From a virus: a DNA stretch of 64,000 nt. A model generated the notes under the pieces. That model searched no databases. It was not told the DNA's origin and worked only from the letters and a program-made list of their open reading frames with translations. Location: IMG/VR virus record IMGVR_UViG_3300017716_002931, positions 31,213 to 95,212 of that record; one strand, given 5' to 3'. Positions 1-64,000 of this stretch are shown here, piece by piece. How positions within the stretch are numbered: position 1 is the stretch's first letter; each line of letters starts with the position of its first letter. A program made the translations under genes and the position numbers.

Positions 1-2653
1 ACTCTGATGCAGCAGCGGTGTTTTCACTTGGATAATCCCACTTCAAAACGTTATAGAAATCAATTAATTTGCTCTTCAATTCATGTTCATACAACGCGTC
101 TCTGTCAATGTATTTCTCAATAAACTGTAGAATCTTATCTGGATCCGTTCCGTCCGCTTTCAAAGCAATACATTCAATTCCATACTCGTTTCGTTTTACA
201 TAAACCCACTTGATCTTTTGTCCGTGGAAAATTGGAGGAATAATCTTGGTAAGATCGAACTGATCCAACAAGTCATTGTAACCTAACGCTGCCTTTACTT
301 GTGCAGGTGCTCCTCCAATCATTTGAAACGGTTGACGCTTCTTTGGATTATAGTCTTTCTTTTTGTCTCCACTATGAAACTTGACACTGGTGTTCTTTGC
401 AATATCAACCACACTCAAATCTTTCATGGATGCTTTAAAATCCAAAATGTTCTTGTCAATCACCGTCCTATCAACCTTCTTTAGGATATCAATCAAAAAT
501 GATCCCATGAACGTTCTGAACTTGGCAGGAAACGATGTTCTAACCACGTCGATTCCTTTGACTTCTAATTCATCACATACAAGTCCGCCCTTGTTGATGA
601 TTAACTGACAATAACGTTTCTTAGCAAGCCAAAAACTTGTCTTAGCAATAACTTCCTGTTTTGCATCAAAACGATGTCGTTCAACATTAAACATTCGTTT
701 TGCCATGATTGTGAACATTGTGTTCACATACGACTGAGTTTCACCACATACTTTCAAAATAGCCTCGGTCATCTTCTTTTCATCGTTGGTATCAAGATCA
801 GGCATAGTCTTCTGAATGATAGGCAATGCACTAGCAAAACACGAATCGGTGTCCACATAGATAACATAGTCTGTGTTAACGCCATCTTTTATTACCGACT
901 TATAATACTGATTGACCGATTTACTCGCAGTTTTAATGATATCAACACCCGTCAAAGTAACCGCCTCTGCATTGTCCTTATCATAGAATCGAAACACCGG
1001 AAGACCCAAACATCCATAAATGGAGTTGAGCAAAATCTTCTGCACTTTCTGACGTTGATCAAAAAACTCGTACTTTTCAATGTCTCCTTCTGCATGATAC
1101 TTGGTTGCCAACTTACGCATTTCTTTACGTTCATTGAACCACTTGATAAGAATACTTGGAATTGTACCCTCTTTACCATCTTCACTTGAAAGTCTGTAAA
1201 TAGCGCCATTGCTTGCTATACTCATATTAGAATCAATCAATAGACTCGACAACTCTTTGTGTGTATAAGCAGTGGAACCGACAAAATACTTGTTGACTTT
1301 TCCTTGAGAAAACATACGAGCGTTGTAACTATACAAACGTTGATCAATGTATTGTTCCAATGAAGTGTCTTTTTTAGCTGAATCGCTCAAATTGTTGTGA
1401 CTTTCAGTGAGTTCCAATTTTCTTTCGTCAATGTAACAGTCATCATATTCAATACGACCAATAACACCTACTTTAGTCTCAGGAGAAATGTTAAGTGAGA
1501 TGATGATATTTGGATACATCGATGTAAGATCCAAATCGTACACCCACTCGTAACGGCCAGGAATAGGATCTTTAACGTATGCTCCCTCAAATCCTTCTTC
1601 ATTGTCTTCCAATCTTTGTTCATATTCCTCACGTCCTTCAATAGGTTTATTTGGAGCAACACGTCCGTGTCTACGCAAATACATTAGAATTGCGCCTTCA
1701 AGATATCTAGATGAAGTTCCAAACTGTTCATAACCAACATGTCCCGTATGACAAATACGTCGGGCCAAATCAATAAACTGAACTTTCTTGTCAATGGCAA
1801 CAACAATCTTAACGTCATTCAAGTTGTAGTCAATATACTTCTGAATGTCTTCTTTATATAGATCATTCAAACTACCTCTGTAGCTAATCTTTTCCATCTT
1901 GACTACTTTTTTACCAATAGCACCAAGAGCGTAACTCGGTTCATTCTTTCCACTGAACTTCTGATACAGTGTCAAATAGTCCATGCTCGATACACCGGCA
2001 ATTACTATTCTTTTAGAGAATGTGTTATAGTAACATTCTTGAATCGGACTCAATCTCTTGGCAAATGAACTACCCATCACTCGCTTGATTCGATTGTACA
2101 AATAAGGAATGTCGAAGCCATCAACATTCCACCCCGTGATGATGGTTGGTTGAATCTCTTCCCACTTGGTCATGAAATGTCCAATTAGAGTTTCTTCATC
2201 TTGAAAACTCAAAATTACCGTCTCTTCCGTCTCAGAGTCTTGAAGCTTGCCTTCTTTGTCTAGAATATATGCCAAATACTTCTTTGAGATATTGTCATAC
2301 AAAGCAATAGCAGTGATTTCCTTGTCACCCTCTTCGATATTTGGAAATCCTCCTTCGGTACTTACCTCAATGTCAAAAAACAATATACGATGTCCTTTAG
2401 ACGGTTCATCGCTATCTTCATAAGCATCAATCAACACGCGAGTTTCAGTGGGAACATCTCCTTCAAAAATACTCGGATCATTACGATTGAAAAATGTTAC
2501 CTTTTCCAATTCATCACCCCAAACCGAACGATATCGTCCACCAGCCTTCTTACGATACGCATACTTTGGCATCTTAAATTGAAGATACCCCTTTTCATCA
2601 TCCCATAGGTGGACGATTTCATTCTTTTTGTCGATATAAATGTTTTGATACAT
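1..2653 (-). CDS. DNA polymerase family B (T4 gp43-like); 3' end runs off the window
   Basis: Absent from the ORF track because it is open at the edge. Manual translation from ATG 2653 (MYQNIYIDKK) gives exo I FFDIEVSTEGG, DLDLTSMYPNIIISLNISPET, QKILLNSIYG and YVDTDS motifs. Confidence 0.95.
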   Translation of the reverse strand, partial: MYQNIYIDKKNEIVHLWDDEKGYLQFKMPKYAYRKKAGGRYRSVWGDELEKVTFFNRNDPSIFEGDVPTETRVLIDAYEDSDEPSKGHRILFFDIEVSTEGGFPNIEEGDKEITAIALYDNISKKYLAYILDKEGKLQDSETEETVILSFQDEETLIGHFMTKWEEIQPTIITGWNVDGFDIPYLYNRIKRVMGSSFAKRLSPIQECYYNTFSKRIVIAGVSSMDYLTLYQKFSGKNEPSYALGAIGKKVVKMEKISYRGSLNDLYKEDIQKYIDYNLNDVKIVVAIDKKVQFIDLARRICHTGHVGYEQFGTSSRYLEGAILMYLRRHGRVAPNKPIEGREEYEQRLEDNEEGFEGAYVKDPIPGRYEWVYDLDLTSMYPNIIISLNISPETKVGVIGRIEYDDCYIDERKLELTESHNNLSDSAKKDTSLEQYIDQRLYSYNARMFSQGKVNKYFVGSTAYTHKELSSLLIDSNMSIASNGAIYRLSSEDGKEGTIPSILIKWFNERKEMRKLATKYHAEGDIEKYEFFDQRQKVQKILLNSIYGCLGLPVFRFYDKDNAEAVTLTGVDIIKTASKSVNQYYKSVIKDGVNTDYVIYVDTDSCFASALPIIQKTMPDLDTNDEKKMTEAILKVCGETQSYVNTMFTIMAKRMFNVERHRFDAKQEVIAKTSFWLAKKRYCQLIINKGGLVCDELEVKGIDVVRTSFPAKFRTFMGSFLIDILKKVDRTVIDKNILDFKASMKDLSVVDIAKNTSVKFHSGDKKKDYNPKKRQPFQMIGGAPAQVKAALGYNDLLDQFDLTKIIPPIFHGQKIKWVYVKRNEYGIECIALKADGTDPDKILQFIEKYIDRDALYEHELKSKLIDFYNVLKWDYPSENTAAASE

Positions 2654-2658
2654 AACTT

Positions 2659-2886
2659 TTAATTCATACCCATCTTGGATTTCAATCCATCATAAATGGG
2701 TCTATGTTCTTCTTTGATCAACGATTCTGCTGTTGATACACGATCCATCAACCGTTGTTTATTGATTGATGGGAACAGTGGCGGATCCAATTCAACCGTG
2801 GAAAGTATAGGATTAACCTTGTTGATGACATACCACAACATTGCGGTTTCATCTTCATTTAAAGAATGTAGCTGTTCTAACGTCAT
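2659..2886 (-). CDS. hypothetical protein (75 aa)
   Basis: ORF directly upstream of polB, preceded by TTGACA-N17-TAGCCT. Confidence 0.7.
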   Translation of the reverse strand: MTLEQLHSLNEDETAMLWYVINKVNPILSTVELDPPLFPSINKQRLMDRVSTAESLIKEEHRPIYDGLKSKMGMN

Positions 2887-2892
2887 TCTATC

Positions 2893-2921
2893 AGGCTAGT
2901 CCACACCGTATCACTTGTCAA
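2893..2921 (-). promoter_or_regulatory. sigma70-like promoter, leaderless configuration
   Basis: TTGACA(2921-2916)-17 nt-TAGCCT(2898-2893), 6 nt before ATG 2886. Confidence 0.55.
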
Positions 2922-3676
2922 TTTATTCTAACTCCCATGACTGTTTTATCCACCACAATAAATCTAAATTGAATGGCAGATTCCTCGATTGAGTTCACAC
3001 CCAATAGATAGGATTCAGCATCCGCATTTGCTGTTTCTTTTATTGTGAAAATATTACCTCTCTTGAATGAGGTATCTACGCCACGACCTTGAAACTTAGG
3101 AGCGGGAACAATGACGGCGGTGTGTTTGGCCTTCACAGTTTCCTTTTTCTTAGAAGAATTGTCCAAAACCAATACTGATCCATCCAGAACAACAATCACC
3201 GTTGTGCGGTCATCTGCGCTTATTACGTACTTGCCTTTAGTGAGCATCACAGAAACCAATGTGGTGTTGATAGTAGCCAAAGCGTCGGCACCATCTTTTT
3301 GTTGAGATACTACCTCCAATTCACCTTCAATCAAAGACAGAGAACTTACATATGATGAATATTGAACTTTTGCTGGCAGACTATCAATGTTGGATATGGT
3401 TTGATCGAAATTATCAAAAGTCAAATGTGTGGATTCTTTTGCTTTGATATATATGTCATTTGAAAGAAACACGGTCACCTCTGAGTTTGTTCCAGTTTTA
3501 ACCGCATAGTTTTGTTTGTTTATTGAATATGTCTGTCCTACCGTTGGGGCATTGGTTGACAAAACATTGTTTACGACGTTCTCAAGAGAAACGGTTCCGT
3601 TTTGTTTTTCTACAAAAAACACTCCCTGTGCCATGATGTTGAGAGTGAAAAGAAATGTAAGTATTATGGTTTTCAT
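2918..3676 (-). CDS. secreted FecR-domain protein
   Basis: Likely start MKTIILTFLFTLNIMAQG (signal peptide). VKTGTNSEVTVFLSN..IKAKESTHL and LIEGELEV..VLDGSV match the FecR pattern. The track start at 3802 overlaps the next gene. Confidence 0.65.
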   Translation of the reverse strand: MKTIILTFLFTLNIMAQGVFFVEKQNGTVSLENVVNNVLSTNAPTVGQTYSINKQNYAVKTGTNSEVTVFLSNDIYIKAKESTHLTFDNFDQTISNIDSLPAKVQYSSYVSSLSLIEGELEVVSQQKDGADALATINTTLVSVMLTKGKYVISADDRTTVIVVLDGSVLVLDNSSKKKETVKAKHTAVIVPAPKFQGRGVDTSFKRGNIFTIKETANADAESYLLGVNSIEESAIQFRFIVVDKTVMGVRIN

Positions 3677-3724
3677 TGGATATAAGTAGTAGACTTTACG
3701 ATTTGACTGTGGTACAGTATAAAT

Positions 3725-4621
3725 ATGTCTGATAAAATAGAAGAAAAAAACAAAAAGCGGGTCAGTTTTTCCCAATATTCTGGTTGGTTCAAATGCCCAC
3801 ATAGTTGGTACTTGAACTATTTGAAAGGTTTGCGTGTTTACGAAGCTAGTTTAAACACCTGTTTCGGTACAGCCATACACAACACACTTCAGAATTATAT
3901 CAAAACCCTTTACACCGAGGGCGTTGAGAAAGCTGATGAAATCAATCTAAACGCTGAATTCCGTGTGGATTTCAAGAAAATTCTAGATGAAAACAAAGAG
4001 ATCCTTCAATACACAGAAGATGAATTCAAAGAGTTTTCTTTCGACGGAGAAGATATTCTTAACACGTTCATGAGTTCTGCCAATAGACTCAAACATTTTC
4101 CGAGTCGCAAATACGAATTCATTGGAGTTGAAGTTCCCATCGAACTTACAATCAAGAACAACATTGATTTCATTGCATACGTTGATCTTATTCTGAAAGA
4201 TAAGACAACCGGTCGATACAAGATTTGGGATTTCAAGACCAGTTCCAGTGGATGGAATAGTTACATGAAAGAAGATGAGAGCAAGTATTCTCAGTTGCTT
4301 TTGTACAAGGCATTTTATTCAAAGAAGTTTGAAGTTCCGCTTGATAAGATTGATGTCGAGTTTTACATCCTCAAGCGAAAACTGTTTGAGAACAGCAATT
4401 TTCCACAAAACCGCATTCAAATTTTTGAACCGTCTCATGGAAAACAGTTCATTTCTAAATCAGTTGTGAACTTCACTCAGTTTATCGATGAGTGTTTTAC
4501 AAAAGAAGGTCAATACAATGAAACTGGAAGTTATCCGAAAGTTCCAGGCAAAAACAAAAAACATTGTAAGTATTGCAGTCACTACAAAAAGAATTGTGAT
4601 GCGAAGGCAGATAAAGACTAA
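3725..4621 (+). CDS. PD-(D/E)XK exonuclease, Cas4/AddB-like
   Basis: SFSQ..CP, FGTAIH, EVPI..YVDLI..DFKTS, QLLLY and C-terminal CKYC..C Fe-S cysteines. Confidence 0.85.
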   Translation: MSDKIEEKNKKRVSFSQYSGWFKCPHSWYLNYLKGLRVYEASLNTCFGTAIHNTLQNYIKTLYTEGVEKADEINLNAEFRVDFKKILDENKEILQYTEDEFKEFSFDGEDILNTFMSSANRLKHFPSRKYEFIGVEVPIELTIKNNIDFIAYVDLILKDKTTGRYKIWDFKTSSSGWNSYMKEDESKYSQLLLYKAFYSKKFEVPLDKIDVEFYILKRKLFENSNFPQNRIQIFEPSHGKQFISKSVVNFTQFIDECFTKEGQYNETGSYPKVPGKNKKHCKYCSHYKKNCDAKADKD

Positions 4622-4640
4622 TTAAAAAAACCAAACATCG

Positions 4641-4654
4641 TATATGCGCATATA
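4641..4654. promoter_or_regulatory. perfect 14-bp palindrome, candidate operator
   Basis: TATATGCGCATATA immediately upstream of a small RHH-like gene heading the GT operon. Confidence 0.35.
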
Positions 4655-4657
4655 TGT

Positions 4658-4903
4658 ATGATGAACGTTATGTCATCAAAAGCATTTACTAGTGTTAAGG
4701 TCGATAAAGAGGCCTACGAACAATTCAAACAACTATCTCAAGTTAAGAAGTTCCATCTACAAGACTTGGTAAACAGATCATTGCATTTGTTTACCAAGGA
4801 TTCTTTATTTAGAGATCAAATCTACAACTATCAGGTGCCGGTACTGTCTGAAGAAAGTCAGGCAACTATTCTACCGTCAACTACAACCGAACAGTCTTCG
4901 TAA
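4658..4903 (+). CDS. small ribbon-helix-helix-like DNA-binding protein
   Basis: TSVKVDKEAYEQFKQLS..LQDLVNRSLHLF: beta strand followed by two helices. Confidence 0.55.
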   Translation: MMNVMSSKAFTSVKVDKEAYEQFKQLSQVKKFHLQDLVNRSLHLFTKDSLFRDQIYNYQVPVLSEESQATILPSTTTEQSS

Positions 4904-4905
4904 TT

Positions 4906-5448
4906 ATGGCAAAGAAAAAGATACTACTATTAAGCGACGATCTTAGAATGCACAGCGGTGTATCAACCATGTCAAGGGAACTTATAATGGGGTCAGTACA
5001 TCATTATGATTGGGTTCAAATTGGTGGTGCAAGAGAACACCCAGATGCAGGAAAAGTATTTGATCTCAACGATCAGGCCAGAAAACAAACAGGTGTGCAA
5101 GACGCATACGTGATGGTTTATGCAACAAAGGGTTATGGTAGCGAAGATTTATTGTTTTCAGTCATGGCCAAAGAAAAGCCCGATGCAATCATGCACTTCA
5201 CCGATCCAAGATATTGGAGGTGGTTGTATGCTCTCGAACGGGAAATCAGAAAGAAGACTCCCATCACATATTTAAACATTTGGGACGATCTTCCATATCC
5301 AATGTGGAACAAACCGTTTTATCAAAGTTGTGACTCATTGTTTAGTATCAGCAAACAGACCTACAACATCAACAAGTGGGTTCTCGGACCAGAAAATTGT
5401 ACCACCGTTAATGGAGATCTCGATAAAGAAGGAAATCTATGTCAGTAA
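4906..5448 (+). CDS. GT-B (GT4-like) glycosyltransferase, N-terminal domain
   Basis: KKILLLSDD..SGV, PDAIMHFTDPRYW, WDDLP, FSISKQT; no C-terminal Rossmann domain. Confidence 0.75.
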   Translation: MAKKKILLLSDDLRMHSGVSTMSRELIMGSVHHYDWVQIGGAREHPDAGKVFDLNDQARKQTGVQDAYVMVYATKGYGSEDLLFSVMAKEKPDAIMHFTDPRYWRWLYALEREIRKKTPITYLNIWDDLPYPMWNKPFYQSCDSLFSISKQTYNINKWVLGPENCTTVNGDLDKEGNLCQ

Positions 5449-6422
5449 AAGGAAAAACACTATTACATTACGTACCACACGGAATCAACGAAAACGTATT
5501 TAAACCTCTACCAGAGAATGACAAAGCGTTGAGTGAGGGTAAGAAACGTTTCTATAATGGAAAGACATATGATTATGCTGTGTTTTTCAATAGTAGAAAC
5601 ACAAAACGAAAACAAGTATCAAACCTGATTCTCGCATTTAAACTATTCTGTGATAGTTTACCAAAAGCAAAATCAGAACGATGCTGTTTGATTTTGCATA
5701 CAGAAATCATTGGTCAACACGGTCATGGTACAGATTTGCTTGCAGTTAAAGAAGCAATTTGTAGAGATTATGCGGTGTATTTTTCCCAAAAGAAAATCAC
5801 TCCAGATGAAATGAATCTCATGTACAATTTGGCAGATGTTACCATTAGTATTTCTAGCAATGAAGGATTTGGACTTAGTATTGCTGAATCTATCATGGCT
5901 GGTACTCCTGTTATTACAAATGTTACGGGTGGTCTTCAAGATCAAATCGGTCAACTAAATGACGAAGGAACCCCCGTGGAATTTACCCGTGAGTTTGGTT
6001 CTAACAACTGTGGTAGATACAAAACGCATGGTGTGTGGGCAAAACCTGTTTGGCCTTCGGCAATCGACATGCATGGAAGTGTTGAAACTCCATATATTTT
6101 TGACGATATGTTATACACATCAGATGTTGCTGACGCACTCATGTATTGGTATCTCGCGGGCTCTGAAACCCGTGAGAAGTGTGGGGTTGAAGGACGCAGA
6201 TGGGCACTAAATGAAGGTGGATTGAATGCACGTAACATGTGTGATCAATTGATCAAAGCAATGGACTTTACCATTGAAAACTTTGTTCCTGTATCTTCGT
6301 TCAGTATTCATAATACCGATGAGTATGTAAACCAAGTACAGCCAGAAAATCAAATTGGAGTGCCGTTCCGACCTGTGGATATCAACAAAATTCAAGAAGA
6401 GGTAAATAAGAAATTAGTATGA
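5439..6422 (+). CDS. GT-B (GT4-like) glycosyltransferase, C-terminal domain
   Basis: YVPHGIN, SRNTKRK, YNLADV..SSNEGFGLSIAES (EX7E motif); SD AGAAGGA before the ATG. Confidence 0.85.
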   Translation: MSVKGKTLLHYVPHGINENVFKPLPENDKALSEGKKRFYNGKTYDYAVFFNSRNTKRKQVSNLILAFKLFCDSLPKAKSERCCLILHTEIIGQHGHGTDLLAVKEAICRDYAVYFSQKKITPDEMNLMYNLADVTISISSNEGFGLSIAESIMAGTPVITNVTGGLQDQIGQLNDEGTPVEFTREFGSNNCGRYKTHGVWAKPVWPSAIDMHGSVETPYIFDDMLYTSDVADALMYWYLAGSETREKCGVEGRRWALNEGGLNARNMCDQLIKAMDFTIENFVPVSSFSIHNTDEYVNQVQPENQIGVPFRPVDINKIQEEVNKKLV

Positions 6423-7009
6423 ACATCAAAAAATTATCTGAAAAAGCAGTGATTCCGACCAAAGGCAGTTCTGGTGCTGCTGGTTATGACTTGTACACCA
6501 CGGAGTCATACGAATTAAAGCCCGGCGAACGTAAAGCATTCAAAACAGATGTTGCAATTGCAATTCCCGAGGGATTCTACGGTAGAGTTGCTCCACGCAG
6601 TGGACTTGCTGTAAAACATGGAATAGACGTACTAGCCGGTGTCATTGACAGTGATTATCGTGGAGAGATTCTGGTAGCACTTATCAACCTAAGTGATACT
6701 CCAATCTTACTTCCTATAATTAAAGATGGCAAGGAAACAGCTGTCGCACAAATCATATTTGAATCGTGTGCAACAGTCGTCAACGGATTCAGTGTAGTTG
6801 ATGATTTAACTGATACACAACGTGGTACGGATGGATTTGGAAGCAGCGACAACAAAAAGGTTGTTGATAACGCTGTTCCGTCAAACAATTCCAATCCTTC
6901 ACGTAAAACTATTGAAGATCTACTCAAACAAAAAGAAGTAGAATTTCAGGTGGGTCAAAAATATTCAGAAGCAATTCGTGATAGAGACAATAAACTTTTC
7001 AACAAATAA
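6419..7009 (+). CDS. dut: trimeric dUTPase with C-terminal extension
   Basis: AGYDL, APRSGLA, GVIDSDYRGE, AQII and RGTDGFGSS motifs. Confidence 0.95.
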   Translation: MNIKKLSEKAVIPTKGSSGAAGYDLYTTESYELKPGERKAFKTDVAIAIPEGFYGRVAPRSGLAVKHGIDVLAGVIDSDYRGEILVALINLSDTPILLPIIKDGKETAVAQIIFESCATVVNGFSVVDDLTDTQRGTDGFGSSDNKKVVDNAVPSNNSNPSRKTIEDLLKQKEVEFQVGQKYSEAIRDRDNKLFNK

Positions 7010-7010
7010 T

Positions 7011-9095
7011 ATGAGCAAACCATTGTGTGTTATACAAGCACCAGTCTTTAGTCGTAGTGGATACGGAGATTGGTCAAAAGAAGTTGTCAAAAGCGTTATT
7101 CGATATGACAAGTTTGATGTACGAATCGCTGCAACAAAGTGGGGTGGAAACGTAATCAAACGTACCGATGAAGAATTGGATCCATCAGATCCAATGAACA
7201 AGGTGTTGTTTGAAAAGACACTTCGAGAACCACTTAATAGACAACCAGACGTGTTTATTCAAATCTCCATTCCAAACGAATTCAATCCAATTGGCAAGTA
7301 CAACATTGGTATGACAGCAGGAATTGAAACCACAGCTGCAGCGGGTGAGTGGATTGAAGGATTGAACCGTATGAACGTGAACATCGTCACCTCAAAACAT
7401 TCAAAAAAGGTGTTTGTTGAGGCGGATTATACCCGAGAATACAAAGACGGCAGCGGAAGAAAGGAACCACTGCGTTCAGAAAAACCAATGGAAGTATGTT
7501 TCTGGGGTGCTAATACCAACGTATATAAACGCACCGACGAGAAGGTTGAGTCAATCGAAAAGATTATGTCAACCATTCCTGAGACGTTTGCGTTCTTGTT
7601 TGTTGGTCAGTGGACAAGTGCGGGTGCGTTTCACGATAGAAAAGATATTGGAAACCTAATAAAGACATTTCTAGAAACATTCAAGGATCGTGATCAAAAA
7701 CCGTGTTTGATTTTAAAGACGAGTGGAACAAATTTCTCAAAAATAGATCTCAACGAAACTCTCAACCGAATCAAGGTTGTAGAAACAATGGTACAAGGAG
7801 ATTTGCCAAAGGTATATTTGGTTCATGGTGAATTGAATGATGTAGAAATGAACGCACTCTATAACCATGAAAAAGTCAAGTGTCACATATCGTTCACGCA
7901 CGGTGAAGGATTTGGTCACCCACTACTACTTGCCTCTTTGAGTGGAAAACCCGTTCTTGCACCAAACTGGAGTGGCCAGTTGGACTTTTTGTCGTCAGTT
8001 CCAGATAACCTTTTTCAAGGTAAACTTGAACAACTAAATCCGGCATCAGTAAACCAATGGTTGATCAAAGACTCTGCTTGGTTCGTAGTATCAAACGGAC
8101 TCGCAGAAGATAAACTAAAACGAGCGTTTTTTGGTATGACTCAGAAGTCAAAAGACAAGTCAATTGAACTTGCTGAAAAAAACTCAAAAGACTTTTCGTT
8201 AGAATCGATGGACAAAGTTCTCCACGGAATTCTCGACACGTATGTTCCCGAGTTCGCTGTTGAACAAAAAATTGTGATTCCACGACTGATATTACCAACT
8301 TCTAACTCACCATCACTCGAATTTTTACAAGAAATCATCACATATAATTTAAATCAACCAAAAATTAGGTTTGGCAGAGAACAAGATGGTGGATATGTGT
8401 TATCAAATTATAAACTGGATGAAATAGAATCGGTTTATAGTTTTGGTGTGGATTGTGAAATGGAAATGGAAAAACAATTTAATAAAATTAATCCTAAAGC
8501 AAAAATACATTTATATGACCCAGCGGAAAAAATAGGATATTCTAGGTTCGATCATACCAAACACACAGAATTTCTAAAAAATCTACCAAGAGAATATTGT
8601 ACATTTGAAAGTATCGGTGTATGTGCAGAAAAAAATTCTTCTGATGTATTAAAATCATTAAATTATTTAATTGATAAAAATGGAGATTCAAATAAGAAAT
8701 TACTTCTTAAAATGGACATTGAAGGTGGTGAATTTGAAGTATTAAATGATGTAAAAAATGAAGTCTTAAACAAATTTCAACAGATGACTATTGAATTTCA
8801 TTTTGATTTATCTGGAAATGATTCAACGTTTTCCTTATATAGAAACGTATTCAAGAAATTGAATTCCATCTTTAATATATTTCATATTCATGCCAACAAC
8901 TATGGAATGGTTAAAAATATAAACGGTTATGACATACCAAGTGTTATGGAAATAAGTTTTGCGAATAAATCACTATTCACAAACTCTGTTTTATCAAAAA
9001 CATCAAACGAAGGAACTGAATATTTAGATTTTCCTAATAATGTGAATGCTCCCGAAATACAATTGGTGTCTTGGCCGTTTGTTAGAAATGTATAA
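7011..9095 (+). CDS. GT-B glycosyltransferase fused to an FkbM/Methyltransf_22-like methyltransferase
   Basis: N part: APVFSRSGYG, FVGQW..DRKD, HGEGFGHPLL. C part: RFGREQDGGY, YSFGV, LKMDIEGGEF, HIHANN. Confidence 0.8.
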   Translation: MSKPLCVIQAPVFSRSGYGDWSKEVVKSVIRYDKFDVRIAATKWGGNVIKRTDEELDPSDPMNKVLFEKTLREPLNRQPDVFIQISIPNEFNPIGKYNIGMTAGIETTAAAGEWIEGLNRMNVNIVTSKHSKKVFVEADYTREYKDGSGRKEPLRSEKPMEVCFWGANTNVYKRTDEKVESIEKIMSTIPETFAFLFVGQWTSAGAFHDRKDIGNLIKTFLETFKDRDQKPCLILKTSGTNFSKIDLNETLNRIKVVETMVQGDLPKVYLVHGELNDVEMNALYNHEKVKCHISFTHGEGFGHPLLLASLSGKPVLAPNWSGQLDFLSSVPDNLFQGKLEQLNPASVNQWLIKDSAWFVVSNGLAEDKLKRAFFGMTQKSKDKSIELAEKNSKDFSLESMDKVLHGILDTYVPEFAVEQKIVIPRLILPTSNSPSLEFLQEIITYNLNQPKIRFGREQDGGYVLSNYKLDEIESVYSFGVDCEMEMEKQFNKINPKAKIHLYDPAEKIGYSRFDHTKHTEFLKNLPREYCTFESIGVCAEKNSSDVLKSLNYLIDKNGDSNKKLLLKMDIEGGEFEVLNDVKNEVLNKFQQMTIEFHFDLSGNDSTFSLYRNVFKKLNSIFNIFHIHANNYGMVKNINGYDIPSVMEISFANKSLFTNSVLSKTSNEGTEYLDFPNNVNAPEIQLVSWPFVRNV

Positions 9096-9097
9096 TC

Positions 9098-9757
9098 ATG
9101 AATAATTCCCCATTTATATCATTTTTAGTAACGTGTCATAACGAGGGTGAACAACTCCGTCGTTTGTTGAATCTTCTTACAAAATACAACGATGGTAATG
9201 AGATAGTGATATTGGATGATTACTCTGATGACAAAGATACAGCGGACGTATTACATGAATATCAATCAGTTGTTGGTGTCAAATTGGTTGCGCATCATCT
9301 CGACAAAAACTACGGAGAACATAAAAATTACGGAAACTCTTATTGTAAAGGAAAATACATCTTTCAAATTGACGCAGATGAACTTCCCAACGAGGTTCTA
9401 CTTGATAATCTAAAATCCATTCTAGAATCAAACTCTGCAACCGAGATGTTTTGGGTTTCCAGGGCAAATAACTTTGTTGGAATAACTCCACTGGATATTA
9501 AAACATGGGGATGGAGAGTCAATGATCGTAATCATGTAAACTGGCCTGATTATCAGTCTCGTATTTACAAAAATCTATCCCATATCAAATGGGAGAGAAA
9601 ATTGCACGAAACCATTATTGGAATGAAGAGTTTTGCAAAGTTACCTGCACAAGAAGAACTATCTTTATATCACGAAAAAACTATAGAGAAACAACGTAGT
9701 GATAACCAACGATACACAAAAGATTTTAACGTTAACGACAACATTAGGAAAAAATGA
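9098..9757 (+). CDS. glycosyltransferase family 2
   Basis: ISFLVTCHNE, LDDYSDD, FQIDADE, PDYQSRI, LHE. Confidence 0.9.
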   Translation: MNNSPFISFLVTCHNEGEQLRRLLNLLTKYNDGNEIVILDDYSDDKDTADVLHEYQSVVGVKLVAHHLDKNYGEHKNYGNSYCKGKYIFQIDADELPNEVLLDNLKSILESNSATEMFWVSRANNFVGITPLDIKTWGWRVNDRNHVNWPDYQSRIYKNLSHIKWERKLHETIIGMKSFAKLPAQEELSLYHEKTIEKQRSDNQRYTKDFNVNDNIRKK

Positions 9758-10569
9758 TTACATGTGATATAGGACCACACGGTAGATTGGGAAACCAAAT
9801 GTTTCAATATGCATCATTGTTGGGCATTGCAACAAAACAAGGGTTGGAATATGGAATTGATTACAATCTCGGAGATAATCTATCTTGGAGAGAAAATGCA
9901 ATAGAACAATGCTCTCAAAAATTGACACTTGATAAGTGTTTTGATCTTTCCGCTAAACACTCAACGCCACCCTCCAAAACCATATATGAAGGGGCAGATG
10001 AGTATCATTTTCAAGAAAAGTTCTTTCATACAGGTGATGATGTAAAGATTCGTGGGTATTTTCAAACCAACAAGTATTTTGATCACATTGAAGATCAAAT
10101 ACGATCTGAATTCAAATTCAAACAAGATATCGTAGATGAATCGTCACACTTTTTGTCTTCAAAAAGACAAAACGAGTTGGTGTCTGTACACGTTAGACGA
10201 GGTGATTATCTACAATACACATGGCACGGAGTTTGTTCAAATCAGTATTATGGAAACGCATTGTCATCTCACTTCAGTGATAAATCGTACAACTTTGTTG
10301 TTTTGACTGATGACATTCCTTGGGCAAAAACAACGTTTTCTGGCAGTGAAAATATCTTTATATCAGAGACGCAAAATCAATATGTTGATCTATGTATAAT
10401 GATGTTATGTGATCATCACGTTATATCAAACAGTTCTTTTAGTTGGTGGGGAAGTTGGTTGAATCGTTCAAAAAATAAAAAAATCGTGGCACCTTCGACT
10501 TGGTTTAGAGAGCAACTTAAATCCTTAGATACCAAAGATTTATATCAACCCAATTGGATTATAATATGA
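9754..10569 (+). CDS. alpha-1,2-fucosyltransferase-like (GT11)
   Basis: GRLGNQMFQYA, GYFQ, VHVRRGDY, NSSFSWWG. Confidence 0.92.
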   Translation: MITCDIGPHGRLGNQMFQYASLLGIATKQGLEYGIDYNLGDNLSWRENAIEQCSQKLTLDKCFDLSAKHSTPPSKTIYEGADEYHFQEKFFHTGDDVKIRGYFQTNKYFDHIEDQIRSEFKFKQDIVDESSHFLSSKRQNELVSVHVRRGDYLQYTWHGVCSNQYYGNALSSHFSDKSYNFVVLTDDIPWAKTTFSGSENIFISETQNQYVDLCIMMLCDHHVISNSSFSWWGSWLNRSKNKKIVAPSTWFREQLKSLDTKDLYQPNWIII

Positions 10570-11570
10570 AATCGTATAACGTAAACAAACTATATAGTGA
10601 CCTGAAAATATCATCAAAAAATATGGAATCTCCCATGGAAAAACAATGGAGACGAAACGCCGATCCGTCTCTTCTTAAAAAACTTCAAGAAAATACACTT
10701 GACGTGAAAGAAATATCTGTTTTACCTACACCTAACGTCGGAGAAATATCTGTTTCGACGATACACTCTACCACCGGTGGAAAAGTAAATCTAAGAGATG
10801 TGACATTTATCATTCCAATCAAAATTGACAACAACGACCGATTGGAAAACTTCTACACCACGTTTGAATATTTAACTCAAAACCTAGATACCAACATCAT
10901 TATTTATGAAGCAGATTCAAAATCACAGATTGGAGATAAGTTAAATGGTAAAGTAACCTACATTTTTGAAAAAAATGATGGGCCGATATTCCACAGAACT
11001 AGATACTTGAACCATATGTTGAATATGGTCAACACGCCTGTAACCGTTAACTATGACATCGATGTTCTTTTGCCAATTGATTCGTATGTAACGGCTAGAG
11101 ATCGTATTATTAAAGATGAACTAGAGTTGGTGTATCCATATTGTTATGGTAATTGTCAACACAGAGTTAACCATAACGGCCGTAATAGTGTAAAAAATGG
11201 AAAATCTCTTGAAAACTTAGAAAATTCAGACTTTCAGGAAAAATCATTTTTGAGTTGGTATGGTCATTGTCAGTTTTTTAACACCGATGTATACAAGAAA
11301 TATGGTTGGGAAAATGAATACTTCATATCATATGGTCCAGAAGATTTAGAACGGTATCACAGATTTGTTAAACTAGATCGTAAAGTAGAACATTTGGATG
11401 GACGTATTGTTTATCATCTAGAACATGAACGTGGAAACAACTCGTCATCACAAAATCCATACTTTTCTCAAAACCATAAGTTGTTCGGTACGCTACAATC
11501 GTTTACCAAAACGCAGTTGATCGACTACTATAATTCAGTGGAATACATCTCGAAATATATTACTCTATGA
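10554..11570 (+). CDS. GT-A glycosyltransferase (GT2/GT7 C-terminal galactosyltransferase-like)
   Basis: TFIIPIK, YDIDV (DxD), GWENEYFISYGPED, HLEH. Confidence 0.8.
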   Translation: MDYNMKSYNVNKLYSDLKISSKNMESPMEKQWRRNADPSLLKKLQENTLDVKEISVLPTPNVGEISVSTIHSTTGGKVNLRDVTFIIPIKIDNNDRLENFYTTFEYLTQNLDTNIIIYEADSKSQIGDKLNGKVTYIFEKNDGPIFHRTRYLNHMLNMVNTPVTVNYDIDVLLPIDSYVTARDRIIKDELELVYPYCYGNCQHRVNHNGRNSVKNGKSLENLENSDFQEKSFLSWYGHCQFFNTDVYKKYGWENEYFISYGPEDLERYHRFVKLDRKVEHLDGRIVYHLEHERGNNSSSQNPYFSQNHKLFGTLQSFTKTQLIDYYNSVEYISKYITL

Positions 11571-12241
11571 ATATTAATTTTGTTACATTTTCAAATTACA
11601 AATATACATCACAACAACAAAAACTCAATGAGTTTGCAAAAACATTGGGATTGAACTGCTTTCCGTATACATTCGACGAAATAAAATCCACCGACTTTTA
11701 TCTGTCACATTCAAAAATCCTTGATAGAGAAAAAGGCAGTGGATTTTGTCTTTGGAAACCGTACATCATACTTGAAACACTGAAAAAAATAGGCAACAAT
11801 GAAATTTTGTTTTATATAGACAGTGCAGACATCTTTACAAAAGATGCATTAGAAATCATAGAGAAGGAACTTACATCAAAATCTATGTGCTTTCTACAAG
11901 GAGGATATCAGAATCAAATGTATACAAAACGTGATACGTTTCATTACATGGGATGTGATTACGATAAATATTGGAAGGCAAATCAATGTGAAGCGGGCGT
12001 GTTGGCCGTAAAAAACAATAACCACACCATCGATTTTGTATCTGAATGGTTTGAATATTGCAAAGATGAAAGAATCATAACAGATGATCCAAACACTTGC
12101 GGTCTACCCAACTTACCAATATACGTAGATCACAGATACGATCAAAGTATTTTGTCTAATTTAATCGTTAACCACAACCAACTATATTTTCACAATGGCA
12201 TTCGTAATTATATTAGATGTAACGTAAACAATTGTGACTAA
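11567..12241 (+). CDS. putative GT-A glycosyltransferase
   Basis: LWKPYII, YIDSAD, HRYDQSILS; located in the GT operon. Confidence 0.6.
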   Translation: MNINFVTFSNYKYTSQQQKLNEFAKTLGLNCFPYTFDEIKSTDFYLSHSKILDREKGSGFCLWKPYIILETLKKIGNNEILFYIDSADIFTKDALEIIEKELTSKSMCFLQGGYQNQMYTKRDTFHYMGCDYDKYWKANQCEAGVLAVKNNNHTIDFVSEWFEYCKDERIITDDPNTCGLPNLPIYVDHRYDQSILSNLIVNHNQLYFHNGIRNYIRCNVNNCD

Positions 12242-12246
12242 CAACT

Positions 12247-13056
12247 ATGATTAGCGTAAATTTAACTGTGCACAACAAAGCATTTCTTTTAGAAAGAGTT
12301 TTAGAAGGAATTAAAATAAATACTGTTGGATCATATGAATTGGTCGTGGTTCTTGATGGGTGTACGGATGAATCAGAACTCATTCTTGACAACTTCATTG
12401 CGTCAAATCATTCAATACACATAAAGAAGTTCTATGCACCCAATGTATTTGAAACCAAATCAAACAACATTGCTGCAAGAAACAGCGAGGGCGATCATAT
12501 CATTATTGTTCAAGACGACATGATAGTTAAAGAACACGGATGGAATGTCAGAATGTTGAAGCCAATACAAGCATTCAGTGATGTTTTTGCTGTTACGTCT
12601 AGAACCGCCCACAATTGGATATTAAACCCAAATTCAAAAGACGTTAACAAAGATGACTTTCATGGAAATGGTTGGGCAGACATTCTGTTTCATATGGATC
12701 ACGCTGATAGAAACAACATAAACCGTGAGACTTTTGCTCTACGAGATTCAGTGAATAGAGGTCCGTTGTTGTTGAAACATAATGTGTTACAAGAGTTGGA
12801 TTATTTTGACGAAGAATTTTCTCCACAAGACATGGACGATCACGATCTGTGTTATAGAGCTTTTAAAAAAGGTTATAAATCCGGTTGTTATTGGATAGAT
12901 TTTGAATCTCAAGATTCTTGGGGTGGAACAAGAGAAAATAACAAACCAAGGAAGTGGTTGTTGATGTCAAATTTCAAGAACAGCAAAATTCTTCTATCCA
13001 GACACAGAGATTTAATCTGTGGATCAAAACGCAATCAAAACTTACATCTTCCATGA
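12247..13056 (+). CDS. glycosyltransferase family 2
   Basis: LTVHN, LDGCTDES, VQDDM, YFDEEF..DDHDLCYRA. Confidence 0.88.
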   Translation: MISVNLTVHNKAFLLERVLEGIKINTVGSYELVVVLDGCTDESELILDNFIASNHSIHIKKFYAPNVFETKSNNIAARNSEGDHIIIVQDDMIVKEHGWNVRMLKPIQAFSDVFAVTSRTAHNWILNPNSKDVNKDDFHGNGWADILFHMDHADRNNINRETFALRDSVNRGPLLLKHNVLQELDYFDEEFSPQDMDDHDLCYRAFKKGYKSGCYWIDFESQDSWGGTRENNKPRKWLLMSNFKNSKILLSRHRDLICGSKRNQNLHLP

Positions 13057-13661
13057 AATTTTCAGATACATTCAAACAACAATATTATCCTCAGATGTTC
13101 AGACCTGCACATCCTGCAAATCCAATTCGTAATAGAGGAGACAATTTTCAGTTCGTATTTGAGTATTTGGAGAAAATCAAAAATCCCGTTATACTTGAAA
13201 CTGGAGTTATGCGTTCAGATCACGGAGACATGGCATTTGGCGATGATGGATGTAGTTCATTTTTGTTTGATCAGTTCATAAATGTTCATGGTGGATTTTT
13301 TACATCTGTTGATATCAATGAAAACAATTGTCGTCATGCTAGATCAAAAGTAAGCAACAGATCAACTATAGTGTGTTCTGACTCCATACCGTTTCTGTGG
13401 AATTACAAAGAAAAAGTTGATATGGTATATCTCGATTCATTCGATCTTGATTTAAAAAATCCAAATCCATCACAAATTCATCATCTCAAAGAATTATGCG
13501 CAATAGTTAAAAACCTACAGAGTCACACTTTGATTGTAATTGATGATCACATGACCCGAGATAATATGGGAAAAGGGTATCTGATCAAAGAATTTATGGC
13601 ACAAATAGGAAAAACTCCTATTTTTGAAAACTACCAACTTGGTTTTATTTTTGGAGACTAA
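13053..13661 (+). CDS. class I SAM-dependent methyltransferase (Methyltransf_24-like)
   Basis: ILETG, SVDIN, SDS, YLDSFD, IVIDD; ATGA overlap with the upstream gene. Confidence 0.75.
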   Translation: MKFSDTFKQQYYPQMFRPAHPANPIRNRGDNFQFVFEYLEKIKNPVILETGVMRSDHGDMAFGDDGCSSFLFDQFINVHGGFFTSVDINENNCRHARSKVSNRSTIVCSDSIPFLWNYKEKVDMVYLDSFDLDLKNPNPSQIHHLKELCAIVKNLQSHTLIVIDDHMTRDNMGKGYLIKEFMAQIGKTPIFENYQLGFIFGD

Positions 13662-13728
13662 CACTTTTATGGAAAACATTGAGATATACCATGAGTGATT
13701 TGCTTCAGTATTGGTTAAACAAAATATA

Positions 13729-14436
13729 ATGACGCACGGCATAAAATCTTTTTTTGGAGGATTAGGAGACACGCTTCAATTCTCTACGTTACCTGAAATG
13801 TTTCACGAACAAGGCCATGATGTTTTTCTCACAGACGATGCCCCGTTCAGAAGTCCGCATACACGTTCACTGGTTTGGGATCTAAATCCATACGTTAAAG
13901 GCCAATCAAACGTGCCTTGGACCTTAGGCGACATTCCAGGCCGTGTATATGAGAATAGATTCGATGACTTCATAAAGAATTGGGAATACGTTCATGGACT
14001 CATCCCCAAAAATAGCTTTCCAAAGATATACTACACACCAAAAAATGACATATCCAACATAGATACGTTAATTGATCTTGGATCCATAACAGTGAGTTAT
14101 GATTTACCAAAAGTTGTAAACTATATCAAATCCACTTATTCAAACATAAAACTAGTAATCAATCCTCATTCTTCGATTGATACGTTTGGATTTCAAACAA
14201 TAGAAGCAGATACGTTAACCAAATATGTTGATCTGATTAACTGTTGTAAAACCTTTGTATCTTTGAGTTCGGGGCCACATATGCTTGCTGGTTCGATTCG
14301 TCACGTCAATACTAACTTCAACCAAGTATGTATAATGTCGTCACATAAATGTCCACATTCAAATGAAAATTGGTATAATTATCAAATGAGCAGAAAATTC
14401 TTTGTTCTTCCTTTAGTAAATTACATAAAAATATGA
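13729..14436 (+). CDS. putative glycosyltransferase (GT9-like)
   Basis: GGLGDTLQFS..NPYV and FVSLSSGPHMLA resemble GT9 motifs. Confidence 0.55.
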   Translation: MTHGIKSFFGGLGDTLQFSTLPEMFHEQGHDVFLTDDAPFRSPHTRSLVWDLNPYVKGQSNVPWTLGDIPGRVYENRFDDFIKNWEYVHGLIPKNSFPKIYYTPKNDISNIDTLIDLGSITVSYDLPKVVNYIKSTYSNIKLVINPHSSIDTFGFQTIEADTLTKYVDLINCCKTFVSLSSGPHMLAGSIRHVNTNFNQVCIMSSHKCPHSNENWYNYQMSRKFFVLPLVNYIKI

Positions 14437-15419
14437 GTCACTATACTATGAATATTTCAGTAACCGGCGATGTAGATGGATGTCGGTATGACAAAAACAA
14501 AATGCTTGGGTTTATCGATGCATTTTCAAATGTACCTAATGTAAATTTTAGCTACATAAAACCTCACTTGAGTCATAACATCCCAAAAAATAAACAGATG
14601 GATATATTGTTTGGAGAATCGGGTGATTTCGATAAAATTTCATATGATGGAATCAAAAATGCGTTCATATGGGCGCTGATTGATGTTGAAAGTCTGGCAA
14701 AGAACAATCCTAACACAAACTTTTACATGTGTTCGAAAAGCATATTGCATGATTGGGACGTAATTGATGAATATTTGAGATTGGGGTTTTCGCCAAACTA
14801 CCTACAATGGGGATTGGAAAATGTAAATGTTGTTGATTTCAAGAAGAAAATTCAAGATTCTAAAAAGATTTCTAATGATACCTATCAGTTATCTGACAAT
14901 TTCTATTATATGTATCTTCCATGTTGTTTGGCTCAATCTACTATCAGACAATCAATCCCAAAAGATATAGATATCACGTACTTCGGAACTCTTCACAATA
15001 GACCAAACGTAGTACACATGCTCAAAGTTCTTGAAAGTTCCGGCCTAAATGTTTCATACAACAAAAACGGTTATATCAGTCCAGAAGAATGTATAAGTTG
15101 TTATAATCGTTCGATTGTCACTCTCCACGAAAATGTTGGTCCGGTTTATTTGGATTTTACAGTTAGATGTGGTGAGGCTCCAATGTGCAATTCAAAAATC
15201 TTCATGCTCAATAGAATAAGTGGAATGAAAGACTTTGCCAAGAAGCATGAAACTGTACCTGAGTGTGAGTCATTTGACAATGTAGATCATATGATTTTCT
15301 CTATAAAATCATACATCCAAGACTATAAGAATGGAATAAATCAATACGTAAACGAAAAACCCAATACATATAGACATTATGCAAATATGGTAGTCGATTT
15401 ATGCAAACAAAAACAGTAA
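14433..15419 (+). CDS. putative GT-B glycosyltransferase (CgeB/Glyco_trans_1_2-like)
   Basis: DITYFGT..NR, YNRSIVTLH..TVRCGEAPMC. Confidence 0.55.
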   Translation: MSHYTMNISVTGDVDGCRYDKNKMLGFIDAFSNVPNVNFSYIKPHLSHNIPKNKQMDILFGESGDFDKISYDGIKNAFIWALIDVESLAKNNPNTNFYMCSKSILHDWDVIDEYLRLGFSPNYLQWGLENVNVVDFKKKIQDSKKISNDTYQLSDNFYYMYLPCCLAQSTIRQSIPKDIDITYFGTLHNRPNVVHMLKVLESSGLNVSYNKNGYISPEECISCYNRSIVTLHENVGPVYLDFTVRCGEAPMCNSKIFMLNRISGMKDFAKKHETVPECESFDNVDHMIFSIKSYIQDYKNGINQYVNEKPNTYRHYANMVVDLCKQKQ

Positions 15420-16402
15420 AAATTGTTGGATGTGGACTTGCTGGCGCTACAGCAGCTGCAGTTTTAAAAGAAAAGGGGTATCGTACAATTATTTTTGAGA
15501 GCCGTAGTCATATAGGCGGTAATTGTTATGATTGTAATGTTAACGGTGTAATGTTGCATAATTACGGTCCTCATATCTTTCACACAAACAACGATGAAGC
15601 GTTCAACTTTCTATCCAACTATACGGAGTGGATTCCATTTGAAGTCAAGCCAAAAGGCAAGACAAAGTTAGGCACTATATCTCTTCCGTATAGTAAAAAA
15701 ACAAGAAAAGAATTGGGGCGAGATTTGACTTTTGAAGAGTTGGCTGATTTGATATACAAAGACTATTCTGAAAAACAGTGGGGTATACCATATGAAAATC
15801 TACCAAAGTCTATAATCAGCAAACTCCCAAATACGTCCGACCTAGAAGATCCTACATGGTTTGGAACTCAAAAGCATCAGTGTCTACCAAAAAAAGGATA
15901 CACTGCAATGTTTGAAAACATGCTTGATGGAATTGAAGTCAAACTTAACTGTTCTAAAAATGATTGGATAGATTATCCGGCAGATCTAACAATTTATACT
16001 GGTCGAATAGACGAATACTTTAAGTTCTGTTTCGGCAAACTTCCTTATAGATCTTTGAAGTTCAAACACGAAGTCACCAGTGAAAAAATGCCACACTTTT
16101 TAGAAAATTCAAATACCCACGAAAATCAGTATACCAGAAAATACGATCATAGTTATTTTACGCCTGGTCATAATGGAATTACTGTAATTACAGAAGAATA
16201 TCCTATTACATGTGGTGACAATGACATTCCATATTATCCGTTGTCTTTTAACGGCGGACCAGAACTGTATCAAAAGTATAAAGAGTTGACACAACAAGAA
16301 AAAGACGTTATATTTACGGGAACTTTAGCAACATATGCGTATTTGGATATGGCTTTGGTAGTTGGCCAGGTATTGTCCAAACTTAAAAACGTAACTTTGT
16401 GA
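15401..16402 (+). CDS. glf: NDP-pyranose mutase (Glf paralog 1, divergent)
   Basis: GCGLAG, IGGNCYD, YGPHIFHT, YSEKQWG, LPYRSL, PYYP. Confidence 0.85.
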   Translation: MQTKTVKIVGCGLAGATAAAVLKEKGYRTIIFESRSHIGGNCYDCNVNGVMLHNYGPHIFHTNNDEAFNFLSNYTEWIPFEVKPKGKTKLGTISLPYSKKTRKELGRDLTFEELADLIYKDYSEKQWGIPYENLPKSIISKLPNTSDLEDPTWFGTQKHQCLPKKGYTAMFENMLDGIEVKLNCSKNDWIDYPADLTIYTGRIDEYFKFCFGKLPYRSLKFKHEVTSEKMPHFLENSNTHENQYTRKYDHSYFTPGHNGITVITEEYPITCGDNDIPYYPLSFNGGPELYQKYKELTQQEKDVIFTGTLATYAYLDMALVVGQVLSKLKNVTL

Positions 16403-16418
16403 TTGAGAATAAAACAAC

Positions 16419-17357
16419 ATGACTAGTATCAAAAACAAAAAAATCTTCATCACCGGTGGCGCGGGTTATCTCGGAAAAGAGTTAATAAAATATTTCTATT
16501 CGGACAACCAAATAACCATATATTCGCGGGACGAAGCTAAACACTACTTCTTAAAAAAACAATACCCAAACCTAAATTGTGTAATAGGTGACGTGAGAAA
16601 TTATGAATTGTTAAAGAGGTCATCCAAAAACAACGATGTAGGTATTTTTGCAGCATCTCTAAAACAAATCGAAGCATGTCATAACAATTATGAAGAGGCA
16701 GAAGAAGTAATTGTTAAAGGAGCATTTAATAGTAGAAAAATATCTGAAGACCATAGTTTTGAATCGGCATGTTTTATTTCCAGTGATAAAAGTAGATCGG
16801 CTACAACCATTTACGGTGCCATGAAGTACGTGGCTGGAGAATCTTTTATATCCGGCACTTCAAACGTTTTGTTATCAACGGCTATTTATGGTAATATAGT
16901 GAATAGCACCGGAAGTATACTACCATTGATATGGAACAGTATAAACAATAAACTACCCATCACTTTGTATGATCCTGAGATGACTAGGTTTCTCCTAACA
17001 ATAGGAGACGCCGTGTCAGTTGTGGAAAAGTCACTGAAGTATACGAATGTAAATGTGATTCCTGTTGCTAAAAGTTTCTTTATATCAGATCTATTTGATA
17101 TCTTCAAAGACAAGTATGGATTAAAATTCAACATTTCTAAACCAAGAAGTGGTGAAAAGATCCATGAAATCATGGCGTCAAGTGAGGAAATTCCAAGAAT
17201 GGAGTTTATAGAAAAAGATGACATCTATCTATTACACCAAGAAAAAACTTTTTGTAAACCAAGTTTTCCCAACAACGAATACTCATCGAGAGACAATTGT
17301 CTTTCAAAGAAAGACCTCGACCGGTTTTTGAAAACCCACAACTATTTTAAGCCATAA
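16419..17357 (+). CDS. UDP-HexNAc 4,6-dehydratase (PseB/FnlA/CapD-like)
   Basis: TGGAGYLG, SRDEAKH, GDVR, AASLKQ, SSDK, YGAMK, YGN, MTRF, RSGEKIHE. Confidence 0.85.
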   Translation: MTSIKNKKIFITGGAGYLGKELIKYFYSDNQITIYSRDEAKHYFLKKQYPNLNCVIGDVRNYELLKRSSKNNDVGIFAASLKQIEACHNNYEEAEEVIVKGAFNSRKISEDHSFESACFISSDKSRSATTIYGAMKYVAGESFISGTSNVLLSTAIYGNIVNSTGSILPLIWNSINNKLPITLYDPEMTRFLLTIGDAVSVVEKSLKYTNVNVIPVAKSFFISDLFDIFKDKYGLKFNISKPRSGEKIHEIMASSEEIPRMEFIEKDDIYLLHQEKTFCKPSFPNNEYSSRDNCLSKKDLDRFLKTHNYFKP

Positions 17358-17358
17358 T

Positions 17359-18159
17359 ATGCGAATTTTTATTTTAGGTTCGTCCGGCATGCTCGGAACA
17401 TATTTGAAACAACTGTTCAAATCAAAATACGAAACAATATGTCCAGACAGAAACGATGTTGATTTTTGTGATGATGAAAGTAAAATCTGCGATTTTTTTC
17501 AGCGTAATTCAATAAATGAACATGATATCATCATTAACTCTGCTGGTATAATCAAACAGAGGAAATCAAGTTTGGTGGAAATGGTGAAAGTTAACAGCTT
17601 GCTTCCTCATGTATTGACAAAAATCAAAGAAAAAAGCAACTGTCAAGTAATTCATGTAACTACAGATTGCGTGTTTAGTGGGAAAAAAGGAAGATATATA
17701 GAAACAGATGTACACGATTGTGAAGACGAATATGGAAAGAGTAAATCTTTGGGAGAAAACACCTCCTTAACAATAATCAGAACTTCAATTATCGGGGAAG
17801 AGTTGAAAAACAAATTGTCACTGTGTGAGTGGGTCAAATCTCAGAACAATAAAACTGTAAATGGTTTTACCAACCACTACTGGAACGGATTAACGTGTTT
17901 GGAATTAGCTAAAACAATAGATCAAATCATAACAAACAATGACTTTTGGAAAGGTGTTAGACATTTGTACTCTCCAAATACCGTTTCTAAATACGAACTT
18001 ATAGAAAGTATCGCAAAACATTTCAATATTACATTAAAAATCAATGCAGTTCAATCAAACGATTGTTTTAGAAATCTAGATTCGATACATCAGTCAAAAT
18101 ACACAATTCGAGACTTGAATAAACAAATAAACGAGTTATCAAAATATGAACTGTTATGA
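17359..18159 (+). CDS. NDP-4-keto-6-deoxyhexose reductase (RmlD family)
   Basis: GSSGMLG, TTDCVFSG, YGKSKSLGE, RTSIIG. Confidence 0.88.
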   Translation: MRIFILGSSGMLGTYLKQLFKSKYETICPDRNDVDFCDDESKICDFFQRNSINEHDIIINSAGIIKQRKSSLVEMVKVNSLLPHVLTKIKEKSNCQVIHVTTDCVFSGKKGRYIETDVHDCEDEYGKSKSLGENTSLTIIRTSIIGEELKNKLSLCEWVKSQNNKTVNGFTNHYWNGLTCLELAKTIDQIITNNDFWKGVRHLYSPNTVSKYELIESIAKHFNITLKINAVQSNDCFRNLDSIHQSKYTIRDLNKQINELSKYELL

Positions 18160-19249
18160 TCTTCTAATAGTAGGAAGTGGTGTATTTGGAAGTGTTTTTG
18201 CTCAACAAGCAACAGAACACGGATTAAAATGTCTCATCATCGACAAACGTTCACATAATGCCGGAAATGCTTATACGGAAAACGTCCATGGCATCAATGT
18301 TCACAAATATGGTCCTCATATTTTCTGGACACCAAACACAGAAGTTTGGGAATACGCAAATCGTTTTGCAAAATTTAATCACTTCACAAATCGTGTAAAA
18401 GTAAATAACCAAAACAAGATCTACTCATTTCCAATAAACCTGTTAACCATGCATCAGATGTTTGGGTGTAATACGCCCGAAGAAGCGGTTGCAAAGTTAG
18501 ACTCTGTTCGTCTTAAAATAGAAAATCCATCGAACTTGGAAGAACATCTACTATCAACTGTAGGTGAAGAAATTTACCACAAGTTTTTTTACGGATACAC
18601 CAAAAAACAGTGGGGTAGAGAACCAAGAGAGTTGCCCAAAAGCATCATAACTAGAATTCCTATCAGAACAAACTTTGACGACAATTACTTATTCGATTGT
18701 CATCAGGGAATTCCAATCGGCGGTTACACAAAAATGTTGGAGAACATGCAAGTTGGGTGTGATCTGATTCTCAATGAAGACTATTTGCAAAATAGAGAAT
18801 CGTGGGACAACGTGGCAAAGAAGGTGGTGTATACCGGTGCTCTTGATGAATTTTGTGATTACAAGTACGGAGAACTCGAATATCGTAGTTTGAGATTCGA
18901 AGAGTCTATACTTAACAAAAAGGATTATCAGGGATGTGCAATAATGAACTTCACAGAAGAGTCAGTCCCTTATACTCGCATCGTCGAACATAAACACTTT
19001 GAATTTGGAAAGCAAGATGTTACAGTCATATCAAAAGAGTTTCCTCAGTCGTGGGAACGTGGTAAGGAAAAATACTATCCGATCAACGATGAAAAAAATA
19101 CGTATCTTTACCAACAATATAGATCTCTTTTCTCGGATGACTCAAAATACATTTTTGGTGGACGACTCGCAGAATACCGATACTACGACATGCACCAAGT
19201 GATTTCCTCAGCAATTCATAAATTCAAAAAATTCATAGGTAAACCATGA
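18146..19249 (+). CDS. glf: UDP-galactopyranose mutase (Glf paralog 2, canonical)
   Basis: GSGVFG, HKYGPHIF, YTKKQWG, RIPIR, LEYRSLRF, YTRIVEHKHF, GRLAEYRYYDM. Confidence 0.93.
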   Translation: MNCYDLLIVGSGVFGSVFAQQATEHGLKCLIIDKRSHNAGNAYTENVHGINVHKYGPHIFWTPNTEVWEYANRFAKFNHFTNRVKVNNQNKIYSFPINLLTMHQMFGCNTPEEAVAKLDSVRLKIENPSNLEEHLLSTVGEEIYHKFFYGYTKKQWGREPRELPKSIITRIPIRTNFDDNYLFDCHQGIPIGGYTKMLENMQVGCDLILNEDYLQNRESWDNVAKKVVYTGALDEFCDYKYGELEYRSLRFEESILNKKDYQGCAIMNFTEESVPYTRIVEHKHFEFGKQDVTVISKEFPQSWERGKEKYYPINDEKNTYLYQQYRSLFSDDSKYIFGGRLAEYRYYDMHQVISSAIHKFKKFIGKP

Positions 19250-20142
19250 AAATTCAAATAGTTACACACCTGCTTCCACACGAATTGGACGAGTTTGAAC
19301 GTCAATTGTGCGTATTGAGTTCATATCCAATAACTGACGATGAAGTTATTCTTGATGTTACATTGAACGTAAACACCGTTGATTGGGATAATGCAAAGAT
19401 TCCAATTGAGTTCTTCGTAGAGAAGTTCAATAAGCTTCAAAACTACGTCACTAAAACAAATTGGTGTAAACAAGCTTTGTTTGATGTAGATGACACAGGA
19501 AAATGTAAAGGAATAAATGACAAACGCCGTAACAGTATTCGTCAATATGCTGATACCGTCGATGCGTTTGTGTATTTGGACTCAGACTTGGTATTTCAAG
19601 ACTACACTCTTCCTTATTTGATTCATTGTGCTAAGACTGTCAAGAACAAATACTTCATACTAACCCCACAAATTCCAAAGATTTGGGATGCCACATGGGA
19701 TCATCTAGTCAACACTCGTTATATCGATAACCCATATGGAAGTGAACGATCATTCAATCCATATTATGGAACAAAAACAATTTCAGATGAAGTAACGCTC
19801 ATCAAATCGCCACAAATAAAACTCGGCGGAGGATGGTTCAACCTGTTTAGTTCCAATTTGTTGAAGTATACTGACATTCCTGATATTTTGGGCCCATACG
19901 GTGTGGATGACACTTATGTAATGTTCGCTGCCCAAATCATGCGACTCAATGGTGAAGATATAGAACAGTATATATTGAAGAATGTGATAGTAGCAGAGAA
20001 CTATCTACTTAGAAACAATCCGTACAAAGAGTTTATTCCGTATAAAACAGGTAGAGAAGATTACAAATCAATAGCAGAACAGAATTTGCGTGGATGTCTC
20101 AACGACTTTCAAGTAAAACATTCATATGTATTGAAAAAATGA
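19246..20142 (+). CDS. putative GT-A glycosyltransferase
   Basis: YLDSDL (DxD), GGGWF, YGVDDT. Confidence 0.6.
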   Translation: MKIQIVTHLLPHELDEFERQLCVLSSYPITDDEVILDVTLNVNTVDWDNAKIPIEFFVEKFNKLQNYVTKTNWCKQALFDVDDTGKCKGINDKRRNSIRQYADTVDAFVYLDSDLVFQDYTLPYLIHCAKTVKNKYFILTPQIPKIWDATWDHLVNTRYIDNPYGSERSFNPYYGTKTISDEVTLIKSPQIKLGGGWFNLFSSNLLKYTDIPDILGPYGVDDTYVMFAAQIMRLNGEDIEQYILKNVIVAENYLLRNNPYKEFIPYKTGREDYKSIAEQNLRGCLNDFQVKHSYVLKK

Positions 20143-20477
20143 ACGACGTAAATTCAATATGTTTCACAGTTGTATGTTTGTTGCTTTGGTTTCATACTGA
20201 AACCGTACTTTCTTATGCGCAACTATTCAGGTTGAGAAAGTTATTCAAAATATCCGACTTTGAAGAAGATAGAACGCATGATTTTACTATTGAATACCCT
20301 CAGTGGTTATATAAGAAACATCCTGGCTTTTTAACAAAACTATTGAGTTGCCCTTGGTGTATAGGATTTTGGATATGCTTATCATCCTGTTTATTCTGTA
20401 ACACGACCGACATGTTTTTTGCGGAATATTTGATATCAATGATCACATACTTTTTTGTATCAAATAAAATACTATGA
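20139..20477 (+). CDS. small membrane protein, DUF1360-like
   Basis: LLSCPWCIGFW motif with hydrophobic segments; ATGA-coupled start. Confidence 0.6.
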   Translation: MNDVNSICFTVVCLLLWFHTETVLSYAQLFRLRKLFKISDFEEDRTHDFTIEYPQWLYKKHPGFLTKLLSCPWCIGFWICLSSCLFCNTTDMFFAEYLISMITYFFVSNKIL

Positions 20478-20767
20478 ATGTAGGCAACTTCACAGAATTT
20501 TATAACCTGTTGAAAAACAATGATGCTATAACCAACACAATTCCACATCTTAGAGATTTTGTTGTGTTGGCAGAAACCTATCGTGATATGTGTTCTTGTG
20601 ATCGTAAATCAGAAAAACTACGATTGAAAACCGAGTGTGAATCTCAGTACAGAATACTTGTGACCACTGTTATTACCGCAAACATAAATGTATTCTTTAC
20701 CGTACTAAAACAATCTCACATTCGGTTCATTCATAACTGCGCCGTTATTCGAGAGTTTTCTCAGTAG
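20474..20767 (+). CDS. hypothetical protein
   Basis: ORF coupled to the upstream gene; ends the plus-strand operon. Confidence 0.65.
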
Positions 20768-22094
20768 ATTTGAAAATATATCGATCCTTGGTTAAGATGA
20801 TACGAGGATCTTCTCTCAAAGCATTTCGATATGGTGTGAATGAAATCTGTCGTCCCCACCCCAAGTCGTCAAGGATTTCTCTCTTTGTTACAGATACATT
20901 CTTTTCAATATACTTGACAATATCAACATACACCTTGCTGCGTTTGATGATTTCGTAGTCATCGAAGATGTTCCAGTTATCAAACCAAGTCAAAACAGTG
21001 TTCTTGATATTGAGACTATCAGCAATTTCTTCTAGTTTATTACGATGATCCAATTTGAAATTCTTGTTGTCCAATGCATGTTCTAACTTGTTCAAAAACT
21101 CAGTTTCATTTTCATAGAACAAGGGATAATCAATACCAACCATTTCAGGATAACACAACTTCTTTGGAAGAAGATATGGCAAACCCCTCGTTAAGCCGTC
21201 TGTAACACTCAAGGACCACGCAGAATATGTTTGGAAGTATCCAACACCAACATGCATCTGTTTGATAAAGTCAAAATACTTGTTTCTCTCAAGTTCAACT
21301 CTCTTGATGTAGGGCCTAGACTCTTCTGCCAATGTCACGTACACCGTGAAATCTTGCCGTTTTGCCCACAACTTATCCATTACAGATACAAAATCATTCC
21401 ATCCTGTATAATCGTTGGGTCGATGGTTGAAGAAAATGCTCTTATCGATGGTCTTATCGTCACTGAAATCACTGTCAGCAGGAAGATAGTGAGGTTGAAT
21501 AATACGATTGAGCTTATTGATAACATCAGCACTAAAGTTGTCCGCTGCTCTATCAAGAATCAAATCCTTCAGCCACCTAGAATTTACTCCACACTCTTCC
21601 ATCTCAAGAGTCCCAAGAATGTTCAAATCAAACACGTCCTTTGGATATCCGGTGTTTTCAGCTACCTCATACCAATGGCAATATCCAACAAACTTTGGTC
21701 TGATACCAGCGTTGTTGTAAAAATAATTTGCTAGTTGAAGAGTTTGTTCCGGAAGATGTGAATAGATTATGTCATAATCCTTATTATGCACATCAAGAAG
21801 ATCAGATACTTTATCCACATTGAAATGAATACGCATTGTATTCGGATAGCTAGGGAACTTATAGTAAATTTGTTCGGTGTTATCATATTGAAGCAATTTT
21901 GTGTGAGAAGGAGTTACTATAGTCCAAAAGATATCATCACGAATAGAACGTAGTGCTCGAATCACACTAGCCAATACAATTACATAAGAATCCTTCTCAA
22001 GATTTTCAGAGTATGTTATATTTGGCCATACCAAAATCTTGTGTTTGTATTCCTTATCCAGCTCAGATTGTTCCGTTTCAAAAAATTCACTCAT
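20745..22094 (-). CDS. GT-B glycosyltransferase with C-terminal HTH-like domain
   Basis: [32 protein letters not shown]; C-terminal [22 protein letters not shown] is wHTH-like. Confidence 0.7.
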
Positions 22095-23044
22095 GTTGTG
22101 TATGACACTATAGTCTTTTTCATTGAGTCTGTAAAGTTGTTATACTCAATCTTTCCAAGTTTATTGGTGTAGTCTTCAGTATTAATAGCATATCTAAAAT
22201 CATGACCTTTTCTATCACCAACAAACTTTATGAAGTCATAATCAACTGTTTGGCCAGTTACCTCTTCATAACATTGCTTGATAATATATACCAACAACAG
22301 ATTAGATAGTTCACGATCTCCTCCGATTAAATACTGTTCACCAATTTCTCCTTTTTCCAAAATGTTGATCAACGCATTGACGTGATCTTTAACATAAATC
22401 CAGTCACGGACATTTTTGCCATCGCCGTATACCGGTACTGGCAACCGTCGCATAAAGTGATCGATGCAGGTTGGTATCATTTTCTCTTTATACTGCCGTG
22501 AACCAAAATTGTTGCTACAGTTTGTTATGATTGTGGGAAGTTTATGGGTTACATTATAACTCCTTACCAACAAATCGCTAGCAGCTTTACTGGCTGCATA
22601 GGGGCTATTGGGTCTATAGGGAGAGTTTACTGTGAACGGCGAATCATTCGGTCCCAAACTACCAAACACTTCGTCTGTTGACACGTGGATAAACTTTTTG
22701 AGGTGATCAATAGAACGAACGCATTCTAGTAGATTGTGTGTTCCGACCACATTGGTTTGAATAAATGGGGCAGAGTTTTTAATGCTGTTGTCCACGTGAC
22801 TTTCAGCAGCAAAATGAACCACGTAATTCACATGAAAGGTTTTGAGTATAAACAAAACAAAATCTTTGGTGATATCTACGCTGAACTGTTTGTACCGAGA
22901 ATCCAATTCAAACGGAAGATTCTTATTGGCAGCATATGTCATTGAATCAATGTTAACAACCTGTTCAACATCGTCACGTTTAAGAATCTCTTCTATAAAG
23001 TGAGATCCTATGAATCCACATCCTCCAGTTACCAATATTCTCAT
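22091..23044 (-). CDS. rmlB: dTDP-glucose 4,6-dehydratase
   Basis: [53 protein letters not shown]. Confidence 0.95.
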
Positions 23045-24279
23045 ATCACCTCAAACTTTGGACATGGAACAATGAAGTGACCTCCCTCTTGTAGATACTT
23101 AACTTCACGTTTTTTGAATTCGTCGATGAAATGCCATGGAAGAACCAATAGATACTTGGGTTTAGCCTGTCTCATTTCTTCTTCTGAGTAGATTGGAATG
23201 TTTGTTCCCACCGTTTTTAATCCAAACTTGTATGGACTTCTTTCAGCTGCACCATCAATTAGGGTATTATCCAAACCGAAATATTGTAGAAGCGTGTTTC
23301 CCTTGGTAGACGCTCCATACACCCACACTTTGTCTCCTTGTGATTTTTTTAACGTAACAAACTCATGAACCGTATTTTTTAATTCACGCAACTTGTCGTA
23401 AAAATTGAGATAAAACTCAATGGTGTTTGCACCAATCTTGTTCTCATATTCAAACAATGAATTTACACGATATTGTGCAACATCTCTGTATGGCGCATTT
23501 GCAAATGACGTAAATGATGCGTCATTTTTTTGTAGATACACTCTGAATGATCCACCATTTACATCGTTTAGTTCACAATCGACAATCTTGAATTGGGTTT
23601 GTTGAAGAACATATGACAAAGAATGTAGAGTATAATACATCAGATGTTCATGACAAATATTGTCAAAAGCCATTTGTTGGATCATCAATGGGGTGTAACT
23701 CATTTGAATTATGAACATTCCGTCGTCCTTTAGAACCTCGTACACATCATTCAAAAATGATACGGGATCGGGCAAGTCATAAAACATTGCGATACACGTG
23801 ACAATATCACACTTACGTCCTTTGAATGTGCTTTTATCAAACGATTCTTTGGTAAAATAATCTTGTACAATTTCATCTGCAAATTTCTTGCTCTCTTTTG
23901 TATAAGACTCATTAGCAGGATCGATACCAATTTTTTCGTAGGTGTCAGGAACAAAACTCAATAGAGTTCCGTCATTACATGCAATGTCCAACCACAACGG
24001 TTGTTCGGTTGACTTATGTACAGACACACAACTATCCACAACGTTTTTAAGTTGGTTACGCATGGTTTGATTGGTGCCGGATCGATACCAATATCGACCA
24101 TACATTTTATTAGGATCAGCAGATTGTTCGAGTTGAACTAGTTTAGATGTTTTTGAGAACATCAACTTGAGTTCACTCTTATACTCATCGGGTGGCTGTT
24201 GTTGTACAAAATCTGATATGAACAAATTTCCGAGAGAAAACAGTTCGACCAATTCATCGTTGGCGACTCTACATTTCAT
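23041..24279 (-). CDS. NDP-hexose C-methyltransferase (Methyltransf_13/14 type)
   Basis: YWYRSG, DIACNDG, FDNICHEH, GGS, YGASTKGNTLL, LPWHF. Confidence 0.88.
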   Translation of the reverse strand: MKCRVANDELVELFSLGNLFISDFVQQQPPDEYKSELKLMFSKTSKLVQLEQSADPNKMYGRYWYRSGTNQTMRNQLKNVVDSCVSVHKSTEQPLWLDIACNDGTLLSFVPDTYEKIGIDPANESYTKESKKFADEIVQDYFTKESFDKSTFKGRKCDIVTCIAMFYDLPDPVSFLNDVYEVLKDDGMFIIQMSYTPLMIQQMAFDNICHEHLMYYTLHSLSYVLQQTQFKIVDCELNDVNGGSFRVYLQKNDASFTSFANAPYRDVAQYRVNSLFEYENKIGANTIEFYLNFYDKLRELKNTVHEFVTLKKSQGDKVWVYGASTKGNTLLQYFGLDNTLIDGAAERSPYKFGLKTVGTNIPIYSEEEMRQAKPKYLLVLPWHFIDEFKKREVKYLQEGGHFIVPCPKFEVI

Positions 24280-24283
24280 ATTA

Positions 24284-25147
24284 TTAATTCCAATTGTTTA
24301 AACAGTAGTCTAGTGCTTCGTTTACATCCCTCATTTTAATTCCCGTATCCAATAGTTTTTTATTACTCATCACACAATTAGAACGAGGAGTTTTTGCCGC
24401 TGTCTTATAGAAATCTTCCTCGTTATCAAAAAATTCAAACTCCCTATCTTTGGCGATTGTGTTTTTTATCTTCTCAATAACTTGTTTGGTTGTAACATGA
24501 CCAGTGTTAGTTACGTTGTAAGTCCCATATGGAACCTTCTTAAGAACACATTCAACACAAGCACGAACAAAATCTTCCTTATTAGAAATAGAGTTCTCAG
24601 CATCCAAAAGTTTTTTGTAATTCAACATTTTGGATAGATAATTCCTTGGATTATGATTTTCTTCAAAAGGAATCCTAAGTCTCCAAATATAGTGATTGTC
24701 GCCATTTCTACGAATCAAATCTTCTGCCAATGCTTTTGTTCCGCTATAAAAACTACAATTGTTGTGTTCAAAACTGAAATTAGGACGATCAATTTCCGTG
24801 AACGGGCTACCGTCGTTATTTCTTCCTGTGTAAATACATCCTGATGATACATGACCAAATGTTATATTGTGATCGTTACAAAAGATAGAAATCATGTCTG
24901 GTACACTGACATTTCCATAAATTGTATTGTGTTTGTCCGTCTCACACGCATCTACATTTGGTTTTCCAGTATATCCTGCGCAATTGATGATCGATGTCAA
25001 ACCCAACGCACCATGCAACAGTTTAAGCTGATTATATGTAAGTTCTTTTGTTGGGACGGAACAATTTCGAGTATCCACTCCTTTTTTGAAAAGTTGTTTA
25101 TGAAACTCTTGTCCAATATATCCCGACGACCCTAGTAATAATATCAT
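24284..25147 (-). CDS. NDP-4-keto-6-deoxyglucose 3,5-epimerase/4-reductase-like (NRS/ER, RmlD family)
   Basis: NCAGYTGKPNVDACE, SSGCIY, SFYSGTK, LRIP, PRNY, RSNC; no rmlC in the window. Confidence 0.8.
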   Translation of the reverse strand: MILLLGSSGYIGQEFHKQLFKKGVDTRNCSVPTKELTYNQLKLLHGALGLTSIINCAGYTGKPNVDACETDKHNTIYGNVSVPDMISIFCNDHNITFGHVSSGCIYTGRNNDGSPFTEIDRPNFSFEHNNCSFYSGTKALAEDLIRRNGDNHYIWRLRIPFEENHNPRNYLSKMLNYKKLLDAENSISNKEDFVRACVECVLKKVPYGTYNVTNTGHVTTKQVIEKIKNTIAKDREFEFFDNEEDFYKTAAKTPRSNCVMSNKKLLDTGIKMRDVNEALDYCLNNWN

Positions 25148-25983
25148 AATGATTCCAAGTAAGTTCTATATTCTGATTTTGGCATTTTATTTACCAACTT
25201 AGTTAACTGTGATCTATCTATAAATCCTTGATTCAGGCAATCTTCTTCAATACATGCAACTTTACATCCTTGACGGTCCTGAACCGTTTGTACGTAATTA
25301 CTAGCCTGAGATAGAGTTGTTGGTGATCCTGCATCCAACCAAGCCGTTCCTTTCGGCATTTTAATGACATTTAAGTTACCTGATTCCAAGTATTTACGGT
25401 TGATGTCGGTGATTTCAAGTTCTCCTCGTTTGGAGGGTTTTATACTCTTTGCATAATCTATCACTTTACCGTCGTAGAAATATAGGCCAGGAACGGCGTA
25501 TTTACTCTTAGGCGACGTTGGTTTCTCTTCTATGATCAACGCCTTGCCCGCGTCATCAAACTCAACCACACCGTATTCTTGTGGGTTGTTGACTTTATAG
25601 GCAAATATCACCGCACCTGTAAAGTCTACCCTCATTTTATTGAATCCGTGAAAAACGTTGTCTCCCAAGATCAATGCAATATTTTGTAGATCTATGAAAT
25701 CTTCAGCAATAAGAAACGATTGTGCAATTCCTTCTGGTTTTGGTTGGGCTTTGTATTCAATGTTTAATCCCAAATGATTTCCATCGCCAAACAACTTTTC
25801 ATATAGTGGAAGGAAATTGAAAGAAGAAATGATACAAATGTCTTTGATTCCACACGAAATCAATGTGGACAAAGGATAGTAGATCATCGGTTTGTCGTAA
25901 ACAGGCAATAGTTGTTTGTTCACCACCGTTGTAAGTGGATACAGTCTACTACCCGTTCCTCCCGATAAAATAATACCCTTCAT
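25144..25983 (-). CDS. rmlA: glucose-1-phosphate thymidylyltransferase
   Basis: GGTGSRLYP, KQLLPVYDKPMIYYPL, LGDN, EEKP, RGELEITD. Confidence 0.96.
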   Translation of the reverse strand: MKGIILSGGTGSRLYPLTTVVNKQLLPVYDKPMIYYPLSTLISCGIKDICIISSFNFLPLYEKLFGDGNHLGLNIEYKAQPKPEGIAQSFLIAEDFIDLQNIALILGDNVFHGFNKMRVDFTGAVIFAYKVNNPQEYGVVEFDDAGKALIIEEKPTSPKSKYAVPGLYFYDGKVIDYAKSIKPSKRGELEITDINRKYLESGNLNVIKMPKGTAWLDAGSPTTLSQASNYVQTVQDRQGCKVACIEEDCLNQGFIDRSQLTKLVNKMPKSEYRTYLESL

Positions 25984-26645
25984 TTATTAATCAACTTTTC
26001 GTACACGTTTCCAACGATCAAATTCAACTCTTCATTTGCAACAATTTCCTCGTATGTCTTTCCATTCGAAGACACATGTTGCCATTCCACTTGAAAATCC
26101 GCTGCTGCCTTGACTTTAGGATCGTTCCAACGTTCGTGATCATTTGCCGGTTCAACCCAAATCTTCTGATTGGTACTGGCAATGTCACTACGGATGCGTC
26201 TTCCCTCCGTTGGAAATCCGTATGTGTATTTTGAGACGTGGATTAACGATCCGTTCAAATCGTTCTTGATCCAACCCACTTCATCTTTGGGATAAAAATC
26301 ATAACGGATATCAGTGACAAAAACAACATCTGAATTGTCTTTCTCAATATCGGATTGAAGCTTCTCTACCCAATATCTTCCGTTGGTTTGTTTTCGTTTT
26401 ACGTCTCCATACCAAACCAACATTTCTCTAAAAACTTTCTTTTGATCTGTGTTTTCCGTAAACACATCCAATCCCAGCTTATCCTTGATAAACTCTTTAC
26501 AGTCATTCTTCAAATAGAATGCCAAAGCATATGAACTGCATGTTAGTCCATACTTTTCTGTTAGAATCTTTTTTGATATGTCACAAAACAGATTTTTACC
26601 TGCTCTTGCTACTCCTGAAATTCCAATATAACGTTTGTTACTCAT
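25980..26645 (-). CDS. deoxynucleoside monophosphate kinase (T4 gp1-like)
   Basis: GISGVARAGKN P-loop, ALA..LK, R..LV..G, VTDIRY. Confidence 0.75.
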   Translation of the reverse strand: MSNKRYIGISGVARAGKNLFCDISKKILTEKYGLTCSSYALAFYLKNDCKEFIKDKLGLDVFTENTDQKKVFREMLVWYGDVKRKQTNGRYWVEKLQSDIEKDNSDVVFVTDIRYDFYPKDEVGWIKNDLNGSLIHVSKYTYGFPTEGRRIRSDIASTNQKIWVEPANDHERWNDPKVKAAADFQVEWQHVSSNGKTYEEIVANEELNLIVGNVYEKLINK

Positions 26646-27150
26646 ATGTCATTATTGACTCGACTTCTTTATCTGTCAATCCGTATGCTTTACATATGGA
26701 TTTTAATTCGATAACACCGCTTTCATCTTTCATATAAAGATGACAGTATTCCTTGGCTTCTGACTTGGACACCTCAAACCTTTTTGACACCAAATTTAAC
26801 AAATCAGAGGTAAATCCTTTGGAGTTGGACTTGACATATGGAAAATATGTGGATGATTGATTTGTGACAGCGGTACACAACGTATAAAAATTACGTGACG
26901 GTATATCGGATTGGTATTTGGCTATACTCGATATGCTATCAATCGAACTACGATCCATAGACAAAAAACGCAGAATCATGAAGTGATTAAACGACTTCTT
27001 GTCTGCGTCTGATAACTTGTCGTAATAGTCAGAAGATTGTACTTTCCTGATATGGTTCACATGGTCAAACAATCCCAATGCTTTGGGGATTGGATTTCCA
27101 TTTTCATCGATCTCTACTTTCTTAGATTTTGTTGCCGGTTTTTTTGCCAT
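26638..27150 (-). CDS. clamp loader small subunit (T4 gp62-like)
   Basis: LFDHVNHI..K, FNHFMILRFLSMD, FPYVK, FEVSKSEAKEY pattern. Confidence 0.65.
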   Translation of the reverse strand: MAKKPATKSKKVEIDENGNPIPKALGLFDHVNHIRKVQSSDYYDKLSDADKKSFNHFMILRFLSMDRSSIDSISSIAKYQSDIPSRNFYTLCTAVTNQSSTYFPYVKSNSKGFTSDLLNLVSKRFEVSKSEAKEYCHLYMKDESGVIELKSICKAYGLTDKEVESIMTYE

Positions 27151-27424
27151 GTTTATCGATAATAGATTTGAACGTCTTGATATCAGATACTAAACGTTTC
27201 TGATTGTTAAGTAAAGATGTTATACTATTGTTTACATCTTCCGTGTTTTTGTCTATTACATCCTTGTTAACCAACAATATCTTGTGCATCTTATACAAGA
27301 AAAATGCCACTAGGATAAACCCTAGTGGCACTAGCACGGGAAATTTATAGGTCAACAATGCAAATACTCCAATAGCAATTTGTATTGTTATTTTATACAT
27401 TTTTTTCTTCGGATTCAACCTCAA
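27122..27424 (-). CDS. hypothetical membrane protein with coiled coil
   Basis: Two N-terminal hydrophobic segments. Confidence 0.55.
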   Translation of the reverse strand: MRLNPKKKMYKITIQIAIGVFALLTYKFPVLVPLGFILVAFFLYKMHKILLVNKDVIDKNTEDVNNSITSLLNNQKRLVSDIKTFKSIIDKHGKKTGNKI

Positions 27425-27552
27425 ATTGAGTTGTCTTTTTTGACTTATTCTTCTTTGATGTATTATTTACCTTGAACTTGTTTTTGCTCTTACGAGCCCG
27501 CTCAAAGGCATCCGAATCACGTTTATACGTCTTGCCCATAAATTTCACCCCC

Positions 27553-27864
27553 TTATCGATTAACAGTATCAGACTTATTAGTCATCGAAGACTTTACAGC
27601 CTTCTTAGGCGTCTCAGTCTTCTTAGGCTTGTCAGTCTTCTTAGGCTTGTCAGTCTTCTTGAGACGAGTAATCTCATTGCTCTTCGAGAGAACGCCATGA
27701 AGAGCGCGAACCTGACGACCGTTAAGTCCAATGGTGCTCTTTCCATCACTAATAGTGAGGGAAGTTGCACGATGAGCGCCGGCAAACGGCACTACAAACC
27801 GGGCAGCCAAACCAGCGGTCTTACATTGAATGATGTGTTGTCTATTTTGTGTCTTTATCTTCAT
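27553..27864 (-). CDS. small basic protein with KKTDKP repeats
   Basis: ORF with its own promoter (TTGACG-N16-TATGAT, 27944-27917). Confidence 0.65.
   Translation of the reverse strand: MKIKTQNRQHIIQCKTAGLAARFVVPFAGAHRATSLTISDGKSTIGLNGRQVRALHGVLSKSNEITRLKKTDKPKKTDKPKKTETPKKAVKSSMTNKSDTVNR
27601..27660. repeat. 18-bp tandem repeat x3.3 (coding)
   Basis: cttcttaggcttgtcagt units encode KKTDKP. Confidence 0.85.
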
Positions 27865-27958
27865 ATAACTTATTTTTTGTTTTTTAGTCTAGGTTAGTAT
27901 GTAACTAACTTCTACCATCATATCATACATAGAATATTCGTCAACAAAAATCGTATTT

Positions 27959-28897
27959 TTAATTAGGTTGTTTTGCCATAGATTCTTCAAACATAGTTAT
28001 GGCATAATCTTTGGCTTTGAACTCCATTTCAAGATCCAACGGACGATGTTCATTGAAGTATTCGATAGGAAAGGTTCTCACATAGTCAGTATGAGCACGT
28101 TCGTTGGAATTACCCACAATATTGTCGCTAAAATGAAACAACGGAATAGCTGTCGTCCACGTAGATCTGGCCATATCATACGCCTCTTGAGCTGTTTGAC
28201 GGCCACGATTGCATCGATAATGGAGATTATCATACGTAATTGGAATACCTGTTTGTTGATAAACGTGGGTATAAAGTTGTTCAACATTCCAACTATTGCC
28301 CTTGTCTTCATTCTCTAATACCAACCTTGACATTACCGACACATCCAAAGCCTTCCACACGTCAATAAAACGCTTTGCAACGTCTTTTAGATCAGCCCCC
28401 TTGAAACAATTCATGTGAATGTTGATGGGAGAGTTATAGTCTTGACTAAGACCCAAAAAATCCATCATTTTTCCATGACTGTTCAACTCAATAATAGATA
28501 TTTCTACCACTTTGGAATTGGCACTGGCAGGAACCACAAATTGATCAGGATGTGTAGAACAACGAATGTTGTGTTTTTTGATGAGACCATTACACAACTT
28601 GAACTCGGTTTGAATTTTGTCAAAGTTATAGGTGCTTTCAATAGACAAATTGGCGTCAGGAAGAGTTTCCAAAGGCATCAACCCGCTACTAATACGATAG
28701 TTCCATTTTTTGGCAGCGCACAATTCTAGGGTTTTACGAACAACATACACGTTTTGAAGTGTACGATCTGCTACAATTGTCTCAGCTTCCTTGCGTTCCA
28801 ATTTAAGGAACCGAGTTTTTGTCATGGTAGTGGATTTGATTCCTTGCTCTTGGAGAGACAAAGAAATACAACAAAGACTGAGGCGTATATTTTTCAT
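27959..28897 (-). CDS. uvsE: UV damage endonuclease
   Basis: YRISS, RCSTHPDQFVV, INIH, LENED, YDNLH, HFS, AHTDY, MEFKAKD. Confidence 0.92.
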   Translation of the reverse strand: MKNIRLSLCCISLSLQEQGIKSTTMTKTRFLKLERKEAETIVADRTLQNVYVVRKTLELCAAKKWNYRISSGLMPLETLPDANLSIESTYNFDKIQTEFKLCNGLIKKHNIRCSTHPDQFVVPASANSKVVEISIIELNSHGKMMDFLGLSQDYNSPINIHMNCFKGADLKDVAKRFIDVWKALDVSVMSRLVLENEDKGNSWNVEQLYTHVYQQTGIPITYDNLHYRCNRGRQTAQEAYDMARSTWTTAIPLFHFSDNIVGNSNERAHTDYVRTFPIEYFNEHRPLDLEMEFKAKDYAITMFEESMAKQPN

Positions 28898-28940
28898 ACA
28901 CCTACTTTACCACACCCACTACCGAAAGTAAAGGGTTTTT

Positions 28941-29576
28941 TTAATAGTAGACGGTTAGTTCTACTCTCTTCCACTTGGTGCCATCGTGAACGTAAATATA
29001 GTTTTCACAGATGATGATTTCACCGTAATATCCAGTCGTAGTTTCGTCCGGTTCACACTTTGCTCGATTGTCAATAATCAAAGTTTCAACTTGCAAGTAA
29101 TAAACACTCAAGTACGTGAAATTTGGAGTAGGTGTCGGAGTAGGTGTGTTAGTTGGCGTCGGAGTAGGCGGGACAAAATACGTAACCACCGGAGTGAGAC
29201 ATGGTGATGATGGAACAATCTCACAAATCTGACATGAACTTGTATTGGCTCCTCTGTTTTGCCAAGAAGTTCCTGTTTGACTATCCATTTTAACCCATGT
29301 GGCGTTTTTGTTTACACCACGATTTAAAATCACTCCATACTTGTTTAGAAGATTGCCTATGCTTGTGCTAGCATAGTTCAATATGGTGAAATTGACATCG
29401 CCGGGGTACTTGTATGACAGTACATTTCCACTCTTTTGTAGAATTGTACCTTGTGGTCCCGTGAATATGCCGTTTGGAGAATTGTCAACAGAATTTGGAT
29501 CGGTAATGGTTTCAGAAACCGTTACCAATCTGTTGACAAACGAATTGATTCTGTTGTATGCGATGAAATCTAACAC
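28941..29576 (-). CDS. putative virion fibre/decoration protein with PT linker
   Basis: PPTPTPTNTPTPTPTP linker; C-terminal GEIII.ENYIYVHDGTKWKRVEL fibre-type motif; late motif at 29601. Confidence 0.55.
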   Translation of the reverse strand: MLDFIAYNRINSFVNRLVTVSETITDPNSVDNSPNGIFTGPQGTILQKSGNVLSYKYPGDVNFTILNYASTSIGNLLNKYGVILNRGVNKNATWVKMDSQTGTSWQNRGANTSSCQICEIVPSSPCLTPVVTYFVPPTPTPTNTPTPTPTPNFTYLSVYYLQVETLIIDNRAKCEPDETTTGYYGEIIICENYIYVHDGTKWKRVELTVYY

Positions 29577-29613
29577 AGGTATACCCTTCTATATTCAGGG
29601 TATAAATATAGGG

Positions 29614-30798
29614 TCACCGTCCAACTTCGTTAAAAAAGTTGTTTTTAGCATCGGTATATGACATTCCTATCATTTTGTTATAAAAAAGAGTGTCTGTTTT
29701 GAGATTTCCTTCTGTTTTTAACTTCAAATATCGATCTTTAGCTTTTGGTTTCCACCAATCAAATATGGCCTTCTTATCATCAACAAACAGTTGCTTCATA
29801 ACCAACTGATCGTCAGTGATTTTACCACACAAATACTCCTTAGTATTGTTATAGAATGGACTATAGTAAACTCCACGTTCGTATCCATGAACATAGTCTT
29901 GAGTTTTGATGTTTAAAGTTTGAAAAATCATAGATATGACTCTCTGTTTTGCACCTGTAACAGGCCCAGATACATTTTCCTTCTGAGTCATCTTCTTATC
30001 ATACTCCACAGATCGATTTTCCTTAATCCAATCGTGCCATATCTTATATACGGTGTCATCCGGCTTAATTGGTATCTTGCCAGTAGAAGATCCACACTTG
30101 TGCCACCACTTCAAACTGTTGTACATACTGTAACTTCCGTACAAACTTGTCGTAGTCATGCCCGCCAATGTCTGGCCATAGAGCTTTTTCCATACATCTC
30201 GTACAACAGATGATGTAACCAAACATGCCACCAGCTTGCCACCAAGAAAATTGTATCCAAACGGTTGTGTACTCATAATGCAGCTGCCAATAGCACTATG
30301 AACCAACTTTTTATCTATCAGTTTGTTCTCCGAAGTCCACCCAATGTACTTGTCTCTAGTAGTAATGGTGATTACGTCACTCGAAACAGATGTAGCACCA
30401 AGATACCGAGGGTTATCTTCGTTGCCATCGGTGATCAAGAACTTCAAAAACCTACCAGGCGTCTGACTGAACTCCATTGTGTGACAAAATACCCGAACCA
30501 TCAACCACGCAAACTCCTGAGCCTCAGTTTCTACGTGGACGATAGTAGGATTCAGTTCGTCCAACTCCTTTAGAGTCAATTCTTCGTTGTTAATGTCGGT
30601 AGGCGCCCAAATCTTAGCTTTGATCAACGCACTTTTTGATATAGATGGTCGATATTCCTGAACTTCTTCGTATTTTTTGTAAAACGTGGCTTCTTCAACG
30701 GTCATAGCCTTGAGAAAGTCGATATTTTTGACAAACTTCTTCTTCTCAAGTTCAAAATCAAACTCGTCAATATTAAAAAATTCGTGTGCGGCGCTCAT
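29614..30798 (-). CDS. DUF4338 (DruA-like) domain protein
   Basis: PGR.LKF, RDKYIGW, QPFGYNFLGGKLVA, TTTSLYG..SMYN. Confidence 0.7.
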   Translation of the reverse strand: MSAAHEFFNIDEFDFELEKKKFVKNIDFLKAMTVEEATFYKKYEEVQEYRPSISKSALIKAKIWAPTDINNEELTLKELDELNPTIVHVETEAQEFAWLMVRVFCHTMEFSQTPGRFLKFLITDGNEDNPRYLGATSVSSDVITITTRDKYIGWTSENKLIDKKLVHSAIGSCIMSTQPFGYNFLGGKLVACLVTSSVVRDVWKKLYGQTLAGMTTTSLYGSYSMYNSLKWWHKCGSSTGKIPIKPDDTVYKIWHDWIKENRSVEYDKKMTQKENVSGPVTGAKQRVISMIFQTLNIKTQDYVHGYERGVYYSPFYNNTKEYLCGKITDDQLVMKQLFVDDKKAIFDWWKPKAKDRYLKLKTEGNLKTDTLFYNKMIGMSYTDAKNNFFNEVGR

Positions 30799-31076
30799 TA
30801 GGTTTTATTCTCAGGTTTGTATAAGGTGAAGTTCTTTGTTAGATACTTCTTAAAGACAATTTCAAATACAGATCCATCTTTTGCCAACTTAACATCCTTC
30901 AACTCATAGTACATGATTACACAGTCACTTGGAAGTTCTTTGATTTTATTTTTAACAGTGCGTTCATCTCCTATAGAAAGAATTGACTTTGGATCAGAAA
31001 AATCTTTTCCGTTTGCCGCATCATATAGTACGTATGCCGCTCCTTTACACAATTGGATGTAGTGATAGTTTTTCAT
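30798..31076 (-). CDS. hypothetical protein
   Basis: ORF coupled to the downstream gene. Confidence 0.6.
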   Translation of the reverse strand: MKNYHYIQLCKGAAYVLYDAANGKDFSDPKSILSIGDERTVKNKIKELPSDCVIMYYELKDVKLAKDGSVFEIVFKKYLTKNFTLYKPENKT

Positions 31077-31227
31077 ATAGTGACTTTGAGTTTATATTTA
31101 GAATACTCTTTGTCATTATACATAGACCGGCCAAACTCGTTTTCGATATTTTTACGCAAAGAATAGGTGTTGTATATAACAATATTATTTGTTTTACACA
31201 ACACCTTTTTCTTCGTATCTAAACAAG

Positions 31228-31638
31228 TTATGCGTTGACTGTCGAATGACTGGTCTCGACCGCCGGCATAGTTTCAACCGCCTCAGTGGTATCAACAGAG
31301 ATATTGGTGTCGGACACATTGGTATCGGATGCCTTGATATCCATGACTGGAACCACATTGATAATGGATTCATCAAGAAAAACTCCGGCGTTCTTGGCGG
31401 AGGTAATCGTCTCAGCGGAAACAGGAGCAGTAGAAAACACCAACTTGGGACGACCCTTTGAACCCTTTAGAGTTCCTAGAGTAGCGAGTGCCTTCTCCTT
31501 AAGGGCGTTACCAACTCGGACGCGAAGAGTAATCTTCACAAAATCAGAGTTATCGGCCAATAGGGAGTCCACGGTAAACCAACCCTTAGGCCAGTTGACG
31601 ACGAGGTTTGTCTTGTTCTTACGGTTTGTCTTTTTCAT
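31228..31638 (-). CDS. hypothetical basic protein, possible winged-helix DNA binder
   Basis: FTVDSL..ITLRVRV..KGRPKLVF; SD AAGGA; promoter TTGACA-N17-TAGAAT at 31712-31684. Confidence 0.65.
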   Translation of the reverse strand: MKKTNRKNKTNLVVNWPKGWFTVDSLLADNSDFVKITLRVRVGNALKEKALATLGTLKGSKGRPKLVFSTAPVSAETITSAKNAGVFLDESIINVVPVMDIKASDTNVSDTNISVDTTEAVETMPAVETSHSTVNA

Positions 31639-31712
31639 GTTTTATTCCTTTTATTTTATTGTTGTTAATTTACTCTCAAACTTATTCTATACTATTGTAC
31701 AAAGTATGTCAA

Positions 31713-33806
31713 CTAGATTTTGTTTTCTTTTTCAAGAAACATTTGATTCATGGTTCTGGCAATTCCAATAATATTGGTGACATCAACAAAAGATGCGTCC
31801 TGTCCATACATCGTCTTGAAACAACGTTCACTGGTTCCATTGAACACACCATATTGCTGAGACCCACGACTATATTCTCGAATGAAATACGCCAACACTT
31901 TATATCCCTTGCTTCGGATATTATTCACCTGACGACGAGTATGAAGACTGCCAGTATTTGAGTCGTATAAGAACGAAGACGCTCCGGAATGATAACAATA
32001 TGCTGGTTCTCCATCAGAGAAATTGAGGAAGTAATAATCCTCGTCATTAGATGACTCTCCAAGAGAATCCATGATTGCTTCATAACAAAGACCCTCAGGC
32101 GTGCTTCCCTCGGCTGATAGGTACGGAAACATTGTTCGAACCTTTGTGAATGAATCCTTAGCAGAGTCATACACAATCGCGACATATGGCAGATTGTTTG
32201 AACTGTTGTTTGAAGTGGACCGTAGACTCACAGATACCCTGAGATTGTTGATCATAGAGGCTGCCTTACAAATGGCGGTGACGACGGTAAGAGTGTTAAT
32301 CCACTTTTCACCGCACATACTAGAACTTGCGTCAACTGAAATGTGAATCACAGCAGACTTGAACTTATCAACATCCAAACGATAAAACACATTTTCGTTA
32401 TCGAAGCCAAGTTCAGAAAGAACTCGACGATCAATACGGCCAGTTGACTTTCTCATATATTTGGTAGTATTGATTTCACTACGAACCTTGAGTTTACGGC
32501 CAAGCACGGTTCCCAATTGAATTCCTCTATTTACGGCATTCAAATGTGCAGTCAATGGCATCTGTTTGCGATCCATTGCCTTACATGGAAATTGATTGGA
32601 AAACAACAGTTCTTTTGTAAGGTTCTTGACGAATACACAATCAACGCCAGTTGTAAGAGGAAGGCCATCGGAAATTACCGTCCCTACATTCACAATAGTA
32701 ACACCAGCGTTATCAAGCTGAGTCAAAGCGGTTCTTTGCTTTCCAGAGACCTTCTTCTTCTTAATTTGACCCGAGACAAAAACCTTCTGCTTCTTGAGTA
32801 CGCGATAAATATCCTCTCGTTTCTTTTTTGAAACGGTGCTATCAGCATTCTCGTCTCCTTCAGGTTCTTTGTCTTTCGGCTTTTCTACACTGGCATTTCC
32901 TCCACCAAGTATATCGTCCGCATCATCCGATTCGTCTTGTGTGTTTGTTTCGCCAGAGTCATCCGTATTATCTTTTTGAGAGACAATCGTGATGCCAGAG
33001 GAACCGGATGAAGATCCACTTTGATTGGACGACCCGGAAACCACACTATCATCATCTTCTTGATTGCCTACATGAGAGTAAACAATAGAAGCAACCTCAA
33101 CTGCAACCTCGTATCGATCATCAGTCTTTTTCAGCCGAGAGATATTCTTGATATCAATGAGTTTCGCGATGTCACGAAGACCAGGCAAAGCATCCAAATC
33201 AGTGGACTGATTGGTAAGATTGATGATTCGAGATTCGTATGCAGCAATCGTTGGTTTACGATACATGTCTGATTTCAGCATCAGAGATATTTTTTCACTG
33301 TGGAAATACTTTTCGTAGAGCGACTTGTAGTATCCACGATATCCCGGCGCCGTTGTGTACACGTAGTTGTCAATGAATCGGTCCTCAACATAGTTGAACA
33401 TGTTTTTGACAAACTCAGCCACCTCTAGTTTGGAAAATCCTTTGGGACCAGCAACATTATACATCTCCCGAGGAATGTTTTGCCATATTGTCTTCAACAC
33501 GTTAAAATCAGTTAAAACGACATGCGATCCTTCGTGAAGCGCCAATCCTACAGCGGGATCAAAATCCTTGTTTTCAACAATGTCAGATGAAAGAAAAACG
33601 GTGGACCCATCAGTCATGTTATCATTTGAATCATTGAACACCACAGGAATTGTCTTACCCGTCAAAATATTGACAAAGTTAGACACCGCTCTGCGTGCCA
33701 TACTCATTTTGACCAATTGTTGTGTGTCGTCCGAAGAGTCAAAATCGACTTCGAATTCGTCCAACCAAAAATCAGAGTGAGTGTTATGTGGGGTTTTTGA
33801 ACTCAT
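31713..33806 (-). CDS. vWA-domain protein with HExxH metallopeptidase-like N-terminus (CobT-like MoxR partner)
   Basis: LHEGSH, NYVED; acidic linker; VDASSSM, STP, FSDGEP MIDAS; start placed by the promoter. Confidence 0.85.
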   Translation of the reverse strand: MSSKTPHNTHSDFWLDEFEVDFDSSDDTQQLVKMSMARRAVSNFVNILTGKTIPVVFNDSNDNMTDGSTVFLSSDIVENKDFDPAVGLALHEGSHVVLTDFNVLKTIWQNIPREMYNVAGPKGFSKLEVAEFVKNMFNYVEDRFIDNYVYTTAPGYRGYYKSLYEKYFHSEKISLMLKSDMYRKPTIAAYESRIINLTNQSTDLDALPGLRDIAKLIDIKNISRLKKTDDRYEVAVEVASIVYSHVGNQEDDDSVVSGSSNQSGSSSGSSGITIVSQKDNTDDSGETNTQDESDDADDILGGGNASVEKPKDKEPEGDENADSTVSKKKREDIYRVLKKQKVFVSGQIKKKKVSGKQRTALTQLDNAGVTIVNVGTVISDGLPLTTGVDCVFVKNLTKELLFSNQFPCKAMDRKQMPLTAHLNAVNRGIQLGTVLGRKLKVRSEINTTKYMRKSTGRIDRRVLSELGFDNENVFYRLDVDKFKSAVIHISVDASSSMCGEKWINTLTVVTAICKAASMINNLRVSVSLRSTSNNSSNNLPYVAIVYDSAKDSFTKVRTMFPYLSAEGSTPEGLCYEAIMDSLGESSNDEDYYFLNFSDGEPAYCYHSGASSFLYDSNTGSLHTRRQVNNIRSKGYKVLAYFIREYSRGSQQYGVFNGTSERCFKTMYGQDASFVDVTNIIGIARTMNQMFLEKENKI

Positions 33807-33849
33807 GCTGTAAGAATACATTGATCCTATACAAAAGTCAACCTATTTT

Positions 33850-34791
33850 TTAAAAGGGAGGTTGTCCACTGTTGAGCGGATCGTTCATCAAAAGATCGGA
33901 CGTAGATTCAGAGGGAATATACTTCTGTACCACCTGTTTTACGTAGGTGCGTTCACTCTCCAATCCACCATCACTCGGAAACTCTGGATAAATGGCAACT
34001 TCAGCAATATCAGCCAAAGAAAAGCCATCATTGATCAGTTCGGTCATTTCGCCGACACTTCGAGTAGATAAAAAGTTGGTCAATTTTCCATCATCCAACC
34101 TAACCTGTAGACGCGTATGAGCAGCGATATCACAGATAGCCGATAGTGTGTTGAAATGAGTAGTATCAACATTGTACTTCTTGACCATGAGGTCGAATTC
34201 TTGTGGTTTGGTGAGGAAGTCCATTTCGATCTTCACAGGAAACCGATTCATAAGGGCAAGATCCATTACTCGGGTAGCGGTATATGCGTTACCAATGTTA
34301 GCAGTGGCAACAAAAGTTACACCTTTTGCAACGTTAACCACAGCAGAATCACGCTTTTCATCGAGTCGAATGTATCGTTGAAGAGGATCCAGAACCGTCA
34401 TGAGGATATTCCACGCGTCATGATGAGCACGGCTGATTTCATCAAGCAAAATGACACAGCCTGGCGTTTTGATGGCGTGAATAAACGTAGACTCATTGAA
34501 AACGGTGCCGGTTTCCTTGTCGAAGTGGGTGTTTCCAATCAAAGAACTACGGGCGTCTTGAGTAGATCCCATGTTGAAGTAAAAATACTCCTTCTTGAGG
34601 GATTCAGCAAGAGACTGAGCCACCAAGGTTTTTCCACATCCCGTAGGTCCAATCATAAGGATGTTTTTGCCGTACAGAGAAGATCGAACTAAATACTTCC
34701 ACTTCATGTCTGAAATGATCAAGTTGTTGGGTCTAAGGGACATAGAACTATCAAGGATAGTGGCGATAGATGATTTGTTTTTTGTACTCAT
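33850..34791 (-). CDS. MoxR/CobS-family AAA+ ATPase
   Basis: GPTGCGKT, LLDEISR, ATAN, DLALMNRF, STR. Confidence 0.92.
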   Translation of the reverse strand: MSTKNKSSIATILDSSMSLRPNNLIISDMKWKYLVRSSLYGKNILMIGPTGCGKTLVAQSLAESLKKEYFYFNMGSTQDARSSLIGNTHFDKETGTVFNESTFIHAIKTPGCVILLDEISRAHHDAWNILMTVLDPLQRYIRLDEKRDSAVVNVAKGVTFVATANIGNAYTATRVMDLALMNRFPVKIEMDFLTKPQEFDLMVKKYNVDTTHFNTLSAICDIAAHTRLQVRLDDGKLTNFLSTRSVGEMTELINDGFSLADIAEVAIYPEFPSDGGLESERTYVKQVVQKYIPSESTSDLLMNDPLNSGQPPF

Positions 34792-34829
34792 GTTGAACTT
34801 ACTATACCTCGGCGATAGATAAAGTCAAC

Positions 34830-34861
34830 AAAAAACCGTCAGTCTTTTGAACTGACGGTTT
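34830..34861 (-). terminator. rho-independent terminator
   Basis: aaaccgtcagt/actgacggttt stem followed by a T-run on the minus strand. Confidence 0.75.
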
Positions 34862-34884
34862 GTCCCACTATGTTCTCCTTGGCT

Positions 34885-35292
34885 TTATCTCCACCCACGA
34901 TGAAAATGGTGTGGATGATTGAAAAATACAGGTGATGGCTGATAATAAACCACGGGCGCTGGCTGATAATAAACCACGGGCGCTGGCTGATAATAAACCA
35001 CGGGCGCTGGCTGATAATAAACCACGGGAACCGGTTGCACATAAACCACCGTAGGCGGCGATGCAACCACTACAGGAACAGGTGTGACTACGGGTTGATA
35101 CACAACGACTGGCTGAGCATAAACAACCACTGGTTGAGGGGGAGTGACGATTCGGTCAATCACCCGGATTACAGCTACGCCTGTAAGAACTTTACCAACC
35201 GTTGCCCACTCTCTATCGCCAGCAAAGGTTGAAGATGTGAGAGTTAGAGCTGCCAACAACACTGGCACGAAATTTTTTCCATTAAACAACAT
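34885..35292 (-). CDS. secreted Pro/Val/Tyr-rich repeat protein (PXPV-like)
   Basis: Signal peptide ending TFA-G, DREWATVGKVLTGV, VVYYQPAP repeats; SD AAGGA. Confidence 0.75.
   Translation of the reverse strand: MLFNGKNFVPVLLAALTLTSSTFAGDREWATVGKVLTGVAVIRVIDRIVTPPQPVVVYAQPVVVYQPVVTPVPVVVASPPTVVYVQPVPVVYYQPAPVVYYQPAPVVYYQPAPVVYYQPSPVFFNHPHHFHRGWR
34937..35028. repeat. 24-bp tandem repeat x3.8 (coding)
   Basis: ggctgataataaaccacgggcgct units. Confidence 0.9.
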
Positions 35293-35344
35293 ATTTTTCC
35301 TTTCCCATTTAGACGATACCACATTGGTGTGTATTCAGTCAACC

Positions 35345-36031
35345 TTATTTGAACTTAACCGTCAACTCGTCATCTGATTGTTTAGGATACTTGTACTTTG
35401 CCTTTTCACCCTTGATAGAGTGATCAGATTGTCGCTGAACCTTTTTGAAGTTAACGTCTTGCATTGGTTGATCTGGCAAATCTTCGGTCTTCTCAACAGC
35501 ATCTTCTACCTTTGAGTCGGTTTCTTGAGGCCCGTCACCTTGATTTTTCTTCTTTTCCTTGTCCGCGCTGTTTTCGGCAGCCTTATTGTAAGCCTTACCT
35601 ACGTAATTTGCGTCTTCATTGCCAAGATACTGCTTCATGAACTCAACTACGTCTTCATATGAAAGTCCGATCTTCTTGGTTCTATCGGTGTTATCCTTGT
35701 ATGCAAGCACTTCAAAATTATTGTTCCAACGTGGACGAACAAAAACGTGATGTGGTTCACATCCGCACATTTCAAAATTTCCAGCGTCGTTCTTGGATAC
35801 ACCGTAACTCTTGTTGATCTTTTTGACCTCTTTGTCGAGTTCTTCGCAAATTTCAACGCATGTCTTCTCAAACTCCTTTTTGCGTTTTTCAAGTACCTCA
35901 GACACAACCTTCTTCAAGACGTTCTTGACCTTTTGACGTTCATCAAGACGGTTCTTTTGAGATTCAGCTCTTTCAGAGAGCACAGATTGAAGTTGTTCTT
36001 TAACCAATTTACGTAGATCGTCTATTTTCAT
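35345..36031 (-). CDS. hypothetical late/virion protein
   Basis: Start MKIDDLRKLVKEQLQSVLSE follows TATTTATA at 36040-36047. Confidence 0.7.
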   Translation of the reverse strand: MKIDDLRKLVKEQLQSVLSERAESQKNRLDERQKVKNVLKKVVSEVLEKRKKEFEKTCVEICEELDKEVKKINKSYGVSKNDAGNFEMCGCEPHHVFVRPRWNNNFEVLAYKDNTDRTKKIGLSYEDVVEFMKQYLGNEDANYVGKAYNKAAENSADKEKKKNQGDGPQETDSKVEDAVEKTEDLPDQPMQDVNFKKVQRQSDHSIKGEKAKYKYPKQSDDELTVKFK

Positions 36032-36069
36032 ATGATATCTATAAATATGCGGTCGTCCAATATAACGAC

Positions 36070-36102
36070 AAAAAAAGAACACCCAGTTAAGAGTGTTCTT
36101 TT
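36070..36102 (-). terminator. rho-independent terminator
   Basis: aaaagaacac/gtgttctttt stem with A/T runs. Confidence 0.65.
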
Positions 36103-36121
36103 CTATAAATTATTTGTTAGT

Positions 36122-36340
36122 TTACGTACTTGGAGTTCCGGTTGGCTTTGGGGTCGAAGTTGGCTTTGGGGTCGAAGTTGGCTTTGGCGTCGAAGTTGGC
36201 TTTGGGGTCGAAGTTGGCTTTGGCGTCGAAGTTGGCTTTGGGGTCGAAGTTGGCTTTGGCGTCGAAGTTGGGGTAACCGTTGGCTTTGGCGTTGAGGTTG
36301 GCTTTGAAGTTGAAGTTGGGGTAGGTGTTGGTGTAGGCAT
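36122..36340 (-). CDS. mucin-like Pro/Thr/Ser/Lys repeat peptide (72 aa)
   Basis: ATG start; the variable repeat base is a synonymous third position (ACC/ACG) in this frame but not in the overlapping same-strand frame; terminator downstream. Confidence 0.6.
   Translation of the reverse strand: MPTPTPTPTSTSKPTSTPKPTVTPTSTPKPTSTPKPTSTPKPTSTPKPTSTPKPTSTPKPTSTPKPTGTPST
36141..36320. repeat. 18-bp tandem repeat (PKPTST)
   Basis: ggctttgg(g/c)gtcgaagtt, about 7 near-perfect copies plus degenerate ones. Confidence 0.9.
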
Positions 36341-36383
36341 ATGTTTGTTTTACTTTCTGTGTTTCCACATATATAGTGTCAGA

Positions 36384-37166
36384 TCAAGAAAAAAACTCAT
36401 CATCTATTTTATTATTTTCTACGACGATTTCCTGAATATCATCAATGTATTGATTATCAACGGGATAATGTTGAAATGGATGTTTTATGGACGATAACAA
36501 TTTTTTATTCTCTATCTTCGTACCGATAAACTTGACGTATCTGTGTTTGGTTGACTCTTTCTTGTACCAAAACGTCTTGCCTATCGATTTTTTAAGGTGG
36601 TCTAGGTTCACACTGCCCCATCTATCAGATACGCTTCTTGAATGAATCCACTCATAGTTTGGTGGACCCACCAAGGACAAACTGTAATTTGGCATCAATT
36701 TGAAGCTACTGTTACCCTGATATCCAAATCCCAGAGCCTGATATATGGTTCCTTTATGGTTTTGTTCTCCGTCAGCATACGATATGATAGACTTGATTTG
36801 TGGAAAATCCTTGTTCAACATTCTAAATGACTCGGCTACACTGTAACTCTCAATGTTTTTCCCGTATCCATCTGCGATCCACAATCTCGTCAACTCAAAT
36901 ACTTTATCAATTGTAAGTTTGTCGGATATTGATGCTGCTGCACATCTTCCTACTGGTTGAGCATAACAAATACACCCAATCAGTTTTGAATCATATCCAC
37001 CAAAAAAGGTACTTTCACCATATTCTTTGTAATACACTCCATACGCAACTTGGCACAAAGTCCATTTATGTGTATAATGATTCTTGACAATCATTTCTTT
37101 TGCTGCCTTTTTGTTTAAAGGCAACAAATATACCAACGATGTATCACAATACTTTGTTTCTCTCAT
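36384..37166 (-). CDS. Mom-like DNA modification enzyme (GNAT fold)
   Basis: IVKNHYT, ELTRLW, IISYAD..QNHKGTIYQALGF.Y.G, KHRYV. Confidence 0.8.
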   Translation of the reverse strand: MRETKYCDTSLVYLLPLNKKAAKEMIVKNHYTHKWTLCQVAYGVYYKEYGESTFFGGYDSKLIGCICYAQPVGRCAAASISDKLTIDKVFELTRLWIADGYGKNIESYSVAESFRMLNKDFPQIKSIISYADGEQNHKGTIYQALGFGYQGNSSFKLMPNYSLSLVGPPNYEWIHSRSVSDRWGSVNLDHLKKSIGKTFWYKKESTKHRYVKFIGTKIENKKLLSSIKHPFQHYPVDNQYIDDIQEIVVENNKIDDEFFS

Positions 37167-37422
37167 ATAACTTGATATAGTACACCGTTAAAGTATTAAT
37201 GGTTATGGCGAGAATACTATTGACAATTGTCCATATGTTTCCCAGGTAATCGTAATAATAAAACAAAACCACAACCTGCCCCATATTGTTTATCAAATAT
37301 GATGGTATGCTTAAAGATTTACCGTCTTTGGTCTTTATTAATTTTATAAATTGAAAAACCGGCCCTATTGTAAATAGGGCCGTAAAGATAAATCCAAACA
37401 GATGTTTGTATGTAATATCCAC
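37144..37422 (-). CDS. SemiSWEET/PQ-loop-like membrane protein
   Basis: Three TM helices; PVFQFIKLIKTKDGKSLS, and N.L in TM3. Confidence 0.6.
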   Translation of the reverse strand: MDITYKHLFGFIFTALFTIGPVFQFIKLIKTKDGKSLSIPSYLINNMGQVVVLFYYYDYLGNIWTIVNSILAITINTLTVYYIKLYERNKVL

Positions 37423-37433
37423 AACTATAACAA

Positions 37434-38498
37434 CTATAGTTTGAATCCGTCGAATGCGCCTTCGCTTATCGTGTTATCAACTCCCTTTACGTAACTGCTT
37501 AGTTCAGTTTCTTGAGGAGCGACTTGTAATTTTTTACTATCATAATAACTATCCAACCATCCAGATAACGGATTTACCTTTGCGTCAGGATAAAGCTTCT
37601 TGTATCCCAAACTCGTCAATCGGTTGTTTGCCAACCACTCAATGTAGTTTTTAAGACTATCGGAAGTCAATCCAACGAGATTGCCTTTACTAAACAGATA
37701 ATCCGCCCAATCTTTTTCTGCTTCAACAGCGATTCTGTACGCCTCATATACCTTCTCTTCGTTTTTCTTGACAATCTCTTGAAACCCTTCCTCTGGATTG
37801 TTAATCCAATTCTTCATTATGTTTTGAGTTATAGCAACATGAAGATTTTCATCTCGACTAATGAACTTGATGATTTTGCTGTTGCCTTCCATCTTTCCAC
37901 GATATCCAAAATAGAAACTACAAGCAAATGAAACATAGAAAATAAGACCCTCGGTGATTTGAGTTGCCAAAACAGCATCAAACAACTGTTCTTTTGGATC
38001 TTTGTCGCCGCTATATCCAAGAAGTTTGTCATACTTTTCACTGATAGCCTTGGCTCTCTTGACAATCTCCTTATCCTCCAAAATGCTATTAAAGAACTTG
38101 GTTGCATCAGGATATACATTTTGAAGAATGTAGGTATAACTGTTGCTGTGAATGGTTTCAAAAAAGCTCCATGTATTCATACAGATCTCCAATTCTGGAT
38201 TGGTAACGTACTTCATTAGTTCATGGATACTACGGCTCAACATACTATCGACTGTAGTCTGAAACTTCAGATTACTATCAAATACAAACCTTTCTTCGTC
38301 TGATAGGTTCTTGTAGTCGCTGATGTCTTTTACTAAAGACACTTCCTGTGGTCTCCAGAAAAAATTCAATTGTTGATCATACAAATCATAAAACTTTTGA
38401 TACTTGATTTGATCGTATCTCTGTAGAGAAAGATCGTCTCCAAAAAACATTGGATTTCTTAACTGATCTATATTTGTTTTGTTTAATACTGTTTTCAT
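37434..38498 (-). CDS. nrdB: ribonucleotide reductase class Ia beta subunit
   Basis: FWRPQEV, ETIHSNSY, EGLIFYVSF, RDENLH, VAPQETE. Confidence 0.96.
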   Translation of the reverse strand: MKTVLNKTNIDQLRNPMFFGDDLSLQRYDQIKYQKFYDLYDQQLNFFWRPQEVSLVKDISDYKNLSDEERFVFDSNLKFQTTVDSMLSRSIHELMKYVTNPELEICMNTWSFFETIHSNSYTYILQNVYPDATKFFNSILEDKEIVKRAKAISEKYDKLLGYSGDKDPKEQLFDAVLATQITEGLIFYVSFACSFYFGYRGKMEGNSKIIKFISRDENLHVAITQNIMKNWINNPEEGFQEIVKKNEEKVYEAYRIAVEAEKDWADYLFSKGNLVGLTSDSLKNYIEWLANNRLTSLGYKKLYPDAKVNPLSGWLDSYYDSKKLQVAPQETELSSYVKGVDNTISEGAFDGFKL

Positions 38499-38511
38499 AT
38501 TATAGTCTTTC

Positions 38512-40806
38512 TTATAACGCACAAGCACCACTTGCACATCCGGTTTCTTCTATAACACGACTTGAACTTACATTTTTCGATGCATCATTATCCATAGCCG
38601 TCTGTTTATCACCATCATCGGTATTAGCATAATACAAATTCTTCAATCCGTATTTGTATGCCAATAGAATATCCTTAATCACGACTTCTACAGGAACTCT
38701 ATTCTTTTCGTATCGTGAAGGAATATAATAGGTGTTGACACTAATACTCATATCTGTGAACTTTTGAATTGCAGCTGCTACCTTTAAATATCCTTCATTA
38801 CTTGGCATATCAAAAGCAAAAGTATAATTTTCCTTGTACTTGTCAATTCCAGGCACCACCACCGGTAGAATATTTGACTTACTTCCTTTGAAACTAATCA
38901 AACTTCTAGGAGGTTCAATTCCGTTGGTACTACTTTGAATGACACTGCTTGACTCTACAGGCATACAAGCTGTCAATGTACTGTGTCTCATACCATATGT
39001 CAAGATATCTTTTCTAAGAGACTCCCAGTCCATATGAAGAGGTTCAGTAACAAATTCATCAACGTCTCGTTTGTATGTATCAATTGGAAGAATTCCCTGA
39101 CTGAACTTGGTTCTATCAAACTTCTCACACTTGCCTATTTCCTTTGCCATCTCCACACTTGCTTTTATCAAATAATAACTTGACTTTTCCATCCAAGCGG
39201 CGACGAAATTTGGTGCAGCAGGATCCCAATATTTCAGACCGTTCTTAGCAAGAAGAGCAGCGAGGTTTGAAACTCCAACTCCTAAACTACGACGTTTCTT
39301 GGCAAAGTTTTCAGCGGCTGGAACAAAGTAGTTTTGATGTTCAATTAGTGAATCCAACATTCTCACAATGATGTCACAGACGTTTTCCATTTCGTTGTCA
39401 TCCTTGATCTCCAACCAATTCAAGGCAGCCAAAATACATACTCCAATTTCTCCGTCTTTATCATTGACATCATAGATTGGAATCAATGGGTGGTTGACTT
39501 CAAGACAAAGATTGCTTGTATCGACCTGATCCAACCAACTACCGTGTTCATTTGCGTGATCGACAAACATCGTATAAATACGACCCGTCTCAAGTCGTTC
39601 CTTAGCAAGAAGTCCCATCAATTCACGAGCAGGAACCTTCTTCTTGAACTTGATGTTCTTATTAGCCTCAGCCGCTTCATACTTCTCCTTGAAACCCGGA
39701 AGACCAAAACTGTTCCACAGAGATATACACTCATGAGAACTGAACAGTGTTACATCTTTGTTTTGTAGGAACCGTTCAAAAATTAATTTGTCCATTCCAA
39801 TACAATAGTCCAACTTACGAACACGGTTGTCATCCGTTCCTGCGTTGTTCTTCAACACAAGAATGTCCATGATATCATAATGGAACCAAGCAAAGTTAAC
39901 GGTAGCACTTCCACCACGAATACCGTTTTGATGACAACTCTTAACGGTGGACTCAAACGCCTTACTAAAAGGAATTGGTCCCGTGTGAATTACTTCACCA
40001 TTACGAATTGGAGCGTTTGTAGCACGAAGACGACTCAAGTTCAGCCCGATACCATAACGACTTGCTGTAGCAAATCCAACCGCACTATTGTTAGAAAATA
40101 TACTACGAAGATCATCATCAACTGTGAACAAAGAACAACTAGCGTAACTCTTCATTACCGATCTAACTCCTGCCATAATTGGAGTAGGAAGATTGATTTT
40201 ATGTTTGCTAAAGTAGTTGTAAGCCTTCTTTACGTAATCAAGACGATTCTCCTTGTAGTCTTTGAAGAAGGTCATGGCAATCAACATGTAAGCAAACTGA
40301 GGCGTTTCATATAGTTCCTTGGTACTACGATTTTGAATCAGATACTTGTCACAAAGCTGTTTGATTCCTGCATAAGTGAAATCAAAGTCTCGGTCATGTT
40401 TGAGATATTCATCGATCTTATTGAAGTCGTTCTTTGTATACCACTCCAAAATTTCTCCGTCGTATACAAGAGCATCAATATTTTTCTTTACAAGATCATA
40501 TAGCTTTGGGGCGTTCTTTCCTCCCCATACCTTTTTTCTAAGTTGATAGTTCAACAATCGAGAGGCGACATATTGATAGTTTGGCTTATCCTCACTAATT
40601 AGATTTGAAGCTGCTTCAATAAGCATGCTGTGAATGTCATTTGAGGTCATTCCATCGAAGAATGACAGATGTGCATTCATTGCAACTTCTTCGAATCCAA
40701 CGCCCTTGATGTTTTCTGTTGCCCACTGAATGATTTTGTTGATTTTGTCCGCGTTAAACGTCTCAAGCTTTCCACTGCGCTTTTTGATAAAAATTTCTTT
40801 GGTCAT
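38512..40806 (-). CDS. nrdA: ribonucleotide reductase class Ia alpha subunit with ATP cone
   Basis: IKKRSG cone, PTPIMAG, SC, SNLCLE, MPVESSS, LYY, C-terminal CASGAC. Confidence 0.97.
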   Translation of the reverse strand: MTKEIFIKKRSGKLETFNADKINKIIQWATENIKGVGFEEVAMNAHLSFFDGMTSNDIHSMLIEAASNLISEDKPNYQYVASRLLNYQLRKKVWGGKNAPKLYDLVKKNIDALVYDGEILEWYTKNDFNKIDEYLKHDRDFDFTYAGIKQLCDKYLIQNRSTKELYETPQFAYMLIAMTFFKDYKENRLDYVKKAYNYFSKHKINLPTPIMAGVRSVMKSYASCSLFTVDDDLRSIFSNNSAVGFATASRYGIGLNLSRLRATNAPIRNGEVIHTGPIPFSKAFESTVKSCHQNGIRGGSATVNFAWFHYDIMDILVLKNNAGTDDNRVRKLDYCIGMDKLIFERFLQNKDVTLFSSHECISLWNSFGLPGFKEKYEAAEANKNIKFKKKVPARELMGLLAKERLETGRIYTMFVDHANEHGSWLDQVDTSNLCLEVNHPLIPIYDVNDKDGEIGVCILAALNWLEIKDDNEMENVCDIIVRMLDSLIEHQNYFVPAAENFAKKRRSLGVGVSNLAALLAKNGLKYWDPAAPNFVAAWMEKSSYYLIKASVEMAKEIGKCEKFDRTKFSQGILPIDTYKRDVDEFVTEPLHMDWESLRKDILTYGMRHSTLTACMPVESSSVIQSSTNGIEPPRSLISFKGSKSNILPVVVPGIDKYKENYTFAFDMPSNEGYLKVAAAIQKFTDMSISVNTYYIPSRYEKNRVPVEVVIKDILLAYKYGLKNLYYANTDDGDKQTAMDNDASKNVSSSRVIEETGCASGACAL

Positions 40807-40919
40807 AGACTGAAAATTGTGTGCATCATAAGTATTACTGTTATGTCAAGGTTTATAAAAAAAATGTTCTTAAATTTCACAAACCGATGACGCTTTTTAC
40901 TTCAATGTTGATATAGAGA

Positions 40920-42311
40920 TCACTCTGCATCTTCAGCATTGATGTGGGCATTCCACTTGGAAGCCAGTGCTTTCTTAACAACGTTGTCGCTGTTACCCAT
41001 TTCATTCATGACGTTCATACCGTCCTTGGATTGTTCAGAGAAAATCTGAATATCACCACAACCTGCATTCATTCGACTTGGAAAAGTCAAACCATCAGGA
41101 CCAAACCGATTTTTGATAACATGAAATCTAGCGGTATTTGCTACTTTATCGGTAACTTTACGAGATAGACTAAGAACAAAATCCGCCGTCATGATCTTTC
41201 TATAAGAATCGGAAATGTTATTTGCCTGAATAATATCGTCATCCATGGCAGCTCGATTACTCTGTGATGCGGTCCAAATTGGAATTTGAAGTTCTCCTGC
41301 AACTCCACGTAACTCTTCATAAATACCTCCAGCCTCACTATAACTGTTACTGTTCTTCTCACTATGTGACGGTCGAAGAATATCAGCATAGTCAACAATA
41401 ACCATATCAACCTTTGTTCCCAACATTTGAACCCGTTCAATGTGAAGTTTAAGATTATGGGCGCTGACCGTTTTGATTGGGTAATACTTGATGATCAACT
41501 TGCCAGGAACCTCAGCGATCTTTTTACGAACCGCATCGACATTATTACGAACATTTTGGAAATCGATTCCCGTAAAACAAGCATCGTAACGAAGTCCAAC
41601 GTAGTTTTGGTTCAGCTCCAATGTGTAATGAACCACGTTCTTTCCTTGTTTCATCGTCTCAGCACCAAGCTTGGCCAAAACCCAACTCTTACCACTACCG
41701 GCACATGCAGTAATGATTCCCAATTCACCGGCAGCAAGACCACCATCCATGATTGTGTCAATTTCAGTCCAATTTGTTTTGACTGTGTTTCGAGCCATGA
41801 GACTCATACGTTCATCGACATCTGTCATGTAATCATGACCAATATTTCTCTCCATTCCAGCCTTCATTGCTGAATCAACAACGTGTTTGATTTGTTCGTA
41901 CTTACCGACCTTCAACAAATCAATACTTTCAATGATAGCATTTTTTAGCTTCTGATTCTTACAGAATTCAAGAAACTGCTCTTTTACAAACTGCAAATCA
42001 CTATCGGTTATCTTCTGATATACGTTCCTTAACTGATCCACTACGCTTTTCTTCAACAGCTCGTTTTCCAAAGAATCTACCTTGACTTTGAATACACTGA
42101 TTGTTGGTAGGTTTTTATACTCAAGAAAATATGATACCGTTTCCTTAACAATCCATTGATGTGCATCAGATTCAAATGATGTTGGATCGATGATATCTGA
42201 TAGTCTTTCTAGAAACGTTTTATCGCTCAAGATACCCGATATGCATTTAACTTGGAATTCAGATCCAAATTTCTTCAAATTGTTAATTACGTGATTTTCT
42301 GTATTATTCAT
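40920..42311 (-). CDS. replicative DnaB-like helicase (T4 gp41-like)
   Basis: ACAGSGKS, YTLEL, VDYAD, TASQSNR, KNRFG. Confidence 0.93.
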   Translation of the reverse strand: MNNTENHVINNLKKFGSEFQVKCISGILSDKTFLERLSDIIDPTSFESDAHQWIVKETVSYFLEYKNLPTISVFKVKVDSLENELLKKSVVDQLRNVYQKITDSDLQFVKEQFLEFCKNQKLKNAIIESIDLLKVGKYEQIKHVVDSAMKAGMERNIGHDYMTDVDERMSLMARNTVKTNWTEIDTIMDGGLAAGELGIITACAGSGKSWVLAKLGAETMKQGKNVVHYTLELNQNYVGLRYDACFTGIDFQNVRNNVDAVRKKIAEVPGKLIIKYYPIKTVSAHNLKLHIERVQMLGTKVDMVIVDYADILRPSHSEKNSNSYSEAGGIYEELRGVAGELQIPIWTASQSNRAAMDDDIIQANNISDSYRKIMTADFVLSLSRKVTDKVANTARFHVIKNRFGPDGLTFPSRMNAGCGDIQIFSEQSKDGMNVMNEMGNSDNVVKKALASKWNAHINAEDAE

Positions 42312-42370
42312 ATATTCTCTCCCTCAGTGTACACTACGCCTGTCGTAGTGTATATTTGTTTTAGTCTAAA

Positions 42371-43438
42371 TTATCTCACAAACGTCTCTAGCTTTCCAAA
42401 TGACTCGTTCAACCACACCTGATAATTGGGAATATTATTCCACATCTTGTCTTCGGTGATCAATTTGGAAAAACTAAACCGATCCAGCTTCTTTACTGGC
42501 ACATCCAGTATCTCATTTATACGAAGTTGTGAGAATGATTGAATCTCCGTATCTTTCAACTGCATAAGTGTATAATTGCGTTCAACGATATTTTTGTTCT
42601 CCAAAATATTTCGGTAAAGCTTATACTTGCTTTGGTTGTTTTCACAGTGAGTATAAATTTCATCCAACTCAATACGTCTGTCTTCGGCGAAAAATGGAAA
42701 ACACTTTATGATGGTTTTCAATCCAGCGCCGGTTATTCCGTCAATGTTATCCGATTCGTCTCCTTCTAAGACCCGATACCAAATGAAATTCTTGCACCCA
42801 ATTCCATACTCGTTCAATACTTCGGCACACCCATACAACTTTTTCTTGGTTGGACTCCAAATCTTGATTTGGCTGCTTGCCAATTGTAGGAAATCTTTAT
42901 CGGCACTCATAATGGTGACGTTGGAGTCCTTATAGTATTGTTGAGCAATATACGCAATAGAGTCGTCAGCCTCTATATGGTCAATTGCCATCGTTGATGT
43001 TGGCAAGCAATCAAGATAGTGGATAGACCTCATAAGCTGTGCCTTGAGGTTTTTCTGCTCCAAATCAGCCGTGGATATATCTGTGTATGCTCTATTAAGA
43101 CGGATTTTCGTTTTTCTTCTATCCTTGTATTGAGGATAAATCTTTCGACGTTTCATACTACCGCCGTTTCCATCAAATACAATAACACATCTGGTAGGAC
43201 TCAATAGTTTAATGGCGTATCCAATGCTTTTAAGAAACCCGGCGATGCCCCCCGTGTGAAGTCCATCTTCATTCATGGAAGGCATCACCGAATATGCGCG
43301 AATAAAAGTATTTAACCCATCGACTAAAAGAACTTCCGAATTTTGAGTTCGATTGCCAATTTTCCCTTTATCTTCATTTGACATGTTTTCAAAGAGAGAA
43401 AATAGTCTCTTTTTTTCATTTGGGTCAATACTGTTCAT
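42371..43438 (-). CDS. 5'-3' exonuclease / RNase H (PolI N-terminal-like)
   Basis: LVDGLN, VFDG, YKDRR, EADD, SADKDFLQL, GDESDNIDG. Confidence 0.92.
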   Translation of the reverse strand: MNSIDPNEKKRLFSLFENMSNEDKGKIGNRTQNSEVLLVDGLNTFIRAYSVMPSMNEDGLHTGGIAGFLKSIGYAIKLLSPTRCVIVFDGNGGSMKRRKIYPQYKDRRKTKIRLNRAYTDISTADLEQKNLKAQLMRSIHYLDCLPTSTMAIDHIEADDSIAYIAQQYYKDSNVTIMSADKDFLQLASSQIKIWSPTKKKLYGCAEVLNEYGIGCKNFIWYRVLEGDESDNIDGITGAGLKTIIKCFPFFAEDRRIELDEIYTHCENNQSKYKLYRNILENKNIVERNYTLMQLKDTEIQSFSQLRINEILDVPVKKLDRFSFSKLITEDKMWNNIPNYQVWLNESFGKLETFVR

Positions 43439-43441
43439 AAC

Positions 43442-44653
43442 TTATTCCTCAGTTCCACTGTCACTACCGACATCTGTTCCTTCAACTGAATCATCGACTT
43501 CGACATCCTCACGAATTTCGCTGTCTTGCGATTTATACTTCATGGTAGTTACATCGACAATCTTCTGATATAGTTCCTCTCGGAGTTCTGCATCAGCCTT
43601 CATGTCCTTGGCGAATGTCTTGGTATCTAATTGTACCTTTTCCCCGTTGTTTTTAACATAGTTGTAAGGTGACTTGGCTCCTGTAATAATCGAATACTTC
43701 TTCAAGATTTCGAGCCAGTTTCCATAATTATCAACACCACTATCATAGTAAATGTTGAAGTCAGCATATCTCATTGGCAGACCCATACGGTTCTTTACTA
43801 CCACAGCACGTGTCTTGACCCCAATATGAACAGGTTCACCGTTTTGTGTAACTTTCAACGCTCCCATTCCCTTCAATCGAAGACGAACAGAAGAATGAAA
43901 CTGTAGAGCCTTACCACCACTAGTGATATACTTGTCTCCAAACATAGCTGCTTGAAGATTTACACGCAATTGATTGGTGAATACCAAAGCAATACGTTGA
44001 CGGCCAATCATGTCGTTGATCTTTCTAAGAGCCTTTGAAATGATAATGGCTTTTCCAGTTGCGTAACCATCCTTACCATGATCACTTTCCAACTCAGCTT
44101 TAGTTGAGGCAGCAGCAACGCTGTCAACTACGATTGTAACCAAACGGTCTCTGTTGGATTTACGAACGTGTGAAATCAATAGTTCGATCTTCTCAAAGAT
44201 GTCTTCTACCGTTTGACAGGTAACGTACATCATTTTTGGAACATCAACTCCAATTGCTGTCAAAAACTCATGAGACACAGATTGTTCTGTGTCAATAAAC
44301 ACAGCGACTCCGCCCTTCTTCTGAGTATCAGCAAGCAAATGTGCTGAAAGCAAACTCTTTCCTGATGCTTCCAAACCAGTAATTTCTGTAATACGACCCA
44401 CCGGAATTCCTGCGTGTGGTCGATTTGATATTGCAAGGTCCAATAAATCTGACCCCGTACTGATCCAATCACTAATGACTGATGGATCTTCTTTTTGATC
44501 CAAGAAAAACGCACTCTTTCCTCCATCCTTGTTGGACTTATTCAGTACATCAGCAAGCGAGTCAATTAGTTCGTCTCTCTTCGTATCAACGTCATGGGAC
44601 ACATGAGTTGATGTTGATTTCTTCTTCTTTTTTGTTTCGTTTTCTTCTGCCAT
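43442..44653 (-). CDS. recA: RecA/UvsX recombinase
   Basis: ISTGS..LDLA, GLEASGKS, VVDSVAA, NQLR, GGKALQFHSSVRL, KNR. Confidence 0.93.
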   Translation of the reverse strand: MAEENETKKKKKSTSTHVSHDVDTKRDELIDSLADVLNKSNKDGGKSAFFLDQKEDPSVISDWISTGSDLLDLAISNRPHAGIPVGRITEITGLEASGKSLLSAHLLADTQKKGGVAVFIDTEQSVSHEFLTAIGVDVPKMMYVTCQTVEDIFEKIELLISHVRKSNRDRLVTIVVDSVAAASTKAELESDHGKDGYATGKAIIISKALRKINDMIGRQRIALVFTNQLRVNLQAAMFGDKYITSGGKALQFHSSVRLRLKGMGALKVTQNGEPVHIGVKTRAVVVKNRMGLPMRYADFNIYYDSGVDNYGNWLEILKKYSIITGAKSPYNYVKNNGEKVQLDTKTFAKDMKADAELREELYQKIVDVTTMKYKSQDSEIREDVEVDDSVEGTDVGSDSGTEE

Positions 44654-44667
44654 AACATTTATAAATG

Positions 44668-44707
44668 AAAAAAGAGATGATACACCTGTATGCGTACCAT
44701 CTCTCTT
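44668..44707 (-). terminator. putative terminator after gp32
   Basis: agagatg..catctct stem followed by a T-run on the minus strand. Confidence 0.45.
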
Positions 44708-44718
44708 ATATTGATTGG

Positions 44719-45585
44719 TTAACTATTGAACAGGTTATCAAACGCCTTGGTCAAGTCATCAGCATTTGCCTTGGAGGCAGTAGCAGATGGAGACTTAGCG
44801 GCTTTTGATGGAGGTGCTTCTGTAGCAATTGCGGCTTCGACTACTGGCTGAGTTGACTCTTCATCAACAACAGAAGTCTTAACAACTTCATCAGCAGGTG
44901 CGGTTGGATTCAACCACTCATTCATTGCTCCCTTTAGCTCCTCATATTCCGGCTCTGGAAAGAGATCAAGAATATTGGTCTGATTCTTGATCGCAGCAAT
45001 CAAGTCAGCCTTAGTTGGATCAACAGCAGGAGTGCTCTTAGGCTTCACTCGAATTGTGGTCTCAGGGAAGTTCTTTCCAGTCTTATCAGCGGTTGTGAAT
45101 GTGACTGTAATGTCCTTACCGTTGGTCAAATCGGTGATATCGCCGTAGTCAGGATCGGCCATAACCGAAAGAATGTCTTGATAAACCTGCTTTCCGAATC
45201 CCCAAAAACGAACGCCTTCTCCTTCTTCACCTCGAACGATGACAGGTACAAAGGTTCGCATCTTTGGTTCCATATCACGGCCACGGCGCCAATCTTCCTT
45301 TGAACCGTTCTTCTTGAGTCTATTGCTAAATTCAACAATAGGATCGGGACGATGGAATGTGTCAGGAGAAAGATAAGTCTTGCTTACTGGCTGTCCGTTG
45401 CTGTCTTTTCCGCCGATGCCGTAATGGAACTTGAGTTCGATAAACGGATTATCAGGCTGGTACTTGTAGGGAACAATTCTTACAACTTGATCGCCTGGCT
45501 TTGGCTTCCAAATGATTTGAGTTTTGTTGCTCGTGTTTGAAAGAGAGTTCAAACGGCTCTTTAGCTTTGATAGATCAATGCCCAT
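44719..45585 (-). CDS. single-stranded DNA-binding protein (T4 gp32-like)
   Basis: WKPKPG..VRIVP, FHY, VRFWGFGK, DITD..G.D, acidic tail DDLTKAFDNLFN. Confidence 0.85.
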   Translation of the reverse strand: MGIDLSKLKSRLNSLSNTSNKTQIIWKPKPGDQVVRIVPYKYQPDNPFIELKFHYGIGGKDSNGQPVSKTYLSPDTFHRPDPIVEFSNRLKKNGSKEDWRRGRDMEPKMRTFVPVIVRGEEGEGVRFWGFGKQVYQDILSVMADPDYGDITDLTNGKDITVTFTTADKTGKNFPETTIRVKPKSTPAVDPTKADLIAAIKNQTNILDLFPEPEYEELKGAMNEWLNPTAPADEVVKTSVVDEESTQPVVEAAIATEAPPSKAAKSPSATASKANADDLTKAFDNLFNS

Positions 45586-45670
45586 AATTTAGTATTCGTT
45601 AAGTGTTAATTAGTAATTAGCTATTATATCCTTTTTTACTCAAAAAGGCGTGTAACTTATTACTCACATA

Positions 45671-45699
45671 ACTATACGTTATGAGTGACAAACCGTCAA
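45671..45699 (-). promoter_or_regulatory. sigma70-like promoter of the SSB gene
   Basis: TTGACG-17 nt-TATAGT. Confidence 0.65.
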
Positions 45700-46088
45700 T
45701 TTATTATCGTGAAAATCTCAAGCGAAATGATTTTTACGGACACTTCATTTGTGATAATAAGTGAGTTCTTGTAGAAGTCCCAATTAAGCTGAAACGACTT
45801 ATCAAAAACGCCATTATTTTCCTCTGCAATCAGCTTATTCATAGCATTCAAAGTATACAATGTATTGGTCAACTTTTTTCGATGTATCGAAATCGTATTT
45901 GGCAATTTTCTGACTCCTTCACCGGTGATTGTGATGTTATATGTCAAAAACAATTCACTCTTGTTTTTTTCGTTGGAAAAAACAAATATTCTGTTGTTGG
46001 ACAGAGTGTATATTTTCTTAACGGTATCCGATACTATTTGGTAGTCGGATGAGGTTGAGAAAGTGCAAAGAAGTTGAGTGTCTTTCAT
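45696..46088 (-). CDS. hypothetical protein
   Basis: TQLLCTF, ISIHRKK.TNTLYTLNA.N; function unknown. Confidence 0.75.
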   Translation of the reverse strand: MKDTQLLCTFSTSSDYQIVSDTVKKIYTLSNNRIFVFSNEKNKSELFLTYNITITGEGVRKLPNTISIHRKKLTNTLYTLNAMNKLIAEENNGVFDKSFQLNWDFYKNSLIITNEVSVKIISLEIFTIIN

Positions 46089-46732
46089 TGACGTGATATT
46101 ATTTTTTTGTTACCCGACTTTACACAGTGCCACTCATAACCCTTACATTTTGATTCGGAGTCGTACCACTCTCCGTTCTCAGATCTAATCCATCCATACG
46201 TTGCTGCTTCTTCCAACGTAAACTCTGCGGTTAGAATTTTATCAACATCCTCTGCATCAGTCTTTTTTTGTTCTGGTGAACGAGTTTGAAGATCATCGAT
46301 CTTTGGTTGAGGAGGAGCGGACTGAGCCGCAGGAGCCGTAACAGGTTCAATTTGCGCAGGTGTTTGTGTTGCTGGTTCTTGAACGGGATTTTGAGGACTT
46401 GGTTCATTGTAATCAATGTTTGATTGTCCCTTTGTAGGATCCTCTTCAAAATGCGTTCCACGACTCAACGAACGTTGTTTATATTCCGGGTTTGGAAATG
46501 TAACTAAAATACCATGGGCATTATATGCTTGTCTTTCTGGGTATTTACCTTCAGTAACCTTATTTGCTAACTCAATAACTTCGCTTTTTGGAATTCCCAT
46601 TTCTACAAGTTTTTCTCGTAGAACGTCCATGTGGTCATTGTTAAATATATCAAATGTACCATCCTCAACTCGGTTGTCTAAACAGATTTCAGAAAGCAAA
46701 AAATCTGAAACGTTTTTGTTAATATTTTTCAT
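46085..46732 (-). CDS. hypothetical protein with Pro/Gln linker
   Basis: ORF coupled to both neighbours. Confidence 0.7.
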   Translation of the reverse strand: MKNINKNVSDFLLSEICLDNRVEDGTFDIFNNDHMDVLREKLVEMGIPKSEVIELANKVTEGKYPERQAYNAHGILVTFPNPEYKQRSLSRGTHFEEDPTKGQSNIDYNEPSPQNPVQEPATQTPAQIEPVTAPAAQSAPPQPKIDDLQTRSPEQKKTDAEDVDKILTAEFTLEEAATYGWIRSENGEWYDSESKCKGYEWHCVKSGNKKIISRQ

Positions 46733-46733
46733 T

Positions 46734-48347
46734 TTAACGTGTAAGGTCTATTGCGTTTGAAGCAATCTTTGCTGCTGGGAGAATTGCTATTCTGGCACGC
46801 ATGAACATATATCCATCACCGTTATAATCAGTCGTTAAATGTTCAATTGTTCCAGATCTAAAATACATCACTGGCTTGTATTTGGTAAACGGATCCAGAG
46901 CATCCTTTGGCAAAGGAAGATTTGGGTTAAATAATACGTGTCCACCCTCTCCTGTTTTCATCAACAACTGAATATTATTTTTTGTAGGAATTATTGACAT
47001 AAGCAAATCAGTTCTTGATTGCATCAAAATACTACAATTTTTTCGGCCAAGTGGTGTACTCTTATCTAATGTAAAATCTGTACCATAAATAGATTTTCCT
47101 GCGATTTCTTTAGTCTTGGGTGATCCATTCAAGAAATCCAAATAACCTTCAAACTTATTCATCATGTAAAGATACTTTCGTCTAGTGGTAGTATCAGTAA
47201 CAAATCGATAAAACGATTTTTTAAATACACCAATCAAAAGATTATACATTTCACTTTTATCTTTTAATGCTTCAATAACAGAAACGCCGTTGAAATTAAC
47301 AAGATTACCTTTTTCATCAAATGTTGTAGTCTTAGGATTAATCTCGATTCGCGTTGGATAATTTTTAATGATACCCGAAATCATCTTTCCTTTGATGTCC
47401 AACCAAACCTCGTCATTTTTATAAATTAGGTCCAATCCAGCAAATCCACCGTATTGTGGAAAATCAACATTAGACAATTTGCTTGAAGTCATTTCCTTTT
47501 TAAAATTACCACCCTTAAATGAAATCCAAAAAACTTCACGTCCACGTTCCAACATGGCAATATCCGCTTTTTCTGATGTACCTAGTTGTAAATGTATAGC
47601 CGAATCAACATTTACATTGGTATTAACGTGTTCCCCCCCATCCCATACATTTAAATTGAATATATTCTTTTCTGGATTGTTCTCTTTAAACCATTCGTTA
47701 ATCTGGTCAGCTTTGATCTTTTCTTGTTCAATGCCACTTGCTTTGACAGTCTTTGATTTCAACAATTGCCCCAATGCCTTATATAACTGTAAATACAACA
47801 AAACATATCGCCAACTTTGAGTTCCGATCACTAAATCGTCCGGTACATTAATACGTGAAACCAACGTAGATCCAAATTTGAGTCTTAACTTTGTATTCGA
47901 ATTTGTAAAAGTTAATTCTTTATCTTCCGGAATTCCATATTCTTTACGTTTTTCTGGATTCGATATTAGTTCAACCATTTCGTCGTATGTTAAACCTTTA
48001 GGTACAGCAACATCACCCGGAAAACGTTCCGCTGGTTTGTTATCTTTTAAACTTAAATCGACTTGTTTTAAATCTTCATCGTTGAAGTTATTACGACGAC
48101 GTATCGGTCCAATCATCTTGTTAAACAATTTAATGTCATCGTCTGTCAAATGCTTTGACAATTCGATCTTTACGTCGGCTTCTATAATAGTCTGAACTGT
48201 CGTGGGCGAAAAGTACTCACTATATCCACAGTTTTCAATAGCAGTTAATAACTTGTCAGGATCAACTTTGGAGATTTCAATATCCTCTAATAACAGATAA
48301 TATTCAAGGAGGATCTCATTTATGATTGTAGTTTTGGTTTTGTTCAT
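46734..48347 (-). CDS. hypothetical protein, possible PD-(D/E)XK-like nuclease domain
   Basis: KADIAM..WISFK..FPQYGG; N-terminal INEILLE; late motif upstream. Confidence 0.5.
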   Translation of the reverse strand: MNKTKTTIINEILLEYYLLLEDIEISKVDPDKLLTAIENCGYSEYFSPTTVQTIIEADVKIELSKHLTDDDIKLFNKMIGPIRRRNNFNDEDLKQVDLSLKDNKPAERFPGDVAVPKGLTYDEMVELISNPEKRKEYGIPEDKELTFTNSNTKLRLKFGSTLVSRINVPDDLVIGTQSWRYVLLYLQLYKALGQLLKSKTVKASGIEQEKIKADQINEWFKENNPEKNIFNLNVWDGGEHVNTNVNVDSAIHLQLGTSEKADIAMLERGREVFWISFKGGNFKKEMTSSKLSNVDFPQYGGFAGLDLIYKNDEVWLDIKGKMISGIIKNYPTRIEINPKTTTFDEKGNLVNFNGVSVIEALKDKSEMYNLLIGVFKKSFYRFVTDTTTRRKYLYMMNKFEGYLDFLNGSPKTKEIAGKSIYGTDFTLDKSTPLGRKNCSILMQSRTDLLMSIIPTKNNIQLLMKTGEGGHVLFNPNLPLPKDALDPFTKYKPVMYFRSGTIEHLTTDYNGDGYMFMRARIAILPAAKIASNAIDLTR

Positions 48348-48398
48348 ATCGACGCAATAACTAATAAATATTGTGTCTGATCTGAAAACCTAACTTTT

Positions 48399-49742
48399 TC
48401 AAAGGTTGATCATTTGCATGTCATCATAATTCTTACCCACATAGCATTTAGTTGGAAATCCAGTGGATTCCATCAACTTCTTAATATCCAAAATAGTGTT
48501 CTTTCCATCTTCCTTGTGTACGTCAAACAACATAGAGTCATAAGTATACAACACACACTTTGTATATTTTTTCTCCAGATACCTGTTTAGTTCAACCAAA
48601 ATCTCCATCGAATATTCGGTTTCTGATGCTTGAAGAATGTAATTAAACAACTTGCTTGGAGTTGCATCCTTCAAATGACGTGGAGAAATTTGACGTTTAA
48701 AGATAGGCGTCTCCACATATCCGTGTTCATTAAAATGATTCCACCTATGATTCATGTACTCTATGATCTTCGTAAAATACGGAATATCCTTGTATTCGGA
48801 TGAAATCGATCCGTATAACTGCTGGAATGTCAACGTCTTGGACCGTTTTACTTGATCTTCGGAAAGATCTTCGGTTTTGAAGTAATATTGTCCCAAATAC
48901 TTGTACACGTTTGTTTCAGCAGGAAACTCATAGTTGATCAACCTAGCAATGATGTGAGGATGATATGCGCTATAATCAAACATGACCAACATTCCGTCAT
49001 CGCCGTATCTAGATATAAAACTACTTCTACATTTGTTTTCTTTGTTGAGAGCAGAATAGTTGATTCCTCCAAACCGATTGCTGGGTCTGCCAGTAGAAGT
49101 AAGAATGTTGTATTCGGTATATACAGTTTTGTTTGAAACTAGATGTCCTTTATCAGGAAAGTGATCTGTGAACACATCTATATCAACACATATTCCGCTC
49201 TTTTCAATCGTCTGAAGAGTTTCTATCACATCCTCGTTGATTCTCTTATATGAATCTTCATTGAATTTGTTGACATAAGATTCAACATCTTTGCATACAT
49301 CCAAGAACTTAGAAATATGATTGGTGTGTGGAATTATCTTATTGAGTTCAACGTGTGTTTTGTACTTGTTTTTGAAAAATCTATGAGCAGCAGTCTCGTA
49401 ATCATACTCATCAATTATTTCACCTGTCATCAAAAACATCTTCAAGGACAGATCGAGAAGTCCATCAATGTTAATAAGATGAAGAATCTTCTTTTTGGAG
49501 AAACAGTATACGTCGCAAGACAATTCAGAAAAAAATGATTCTACTTGATTACGACTGACATTGTTTGAAAAATCATAACAATCCAACGGAACTGTATAGA
49601 CCTCGTTCTGTCCGACAATCTTGATTAGAACCATTAACGCTGAAACTGCGGCCGGATGGTGTTCTTCTGACGCAGGAATAACATCGATGATAATATCTTC
49701 ATCACCTATCTTGTCTAATAGTTCGTGTAAAACCCCAATCAT
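48399..49742 (-). CDS. DNA polymerase family A (polymerase domain, degenerate exonuclease)
   Basis: TSTGRPS, motif A FDYSAYHP, motif B KTLTFQQLYG, NYILQ, motif C YTYDSMLFD. Confidence 0.85.
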   Translation of the reverse strand: MIGVLHELLDKIGDEDIIIDVIPASEEHHPAAVSALMVLIKIVGQNEVYTVPLDCYDFSNNVSRNQVESFFSELSCDVYCFSKKKILHLINIDGLLDLSLKMFLMTGEIIDEYDYETAAHRFFKNKYKTHVELNKIIPHTNHISKFLDVCKDVESYVNKFNEDSYKRINEDVIETLQTIEKSGICVDIDVFTDHFPDKGHLVSNKTVYTEYNILTSTGRPSNRFGGINYSALNKENKCRSSFISRYGDDGMLVMFDYSAYHPHIIARLINYEFPAETNVYKYLGQYYFKTEDLSEDQVKRSKTLTFQQLYGSISSEYKDIPYFTKIIEYMNHRWNHFNEHGYVETPIFKRQISPRHLKDATPSKLFNYILQASETEYSMEILVELNRYLEKKYTKCVLYTYDSMLFDVHKEDGKNTILDIKKLMESTGFPTKCYVGKNYDDMQMINL

Positions 49743-49782
49743 TTACTACAGAATGACGCACTTAAGTCAAACTGTCAACAAA

Positions 49783-50160
49783 TTATACGTATTTGTAACC
49801 TGCCAACAAATTATTCAAAAGAGAAGAAATTCCTGGCATTTTCTTTTCGGCATCTTGAATCTGTTTTTTGTTATATTCAGAAACCCCTTCAGTTTTTAAA
49901 ATGCCATTTTGATATACTGAAGTTGTTGGCCCTGATACCTTCCATTTTACTGAAGTCAAAACGTATATTGAAGAAGAAATAGTTCTATAATTATCAGCGT
50001 CAACTTCTGATATATCCTGTAGATTGATCTTCTTGGCAAAGAACCTACGCACGAAAGGCATTTTGTAATCTTCATCTTGCGGTGAAAAAACGTAAGAACG
50101 TGGATACTCAGTGGGAGTGACCTGTCCCATCATATTGGTATATTTCTCTAGACTCGTCAT
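49783..50160 (-). CDS. hypothetical tail/baseplate-region protein
   Basis: Last gene of the baseplate operon; RRFFAKK, WKVSGP. Confidence 0.65.
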   Translation of the reverse strand: MTSLEKYTNMMGQVTPTEYPRSYVFSPQDEDYKMPFVRRFFAKKINLQDISEVDADNYRTISSSIYVLTSVKWKVSGPTTSVYQNGILKTEGVSEYNKKQIQDAEKKMPGISSLLNNLLAGYKYV

Positions 50161-52607
50161 ACTGTTGGAGGAGCGGTGTTAAGAGACTTAATAGGTCTCA
50201 ATCCAGCGGTTACGGTTGTTGTCCAATTTCCACCTTGTATAGTGTGTTTAACATCTAATACCTGAAACAAGATATCTTTGTCATATGGAGTCGGTAGATT
50301 ATCAATTGCAAATATCTGTTGTGTTTTGAATCCTGCAATTCCAAGCAATGTTATTTCCGCCTTAATGCCAGGTTGCAACACGCTATTTACAGATGCGTTC
50401 TTTGGATCTTTATCGTTAATAAGCAAAGTAAATAAATCCAACTGTGTCAATGCAAGTTTTCTAATATAAGAAGTGTTGTCGGCATACACCTCGCCATAAA
50501 TAAACGCCTCCGCCTTATTGTCTTTCTCTTTTTCCAAAAGTTCCGATTTCTTTCCATCTTCTCTTTTTCTATCTTCAGGATTTTGTTTATTTTTAGTAAT
50601 GATTTCTGAATCCTTCGGTGTCAAATACGAATCCCCCATAGTCTTCACGTAAAGTCTATCAGTGGGATTAAATCCAAACGCATTCTTGATAGGCACTGTT
50701 ACCTTATCATCGCTTTTGTAATTCTGAAGAACTGTTTGCGCCACTTTATCACTCAACTTAACTGAGAAATTAAAAGATTGTAGAATATTCTTTACCGCTC
50801 TGTTTTTGAATGAATACAAATATGGCGCTTGGTCTGAACTTAATTCTTGTAAACGTTGAACATTTATGGCGTCAGAATCAATGATAGTCAAGAGAGAATT
50901 TGATCCTCCATACTGAATCACATTGAATTTCCACATTCCTTTAACACATTCGCTAACCTTGCTCAACACAACGTTCAAAATATCCGTGACCGTTTCAGAC
51001 TTGTTTACAGCATCAATTACTACATCCTTGTGAATGTACAGATTTTCCAATTTACCCAAATAGTATTCGTACTTGTTGGAAGGAAACTCGGTTTCTGCTT
51101 TGGTTTTCTGACCAGAATAATGTCTGAAGAAATTTACGATTTCGTTTAGATCTTGTCGAACGTTTCCATTCATGACAGCTTCTAGTGTTTTGTCTGCTTC
51201 GGATTTTGGTTTAGGTGGAGTGACCTTCTCTGAATCCGTTGGATACGAATAGTTTGATGATTTGCCACGAACTTCAACATCGGGTGAAATATTTGGTGCT
51301 TGTGAATTTGGTATCAACAATACTTTTGCGTTTGTTGATATCATGTTTTTGTGTCCACCAATCCACGAAGATTTAATGTCAATCTGGTTAAATGTAGCCC
51401 CCGTTGTTACAGATTCTAGTCGGGTGAATTTATTGATCAAATCTACAAACAATCCCATCGAAATCCAAAAATGTTTCGTAGCAGAGTTATCGAAACTATA
51501 TGATGTAGAGGACGAAATTTTATCACGTGGATCTTTACCACCACCTACGTTTCTAGGTATGAAAACTCGGGTTTCTGGCTCTGGCCACCCTTCAATCCCA
51601 AACAAACTTTTTTTAGTATCCAATCCATCAAAAATTGCTGTCGGAAGATTTGCAAACTTTTCATTAATATATGTCTTTAAATCTTGAACGGGCTCTGTCT
51701 TTTTGTTTCCCTTATCATCTGCCTTTGAGGCTGACGCCAATGCTGTAGACTTTGTTACCGTTCCACTATAAATTGATGCATTACTACTAACTACAGTGGT
51801 ACAATCATATGATCCATCAGCCTGTATAGAATATTCAAACGATGTAATAATACCACACGTTAGTTCATACATGCCGCGACCCTTTTCAATTTGTTCTTCT
51901 TGTTTCCACGGATCGGTGTACATCCCAAGCAACCCCGATCCTTCCAACGATCTTGGATCTTCAGGATTTGCTGTTTTTCTAGCGGGAGCATCAGTAGAAA
52001 GTTGATACAGTGATGGCGTTCCAATATCAGTCAAATTCAACAAACAAGATGGATTAAAATGGTTCCATCCCCATTCAATGAATGTGCTTACTCCAGGCGT
52101 CATGAAATATGGAGTAAGATAGTTCAAATGATCCTTAGAATGACACTTCCATTTAATTGTAACCGTTCTATACGATGCTGGTATGTTTCCTTTTAACGCA
52201 ACATCAATACTCATGATTCCCGGCGGAGGAGAATGCTTACTTATGGATCCGCCAGTACTTGAATACTCTCCAACTATCTTGTGTTCTTCGCCCGAAGGAG
52301 TGTATCCTAAAACTGTTTGTGTCTTGGCTTTAGTTATAGGATCAAATCCATAGTCGTTGTAAAATCCATTAACGCCATGCATTATAAATCCCTCTTTGAC
52401 TCCGTATTTTGGATCTCCAATACCATTGGAACACACTCGAACCCAACAACGCATTGGTCCTTTGTATGTGTTCCATGTACCGTCAGTGTCCCATCCAGCT
52501 TGTTGTGAATCTATGAAATTGAACCCCACATCTCTTTCACGACGTTCAAGTTCTTTTCGTACAAACAATCCGATTGGTTGAATCTCAAATGGTGCTTTAA
52601 TCGACAT
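50157..52607 (-). CDS. baseplate hub-like structural protein
   Basis: PPPGI.SI, PG.STFIEWGW, C-terminal AEITLLGIAGF..FQVLDVKHTI..WTTTV; position in the tail module. Confidence 0.65.
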   Translation of the reverse strand: MSIKAPFEIQPIGLFVRKELERRERDVGFNFIDSQQAGWDTDGTWNTYKGPMRCWVRVCSNGIGDPKYGVKEGFIMHGVNGFYNDYGFDPITKAKTQTVLGYTPSGEEHKIVGEYSSTGGSISKHSPPPGIMSIDVALKGNIPASYRTVTIKWKCHSKDHLNYLTPYFMTPGVSTFIEWGWNHFNPSCLLNLTDIGTPSLYQLSTDAPARKTANPEDPRSLEGSGLLGMYTDPWKQEEQIEKGRGMYELTCGIITSFEYSIQADGSYDCTTVVSSNASIYSGTVTKSTALASASKADDKGNKKTEPVQDLKTYINEKFANLPTAIFDGLDTKKSLFGIEGWPEPETRVFIPRNVGGGKDPRDKISSSTSYSFDNSATKHFWISMGLFVDLINKFTRLESVTTGATFNQIDIKSSWIGGHKNMISTNAKVLLIPNSQAPNISPDVEVRGKSSNYSYPTDSEKVTPPKPKSEADKTLEAVMNGNVRQDLNEIVNFFRHYSGQKTKAETEFPSNKYEYYLGKLENLYIHKDVVIDAVNKSETVTDILNVVLSKVSECVKGMWKFNVIQYGGSNSLLTIIDSDAINVQRLQELSSDQAPYLYSFKNRAVKNILQSFNFSVKLSDKVAQTVLQNYKSDDKVTVPIKNAFGFNPTDRLYVKTMGDSYLTPKDSEIITKNKQNPEDRKREDGKKSELLEKEKDNKAEAFIYGEVYADNTSYIRKLALTQLDLFTLLINDKDPKNASVNSVLQPGIKAEITLLGIAGFKTQQIFAIDNLPTPYDKDILFQVLDVKHTIQGGNWTTTVTAGLRPIKSLNTAPPTV

Positions 52608-52613
52608 AACGTA

Positions 52614-52910
52614 TTACTTATTGTATGAGTTATAAGTATTAATGATAGTATTTACATTGCCGGGAACTCTCAATTGTGTTCCTGCTTCCACCGACATTTT
52701 GCCTTTTCCAATTCCATTTGCTTGTGCCAATATCCACCATAACGATGGGTTCTTGTAATACTTAAACGCAAGATTATCCAAATAATCCGTTTCATTGGTA
52801 ATAACGTATGCGTCATCGTTACTAAACGGTATAGGAGGATAAATTCGAGATCCAAAATATCTCTTGCCGTCCCATCTCTTCTTGATGTTAACAGTTGTGT
52901 CGTATCTCAT
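52614..52910 (-). CDS. LysM-like baseplate wedge / tail X protein
   Basis: DYLDNLAFKYYKNPSLWWILAQAN..G.QLRVP. Confidence 0.8.
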   Translation of the reverse strand: MRYDTTVNIKKRWDGKRYFGSRIYPPIPFSNDDAYVITNETDYLDNLAFKYYKNPSLWWILAQANGIGKGKMSVEAGTQLRVPGNVNTIINTYNSYNK

Positions 52911-52920
52911 ATATCAATAA

Positions 52921-55800
52921 TTATTCAAACGATTTAATCGGCACCAACAAATTTGTAGAGAATGGGTTGTTGCCTCCAGCAATCACAGCAACATTATTGA
53001 TGTCTCTTGGAGCATGTCCAAAATTCGCAGCTCCCGTTACTGCTCTTTCTTTTTGTAGAACTGCAAGATCTAGTGATACTTCAACTTCTCTTGGAAACTG
53101 AGCAAACTTACCTTGTGATCCGGTCCAAGTAATTATGTTGTTCAAATATGACCAATCTTCTCCATGCGTCTCATTCAATGTTTCCCACGATGTTCCGTCG
53201 GGAATATTTAATCCCACTCTGTTTATGAGAATCGGTTGTTCCTTGTACATATCGCCAATCGTCAACAAAACGAATGGAGGAACAATAAATTGGTTTTGAC
53301 TGATATTGTCCTGACTTGATGCTTGAGTGTAATTTGCAGGCATAGTCAACCCACACAAATAGTTCACTCGTTTCCACATCGGAAGAAGTTCTTTAATACT
53401 GTTTGCAATAACTTTGAAACTAAAACTCAATGTTCTTCCAAATCCTTTGTAGGTGTAGAGTTTGTCAGGACGACCAATATACTCATATCCCGTCCACTCA
53501 GCTTGGAAACTGTCGTTGATACCGGTTATGGATGCTCTGAATGGTATATGTTTTTCATTTACCATATCATAGAAATAAAACGCAATCAAATCATCAGCAT
53601 ATGGATCGTATATTTTCCAATCATCCACATCTGTTTCGTCTGTAATGTTTTTATCCTTATCTAAAATGGTCAATTTATTGATCTCGTCGCCCATATGAGA
53701 TCCCGCAAATTTCTTGTGGTTTTTGCTTCTCTTTCCGCCTCTATCAAGACCGTCAAGAAGTTGTTTATTAAAAAAATAGTCGTCTTCGTAGACTGGATGT
53801 CCCTTAGAAATCAAGTCAATACCAAACTTGGTTGCATCTGGACTTGAAAATACTTTGGTATCGGCATTTGCAAATTCCACCGAATATCCACTGTTCTTGA
53901 TGTTATTCACCAACAATCTCAACGATTCAACTCGTTCTTTGTTGATACGATCATTAACCTCCAATTGAAGTGTAGCGTTGATTTGATCAACGTCATTGCC
54001 TCTGAGATCTGTGGTCTCCGTTGAAATTGATTGGAATTTTCCGTCTTCCATCGTTTGACGAATGTCAGATAAACTTCCATTTGGAGATCCACCATCAATA
54101 GCGTCTTTACGAAGTTTAGAATATGTTCCATCGACTTTGTACGCAGATTCACCCACAGCACTACTGCCTCTTGCGGGAATATCCGCAATCGTCTTTACTT
54201 TTGAAATATTTGGAGTGTCAGACAACCCCAGATTAGTAAATACTTTCTTTCTGTCATCAACAAGAGATTTTACAATTGGATCATCTTGTTTTTGTTGAAG
54301 AGTTGCATTGATTTTATCACCAATGTCATTCATTGATGATGGAACATCTTGAATCTTATCGTCCTCAAGATTTTGCTTGAAGTTGGAAAGATTACCATTT
54401 CCTCCGTCGTCTTTTCTTTGTTTAGAATACGTTCTGTCAACCTGATATGCTGCTCTCTTTGGATCTCCGCTTCCCATTCGAGTAGGAATTGAAGTCTGAG
54501 TATTGTAAATAAAAATGGTGGGTGTCTCACCAAATCCGTATTTCTTATAGAAATCGCTTTGTGGCTGAACTATGGTCTTGTCGTCCGCGTTGGTCAGATC
54601 CACTGGAGGTCCATCCATCTTGGTTGGAAACATCAGTGTTTTTTCAATGTACTTCTTGTAATTAATCAACATGATAGAATACTTGAATACATCATCTGGA
54701 TGTAAACGTGATGGTATCATACCAACCGACTTTCCATACTTCTCTACATTGTCTATGTCCTTCTCAAATGAAAATCCTGTAGGTGAATTGTTTATAGATG
54801 GTCCATCAACAGTTGTGCTGTTGATCTTTTGTTCGGTTCCATCTACATATATCAATTTTCTATCCTGCGGAGCTTCATTCTTCTTTCTGATATTGTATGG
54901 TCCTCCCTCAGAAGATCCTGCGATCCAAATTTGAGTGATTGGAATTTCTACGCCTGTAACAGGATTGTGTTTTTTAAACTTGCCACGAAGATCGCCGATC
55001 ATCATTCCATAGGCACCTTCATCGCCTTTGTATCCTGTACCCTCTGGCTGTTTTACGTTGATCAACGATGGAAATACTGATGCTGCCATCGATCTCAAGA
55101 AACTTCCTTTTGATGCGTTACCTCCCCATCTTGATGCAAGTGAAGTGTAACCCGAAGATGCACTCTTGGCTCTCAATAGACCTTTACCACCGCCCGCAGA
55201 TTGTTTTGACAACGGAGATTCGTCAGAAGTATCGTTTTTTCCGGCACCCACAGTACCCTTTGGTGAACTTGTACTGTTGTCGCCAACAGAGAACCCTACA
55301 ACACTCGCCAGAGCCCCCAACAATCCTCCGCCTAGGTCAATGTGACGTTTGGGTCTTGGAAGTAGTCCAAGCGATCCCGGACGTGCTGCCCCGACAATAG
55401 GCATCAATGGGTTATAAAGTGCAGTTTCGTTGAAAGGTTGAAGGTTTTGTAGTAGAAACTGTTTCAACGAGAAAATGACGCCCGGACCTGAAACTGAAAA
55501 TTTAGATATACGAATTACGTCTTGAAGAGTAGATCCAATTGGAAATGCTCTGCTATCGTATTTTCTTACAGCATTTAGTCCACCGTTTCCTTCGTTTGGT
55601 GTATACCAAACAAATGGCTGACGAGGGCCAAATTTAAGTAAACTATTGGAATATCCTGTTTTAGGGCTAAATCGATCTATAATTGATCGATTGTTAGCGA
55701 TATAAAGGGATTCTATCTTGCCCGGCTGTGGTGTGTCTGGAAATCCTGCCGGAACCGTATTGATCGGTGGAATTGAGTTTGGTAAATCTACGTTTGCCAT
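52921..55800 (-). CDS. baseplate/tail-tube initiator-like structural protein
   Basis: C-terminal FRASITGINDS..W..YIGR..YTY.GF.R.LSFSF, LTIGDMY; lies just downstream of the tape measure. Confidence 0.65.
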   Translation of the reverse strand: MANVDLPNSIPPINTVPAGFPDTPQPGKIESLYIANNRSIIDRFSPKTGYSNSLLKFGPRQPFVWYTPNEGNGGLNAVRKYDSRAFPIGSTLQDVIRISKFSVSGPGVIFSLKQFLLQNLQPFNETALYNPLMPIVGAARPGSLGLLPRPKRHIDLGGGLLGALASVVGFSVGDNSTSSPKGTVGAGKNDTSDESPLSKQSAGGGKGLLRAKSASSGYTSLASRWGGNASKGSFLRSMAASVFPSLINVKQPEGTGYKGDEGAYGMMIGDLRGKFKKHNPVTGVEIPITQIWIAGSSEGGPYNIRKKNEAPQDRKLIYVDGTEQKINSTTVDGPSINNSPTGFSFEKDIDNVEKYGKSVGMIPSRLHPDDVFKYSIMLINYKKYIEKTLMFPTKMDGPPVDLTNADDKTIVQPQSDFYKKYGFGETPTIFIYNTQTSIPTRMGSGDPKRAAYQVDRTYSKQRKDDGGNGNLSNFKQNLEDDKIQDVPSSMNDIGDKINATLQQKQDDPIVKSLVDDRKKVFTNLGLSDTPNISKVKTIADIPARGSSAVGESAYKVDGTYSKLRKDAIDGGSPNGSLSDIRQTMEDGKFQSISTETTDLRGNDVDQINATLQLEVNDRINKERVESLRLLVNNIKNSGYSVEFANADTKVFSSPDATKFGIDLISKGHPVYEDDYFFNKQLLDGLDRGGKRSKNHKKFAGSHMGDEINKLTILDKDKNITDETDVDDWKIYDPYADDLIAFYFYDMVNEKHIPFRASITGINDSFQAEWTGYEYIGRPDKLYTYKGFGRTLSFSFKVIANSIKELLPMWKRVNYLCGLTMPANYTQASSQDNISQNQFIVPPFVLLTIGDMYKEQPILINRVGLNIPDGTSWETLNETHGEDWSYLNNIITWTGSQGKFAQFPREVEVSLDLAVLQKERAVTGAANFGHAPRDINNVAVIAGGNNPFSTNLLVPIKSFE

Positions 55801-55809
55801 ATTCTATAA

Positions 55810-58605
55810 TTATGAACTTGCTATAGCAAGTTGTTCACTTCCTTTACGTCCGTCAAGATAAACTCCAATACCGCCATTAGACATCAATGAAATGAGTTCA
55901 TCCAACTTACTGACAATTTTTTCTTGCGTAACAGGTTGGTCATTGGTTGTTTCTGGTTTAGTATCTTCATTAGTTGTAACTTGATTGATATCTGGCATAC
56001 CACCAAATATCGTGTTTTCAGCCAACGATAAAAGATTAAGACCATTCAAATTGTCGAGATTTATTTTTGATATATCCTTCAATATGGTCGAAAAAATCAA
56101 TAACTGTGAATTGTACGTATCCAACTCTGAAAAATTAGAAAATATCATACTAACACTTTCTCCTAACACTCGAATACGGTCAGCTGGCAGTGTTAATGCT
56201 AACAACGCAAGCGATAAATCATATAGTTTGGAGACTGGGTTTCCTGTAAATATTCCGGTGACCGAACCAACTACTCCACCTCCCATAGCAGCGCTCATTG
56301 CCAACAAAGAAACGGCCAATCCCCCAATTGCTAACGCTGCAAGTCCTATTCCAGGTGCAGCCAACGCAATAGTCATTAATGAGGTAGCAACAGCACCTAC
56401 CACATTGGGTAATGACGCAAACATGTCACGCATGGTTTCAAGTCCTTTGATTAGAACTCCACCAATAACATCCACCAACCCCAAAAATGTGTCTTTAACA
56501 GCGTTTATGGCCGTCATGAAAATTCCACCAAAAACATCAGCCAGTTTCAAAATTATTTCTTTAGCAGCATTTATAACGGTCATATAAATTCCACCCATCA
56601 CATCGACAAGTTTCAAAATTATTTCTTTTACAGCATTGATGGCGGGTACAAATACAGCAACCAAAAACGGTGCGAGCTTTACTAACATATCTGCGAGAAC
56701 CTTTATCGCTGGCGTTGCAATTCTTAGTGCTAAGGCTATACCAAGACCGAACGCTATAGCTGCAGCGGTAACCACCAGAAGCCCAGCCGCCACTGTGGGA
56801 TCAGCAAATACTCTCAATCCCTGACCGATACCTTGTAGAGCCGCTCCTACACCTTTTCCAATTGCCCCCATTGCAGATCCAATACCACTTGCTATTGAAC
56901 TTATTGCGGATCCTATACCTTTTGCGAGATCAGATACAAATTCACCGATTGCTTTTCCAAGATTTTTAATGACATTTAATATCGATGAGAAAACATCAGC
57001 AACTACAGTCTTTAAATTTTTGAAAATATCACCAATTTTACTTGCTCCTCCTACTCCTCCTGTTCCAAAACTTGGAAGTTTGAATTTACCAAAACTTGGA
57101 AGTGTGAATACTTTTCCAATCAAAGGTTTTAATGCCATCAAAGCGGTTCTGATACCTGTGAGTGCTTTTGGAAACAAATACATCGATACCATGACTGCGC
57201 CAATTGCCGCACCAATACCTTTAAACACAGTCAACAACATTCCCGATTTGTGTTCTGCATCTTCTGTCCACTGAGAAAACTTTTCTATATACTGCACAAC
57301 CACATCCAATTTACCAGAAGCATAATCCAATAATTCTCCCAATTTCCAATCATCAAATAATTTATAAAGAAGATTGCCAAACAATTTTACCGGTAACAAA
57401 ATAGCATTAAACCCCACCAACGCTAGCTTAAGGACAGGAACAAGAATTTTTGTTGCAATCATTACCAATGGAGTCAACGCATCCGCAGCACTTTGTTTGA
57501 ACGCTTTGAATGTATTACTCAATTGACTCATTGTACCTTGCATTTCTGCCTGTTGCAACATTTGTAGACCGGTTTCTTCAGTTTGTTCTTTTAACGCCTT
57601 AGTTGCCTTTTCATAGGCCTTTACTTGGTCCGGCTTCAATTTAGACAACTTTTCTTCGTTCTTCATCATCTTACTAAGATCTGCAACACTATAACCCGTT
57701 GCCTTAGCCAAAGCTTCTTGTTGGAAGACATTCATTTTGCTGAATTCTCCCATTGAACGAACTTGATTTACCACTTCTTTTTGTGCACCAGCAATATCAC
57801 CTTGAAAACTCAATTGACGTGCATAATTCAAATTAAGGTTTTTGCCCAATAGAACACTTACTTCCATTTCAGCGTCAACACTTTCTTGGAAATTCAATAG
57901 TCCTCTGGCCGAATTTGCTGTTTTTTCAAGATTTACACCCATGCGTTGAGCTTGAATTGCAGCAAGAGTCATCTGACGAACGTTGCCTTTCATCATAGCT
58001 AATGTGGTATCAGAAGCATTAGCGACATCATGCATTACTTTGTTAAGAGGAACCCCAGCAGCGGTTGCTGCATTTGCTGCAAGTCCAGCCATTCCACTTG
58101 CTTGTTGTTCTGTCAATCCACCAATGCTCTCCATTTTTTGTAAAAATCCCGCCGCATTATCGTCGGTGACTCCTAGATTTGTATTCAACAAAGCAACAGT
58201 TTTAATTTGCTCTTTTGAAACATTTTGTATTGAACCAAACTGTTCACCAAGTGCTTTAGCCGCACTGTATGCGCCCTCGATGGATACTCCAAATCCTGCT
58301 AACTCTTGGTTTACTTGACGCGCAGCAGTCTCAACATCTTTCATTTGAGTCTTGTTGAGTCCCGTTTCTTTCCTAAAATTCTCAGCTGCTTTATCCAATT
58401 CTACAAAACGATCAAACGCATCACCGAATATCGCTAATAGTTTTTGATATCCGCCCTTCAAACCTTCTAGTGTGGCCAAATGTCCTTTAGCAAGATCCAG
58501 TTCTTTTTCAAGTTGCGGTTTCTTCTCACGTAACGTCTTTAGTCTATCTTTTTCTATATCACTTAGACTACCACCCAGTTTGTTTTGGTCTTTTCCTTTG
58601 GACAA
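55810..58605 (-). CDS. tape measure protein, main part
   Basis: Ala/Gly/Leu-rich helical 11/22-aa repeats; C-terminal VYLDGRK; in frame with the upstream ORF. Confidence 0.85.
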   Translation of the reverse strand: MSKGKDQNKLGGSLSDIEKDRLKTLREKKPQLEKELDLAKGHLATLEGLKGGYQKLLAIFGDAFDRFVELDKAAENFRKETGLNKTQMKDVETAARQVNQELAGFGVSIEGAYSAAKALGEQFGSIQNVSKEQIKTVALLNTNLGVTDDNAAGFLQKMESIGGLTEQQASGMAGLAANAATAAGVPLNKVMHDVANASDTTLAMMKGNVRQMTLAAIQAQRMGVNLEKTANSARGLLNFQESVDAEMEVSVLLGKNLNLNYARQLSFQGDIAGAQKEVVNQVRSMGEFSKMNVFQQEALAKATGYSVADLSKMMKNEEKLSKLKPDQVKAYEKATKALKEQTEETGLQMLQQAEMQGTMSQLSNTFKAFKQSAADALTPLVMIATKILVPVLKLALVGFNAILLPVKLFGNLLYKLFDDWKLGELLDYASGKLDVVVQYIEKFSQWTEDAEHKSGMLLTVFKGIGAAIGAVMVSMYLFPKALTGIRTALMALKPLIGKVFTLPSFGKFKLPSFGTGGVGGASKIGDIFKNLKTVVADVFSSILNVIKNLGKAIGEFVSDLAKGIGSAISSIASGIGSAMGAIGKGVGAALQGIGQGLRVFADPTVAAGLLVVTAAAIAFGLGIALALRIATPAIKVLADMLVKLAPFLVAVFVPAINAVKEIILKLVDVMGGIYMTVINAAKEIILKLADVFGGIFMTAINAVKDTFLGLVDVIGGVLIKGLETMRDMFASLPNVVGAVATSLMTIALAAPGIGLAALAIGGLAVSLLAMSAAMGGGVVGSVTGIFTGNPVSKLYDLSLALLALTLPADRIRVLGESVSMIFSNFSELDTYNSQLLIFSTILKDISKINLDNLNGLNLLSLAENTIFGGMPDINQVTTNEDTKPETTNDQPVTQEKIVSKLDELISLMSNGGIGVYLDGRKGSEQLAIASS

Positions 58606-58668
58606 CTGATCCTGAAGACTTTTTAGTTTATCTTTGTTACACGCAGTTGTTTTTTTACAAAGCTCTTC

Positions 58669-59142
58669 CTACTTCTTGATACTTTCTTCAAGTGCTTTGA
58701 CCGGATTTGCTTTTGCTTCCAAATCTTGCAATTCTTTCAACTGATTCTCAAGATCTTGTACTGATTTAGTTGCATCTTTGATGGGTTTATTAAACACCAG
58801 TCCGCCTATGGCAGAATACATTTTCATCAAATCGTCGGCGGTCATTGATGCCGAGTCTGCAAAACTCCTGAGAGTGCGCTTGGGGTTTTCAAAAGCATTT
58901 CCCACCGTTATTAATGCTTCTTGAAAATGAGTAAATGAATCTATGGCATCATCAACTGTCTTTTTTGATTTTCTTATTTCATCGCTAGCCGATGACGAAG
59001 CATCTTGCATTGAATTGAATGCTTTTGCAAGAATCTTGATTTGATCTGCGGTCAGTTCGTATGCTTTTCCTGTGCTACGAGTTTGATCCGCTGCTTTTTG
59101 CAAGATCTTTGCTGCATCTATTGGTAGGTCTGTGTCCGCCAT
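58669..59142 (-). CDS. tape measure protein, N-terminal part (ends at an in-frame TAG)
   Basis: Coiled coil; late motif at 59158; the reading frame stays open after the TAG into 58605. Confidence 0.75.
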   Translation of the reverse strand: MADTDLPIDAAKILQKAADQTRSTGKAYELTADQIKILAKAFNSMQDASSSASDEIRKSKKTVDDAIDSFTHFQEALITVGNAFENPKRTLRSFADSASMTADDLMKMYSAIGGLVFNKPIKDATKSVQDLENQLKELQDLEAKANPVKALEESIKK

Positions 59143-59200
59143 AATACGTTAGTTCTCTATAAATATACAAACAACGTGGTTATGATCGATTTTTAGGGTA

Positions 59201-59404
59201 TTATTTACCACCCTTGCTCTGAGATGATTTTTCTATCTGTTCGTTTTCTTTTTTGCGAACCTCGGCTAATTTACGCAAATAGAATATGCGCAGGTGCGTA
59301 GGCAAATTATACGCAATATCCTGATTAAATGCGCCTTCTGAGTAATACGCAAGTTCAAAAACCTGCGTATGTATAGTCAACTTATCTTCCGGCGTCAGGC
59401 CAAA
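59201..59404 (-). CDS. tail/baseplate assembly chaperone extension (+1 frame, 67 codons)
   Basis: Missed by the track. FGLTPEDKLTIHTQVFELAYYSEGAFNQDIAYNLPTHLRIFYLRKL...; no ATG; overlaps the chaperone 3' end. Confidence 0.75.
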   Translation of the reverse strand, partial: FGLTPEDKLTIHTQVFELAYYSEGAFNQDIAYNLPTHLRIFYLRKLAEVRKKENEQIEKSSQSKGGK

Positions 59405-60248
59405 AGAACTGGGCCGTCAATGGCACCGAGACCCTTTCTTCGTTTCCACATTCATCACATGAAAAGTCAAAATTCATGTCCAAATCAGGACTGTTTTCTC
59501 TCACATATGATCGAAGTGCCAAACTGTCTCTCGATGGAAGTTCCTGTTCAACAAACTTCTTGATGAAGTTTCTATCTGAATTGCCATCGATGGAAACAAT
59601 CATTACCCTAATACGAGTAGTCATTTCCATACTGGCATTTTTGTTGATTTTTGCAAGTCCCTTCAATTCAGCATCAATTTGAAGTTCATCCTTGTGAGTC
59701 AACAACTTGTACTTGATAACTTTCTTCGTATATGGAAGAGTAAACTCAAATTCGTTCTGTCCACGTTCAAACTTGTTGAAGTCAAATGGCTTAGCATTCA
59801 TTTTGCTAAGATCAATACGTTTCTCGTTTTCCGACTGACACTTTGGACACGTAACCTTAACTGGACCGTATGTATCTCCATAAGCGAGTCGTCTTGCAGC
59901 AAAAAACGTTGCATTCTTATCTCCCACCAAAAGGTCATCCAATTTAACAGGAGTGACAATCAACGATTCCAACAACTTATCCAAAACAATACCCTTCTTT
60001 AGAAGGTTTGCGTTAGTTAGAATATCTTCCTCCTTCGCAGTCATCATTTTAATTTCTATCTGACCGCCACTTAGTGGATGTCCTTCAGGATAAAAATATC
60101 CATCGCTAGGCAAATCAATGGTCTCAGTTGGATATGTTGACGTTTTTACAGCAATAGGATTGGGTTGTGAAAAAGATTGTTGTTTAGCAATCGGCGGTCC
60201 GCCTACAATTGTGTTGGGACGGGTAATAGGAATATTTTGATCATCCAT
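59382..60248 (-). CDS. baseplate hub/tail assembly chaperone (T4 gp26-like)
   Basis: IDLPS.G.FY, MTAKEEDIL, CPKC and CDEC zinc ribbons, ends QFFWPDAGR. Confidence 0.8.
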   Translation of the reverse strand: MDDQNIPITRPNTIVGGPPIAKQQSFSQPNPIAVKTSTYPTETIDLPSDGYFYPEGHPLSGGQIEIKMMTAKEEDILTNANLLKKGIVLDKLLESLIVTPVKLDDLLVGDKNATFFAARRLAYGDTYGPVKVTCPKCQSENEKRIDLSKMNAKPFDFNKFERGQNEFEFTLPYTKKVIKYKLLTHKDELQIDAELKGLAKINKNASMEMTTRIRVMIVSIDGNSDRNFIKKFVEQELPSRDSLALRSYVRENSPDLDMNFDFSCDECGNEERVSVPLTAQFFWPDAGR

Positions 60249-60305
60249 AGATATAATAACTTGGTTCACCGAATATATAGTAACCGATATGATTTTTCCA
60301 ATTTT

Positions 60306-60674
60306 TTAATTGGAATCTCCGCCCTTTTGAACCGCTTTCGAATTATCGCTTGCAGCAGATACTCCTTCTCTAGCTTTGGCTTCTGCTTCAATGGCAGTGT
60401 TTAGTCGTGTATCCAATTCTGTCGTATCGCTCCCACTTCTTTCACCTGCATCAGCCGCCTCTTCAGCTTGTCTTTTTCCCTCAATCGCTTTGTCTAATCT
60501 GATCTTAGCTTTGTCCTCTTTTAGTTTTGCAACCTGTATATTCAAGTTTAGAATTTTAGAGTCGATTACCTTGATTAATTTGTCGTACTTGTCTTCTGTT
60601 GAAGCTTCATCAATCGACATTTCGTCTACAACTTCATTAATCAACGACAACAAATCATCTTTGGAAATTTTCAT
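60306..60674 (-). CDS. coiled-coil late protein
   Basis: Start MKISKDDLLSLINEVVDE follows the late motif at 60679. Confidence 0.7.
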   Translation of the reverse strand: MKISKDDLLSLINEVVDEMSIDEASTEDKYDKLIKVIDSKILNLNIQVAKLKEDKAKIRLDKAIEGKRQAEEAADAGERSGSDTTELDTRLNTAIEAEAKAREGVSAASDNSKAVQKGGDSN

Positions 60675-60698
60675 ATACAATAAATAGATAAGGACAAT

Positions 60699-60728
60699 AA
60701 AAAACCCCACCTTTTTACGGGTGGGGTT
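60699..60728 (-). terminator. rho-independent terminator after the tail tube gene
   Basis: aaccccacc/ggtggggtt stem plus T-run. Confidence 0.8.
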
Positions 60729-60753
60729 AAGACCTTTGACCTTTCCAAAAAAA

Positions 60754-61245
60754 TTAAAATTGTAGGATACAGTAGTCCATAGCCAATGTCAACGTAATAT
60801 TGAGTGGATCTCCACCGTTACTCCAGTCACCACTACCGAACTCTGCATTGGTGATGAAAGCGCCTCTGATCAACCACTCTTCGACTTTATCACCGACCGG
60901 GCCAAGAGTGTTCATGGTGCAATCCTTTTTGTAGAAGTCTAAGTAACCATCACGGCCGGTTACAGATTCGTGACTCAAACGAACCCACTCCATTACAGCT
61001 TGAGCGCCGGAAGGAACGATTGGATCATACAATTCAAGAGTGATATCACTCCAAGTAGTTTTACCTTTGTAGCTACGTTGGATGTTGATATAGTCAATCG
61101 TCTTCTTTTCAGAAGCGAGCTTTGGTCGATCCGCTTTTTTGATAAGGAAGGCAGGTATGCCTTCGACGGAGAAAATGAAACGATTTTGAACTTTTGGTTC
61201 AAAAGTTGTGTAAAACATCTCATTTGGATTTAGTAGGTCTGCCAT
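60754..61245 (-). CDS. tail tube protein (T4 gp19-like)
   Basis: FEPK..NRF, KGK..W.DITLELYDP, MEWVR, GPVGDKVEEW, LTLAMDYC. Confidence 0.9.
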   Translation of the reverse strand: MADLLNPNEMFYTTFEPKVQNRFIFSVEGIPAFLIKKADRPKLASEKKTIDYINIQRSYKGKTTWSDITLELYDPIVPSGAQAVMEWVRLSHESVTGRDGYLDFYKKDCTMNTLGPVGDKVEEWLIRGAFITNAEFGSGDWSNGGDPLNITLTLAMDYCILQF

Positions 61246-61311
61246 ATTAGTTTTTTCCTTCTTAGGTCGTGTATATAAATAGTGTTTGTTTTTTGATTTT
61301 TCTAAAAATCT

Positions 61312-61998
61312 TCACGATTCTTTCATTGTGTGTTGAACATCATACATTTTGCTTATAGAATGTTTCAAAATGTCGATGTAATTGTTGTTCCTCAATAGTT
61401 TAAACACAATGTTTTCAGTGCTAAACTCGCCTGCCATATCCAATCCTGTTTGTCTCATATCATACACATCTTTTAATGTAGATTTGATAACATTGATATC
61501 TTTGCTCTTGAGAGCGTTTGAAATTTTTGATGCTAAATCATGATACTTTTGTTTAATCAGATTGTCGTCCAACTTAACAATTAACTTATCTGGCTTGACT
61601 ACCCACTTGTTGTGAAGAAGAGAATAAATTCCCAACGCATGAGTTTTATGGTTTACGTCTTGGATATACATTTCTACGTTGTGATCCTTGATGTGGATAT
61701 CATGGGCATCGTTCCACTTTGCTTTTAGAGCGTTCGTATAGTTCCCAGCGTCTTCCTTACTCATTTTGAGTTGTGCGAAGTCTATAGAGACATGTACGTC
61801 GATATCGCTTGTTGGCGTCCAATTGTAATTAGCGCTGCTTCCGAGTAAAAGTATATCAGAAATAGTTGCAGTAAGCTGAGTTTCTTCATAAAAGTCTTTA
61901 GCTATTTGAACCAAGTTTTGGTTAACATCCTGTTTTAGTGTACCGGCATCATTCCAAAGAGCAGGATTAAGAGTATTGTTATAAATTCTATGTTTCAT
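61312..61998 (-). CDS. Pol beta-superfamily nucleotidyltransferase
   Basis: LGSSANYNW...SDIDVH, VEMYIQD, GEFSTENIVFK.LR. Confidence 0.8.
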   Translation of the reverse strand: MKHRIYNNTLNPALWNDAGTLKQDVNQNLVQIAKDFYEETQLTATISDILLLGSSANYNWTPTSDIDVHVSIDFAQLKMSKEDAGNYTNALKAKWNDAHDIHIKDHNVEMYIQDVNHKTHALGIYSLLHNKWVVKPDKLIVKLDDNLIKQKYHDLASKISNALKSKDINVIKSTLKDVYDMRQTGLDMAGEFSTENIVFKLLRNNNYIDILKHSISKMYDVQHTMKES

Positions 61999-62630
61999 AC
62001 ATTTGACCAACTGTAACCATAACTTTCCTTAGTTTTAGACTCCACACCCAAAATTCTTTTCAAGTCAACAATTGTTTTTACAGCGTTTTTATGTTCAATT
62101 GCTACACCGCCAGCAGATCTCCACTGAGAAATATTTTTTGGAAGATCGTCAATCAAAATATGATTTGGGTTGACAGCATACTGACGTTTTGCATCTGAAC
62201 TATCTACTAAGATTATGTTTTCTTCTTGAGGAACTGGAATGAGTTTAGTTGACAACCAAGTTCTTTTTCCTATATCAGCACTGTTGCTTTTAGATTCTCT
62301 AGAACCAGTGCTGCTTAAAATCTTAACAGTATAACCAAGTGAATTTATGAACTTCCAAAGCATATCAGCGTCTGGTTCAATTTTAGGCAATGTTGACCAA
62401 AATTCAATTCCTTTATCTGATTGATCACGGATTAAATCCCACATTCCTTGTGGATTACCTTCTTTATCAAATTCAGAGGGAGCTTTGCCATTTGATAACT
62501 GCATTATGCCTTTATCAAAATCTGCAAGCACTCCATCCATATCACAATAAATAACGACAGTGTTATCGTTTTCTTTTTCTAGAAGATTATGATCAAATAC
62601 TTCTGGTAGTGTTGATTTTAAACTTATCAT
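61995..62630 (-). CDS. HAD 5'(3')-deoxyribonucleotidase (NT5C-like)
   Basis: DMDGVLADF, ILSS, K..W, LIDD..KN..W..AGG. Confidence 0.85.
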   Translation of the reverse strand: MISLKSTLPEVFDHNLLEKENDNTVVIYCDMDGVLADFDKGIMQLSNGKAPSEFDKEGNPQGMWDLIRDQSDKGIEFWSTLPKIEPDADMLWKFINSLGYTVKILSSTGSRESKSNSADIGKRTWLSTKLIPVPQEENIILVDSSDAKRQYAVNPNHILIDDLPKNISQWRSAGGVAIEHKNAVKTIVDLKRILGVESKTKESYGYSWSNV

Positions 62631-62761
62631 GTCACTATAAATAGAGTCGCAAAAAGATAATAACTTGACAAACGTTTGTAAAAATGATACCCAGTAAGAA
62701 TATTAAGCGCAACAAGCACTTGAATCAGTACATTGTTCACTGTTTTAAATGTGATAAATGC

Positions 62762-62959
62762 TTAAATCAAATAATAACCAGGCAGAAAATCAATGTTGTC
62801 AGGCAAACCAAGTTTAATGAACTGTTTGTATTCAGCGGAAGATTCTATAGTCCATGAATGTTGTTTTAAATCTGACAGATCGCCATAGTCAGGTCCACCC
62901 ATTACATGGTCTATATTATTGTCGTCGTATTCCACAAAATCCGACTCTGTGTTTTTCAC
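62762..62959 (-). CDS. small acidic hypothetical protein
   Basis: GTG start after the late motif at 62963-62970. Confidence 0.5.
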   Translation of the reverse strand: MKNTESDFVEYDDNNIDHVMGGPDYGDLSDLKQHSWTIESSAEYKQFIKLGLPDNIDFLPGYYLI

Positions 62960-62994
62960 AACAATAAATATAAAACATCAAGTCGAAAGAGGAT

Positions 62995-63645
62995 TTATTG
63001 GTCAATTGACTTCAAAATAATTACCATCTGATACTCATCAACATATTGATCATCTACGTACCTGTCAGATACACCGTCGATCAATGATTGCAAATTCAAA
63101 TGCGTCCAATCTTCACCCGAAAAACTATTGTTTTTAAGTCCGTTCCCCTGTGCATCAAAATTGTGAATATCATCGATATACAAAATCACGCTTCCCTTAT
63201 GCAGTTTAGCTATGGTTTCAATTTCAAGGTTCAGTGGATTTTGATTTTGTGGAATAGAAACATCGTTGTTTAGAACTCCCGTGTTCTCGCCAAACCCTTT
63301 CCACATACTATTATTCCAATCAGTAGAAGAGTTTCCAGAAAAATGGGCATCAAGCCAAAACAAAGTAGTTCCTGTAAGAGTAGGCAATATAGTCTTCAAC
63401 ACCTCAGCCGAATTTCCGTGAATACATTTAATGTTCAGATGAGGCAAAAGACGTTTCTTTCCTTTTTGAAAAATCTGTTCGTCGAGTTCAATTGTAATTA
63501 CCTTTTTGTACCTTTTTGATAATTCAATCGTGCCATCGACTTTAAAAGTTCCTGTTTCTACAGCGGTTTCAACCGACTCCAAAAGTTCAGGAGCAACAAT
63601 TGTTTTCAGAAAATTGTGATCGTATGCAGCATAACAATGATACAT
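62995..63645 (-). CDS. SAM-dependent methyltransferase-like protein
   Basis: VETGT, TIELD, GNS..VL, FWLDAH, IDD. Confidence 0.7.
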   Translation of the reverse strand: MYHCYAAYDHNFLKTIVAPELLESVETAVETGTFKVDGTIELSKRYKKVITIELDEQIFQKGKKRLLPHLNIKCIHGNSAEVLKTILPTLTGTTLFWLDAHFSGNSSTDWNNSMWKGFGENTGVLNNDVSIPQNQNPLNLEIETIAKLHKGSVILYIDDIHNFDAQGNGLKNNSFSGEDWTHLNLQSLIDGVSDRYVDDQYVDEYQMVIILKSIDQ

Positions 63646-63659
63646 AGAAGATATAAAAC

Positions 63660-63691
63660 AAAAACCCCGCCACTAAAAAGGCGGGGTTTTT
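63660..63691. terminator. bidirectional rho-independent terminator
   Basis: aaaaccccgcc/ggcggggtttt stem flanked by A and T runs. Confidence 0.85.
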
Positions 63692-63732
63692 GATCAATAC
63701 AGTACTTTAATTTAAAAATTAAGTTAACTTAT

Positions 63733-64000
63733 TCATATTTCAAATGTGTTATCAAATGTTGTAATAGCTTTGTTGTAGGAACGTTTGGTTTCGTCAAGAG
63801 CATTATCTGTAAATTGCCAATTCCAAAATAATTCATTTGGCGTTTTGAATCCAAAAAATTGTAATACTTCTTTTTGTGTTTGAGTAACATCTTTTCCATT
63901 CCAATTTTGACCAGTAGCAATAAATCCTGAATCTATATCTTTTACTATATTACTTTCACTCAAAGTAGAATGTCGGTTCTCAATCCAAGTCAATCTTTCA
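63733..64000 (-). CDS. hypothetical protein, 5' end outside the window
   Basis: The frame stays open to the right edge. Confidence 0.6.
   Translation of the reverse strand, partial: ERLTWIENRHSTLSESNIVKDIDSGFIATGQNWNGKDVTQTQKEVLQFFGFKTPNELFWNWQFTDNALDETKRSYNKAITTFDNTFEI

Follow-up and report, generated by a model that had tools for sequence, protein, structure and literature searches.

The window analysed here (the whole stretch of 64,000 nucleotides, positions 31,213 to 95,212 of the IMG/VR record IMGVR_UViG_3300017716_002931) carries, at 4906-25983 (~21 kb), about 10 glycosyltransferase genes (seven well supported and three weak), two solid and one weak methyltransferase domains, two GLF mutases, one dTDP- and one UDP-6-deoxysugar route, and one dUTPase. 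The genes are coupled: after some starts had been re-read, 12 of the 19 plus-strand junctions and five of the six minus-strand junctions were found to overlap. The first-pass annotation had described a single glycan locus with about 11 transferase-like genes and three methyltransferase domains. Pfam and structure matches account for roughly 10 of these transferases and firmly for two of the methyltransferase domains, and the two pyranose-furanose mutases, the two 6-deoxysugar routes (dTDP in the rml operon, UDP in the PseB/FnlA-like cassette) and the coupling by overlap stand as described. The unity and the extent of the locus do not: it falls into three parts, namely a core kept throughout the lineage, an extension that is hypervariable, and an rml/GT-B-winged-helix operon that stands apart, and further sugar genes are encoded outside these 21 kb.

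The source is an uncultured freshwater phage, a relative of Flavobacterium phage immuto, from a lineage of large, T4-like phages of aquatic habitats to which Microcystis phage Mel-JY01 also belongs. The analysed record is a fragment of ~95 kb (31% complete by the CheckV estimate) without capsid and outer-tail genes; it encodes polB, RNR, UvsX, the tape measure and the baseplate hub, in support of the phage origin assumed from the outset, and a Mom-family DNA modification gene. At 48399-49742 lies divPolA1, 29% identical to immuto gp001 across 94% of the length, followed by the gene order of the immuto-like group; a separate polB is found at 2-2653. In that divPolA1-encoding group, divPolA1 is followed by SSB, recombinase, exonuclease, DnaB and RNR, and a separate 'regular' polymerase is present (PMC11348598); by these genes, the source phage is a member. 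Core-gene counts were taken over 50 polB relatives. The large records compared were the fragment itself (G000), its closest relative (G001) and further large relatives (G002-G006), with immuto as the complete cultured genome.

The plus-strand block starts behind a PD-(D/E)XK nuclease gene (3725-4621; PF12705, E 2.5e-19), the left neighbour of the core in the source phage, immuto and Mel-JY01. The core itself consists of a split GT4, a second GT-B and a GT2. The first ORF (4906-5448), which has no Pfam match, is 56% identical to the start of gp181, a glycosyltransferase of 480 aa in immuto, and the region of gp181 that it matches is in frame with the region matching the next gene. Because the two are thus fused in immuto, we identify this ORF as the N-terminal (acceptor-side) half of a split GT-B; it has a counterpart in 44 of the 50 relatives and is a separate ORF in Mel-JY01, too. 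The C-terminal (donor-side), GT4-type half (5439-6422; Glycos_transf_1, E 1.4e-11) is present in 45 of the 50, with 46% identity to immuto and 40% to Mel-JY01. It is followed by a dUTPase (6419-7009; PF00692, E 2.3e-33), which is no sugar gene and sits within the core in the clade of the source phage, whereas immuto has no dUTPase at that place. The next core gene (6978-9095, with a likely true start at the ATG at 7011) encodes a fusion of a GT-B, spanning the first ~430 aa (weak Glycos_transf_1 match, GT1), with an FkbM-type methyltransferase (28.7 bits). The N-terminal 61-63% is kept in 46 of the 50 relatives; GT-Bs of this type stand alone in G002-G006 (442-455 aa), and the immuto homologue is annotated as RfaG-type. 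The core ends with a GT2 of the GT-A class (9098-9757; PF00535, E 2e-13), found in 43 of the 50 and 42% identical to immuto.

Beyond the core, the plus strand continues with a semi-variable GT11 of the alpha-1,2-fucosyltransferase family (9754-10569; PF01531, E 3.3e-28; 16 of the 50 relatives) and two variable candidate GT-A enzymes, both below the curated cut-offs (10554-11570, Glyco_transf_7C, E 0.0095, nine relatives; 11567-12241, Glyco_transf_34, E 0.0012, two relatives). These are followed by a GT2 (12247-13056; PF00535, E 1.3e-9), the weak class-I methyltransferase (12954-13661, likely start at the ATG at 13053; Methyltransf_24, 17.8 bits, below cut-off), and a member of a small environmental protein family (13711-14436) with 33 homologues, none of them named, and no match in Pfam, NCBIfam or PDB. 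The CgeB/Glyco_trans_1_2-like GT-B at 14433-15419 was recognised by its Atlas structure (TM 0.64-0.67 to PF13524 clusters; Pfam PF13524, E 0.069). A cassette at 15401-18159 comprises a divergent GLF-type pyranose-furanose mutase (15401-16402; 170 bits), a PseB/FnlA-like UDP-HexNAc 4,6-dehydratase (16419-17357; Polysacc_synt_2, 135 bits; TIGR03589, 146 bits, below the family cut-off) and an RmlD-like reductase (17359-18159; RmlD_sub_bind, 78.5 bits). Next come a UDP-galactopyranose mutase (18146-19249; GLF, 250 bits; 85% identity in G001) and a virus-only protein (19246-20142) with Atlas feature matches near GT2 clusters, a lead to a possible GT-A (furanosyl)transferase. The block ends in two small membrane proteins (20094-20767; hydrophobicity scan), one DUF1360-like (PF07098, E 1.4e-4) with two predicted segments and the other with one; the pair is kept beside the block in seven loci.

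On the minus strand, 22091-25983 is a predicted dTDP-6-deoxyhexose operon encoding an RmlB-like 4,6-dehydratase (22091-23044; GDP_Man_Dehyd/Epimerase, 217 bits), a sugar C-methyltransferase (23041-24279; Methyltransf_14, 146 bits; missing in G001), an RmlD-like reductase (24284-25147; RmlD_sub_bind, 79.7 bits) and an RmlA-like thymidylyltransferase (25144-25983; NTP_transferase, 201 bits). The last gene of this minus-strand operon, 20745-22094, codes for a GT-B fold with a C-terminal winged helix (AF2 pLDDT 88), and Foldseek matches the model to BshA, MshA and PimA (E about 1e-10). This protein has 594 homologues at no less than 47% identity and no Pfam match; the gene has no match among 50,697 GenBank phage records and is absent from immuto and Mel-JY01. 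The matches of the C-terminal domain are generic winged helices, protein-binding types among them, and the third helix of this domain bears invariant Arg and Tyr residues. The rml genes are found upstream of this gene only in one subclade (L064-L070); in distant relatives, it is surrounded by replication genes, with no rml genes. It is a core gene of a broader group of uncultured phages, belonging to the replication module in hundreds of uncultured aquatic phages.

Conservation separates the core from the rest of the plus-strand block. Core genes are present in 43 to 46 of the 50 polB relatives and in each of the other five large records, and their identities to immuto (56, 46, 39 and 42%) are comparable to those of the tail tube (52%) and the baseplate hub (45%) and exceed those of DnaB, SSB and RNR. 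The order is alike in immuto and Mel-JY01 (PD-(D/E)XK, two transferases, GT2, then variable sugar genes); these phages infect Flavobacterium and Microcystis, hosts from different phyla. Beyond the core, genes are swapped among close relatives: G003 carries other transferases in the variable part (GT6, HtrL_YibB, DUF3431, FkbM), and G001 lacks whole cassettes, with no counterpart of 15401-18159. In the source phage, G001 and Mel-JY01, the locus is flanked by polB and PD-(D/E)XK on one side and by clamp-loader and replication genes on the other; in immuto, it comes after the lysis genes. In none of these four were the transferases found linked to genes for virion structure, and the position among replication genes, unlike the virion-gene location in mycobacteriophages, speaks against a virion acceptor.

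The absence of export and priming genes, noted at first for the window, extends well beyond it. In four records (G000-G003), no match was obtained to the priming transferases Glycos_transf_4 (PF00953) and Bac_transf (PF02397), for which the controls matched, to the flippase Polysacc_synt (PF01943) or to the polymerase Wzy_C (PF04932). In a hydrophobicity scan of the fragment, G001 and the complete immuto genome, no ORF other than the tape measure had five or more segments, and one other ORF, of 381 aa in immuto, had four. Neither a priming or export family nor a many-pass membrane protein was found in G000-G003 or in the complete immuto genome. We rejected assignment to a Wzx/Wzy- or ABC-dependent O-antigen or capsule locus, since these records yielded neither an initiating transferase nor a flippase, polymerase or ABC-2 permease. 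The same applies to a lysogenic serotype-conversion module (gtrABC/oac/wzy): many-pass membrane proteins are lacking, the phage encodes replication machinery of its own, and the integrase profile PF00589 had no match in the five records searched, so that classical lysogenic serotype conversion, discounted already in the first-pass annotation, is unlikely. A soluble enzyme set without lipid-carrier machinery is, as far as gene content can tell, what virus-encoded autonomous virion glycosylation would look like, and, with export genes lacking, the system probably decorates something that the phage makes, for instance the virion.

We therefore favour, tentatively and with somewhat less than even confidence, the interpretation that this export-less soluble system glycosylates a protein acceptor made by the phage, probably on the virion. 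The three core transferases (the two-polypeptide GT4, the second GT-B and the GT2) would lay down a conserved inner oligosaccharide, which the strain-variable transferases, O- and C-methyltransferases and nucleotide-sugar cassettes would then extend. The cassettes suggest UDP-Galf, a second furanose, UDP-6-deoxy-HexNAc, dTDP-6-deoxy(C-methyl)hexose and GDP-fucose as donors; the GMD through which GDP-fucose would be made is encoded in another part of the genome. The infected cell's cytoplasm would be the site of assembly, and the phage itself would provide the acceptor. Glycans of chlorovirus capsids and mycobacteriophage virions suggest, by analogy, that this acceptor is most likely one virion protein or several. 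The order in which the sugars are added, the nature of the acceptor and the gain for the phage are our inferences. The candidate attachment motif [S/T]-[G/A]-S shows no enrichment in any of the proteins encoded on the fragment, and our literature search found no virion chemistry for the immuto-like lineage.

It is rather unlikely, but deserves serious weight, that the phage enzymes instead build an oligosaccharide on a host lipid carrier, for example Und-PP-sugar primed by a host transferase, which would be exported by a host flippase, ligase or ABC transporter and would give the infected cell an altered LPS or capsule, perhaps blocking superinfection or preventing re-adsorption of progeny. 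GT11, GT2, GT4 and the RfaG- and HtrL-type enzymes of the relatives are families typical of O-antigen/LPS loci, as are the Galf and 6-deoxyhexose routes, and the plus-strand block ends in two small membrane proteins. Peripheral membrane transferases require no membrane segments, and because those acting on lipid-linked intermediates likewise lack them, the solubility of the enzymes cannot discriminate between the readings. Against modification of the host surface, four large fragments and a complete related genome contain neither a priming transferase nor a flippase, polymerase, ligase or ABC permease; moreover, a foreign, strain-variable glycan would have to be accepted by the host flippase, and, with no integrase, there would be no long-lived lysogen to profit. 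The core transferases are also conserved at the level of structural proteins despite hosts of different phyla, but acceptors linked to Und-P occur in all bacteria, which makes this conservation suggestive rather than decisive. Similar hypervariable islands of cyanomyophages have usually been interpreted as acting on the host surface (PMC12801897).

Glycosylation of phage DNA bases by some or all of the transferases, as an anti-restriction hypermodification, seems improbable. Its strongest candidate would be the GT-B/winged-helix protein, supplied by the rml operon that adjoins a dNMP-kinase-like gene: the gene lies amid replication genes in most relatives, its winged helix has the invariant Arg and Tyr, the phage encodes a dUTPase and a ThyA homologue along with the dNMP-kinase-like gene, and phage DNA is known to be glycosylated by GT4-like enzymes (PMC13326640). 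However, the winged-helix matches are generic, and the sole ThyA homologue is a canonical thymidylate synthase, with the Asn of PFN(V/I)AS (here PFNVAS) and a TS-type C-terminus; the two most complete carriers of the GT-B/winged-helix gene (G005 and G006) have no ThyA-family gene. C5-methyltransferases (PF00145) had no match; TET/JBP (PF12851) had none either, a weak negative given that the control search also matched nothing. Thus, assignment to the DNA base glycosylation systems was rejected, no hydroxylated-base enzyme (ThyA-type, 5hoC synthase, or C5-methyltransferase with TET/JBP) having been found. Reported phage DNA glycans are one to three sugars long, which would not need ~10 transferases, and the phage already has a Mom-family DNA modification gene. 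Virion DNA of immuto, which carries the core triad but not the GT-B/winged-helix gene, contained only dA, dC, dT and fdPreQ1 by LC-UV-MS/MS, with no glycosylated nucleoside (PMC10516641). Both this chemistry and the lack of any known route to a glycosylatable base among the genes found weaken DNA, initially named as an alternative acceptor, and make a phage-made protein the best reading.

We consider very unlikely a still narrower version, in which the minus-strand operon with the dNMP-kinase-like gene, the rml and C-methyltransferase genes and the GT-B/winged-helix gene is a separate system that adds a branched 6-deoxyhexose to phage DNA or a replisome component without requiring a hydroxymethyl- or hydroxy-pyrimidine as precursor; if true, the GT-B/winged-helix protein would represent a new kind of nucleic-acid- or replisome-directed glycosyltransferase. 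We also assign little probability to another cytoplasmic product, be it a methylated, soluble polysaccharide like the MMP/MGLP of mycobacteria or glycosylated host proteins or small molecules in host take-over. Such a product would accord with soluble enzymes, methyltransferases and the lack of an exporter, and the structures that best match the GT-B/winged-helix protein include a methylmannose-polysaccharide mannosyltransferase and the small-molecule transferases BshA and MshA; but any GT4-like fold returns such matches, and the variety of sugars and the fast turnover of transferases in close relatives better fit an exposed, recognised glycan.

Compared with known systems, the locus is homologous and syntenic to those of immuto and Mel-JY01 (PD-(D/E)XK, GT4, GT-B and GT2, then methyltransferase and variable sugar genes), with the same replication backbone of divPolA1, SSB, UvsX, exonuclease, DnaB and RNR (PMC11348598). 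The GT4 is fused in immuto and split in Mel-JY01 and the source phage, and the block spans ~11 kb in immuto and ~6.5 kb in Mel-JY01, versus ~21 kb plus islands elsewhere in the source phage; immuto has amino-sugar genes (WecE-type) in place of the Galf and 6-deoxy routes. We found no papers that discuss the sugar block of either phage.

Mycobacteriophage glycosylation cassettes consist of two to four genes adjoining structural genes, in contrast to the ~25 genes in the replication region of the source phage. The likeness lies in a phage-encoded transferase system, in that case one that O-glycosylates capsid and tail-tube proteins (Freeman et al. 2023, as summarised in PMC12619734). Systems for DNA glycosylation (glucosyl-hmC of T-even phages; arabinosyl-5hoC of RB69, DLP3 and HY126) share GT4-like GT-B, dNMP kinase, pyrophosphatase and nucleotide-sugar genes near replication genes (PMC13326640), but they need a ThyA-type hydroxymethylase/hydroxylase or TET, neither of which was found in the source phage. 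Cyanomyophages P-SSM2, S-SCSM1 and S-SCSM2R are, likewise, virulent T4-like aquatic phages with transferase-rich variable islands, described as 'LPS / cell-wall', that encode nucleotide-sugar enzymes (and 13 transferases in S-SCSM2R) and whose target is unproven (PMC12801897). They belong to another lineage, in which the conserved core triad has not been described, and S-SCSM2R reportedly has pgaA-like export and Kdo genes, neither of which is seen in the source phage. The parallel with giant eukaryotic viruses, drawn already in the first-pass annotation, proved apt for the chloroviruses at the level of gene content and organisation. In chloroviruses, the host is a eukaryote, the acceptor, Vp54, is known, and the transferase genes are scattered, unlike the coupled operons of the phage. 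Nevertheless, PBCV-1 has soluble transferases without membrane segments, cytoplasmic assembly, a multidomain GT-methyltransferase (A064R) and its own GMD, and all chlorovirus strains share a conserved core oligosaccharide with strain-specific additions (PMC5408694), much like the soluble transferases, GT-methyltransferase fusion, GMD and core-plus-variable organisation of the source phage.

The genes encoded in the window include those for a family-B DNA polymerase, a PD-(D/E)XK nuclease, a class I RNR, a DnaB helicase, an exonuclease, UvsX and SSB, along with a tape measure protein and a baseplate hub, so that the source is a large tailed phage. The virus record is linear, 95,212 bp long and without a terminal repeat, the window being its final 64 kb; its completeness is 31% according to CheckV. 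Among isolates, the top match of PolB is Microcystis phage Mel-JY01 (43.6% identity), and 50 related contigs were identified in IMG/VR. The nearest relative, G001 (171,680 bp; PolB identity 82%), is collinear along the entire record. The gene order (divergent PolA, SSB, UvsX, exonuclease, DnaB, RNR, and a separate 'regular' polymerase) is shared with Flavobacterium phage immuto, the complete genome of which is 160,410 bp, and also matches the order described for the divPolA1 group (PMC11348598). A divergent PolA-like gene located upstream of SSB and UvsX (48399-49742, minus strand; 29% identical to immuto gp001) and the family-B gene (2-2653, minus strand) together reproduce the dual-polymerase arrangement given for the immuto group in PMC11348598. 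More than 10 studies of freshwater and lakes yielded metagenomes with near-identical sequences; megablast against GenBank phages, with the glycan locus and with the replication and tail region, yielded no match, and no integrase was found in the five records searched. A homologue of the window sequence 13729-14433 (P0123, 77% identical) resides on a 289,645-bp contig, given which the genomes of this clade may be far larger than those of the immuto group (155-190 kb); this would agree with the low CheckV completeness estimates.

The glycan gene block at 4906-25983, which had been described in the first pass as one glycan biosynthesis locus, is not one pathway but consists of three layers: a core, a variable extension and a minus-strand operon. 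The core, that is, the GT4 halves at 4906-5448 and 5439-6422, the first ~430 residues of the product of 6978-9095 (GT-B) and the GT2 gene at 9098-9757, is present in 43-46 of the 50 PolB relatives, and none of the five other large records lacks it. In both immuto and Mel-JY01, the core genes appear in the identical order, downstream of the PD-(D/E)XK gene. The counterparts of 4906 and 5439 in immuto form one 480-aa protein, and thus, these two ORFs comprise a genuinely split GT-B; the split state is found also in Mel-JY01. Identity to the immuto proteins is 56, 46, 39 and 42% for 4906, 5439, 6978 and 9098, respectively; these values are on a par with those of the tail tube (52%) and the hub (45%) and above those of DnaB, SSB and RNR. 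In the immuto-like lineage, a three-enzyme core surrounded by a fast-changing periphery is conserved to the same degree as tail proteins, although the hosts belong to different phyla. In the relatives, the counterpart of the GT-B part of 6978 is a stand-alone gene of 442-455 aa, and the FkbM fusion is a derived feature. In one lake DNA run, a contig omits 343 bases within the GT4 gene 5439-6422 (window 5890-6234), which points to either a variant strain or an element inserted at this site.

Searches of Pfam, NCBIfam and Atlas and one AlphaFold model bore out the inventory of the locus. Against the approximately 11 GT-like genes originally counted, seven transferases are well supported, namely, the GT4 at 5439-6422 with its N-terminal half (4906-5448) detached, the GT-B portion of the 6978-9095 product, the GT2 proteins starting at 9098 and 12247, GT11 (9754), a CgeB-like protein (14433), and a GT-B protein (20745-22094); three (10554, 11567 and 19246) are only weak candidates. 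The ORF at 13711-14436 has no assigned function, and 6419-7009 encodes a dUTPase rather than a sugar enzyme. Two of the three proposed methyltransferase domains held up, FkbM in 6978-9095 and a strong sugar C-methyltransferase (23041-24279), but the third, of class I (12954-13661), is sub-threshold. Both GLF mutases are present, and the two 6-deoxysugar routes, one dTDP-linked (RmlA-like, RmlB-like and RmlD-like) and the other consisting of a PseB/FnlA-like dehydratase and a reductase, are clear at the family level. Gene junctions overlap in 12 of 19 cases on the plus strand and in 5 of 6 on the minus strand, in agreement with the initial description. PDB sequence searches with the products of 10554-11570, 13711-14436, 14433-15419, 19246-20142 and 20745-22094, and with the upstream 1080-aa and 455-aa proteins, returned nothing useful.

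Among the 50 PolB relatives, GT11 occurs in 16 and 10554 in 9, and the remaining extension genes only in the two closest. In G001, the GLF/dehydratase/reductase cassette is missing, as is the C-methyltransferase, and at the equivalent position, another large relative (G003) carries GT6, HtrL_YibB, DUF3431 and two FkbM genes. Nor are the sugar genes confined to this block. On the full record, positions 6083-7300 encode a GDP-mannose 4,6-dehydratase (319 bits), the likely donor source for GT11, and a second island at 18895-25531 encodes a methyltransferase, a Fringe-like transferase and the 1080-aa protein, which in its N-terminal part is paralogous to the 6978 GT-B. A relationship of the 1080-aa protein to the GT-B/winged-helix family discussed below was considered and rejected, hhalign against that profile being negative. 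At 28660-30030 of the record (minus strand), a fusion of a HAD phosphatase/phosphomutase domain with a nucleotidyltransferase domain (74% identity in G001) is a candidate for a single-protein sugar-1-phosphate activation step.

The minus-strand operon (22091-25983, rml genes) ends with the GT-B/winged-helix gene at 20745-22094. This protein has 594 equal-length homologues at 47% identity or higher, and none among 50,697 GenBank phage records. The genes most often found next to it in 80 loci are a DruA-like gene, polB, clamp-loader genes and Mom-like genes; only in the subclade of the window phage is it preceded by the rml genes, and in an intermediate clade, it directly precedes the core, in the same orientation. 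The family profile gave only chance matches to PDB sequences, and Foldseek with the winged-helix domain alone returned nothing beyond generic winged-helix matches (E > 0.08), which do not tell DNA-binding and protein-binding types apart. The most constant neighbour (48 of 80 loci) is the gene for a DruA (Druantia defence) domain protein, found in the window at 29614-30798 on the minus strand (PF14236, 82.5 bits).

The absence of export and priming genes, which the first-pass annotation had noted for the window, stands: apart from the tape measure, a hydrophobicity scan of the record, G001 and the complete immuto genome detected no many-pass membrane protein, and Bac_transf, Glycos_transf_4, Polysacc_synt and Wzy_C had no match in four records in which the controls matched. 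As to what the glycan is attached to, if the host envelope were the target, the host would have to prime and export a foreign, strain-variable glycan, and this reading fits poorly with a core kept between phages of Bacteroidota and Cyanobacteria; we consider it less probable than a protein acceptor. Alternatively, the acceptor would be a phage-supplied protein, which could account for the conserved core, the absent export genes and the variable periphery alike, a tentative reading to which we assign slightly less than an even chance; against it, the locus is unlinked to virion genes. The candidate attachment motif [S/T]-[G/A]-S is enriched in no protein of the fragment and only mildly in G001. 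It is strongly over-represented in the tail-spike and fibre proteins of immuto, which contain many copies of the form [S/T]-[G/A]-S-[F/Y/L/I] (NC_055915.1, 97658-100819, 135075-136196 and 97009-97644; in gp101, 53 observed vs 12 expected). These copies could be sites of modification or a repeat of structural origin, and because of the latter possibility the enrichment is a lead only.

The earlier interpretation, glycosylation of virion proteins or DNA, is supported in part, but the locus is not one pathway and DNA is an unlikely target for the core transferases. The ThyA homologue belongs to the canonical thymidylate synthases, searches for TET/JBP and C5-methyltransferases found none, and the window phage carries a Mom-family gene instead; the published chemistry on a cultured member also speaks against DNA, LC-UV-MS/MS of immuto virion DNA having detected dA, dC, dT and fdPreQ1 only (PMC10516641). 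DNA as the target of the GT-B/winged-helix operon, which immuto lacks, is a minority option, and a ThyA-family gene is absent from the two most complete relatives with the GT-B/winged-helix gene. The thymidylate synthase, encoded outside the window (126-1331 of the record), contains two insertions of ~115 and ~38 residues compared to bacterial enzymes, with the active-site Cys, the Asn of PFNVAS and the TS-type C-terminus all intact. The Mom-family protein (36384-37166, minus strand; PF25680, 132 bits) is not encoded in G001, and distant relatives possess several Mom-like copies near polB; with such a protein encoded in the window, it is plausible that adenines in the DNA of this phage undergo 'momylation'.

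The T4 late-promoter octamer TATAAATA occurs seven times in the window (3718, 29601, 36040, 39573, 59158, 61274 and 62636), always in one orientation and mostly before minus-strand genes; four copies are located 13-36 nt upstream of such genes, where the coding-strand reading is TATTTATA. This distribution is uninformative on the timing of glycan block expression. Metatranscriptome contigs from three lake studies match locus genes at 99-100% identity; these are short, possibly DNA-derived, and unsuited to ranking genes.

'LPS-like' genes are frequent in large virulent aquatic phages, and their target has been in question since the first cyanomyophage genomes. Because the cultured phages immuto and Mel-JY01 carry the same core, the target is directly determinable by glycoproteomics of virions. 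Should the virion prove to carry the glycan, phages would bear strain-specific sugar coats, with consequences for adsorption, for grazing and for how host defences recognise them. An export-less phage glycan island is a kind of system already known; the novel elements are the core triad kept throughout the lineage, the split GT-B, the GT-B/winged-helix gene as a separate entity and the connection to two phages in culture. Glycosylation of proteins that the virus itself supplies, as proposed here, is established in chloroviruses (PMC5408694), in the manner of which such coats would be built, and, according to the summary of PMC12619734, in mycobacteriophages.
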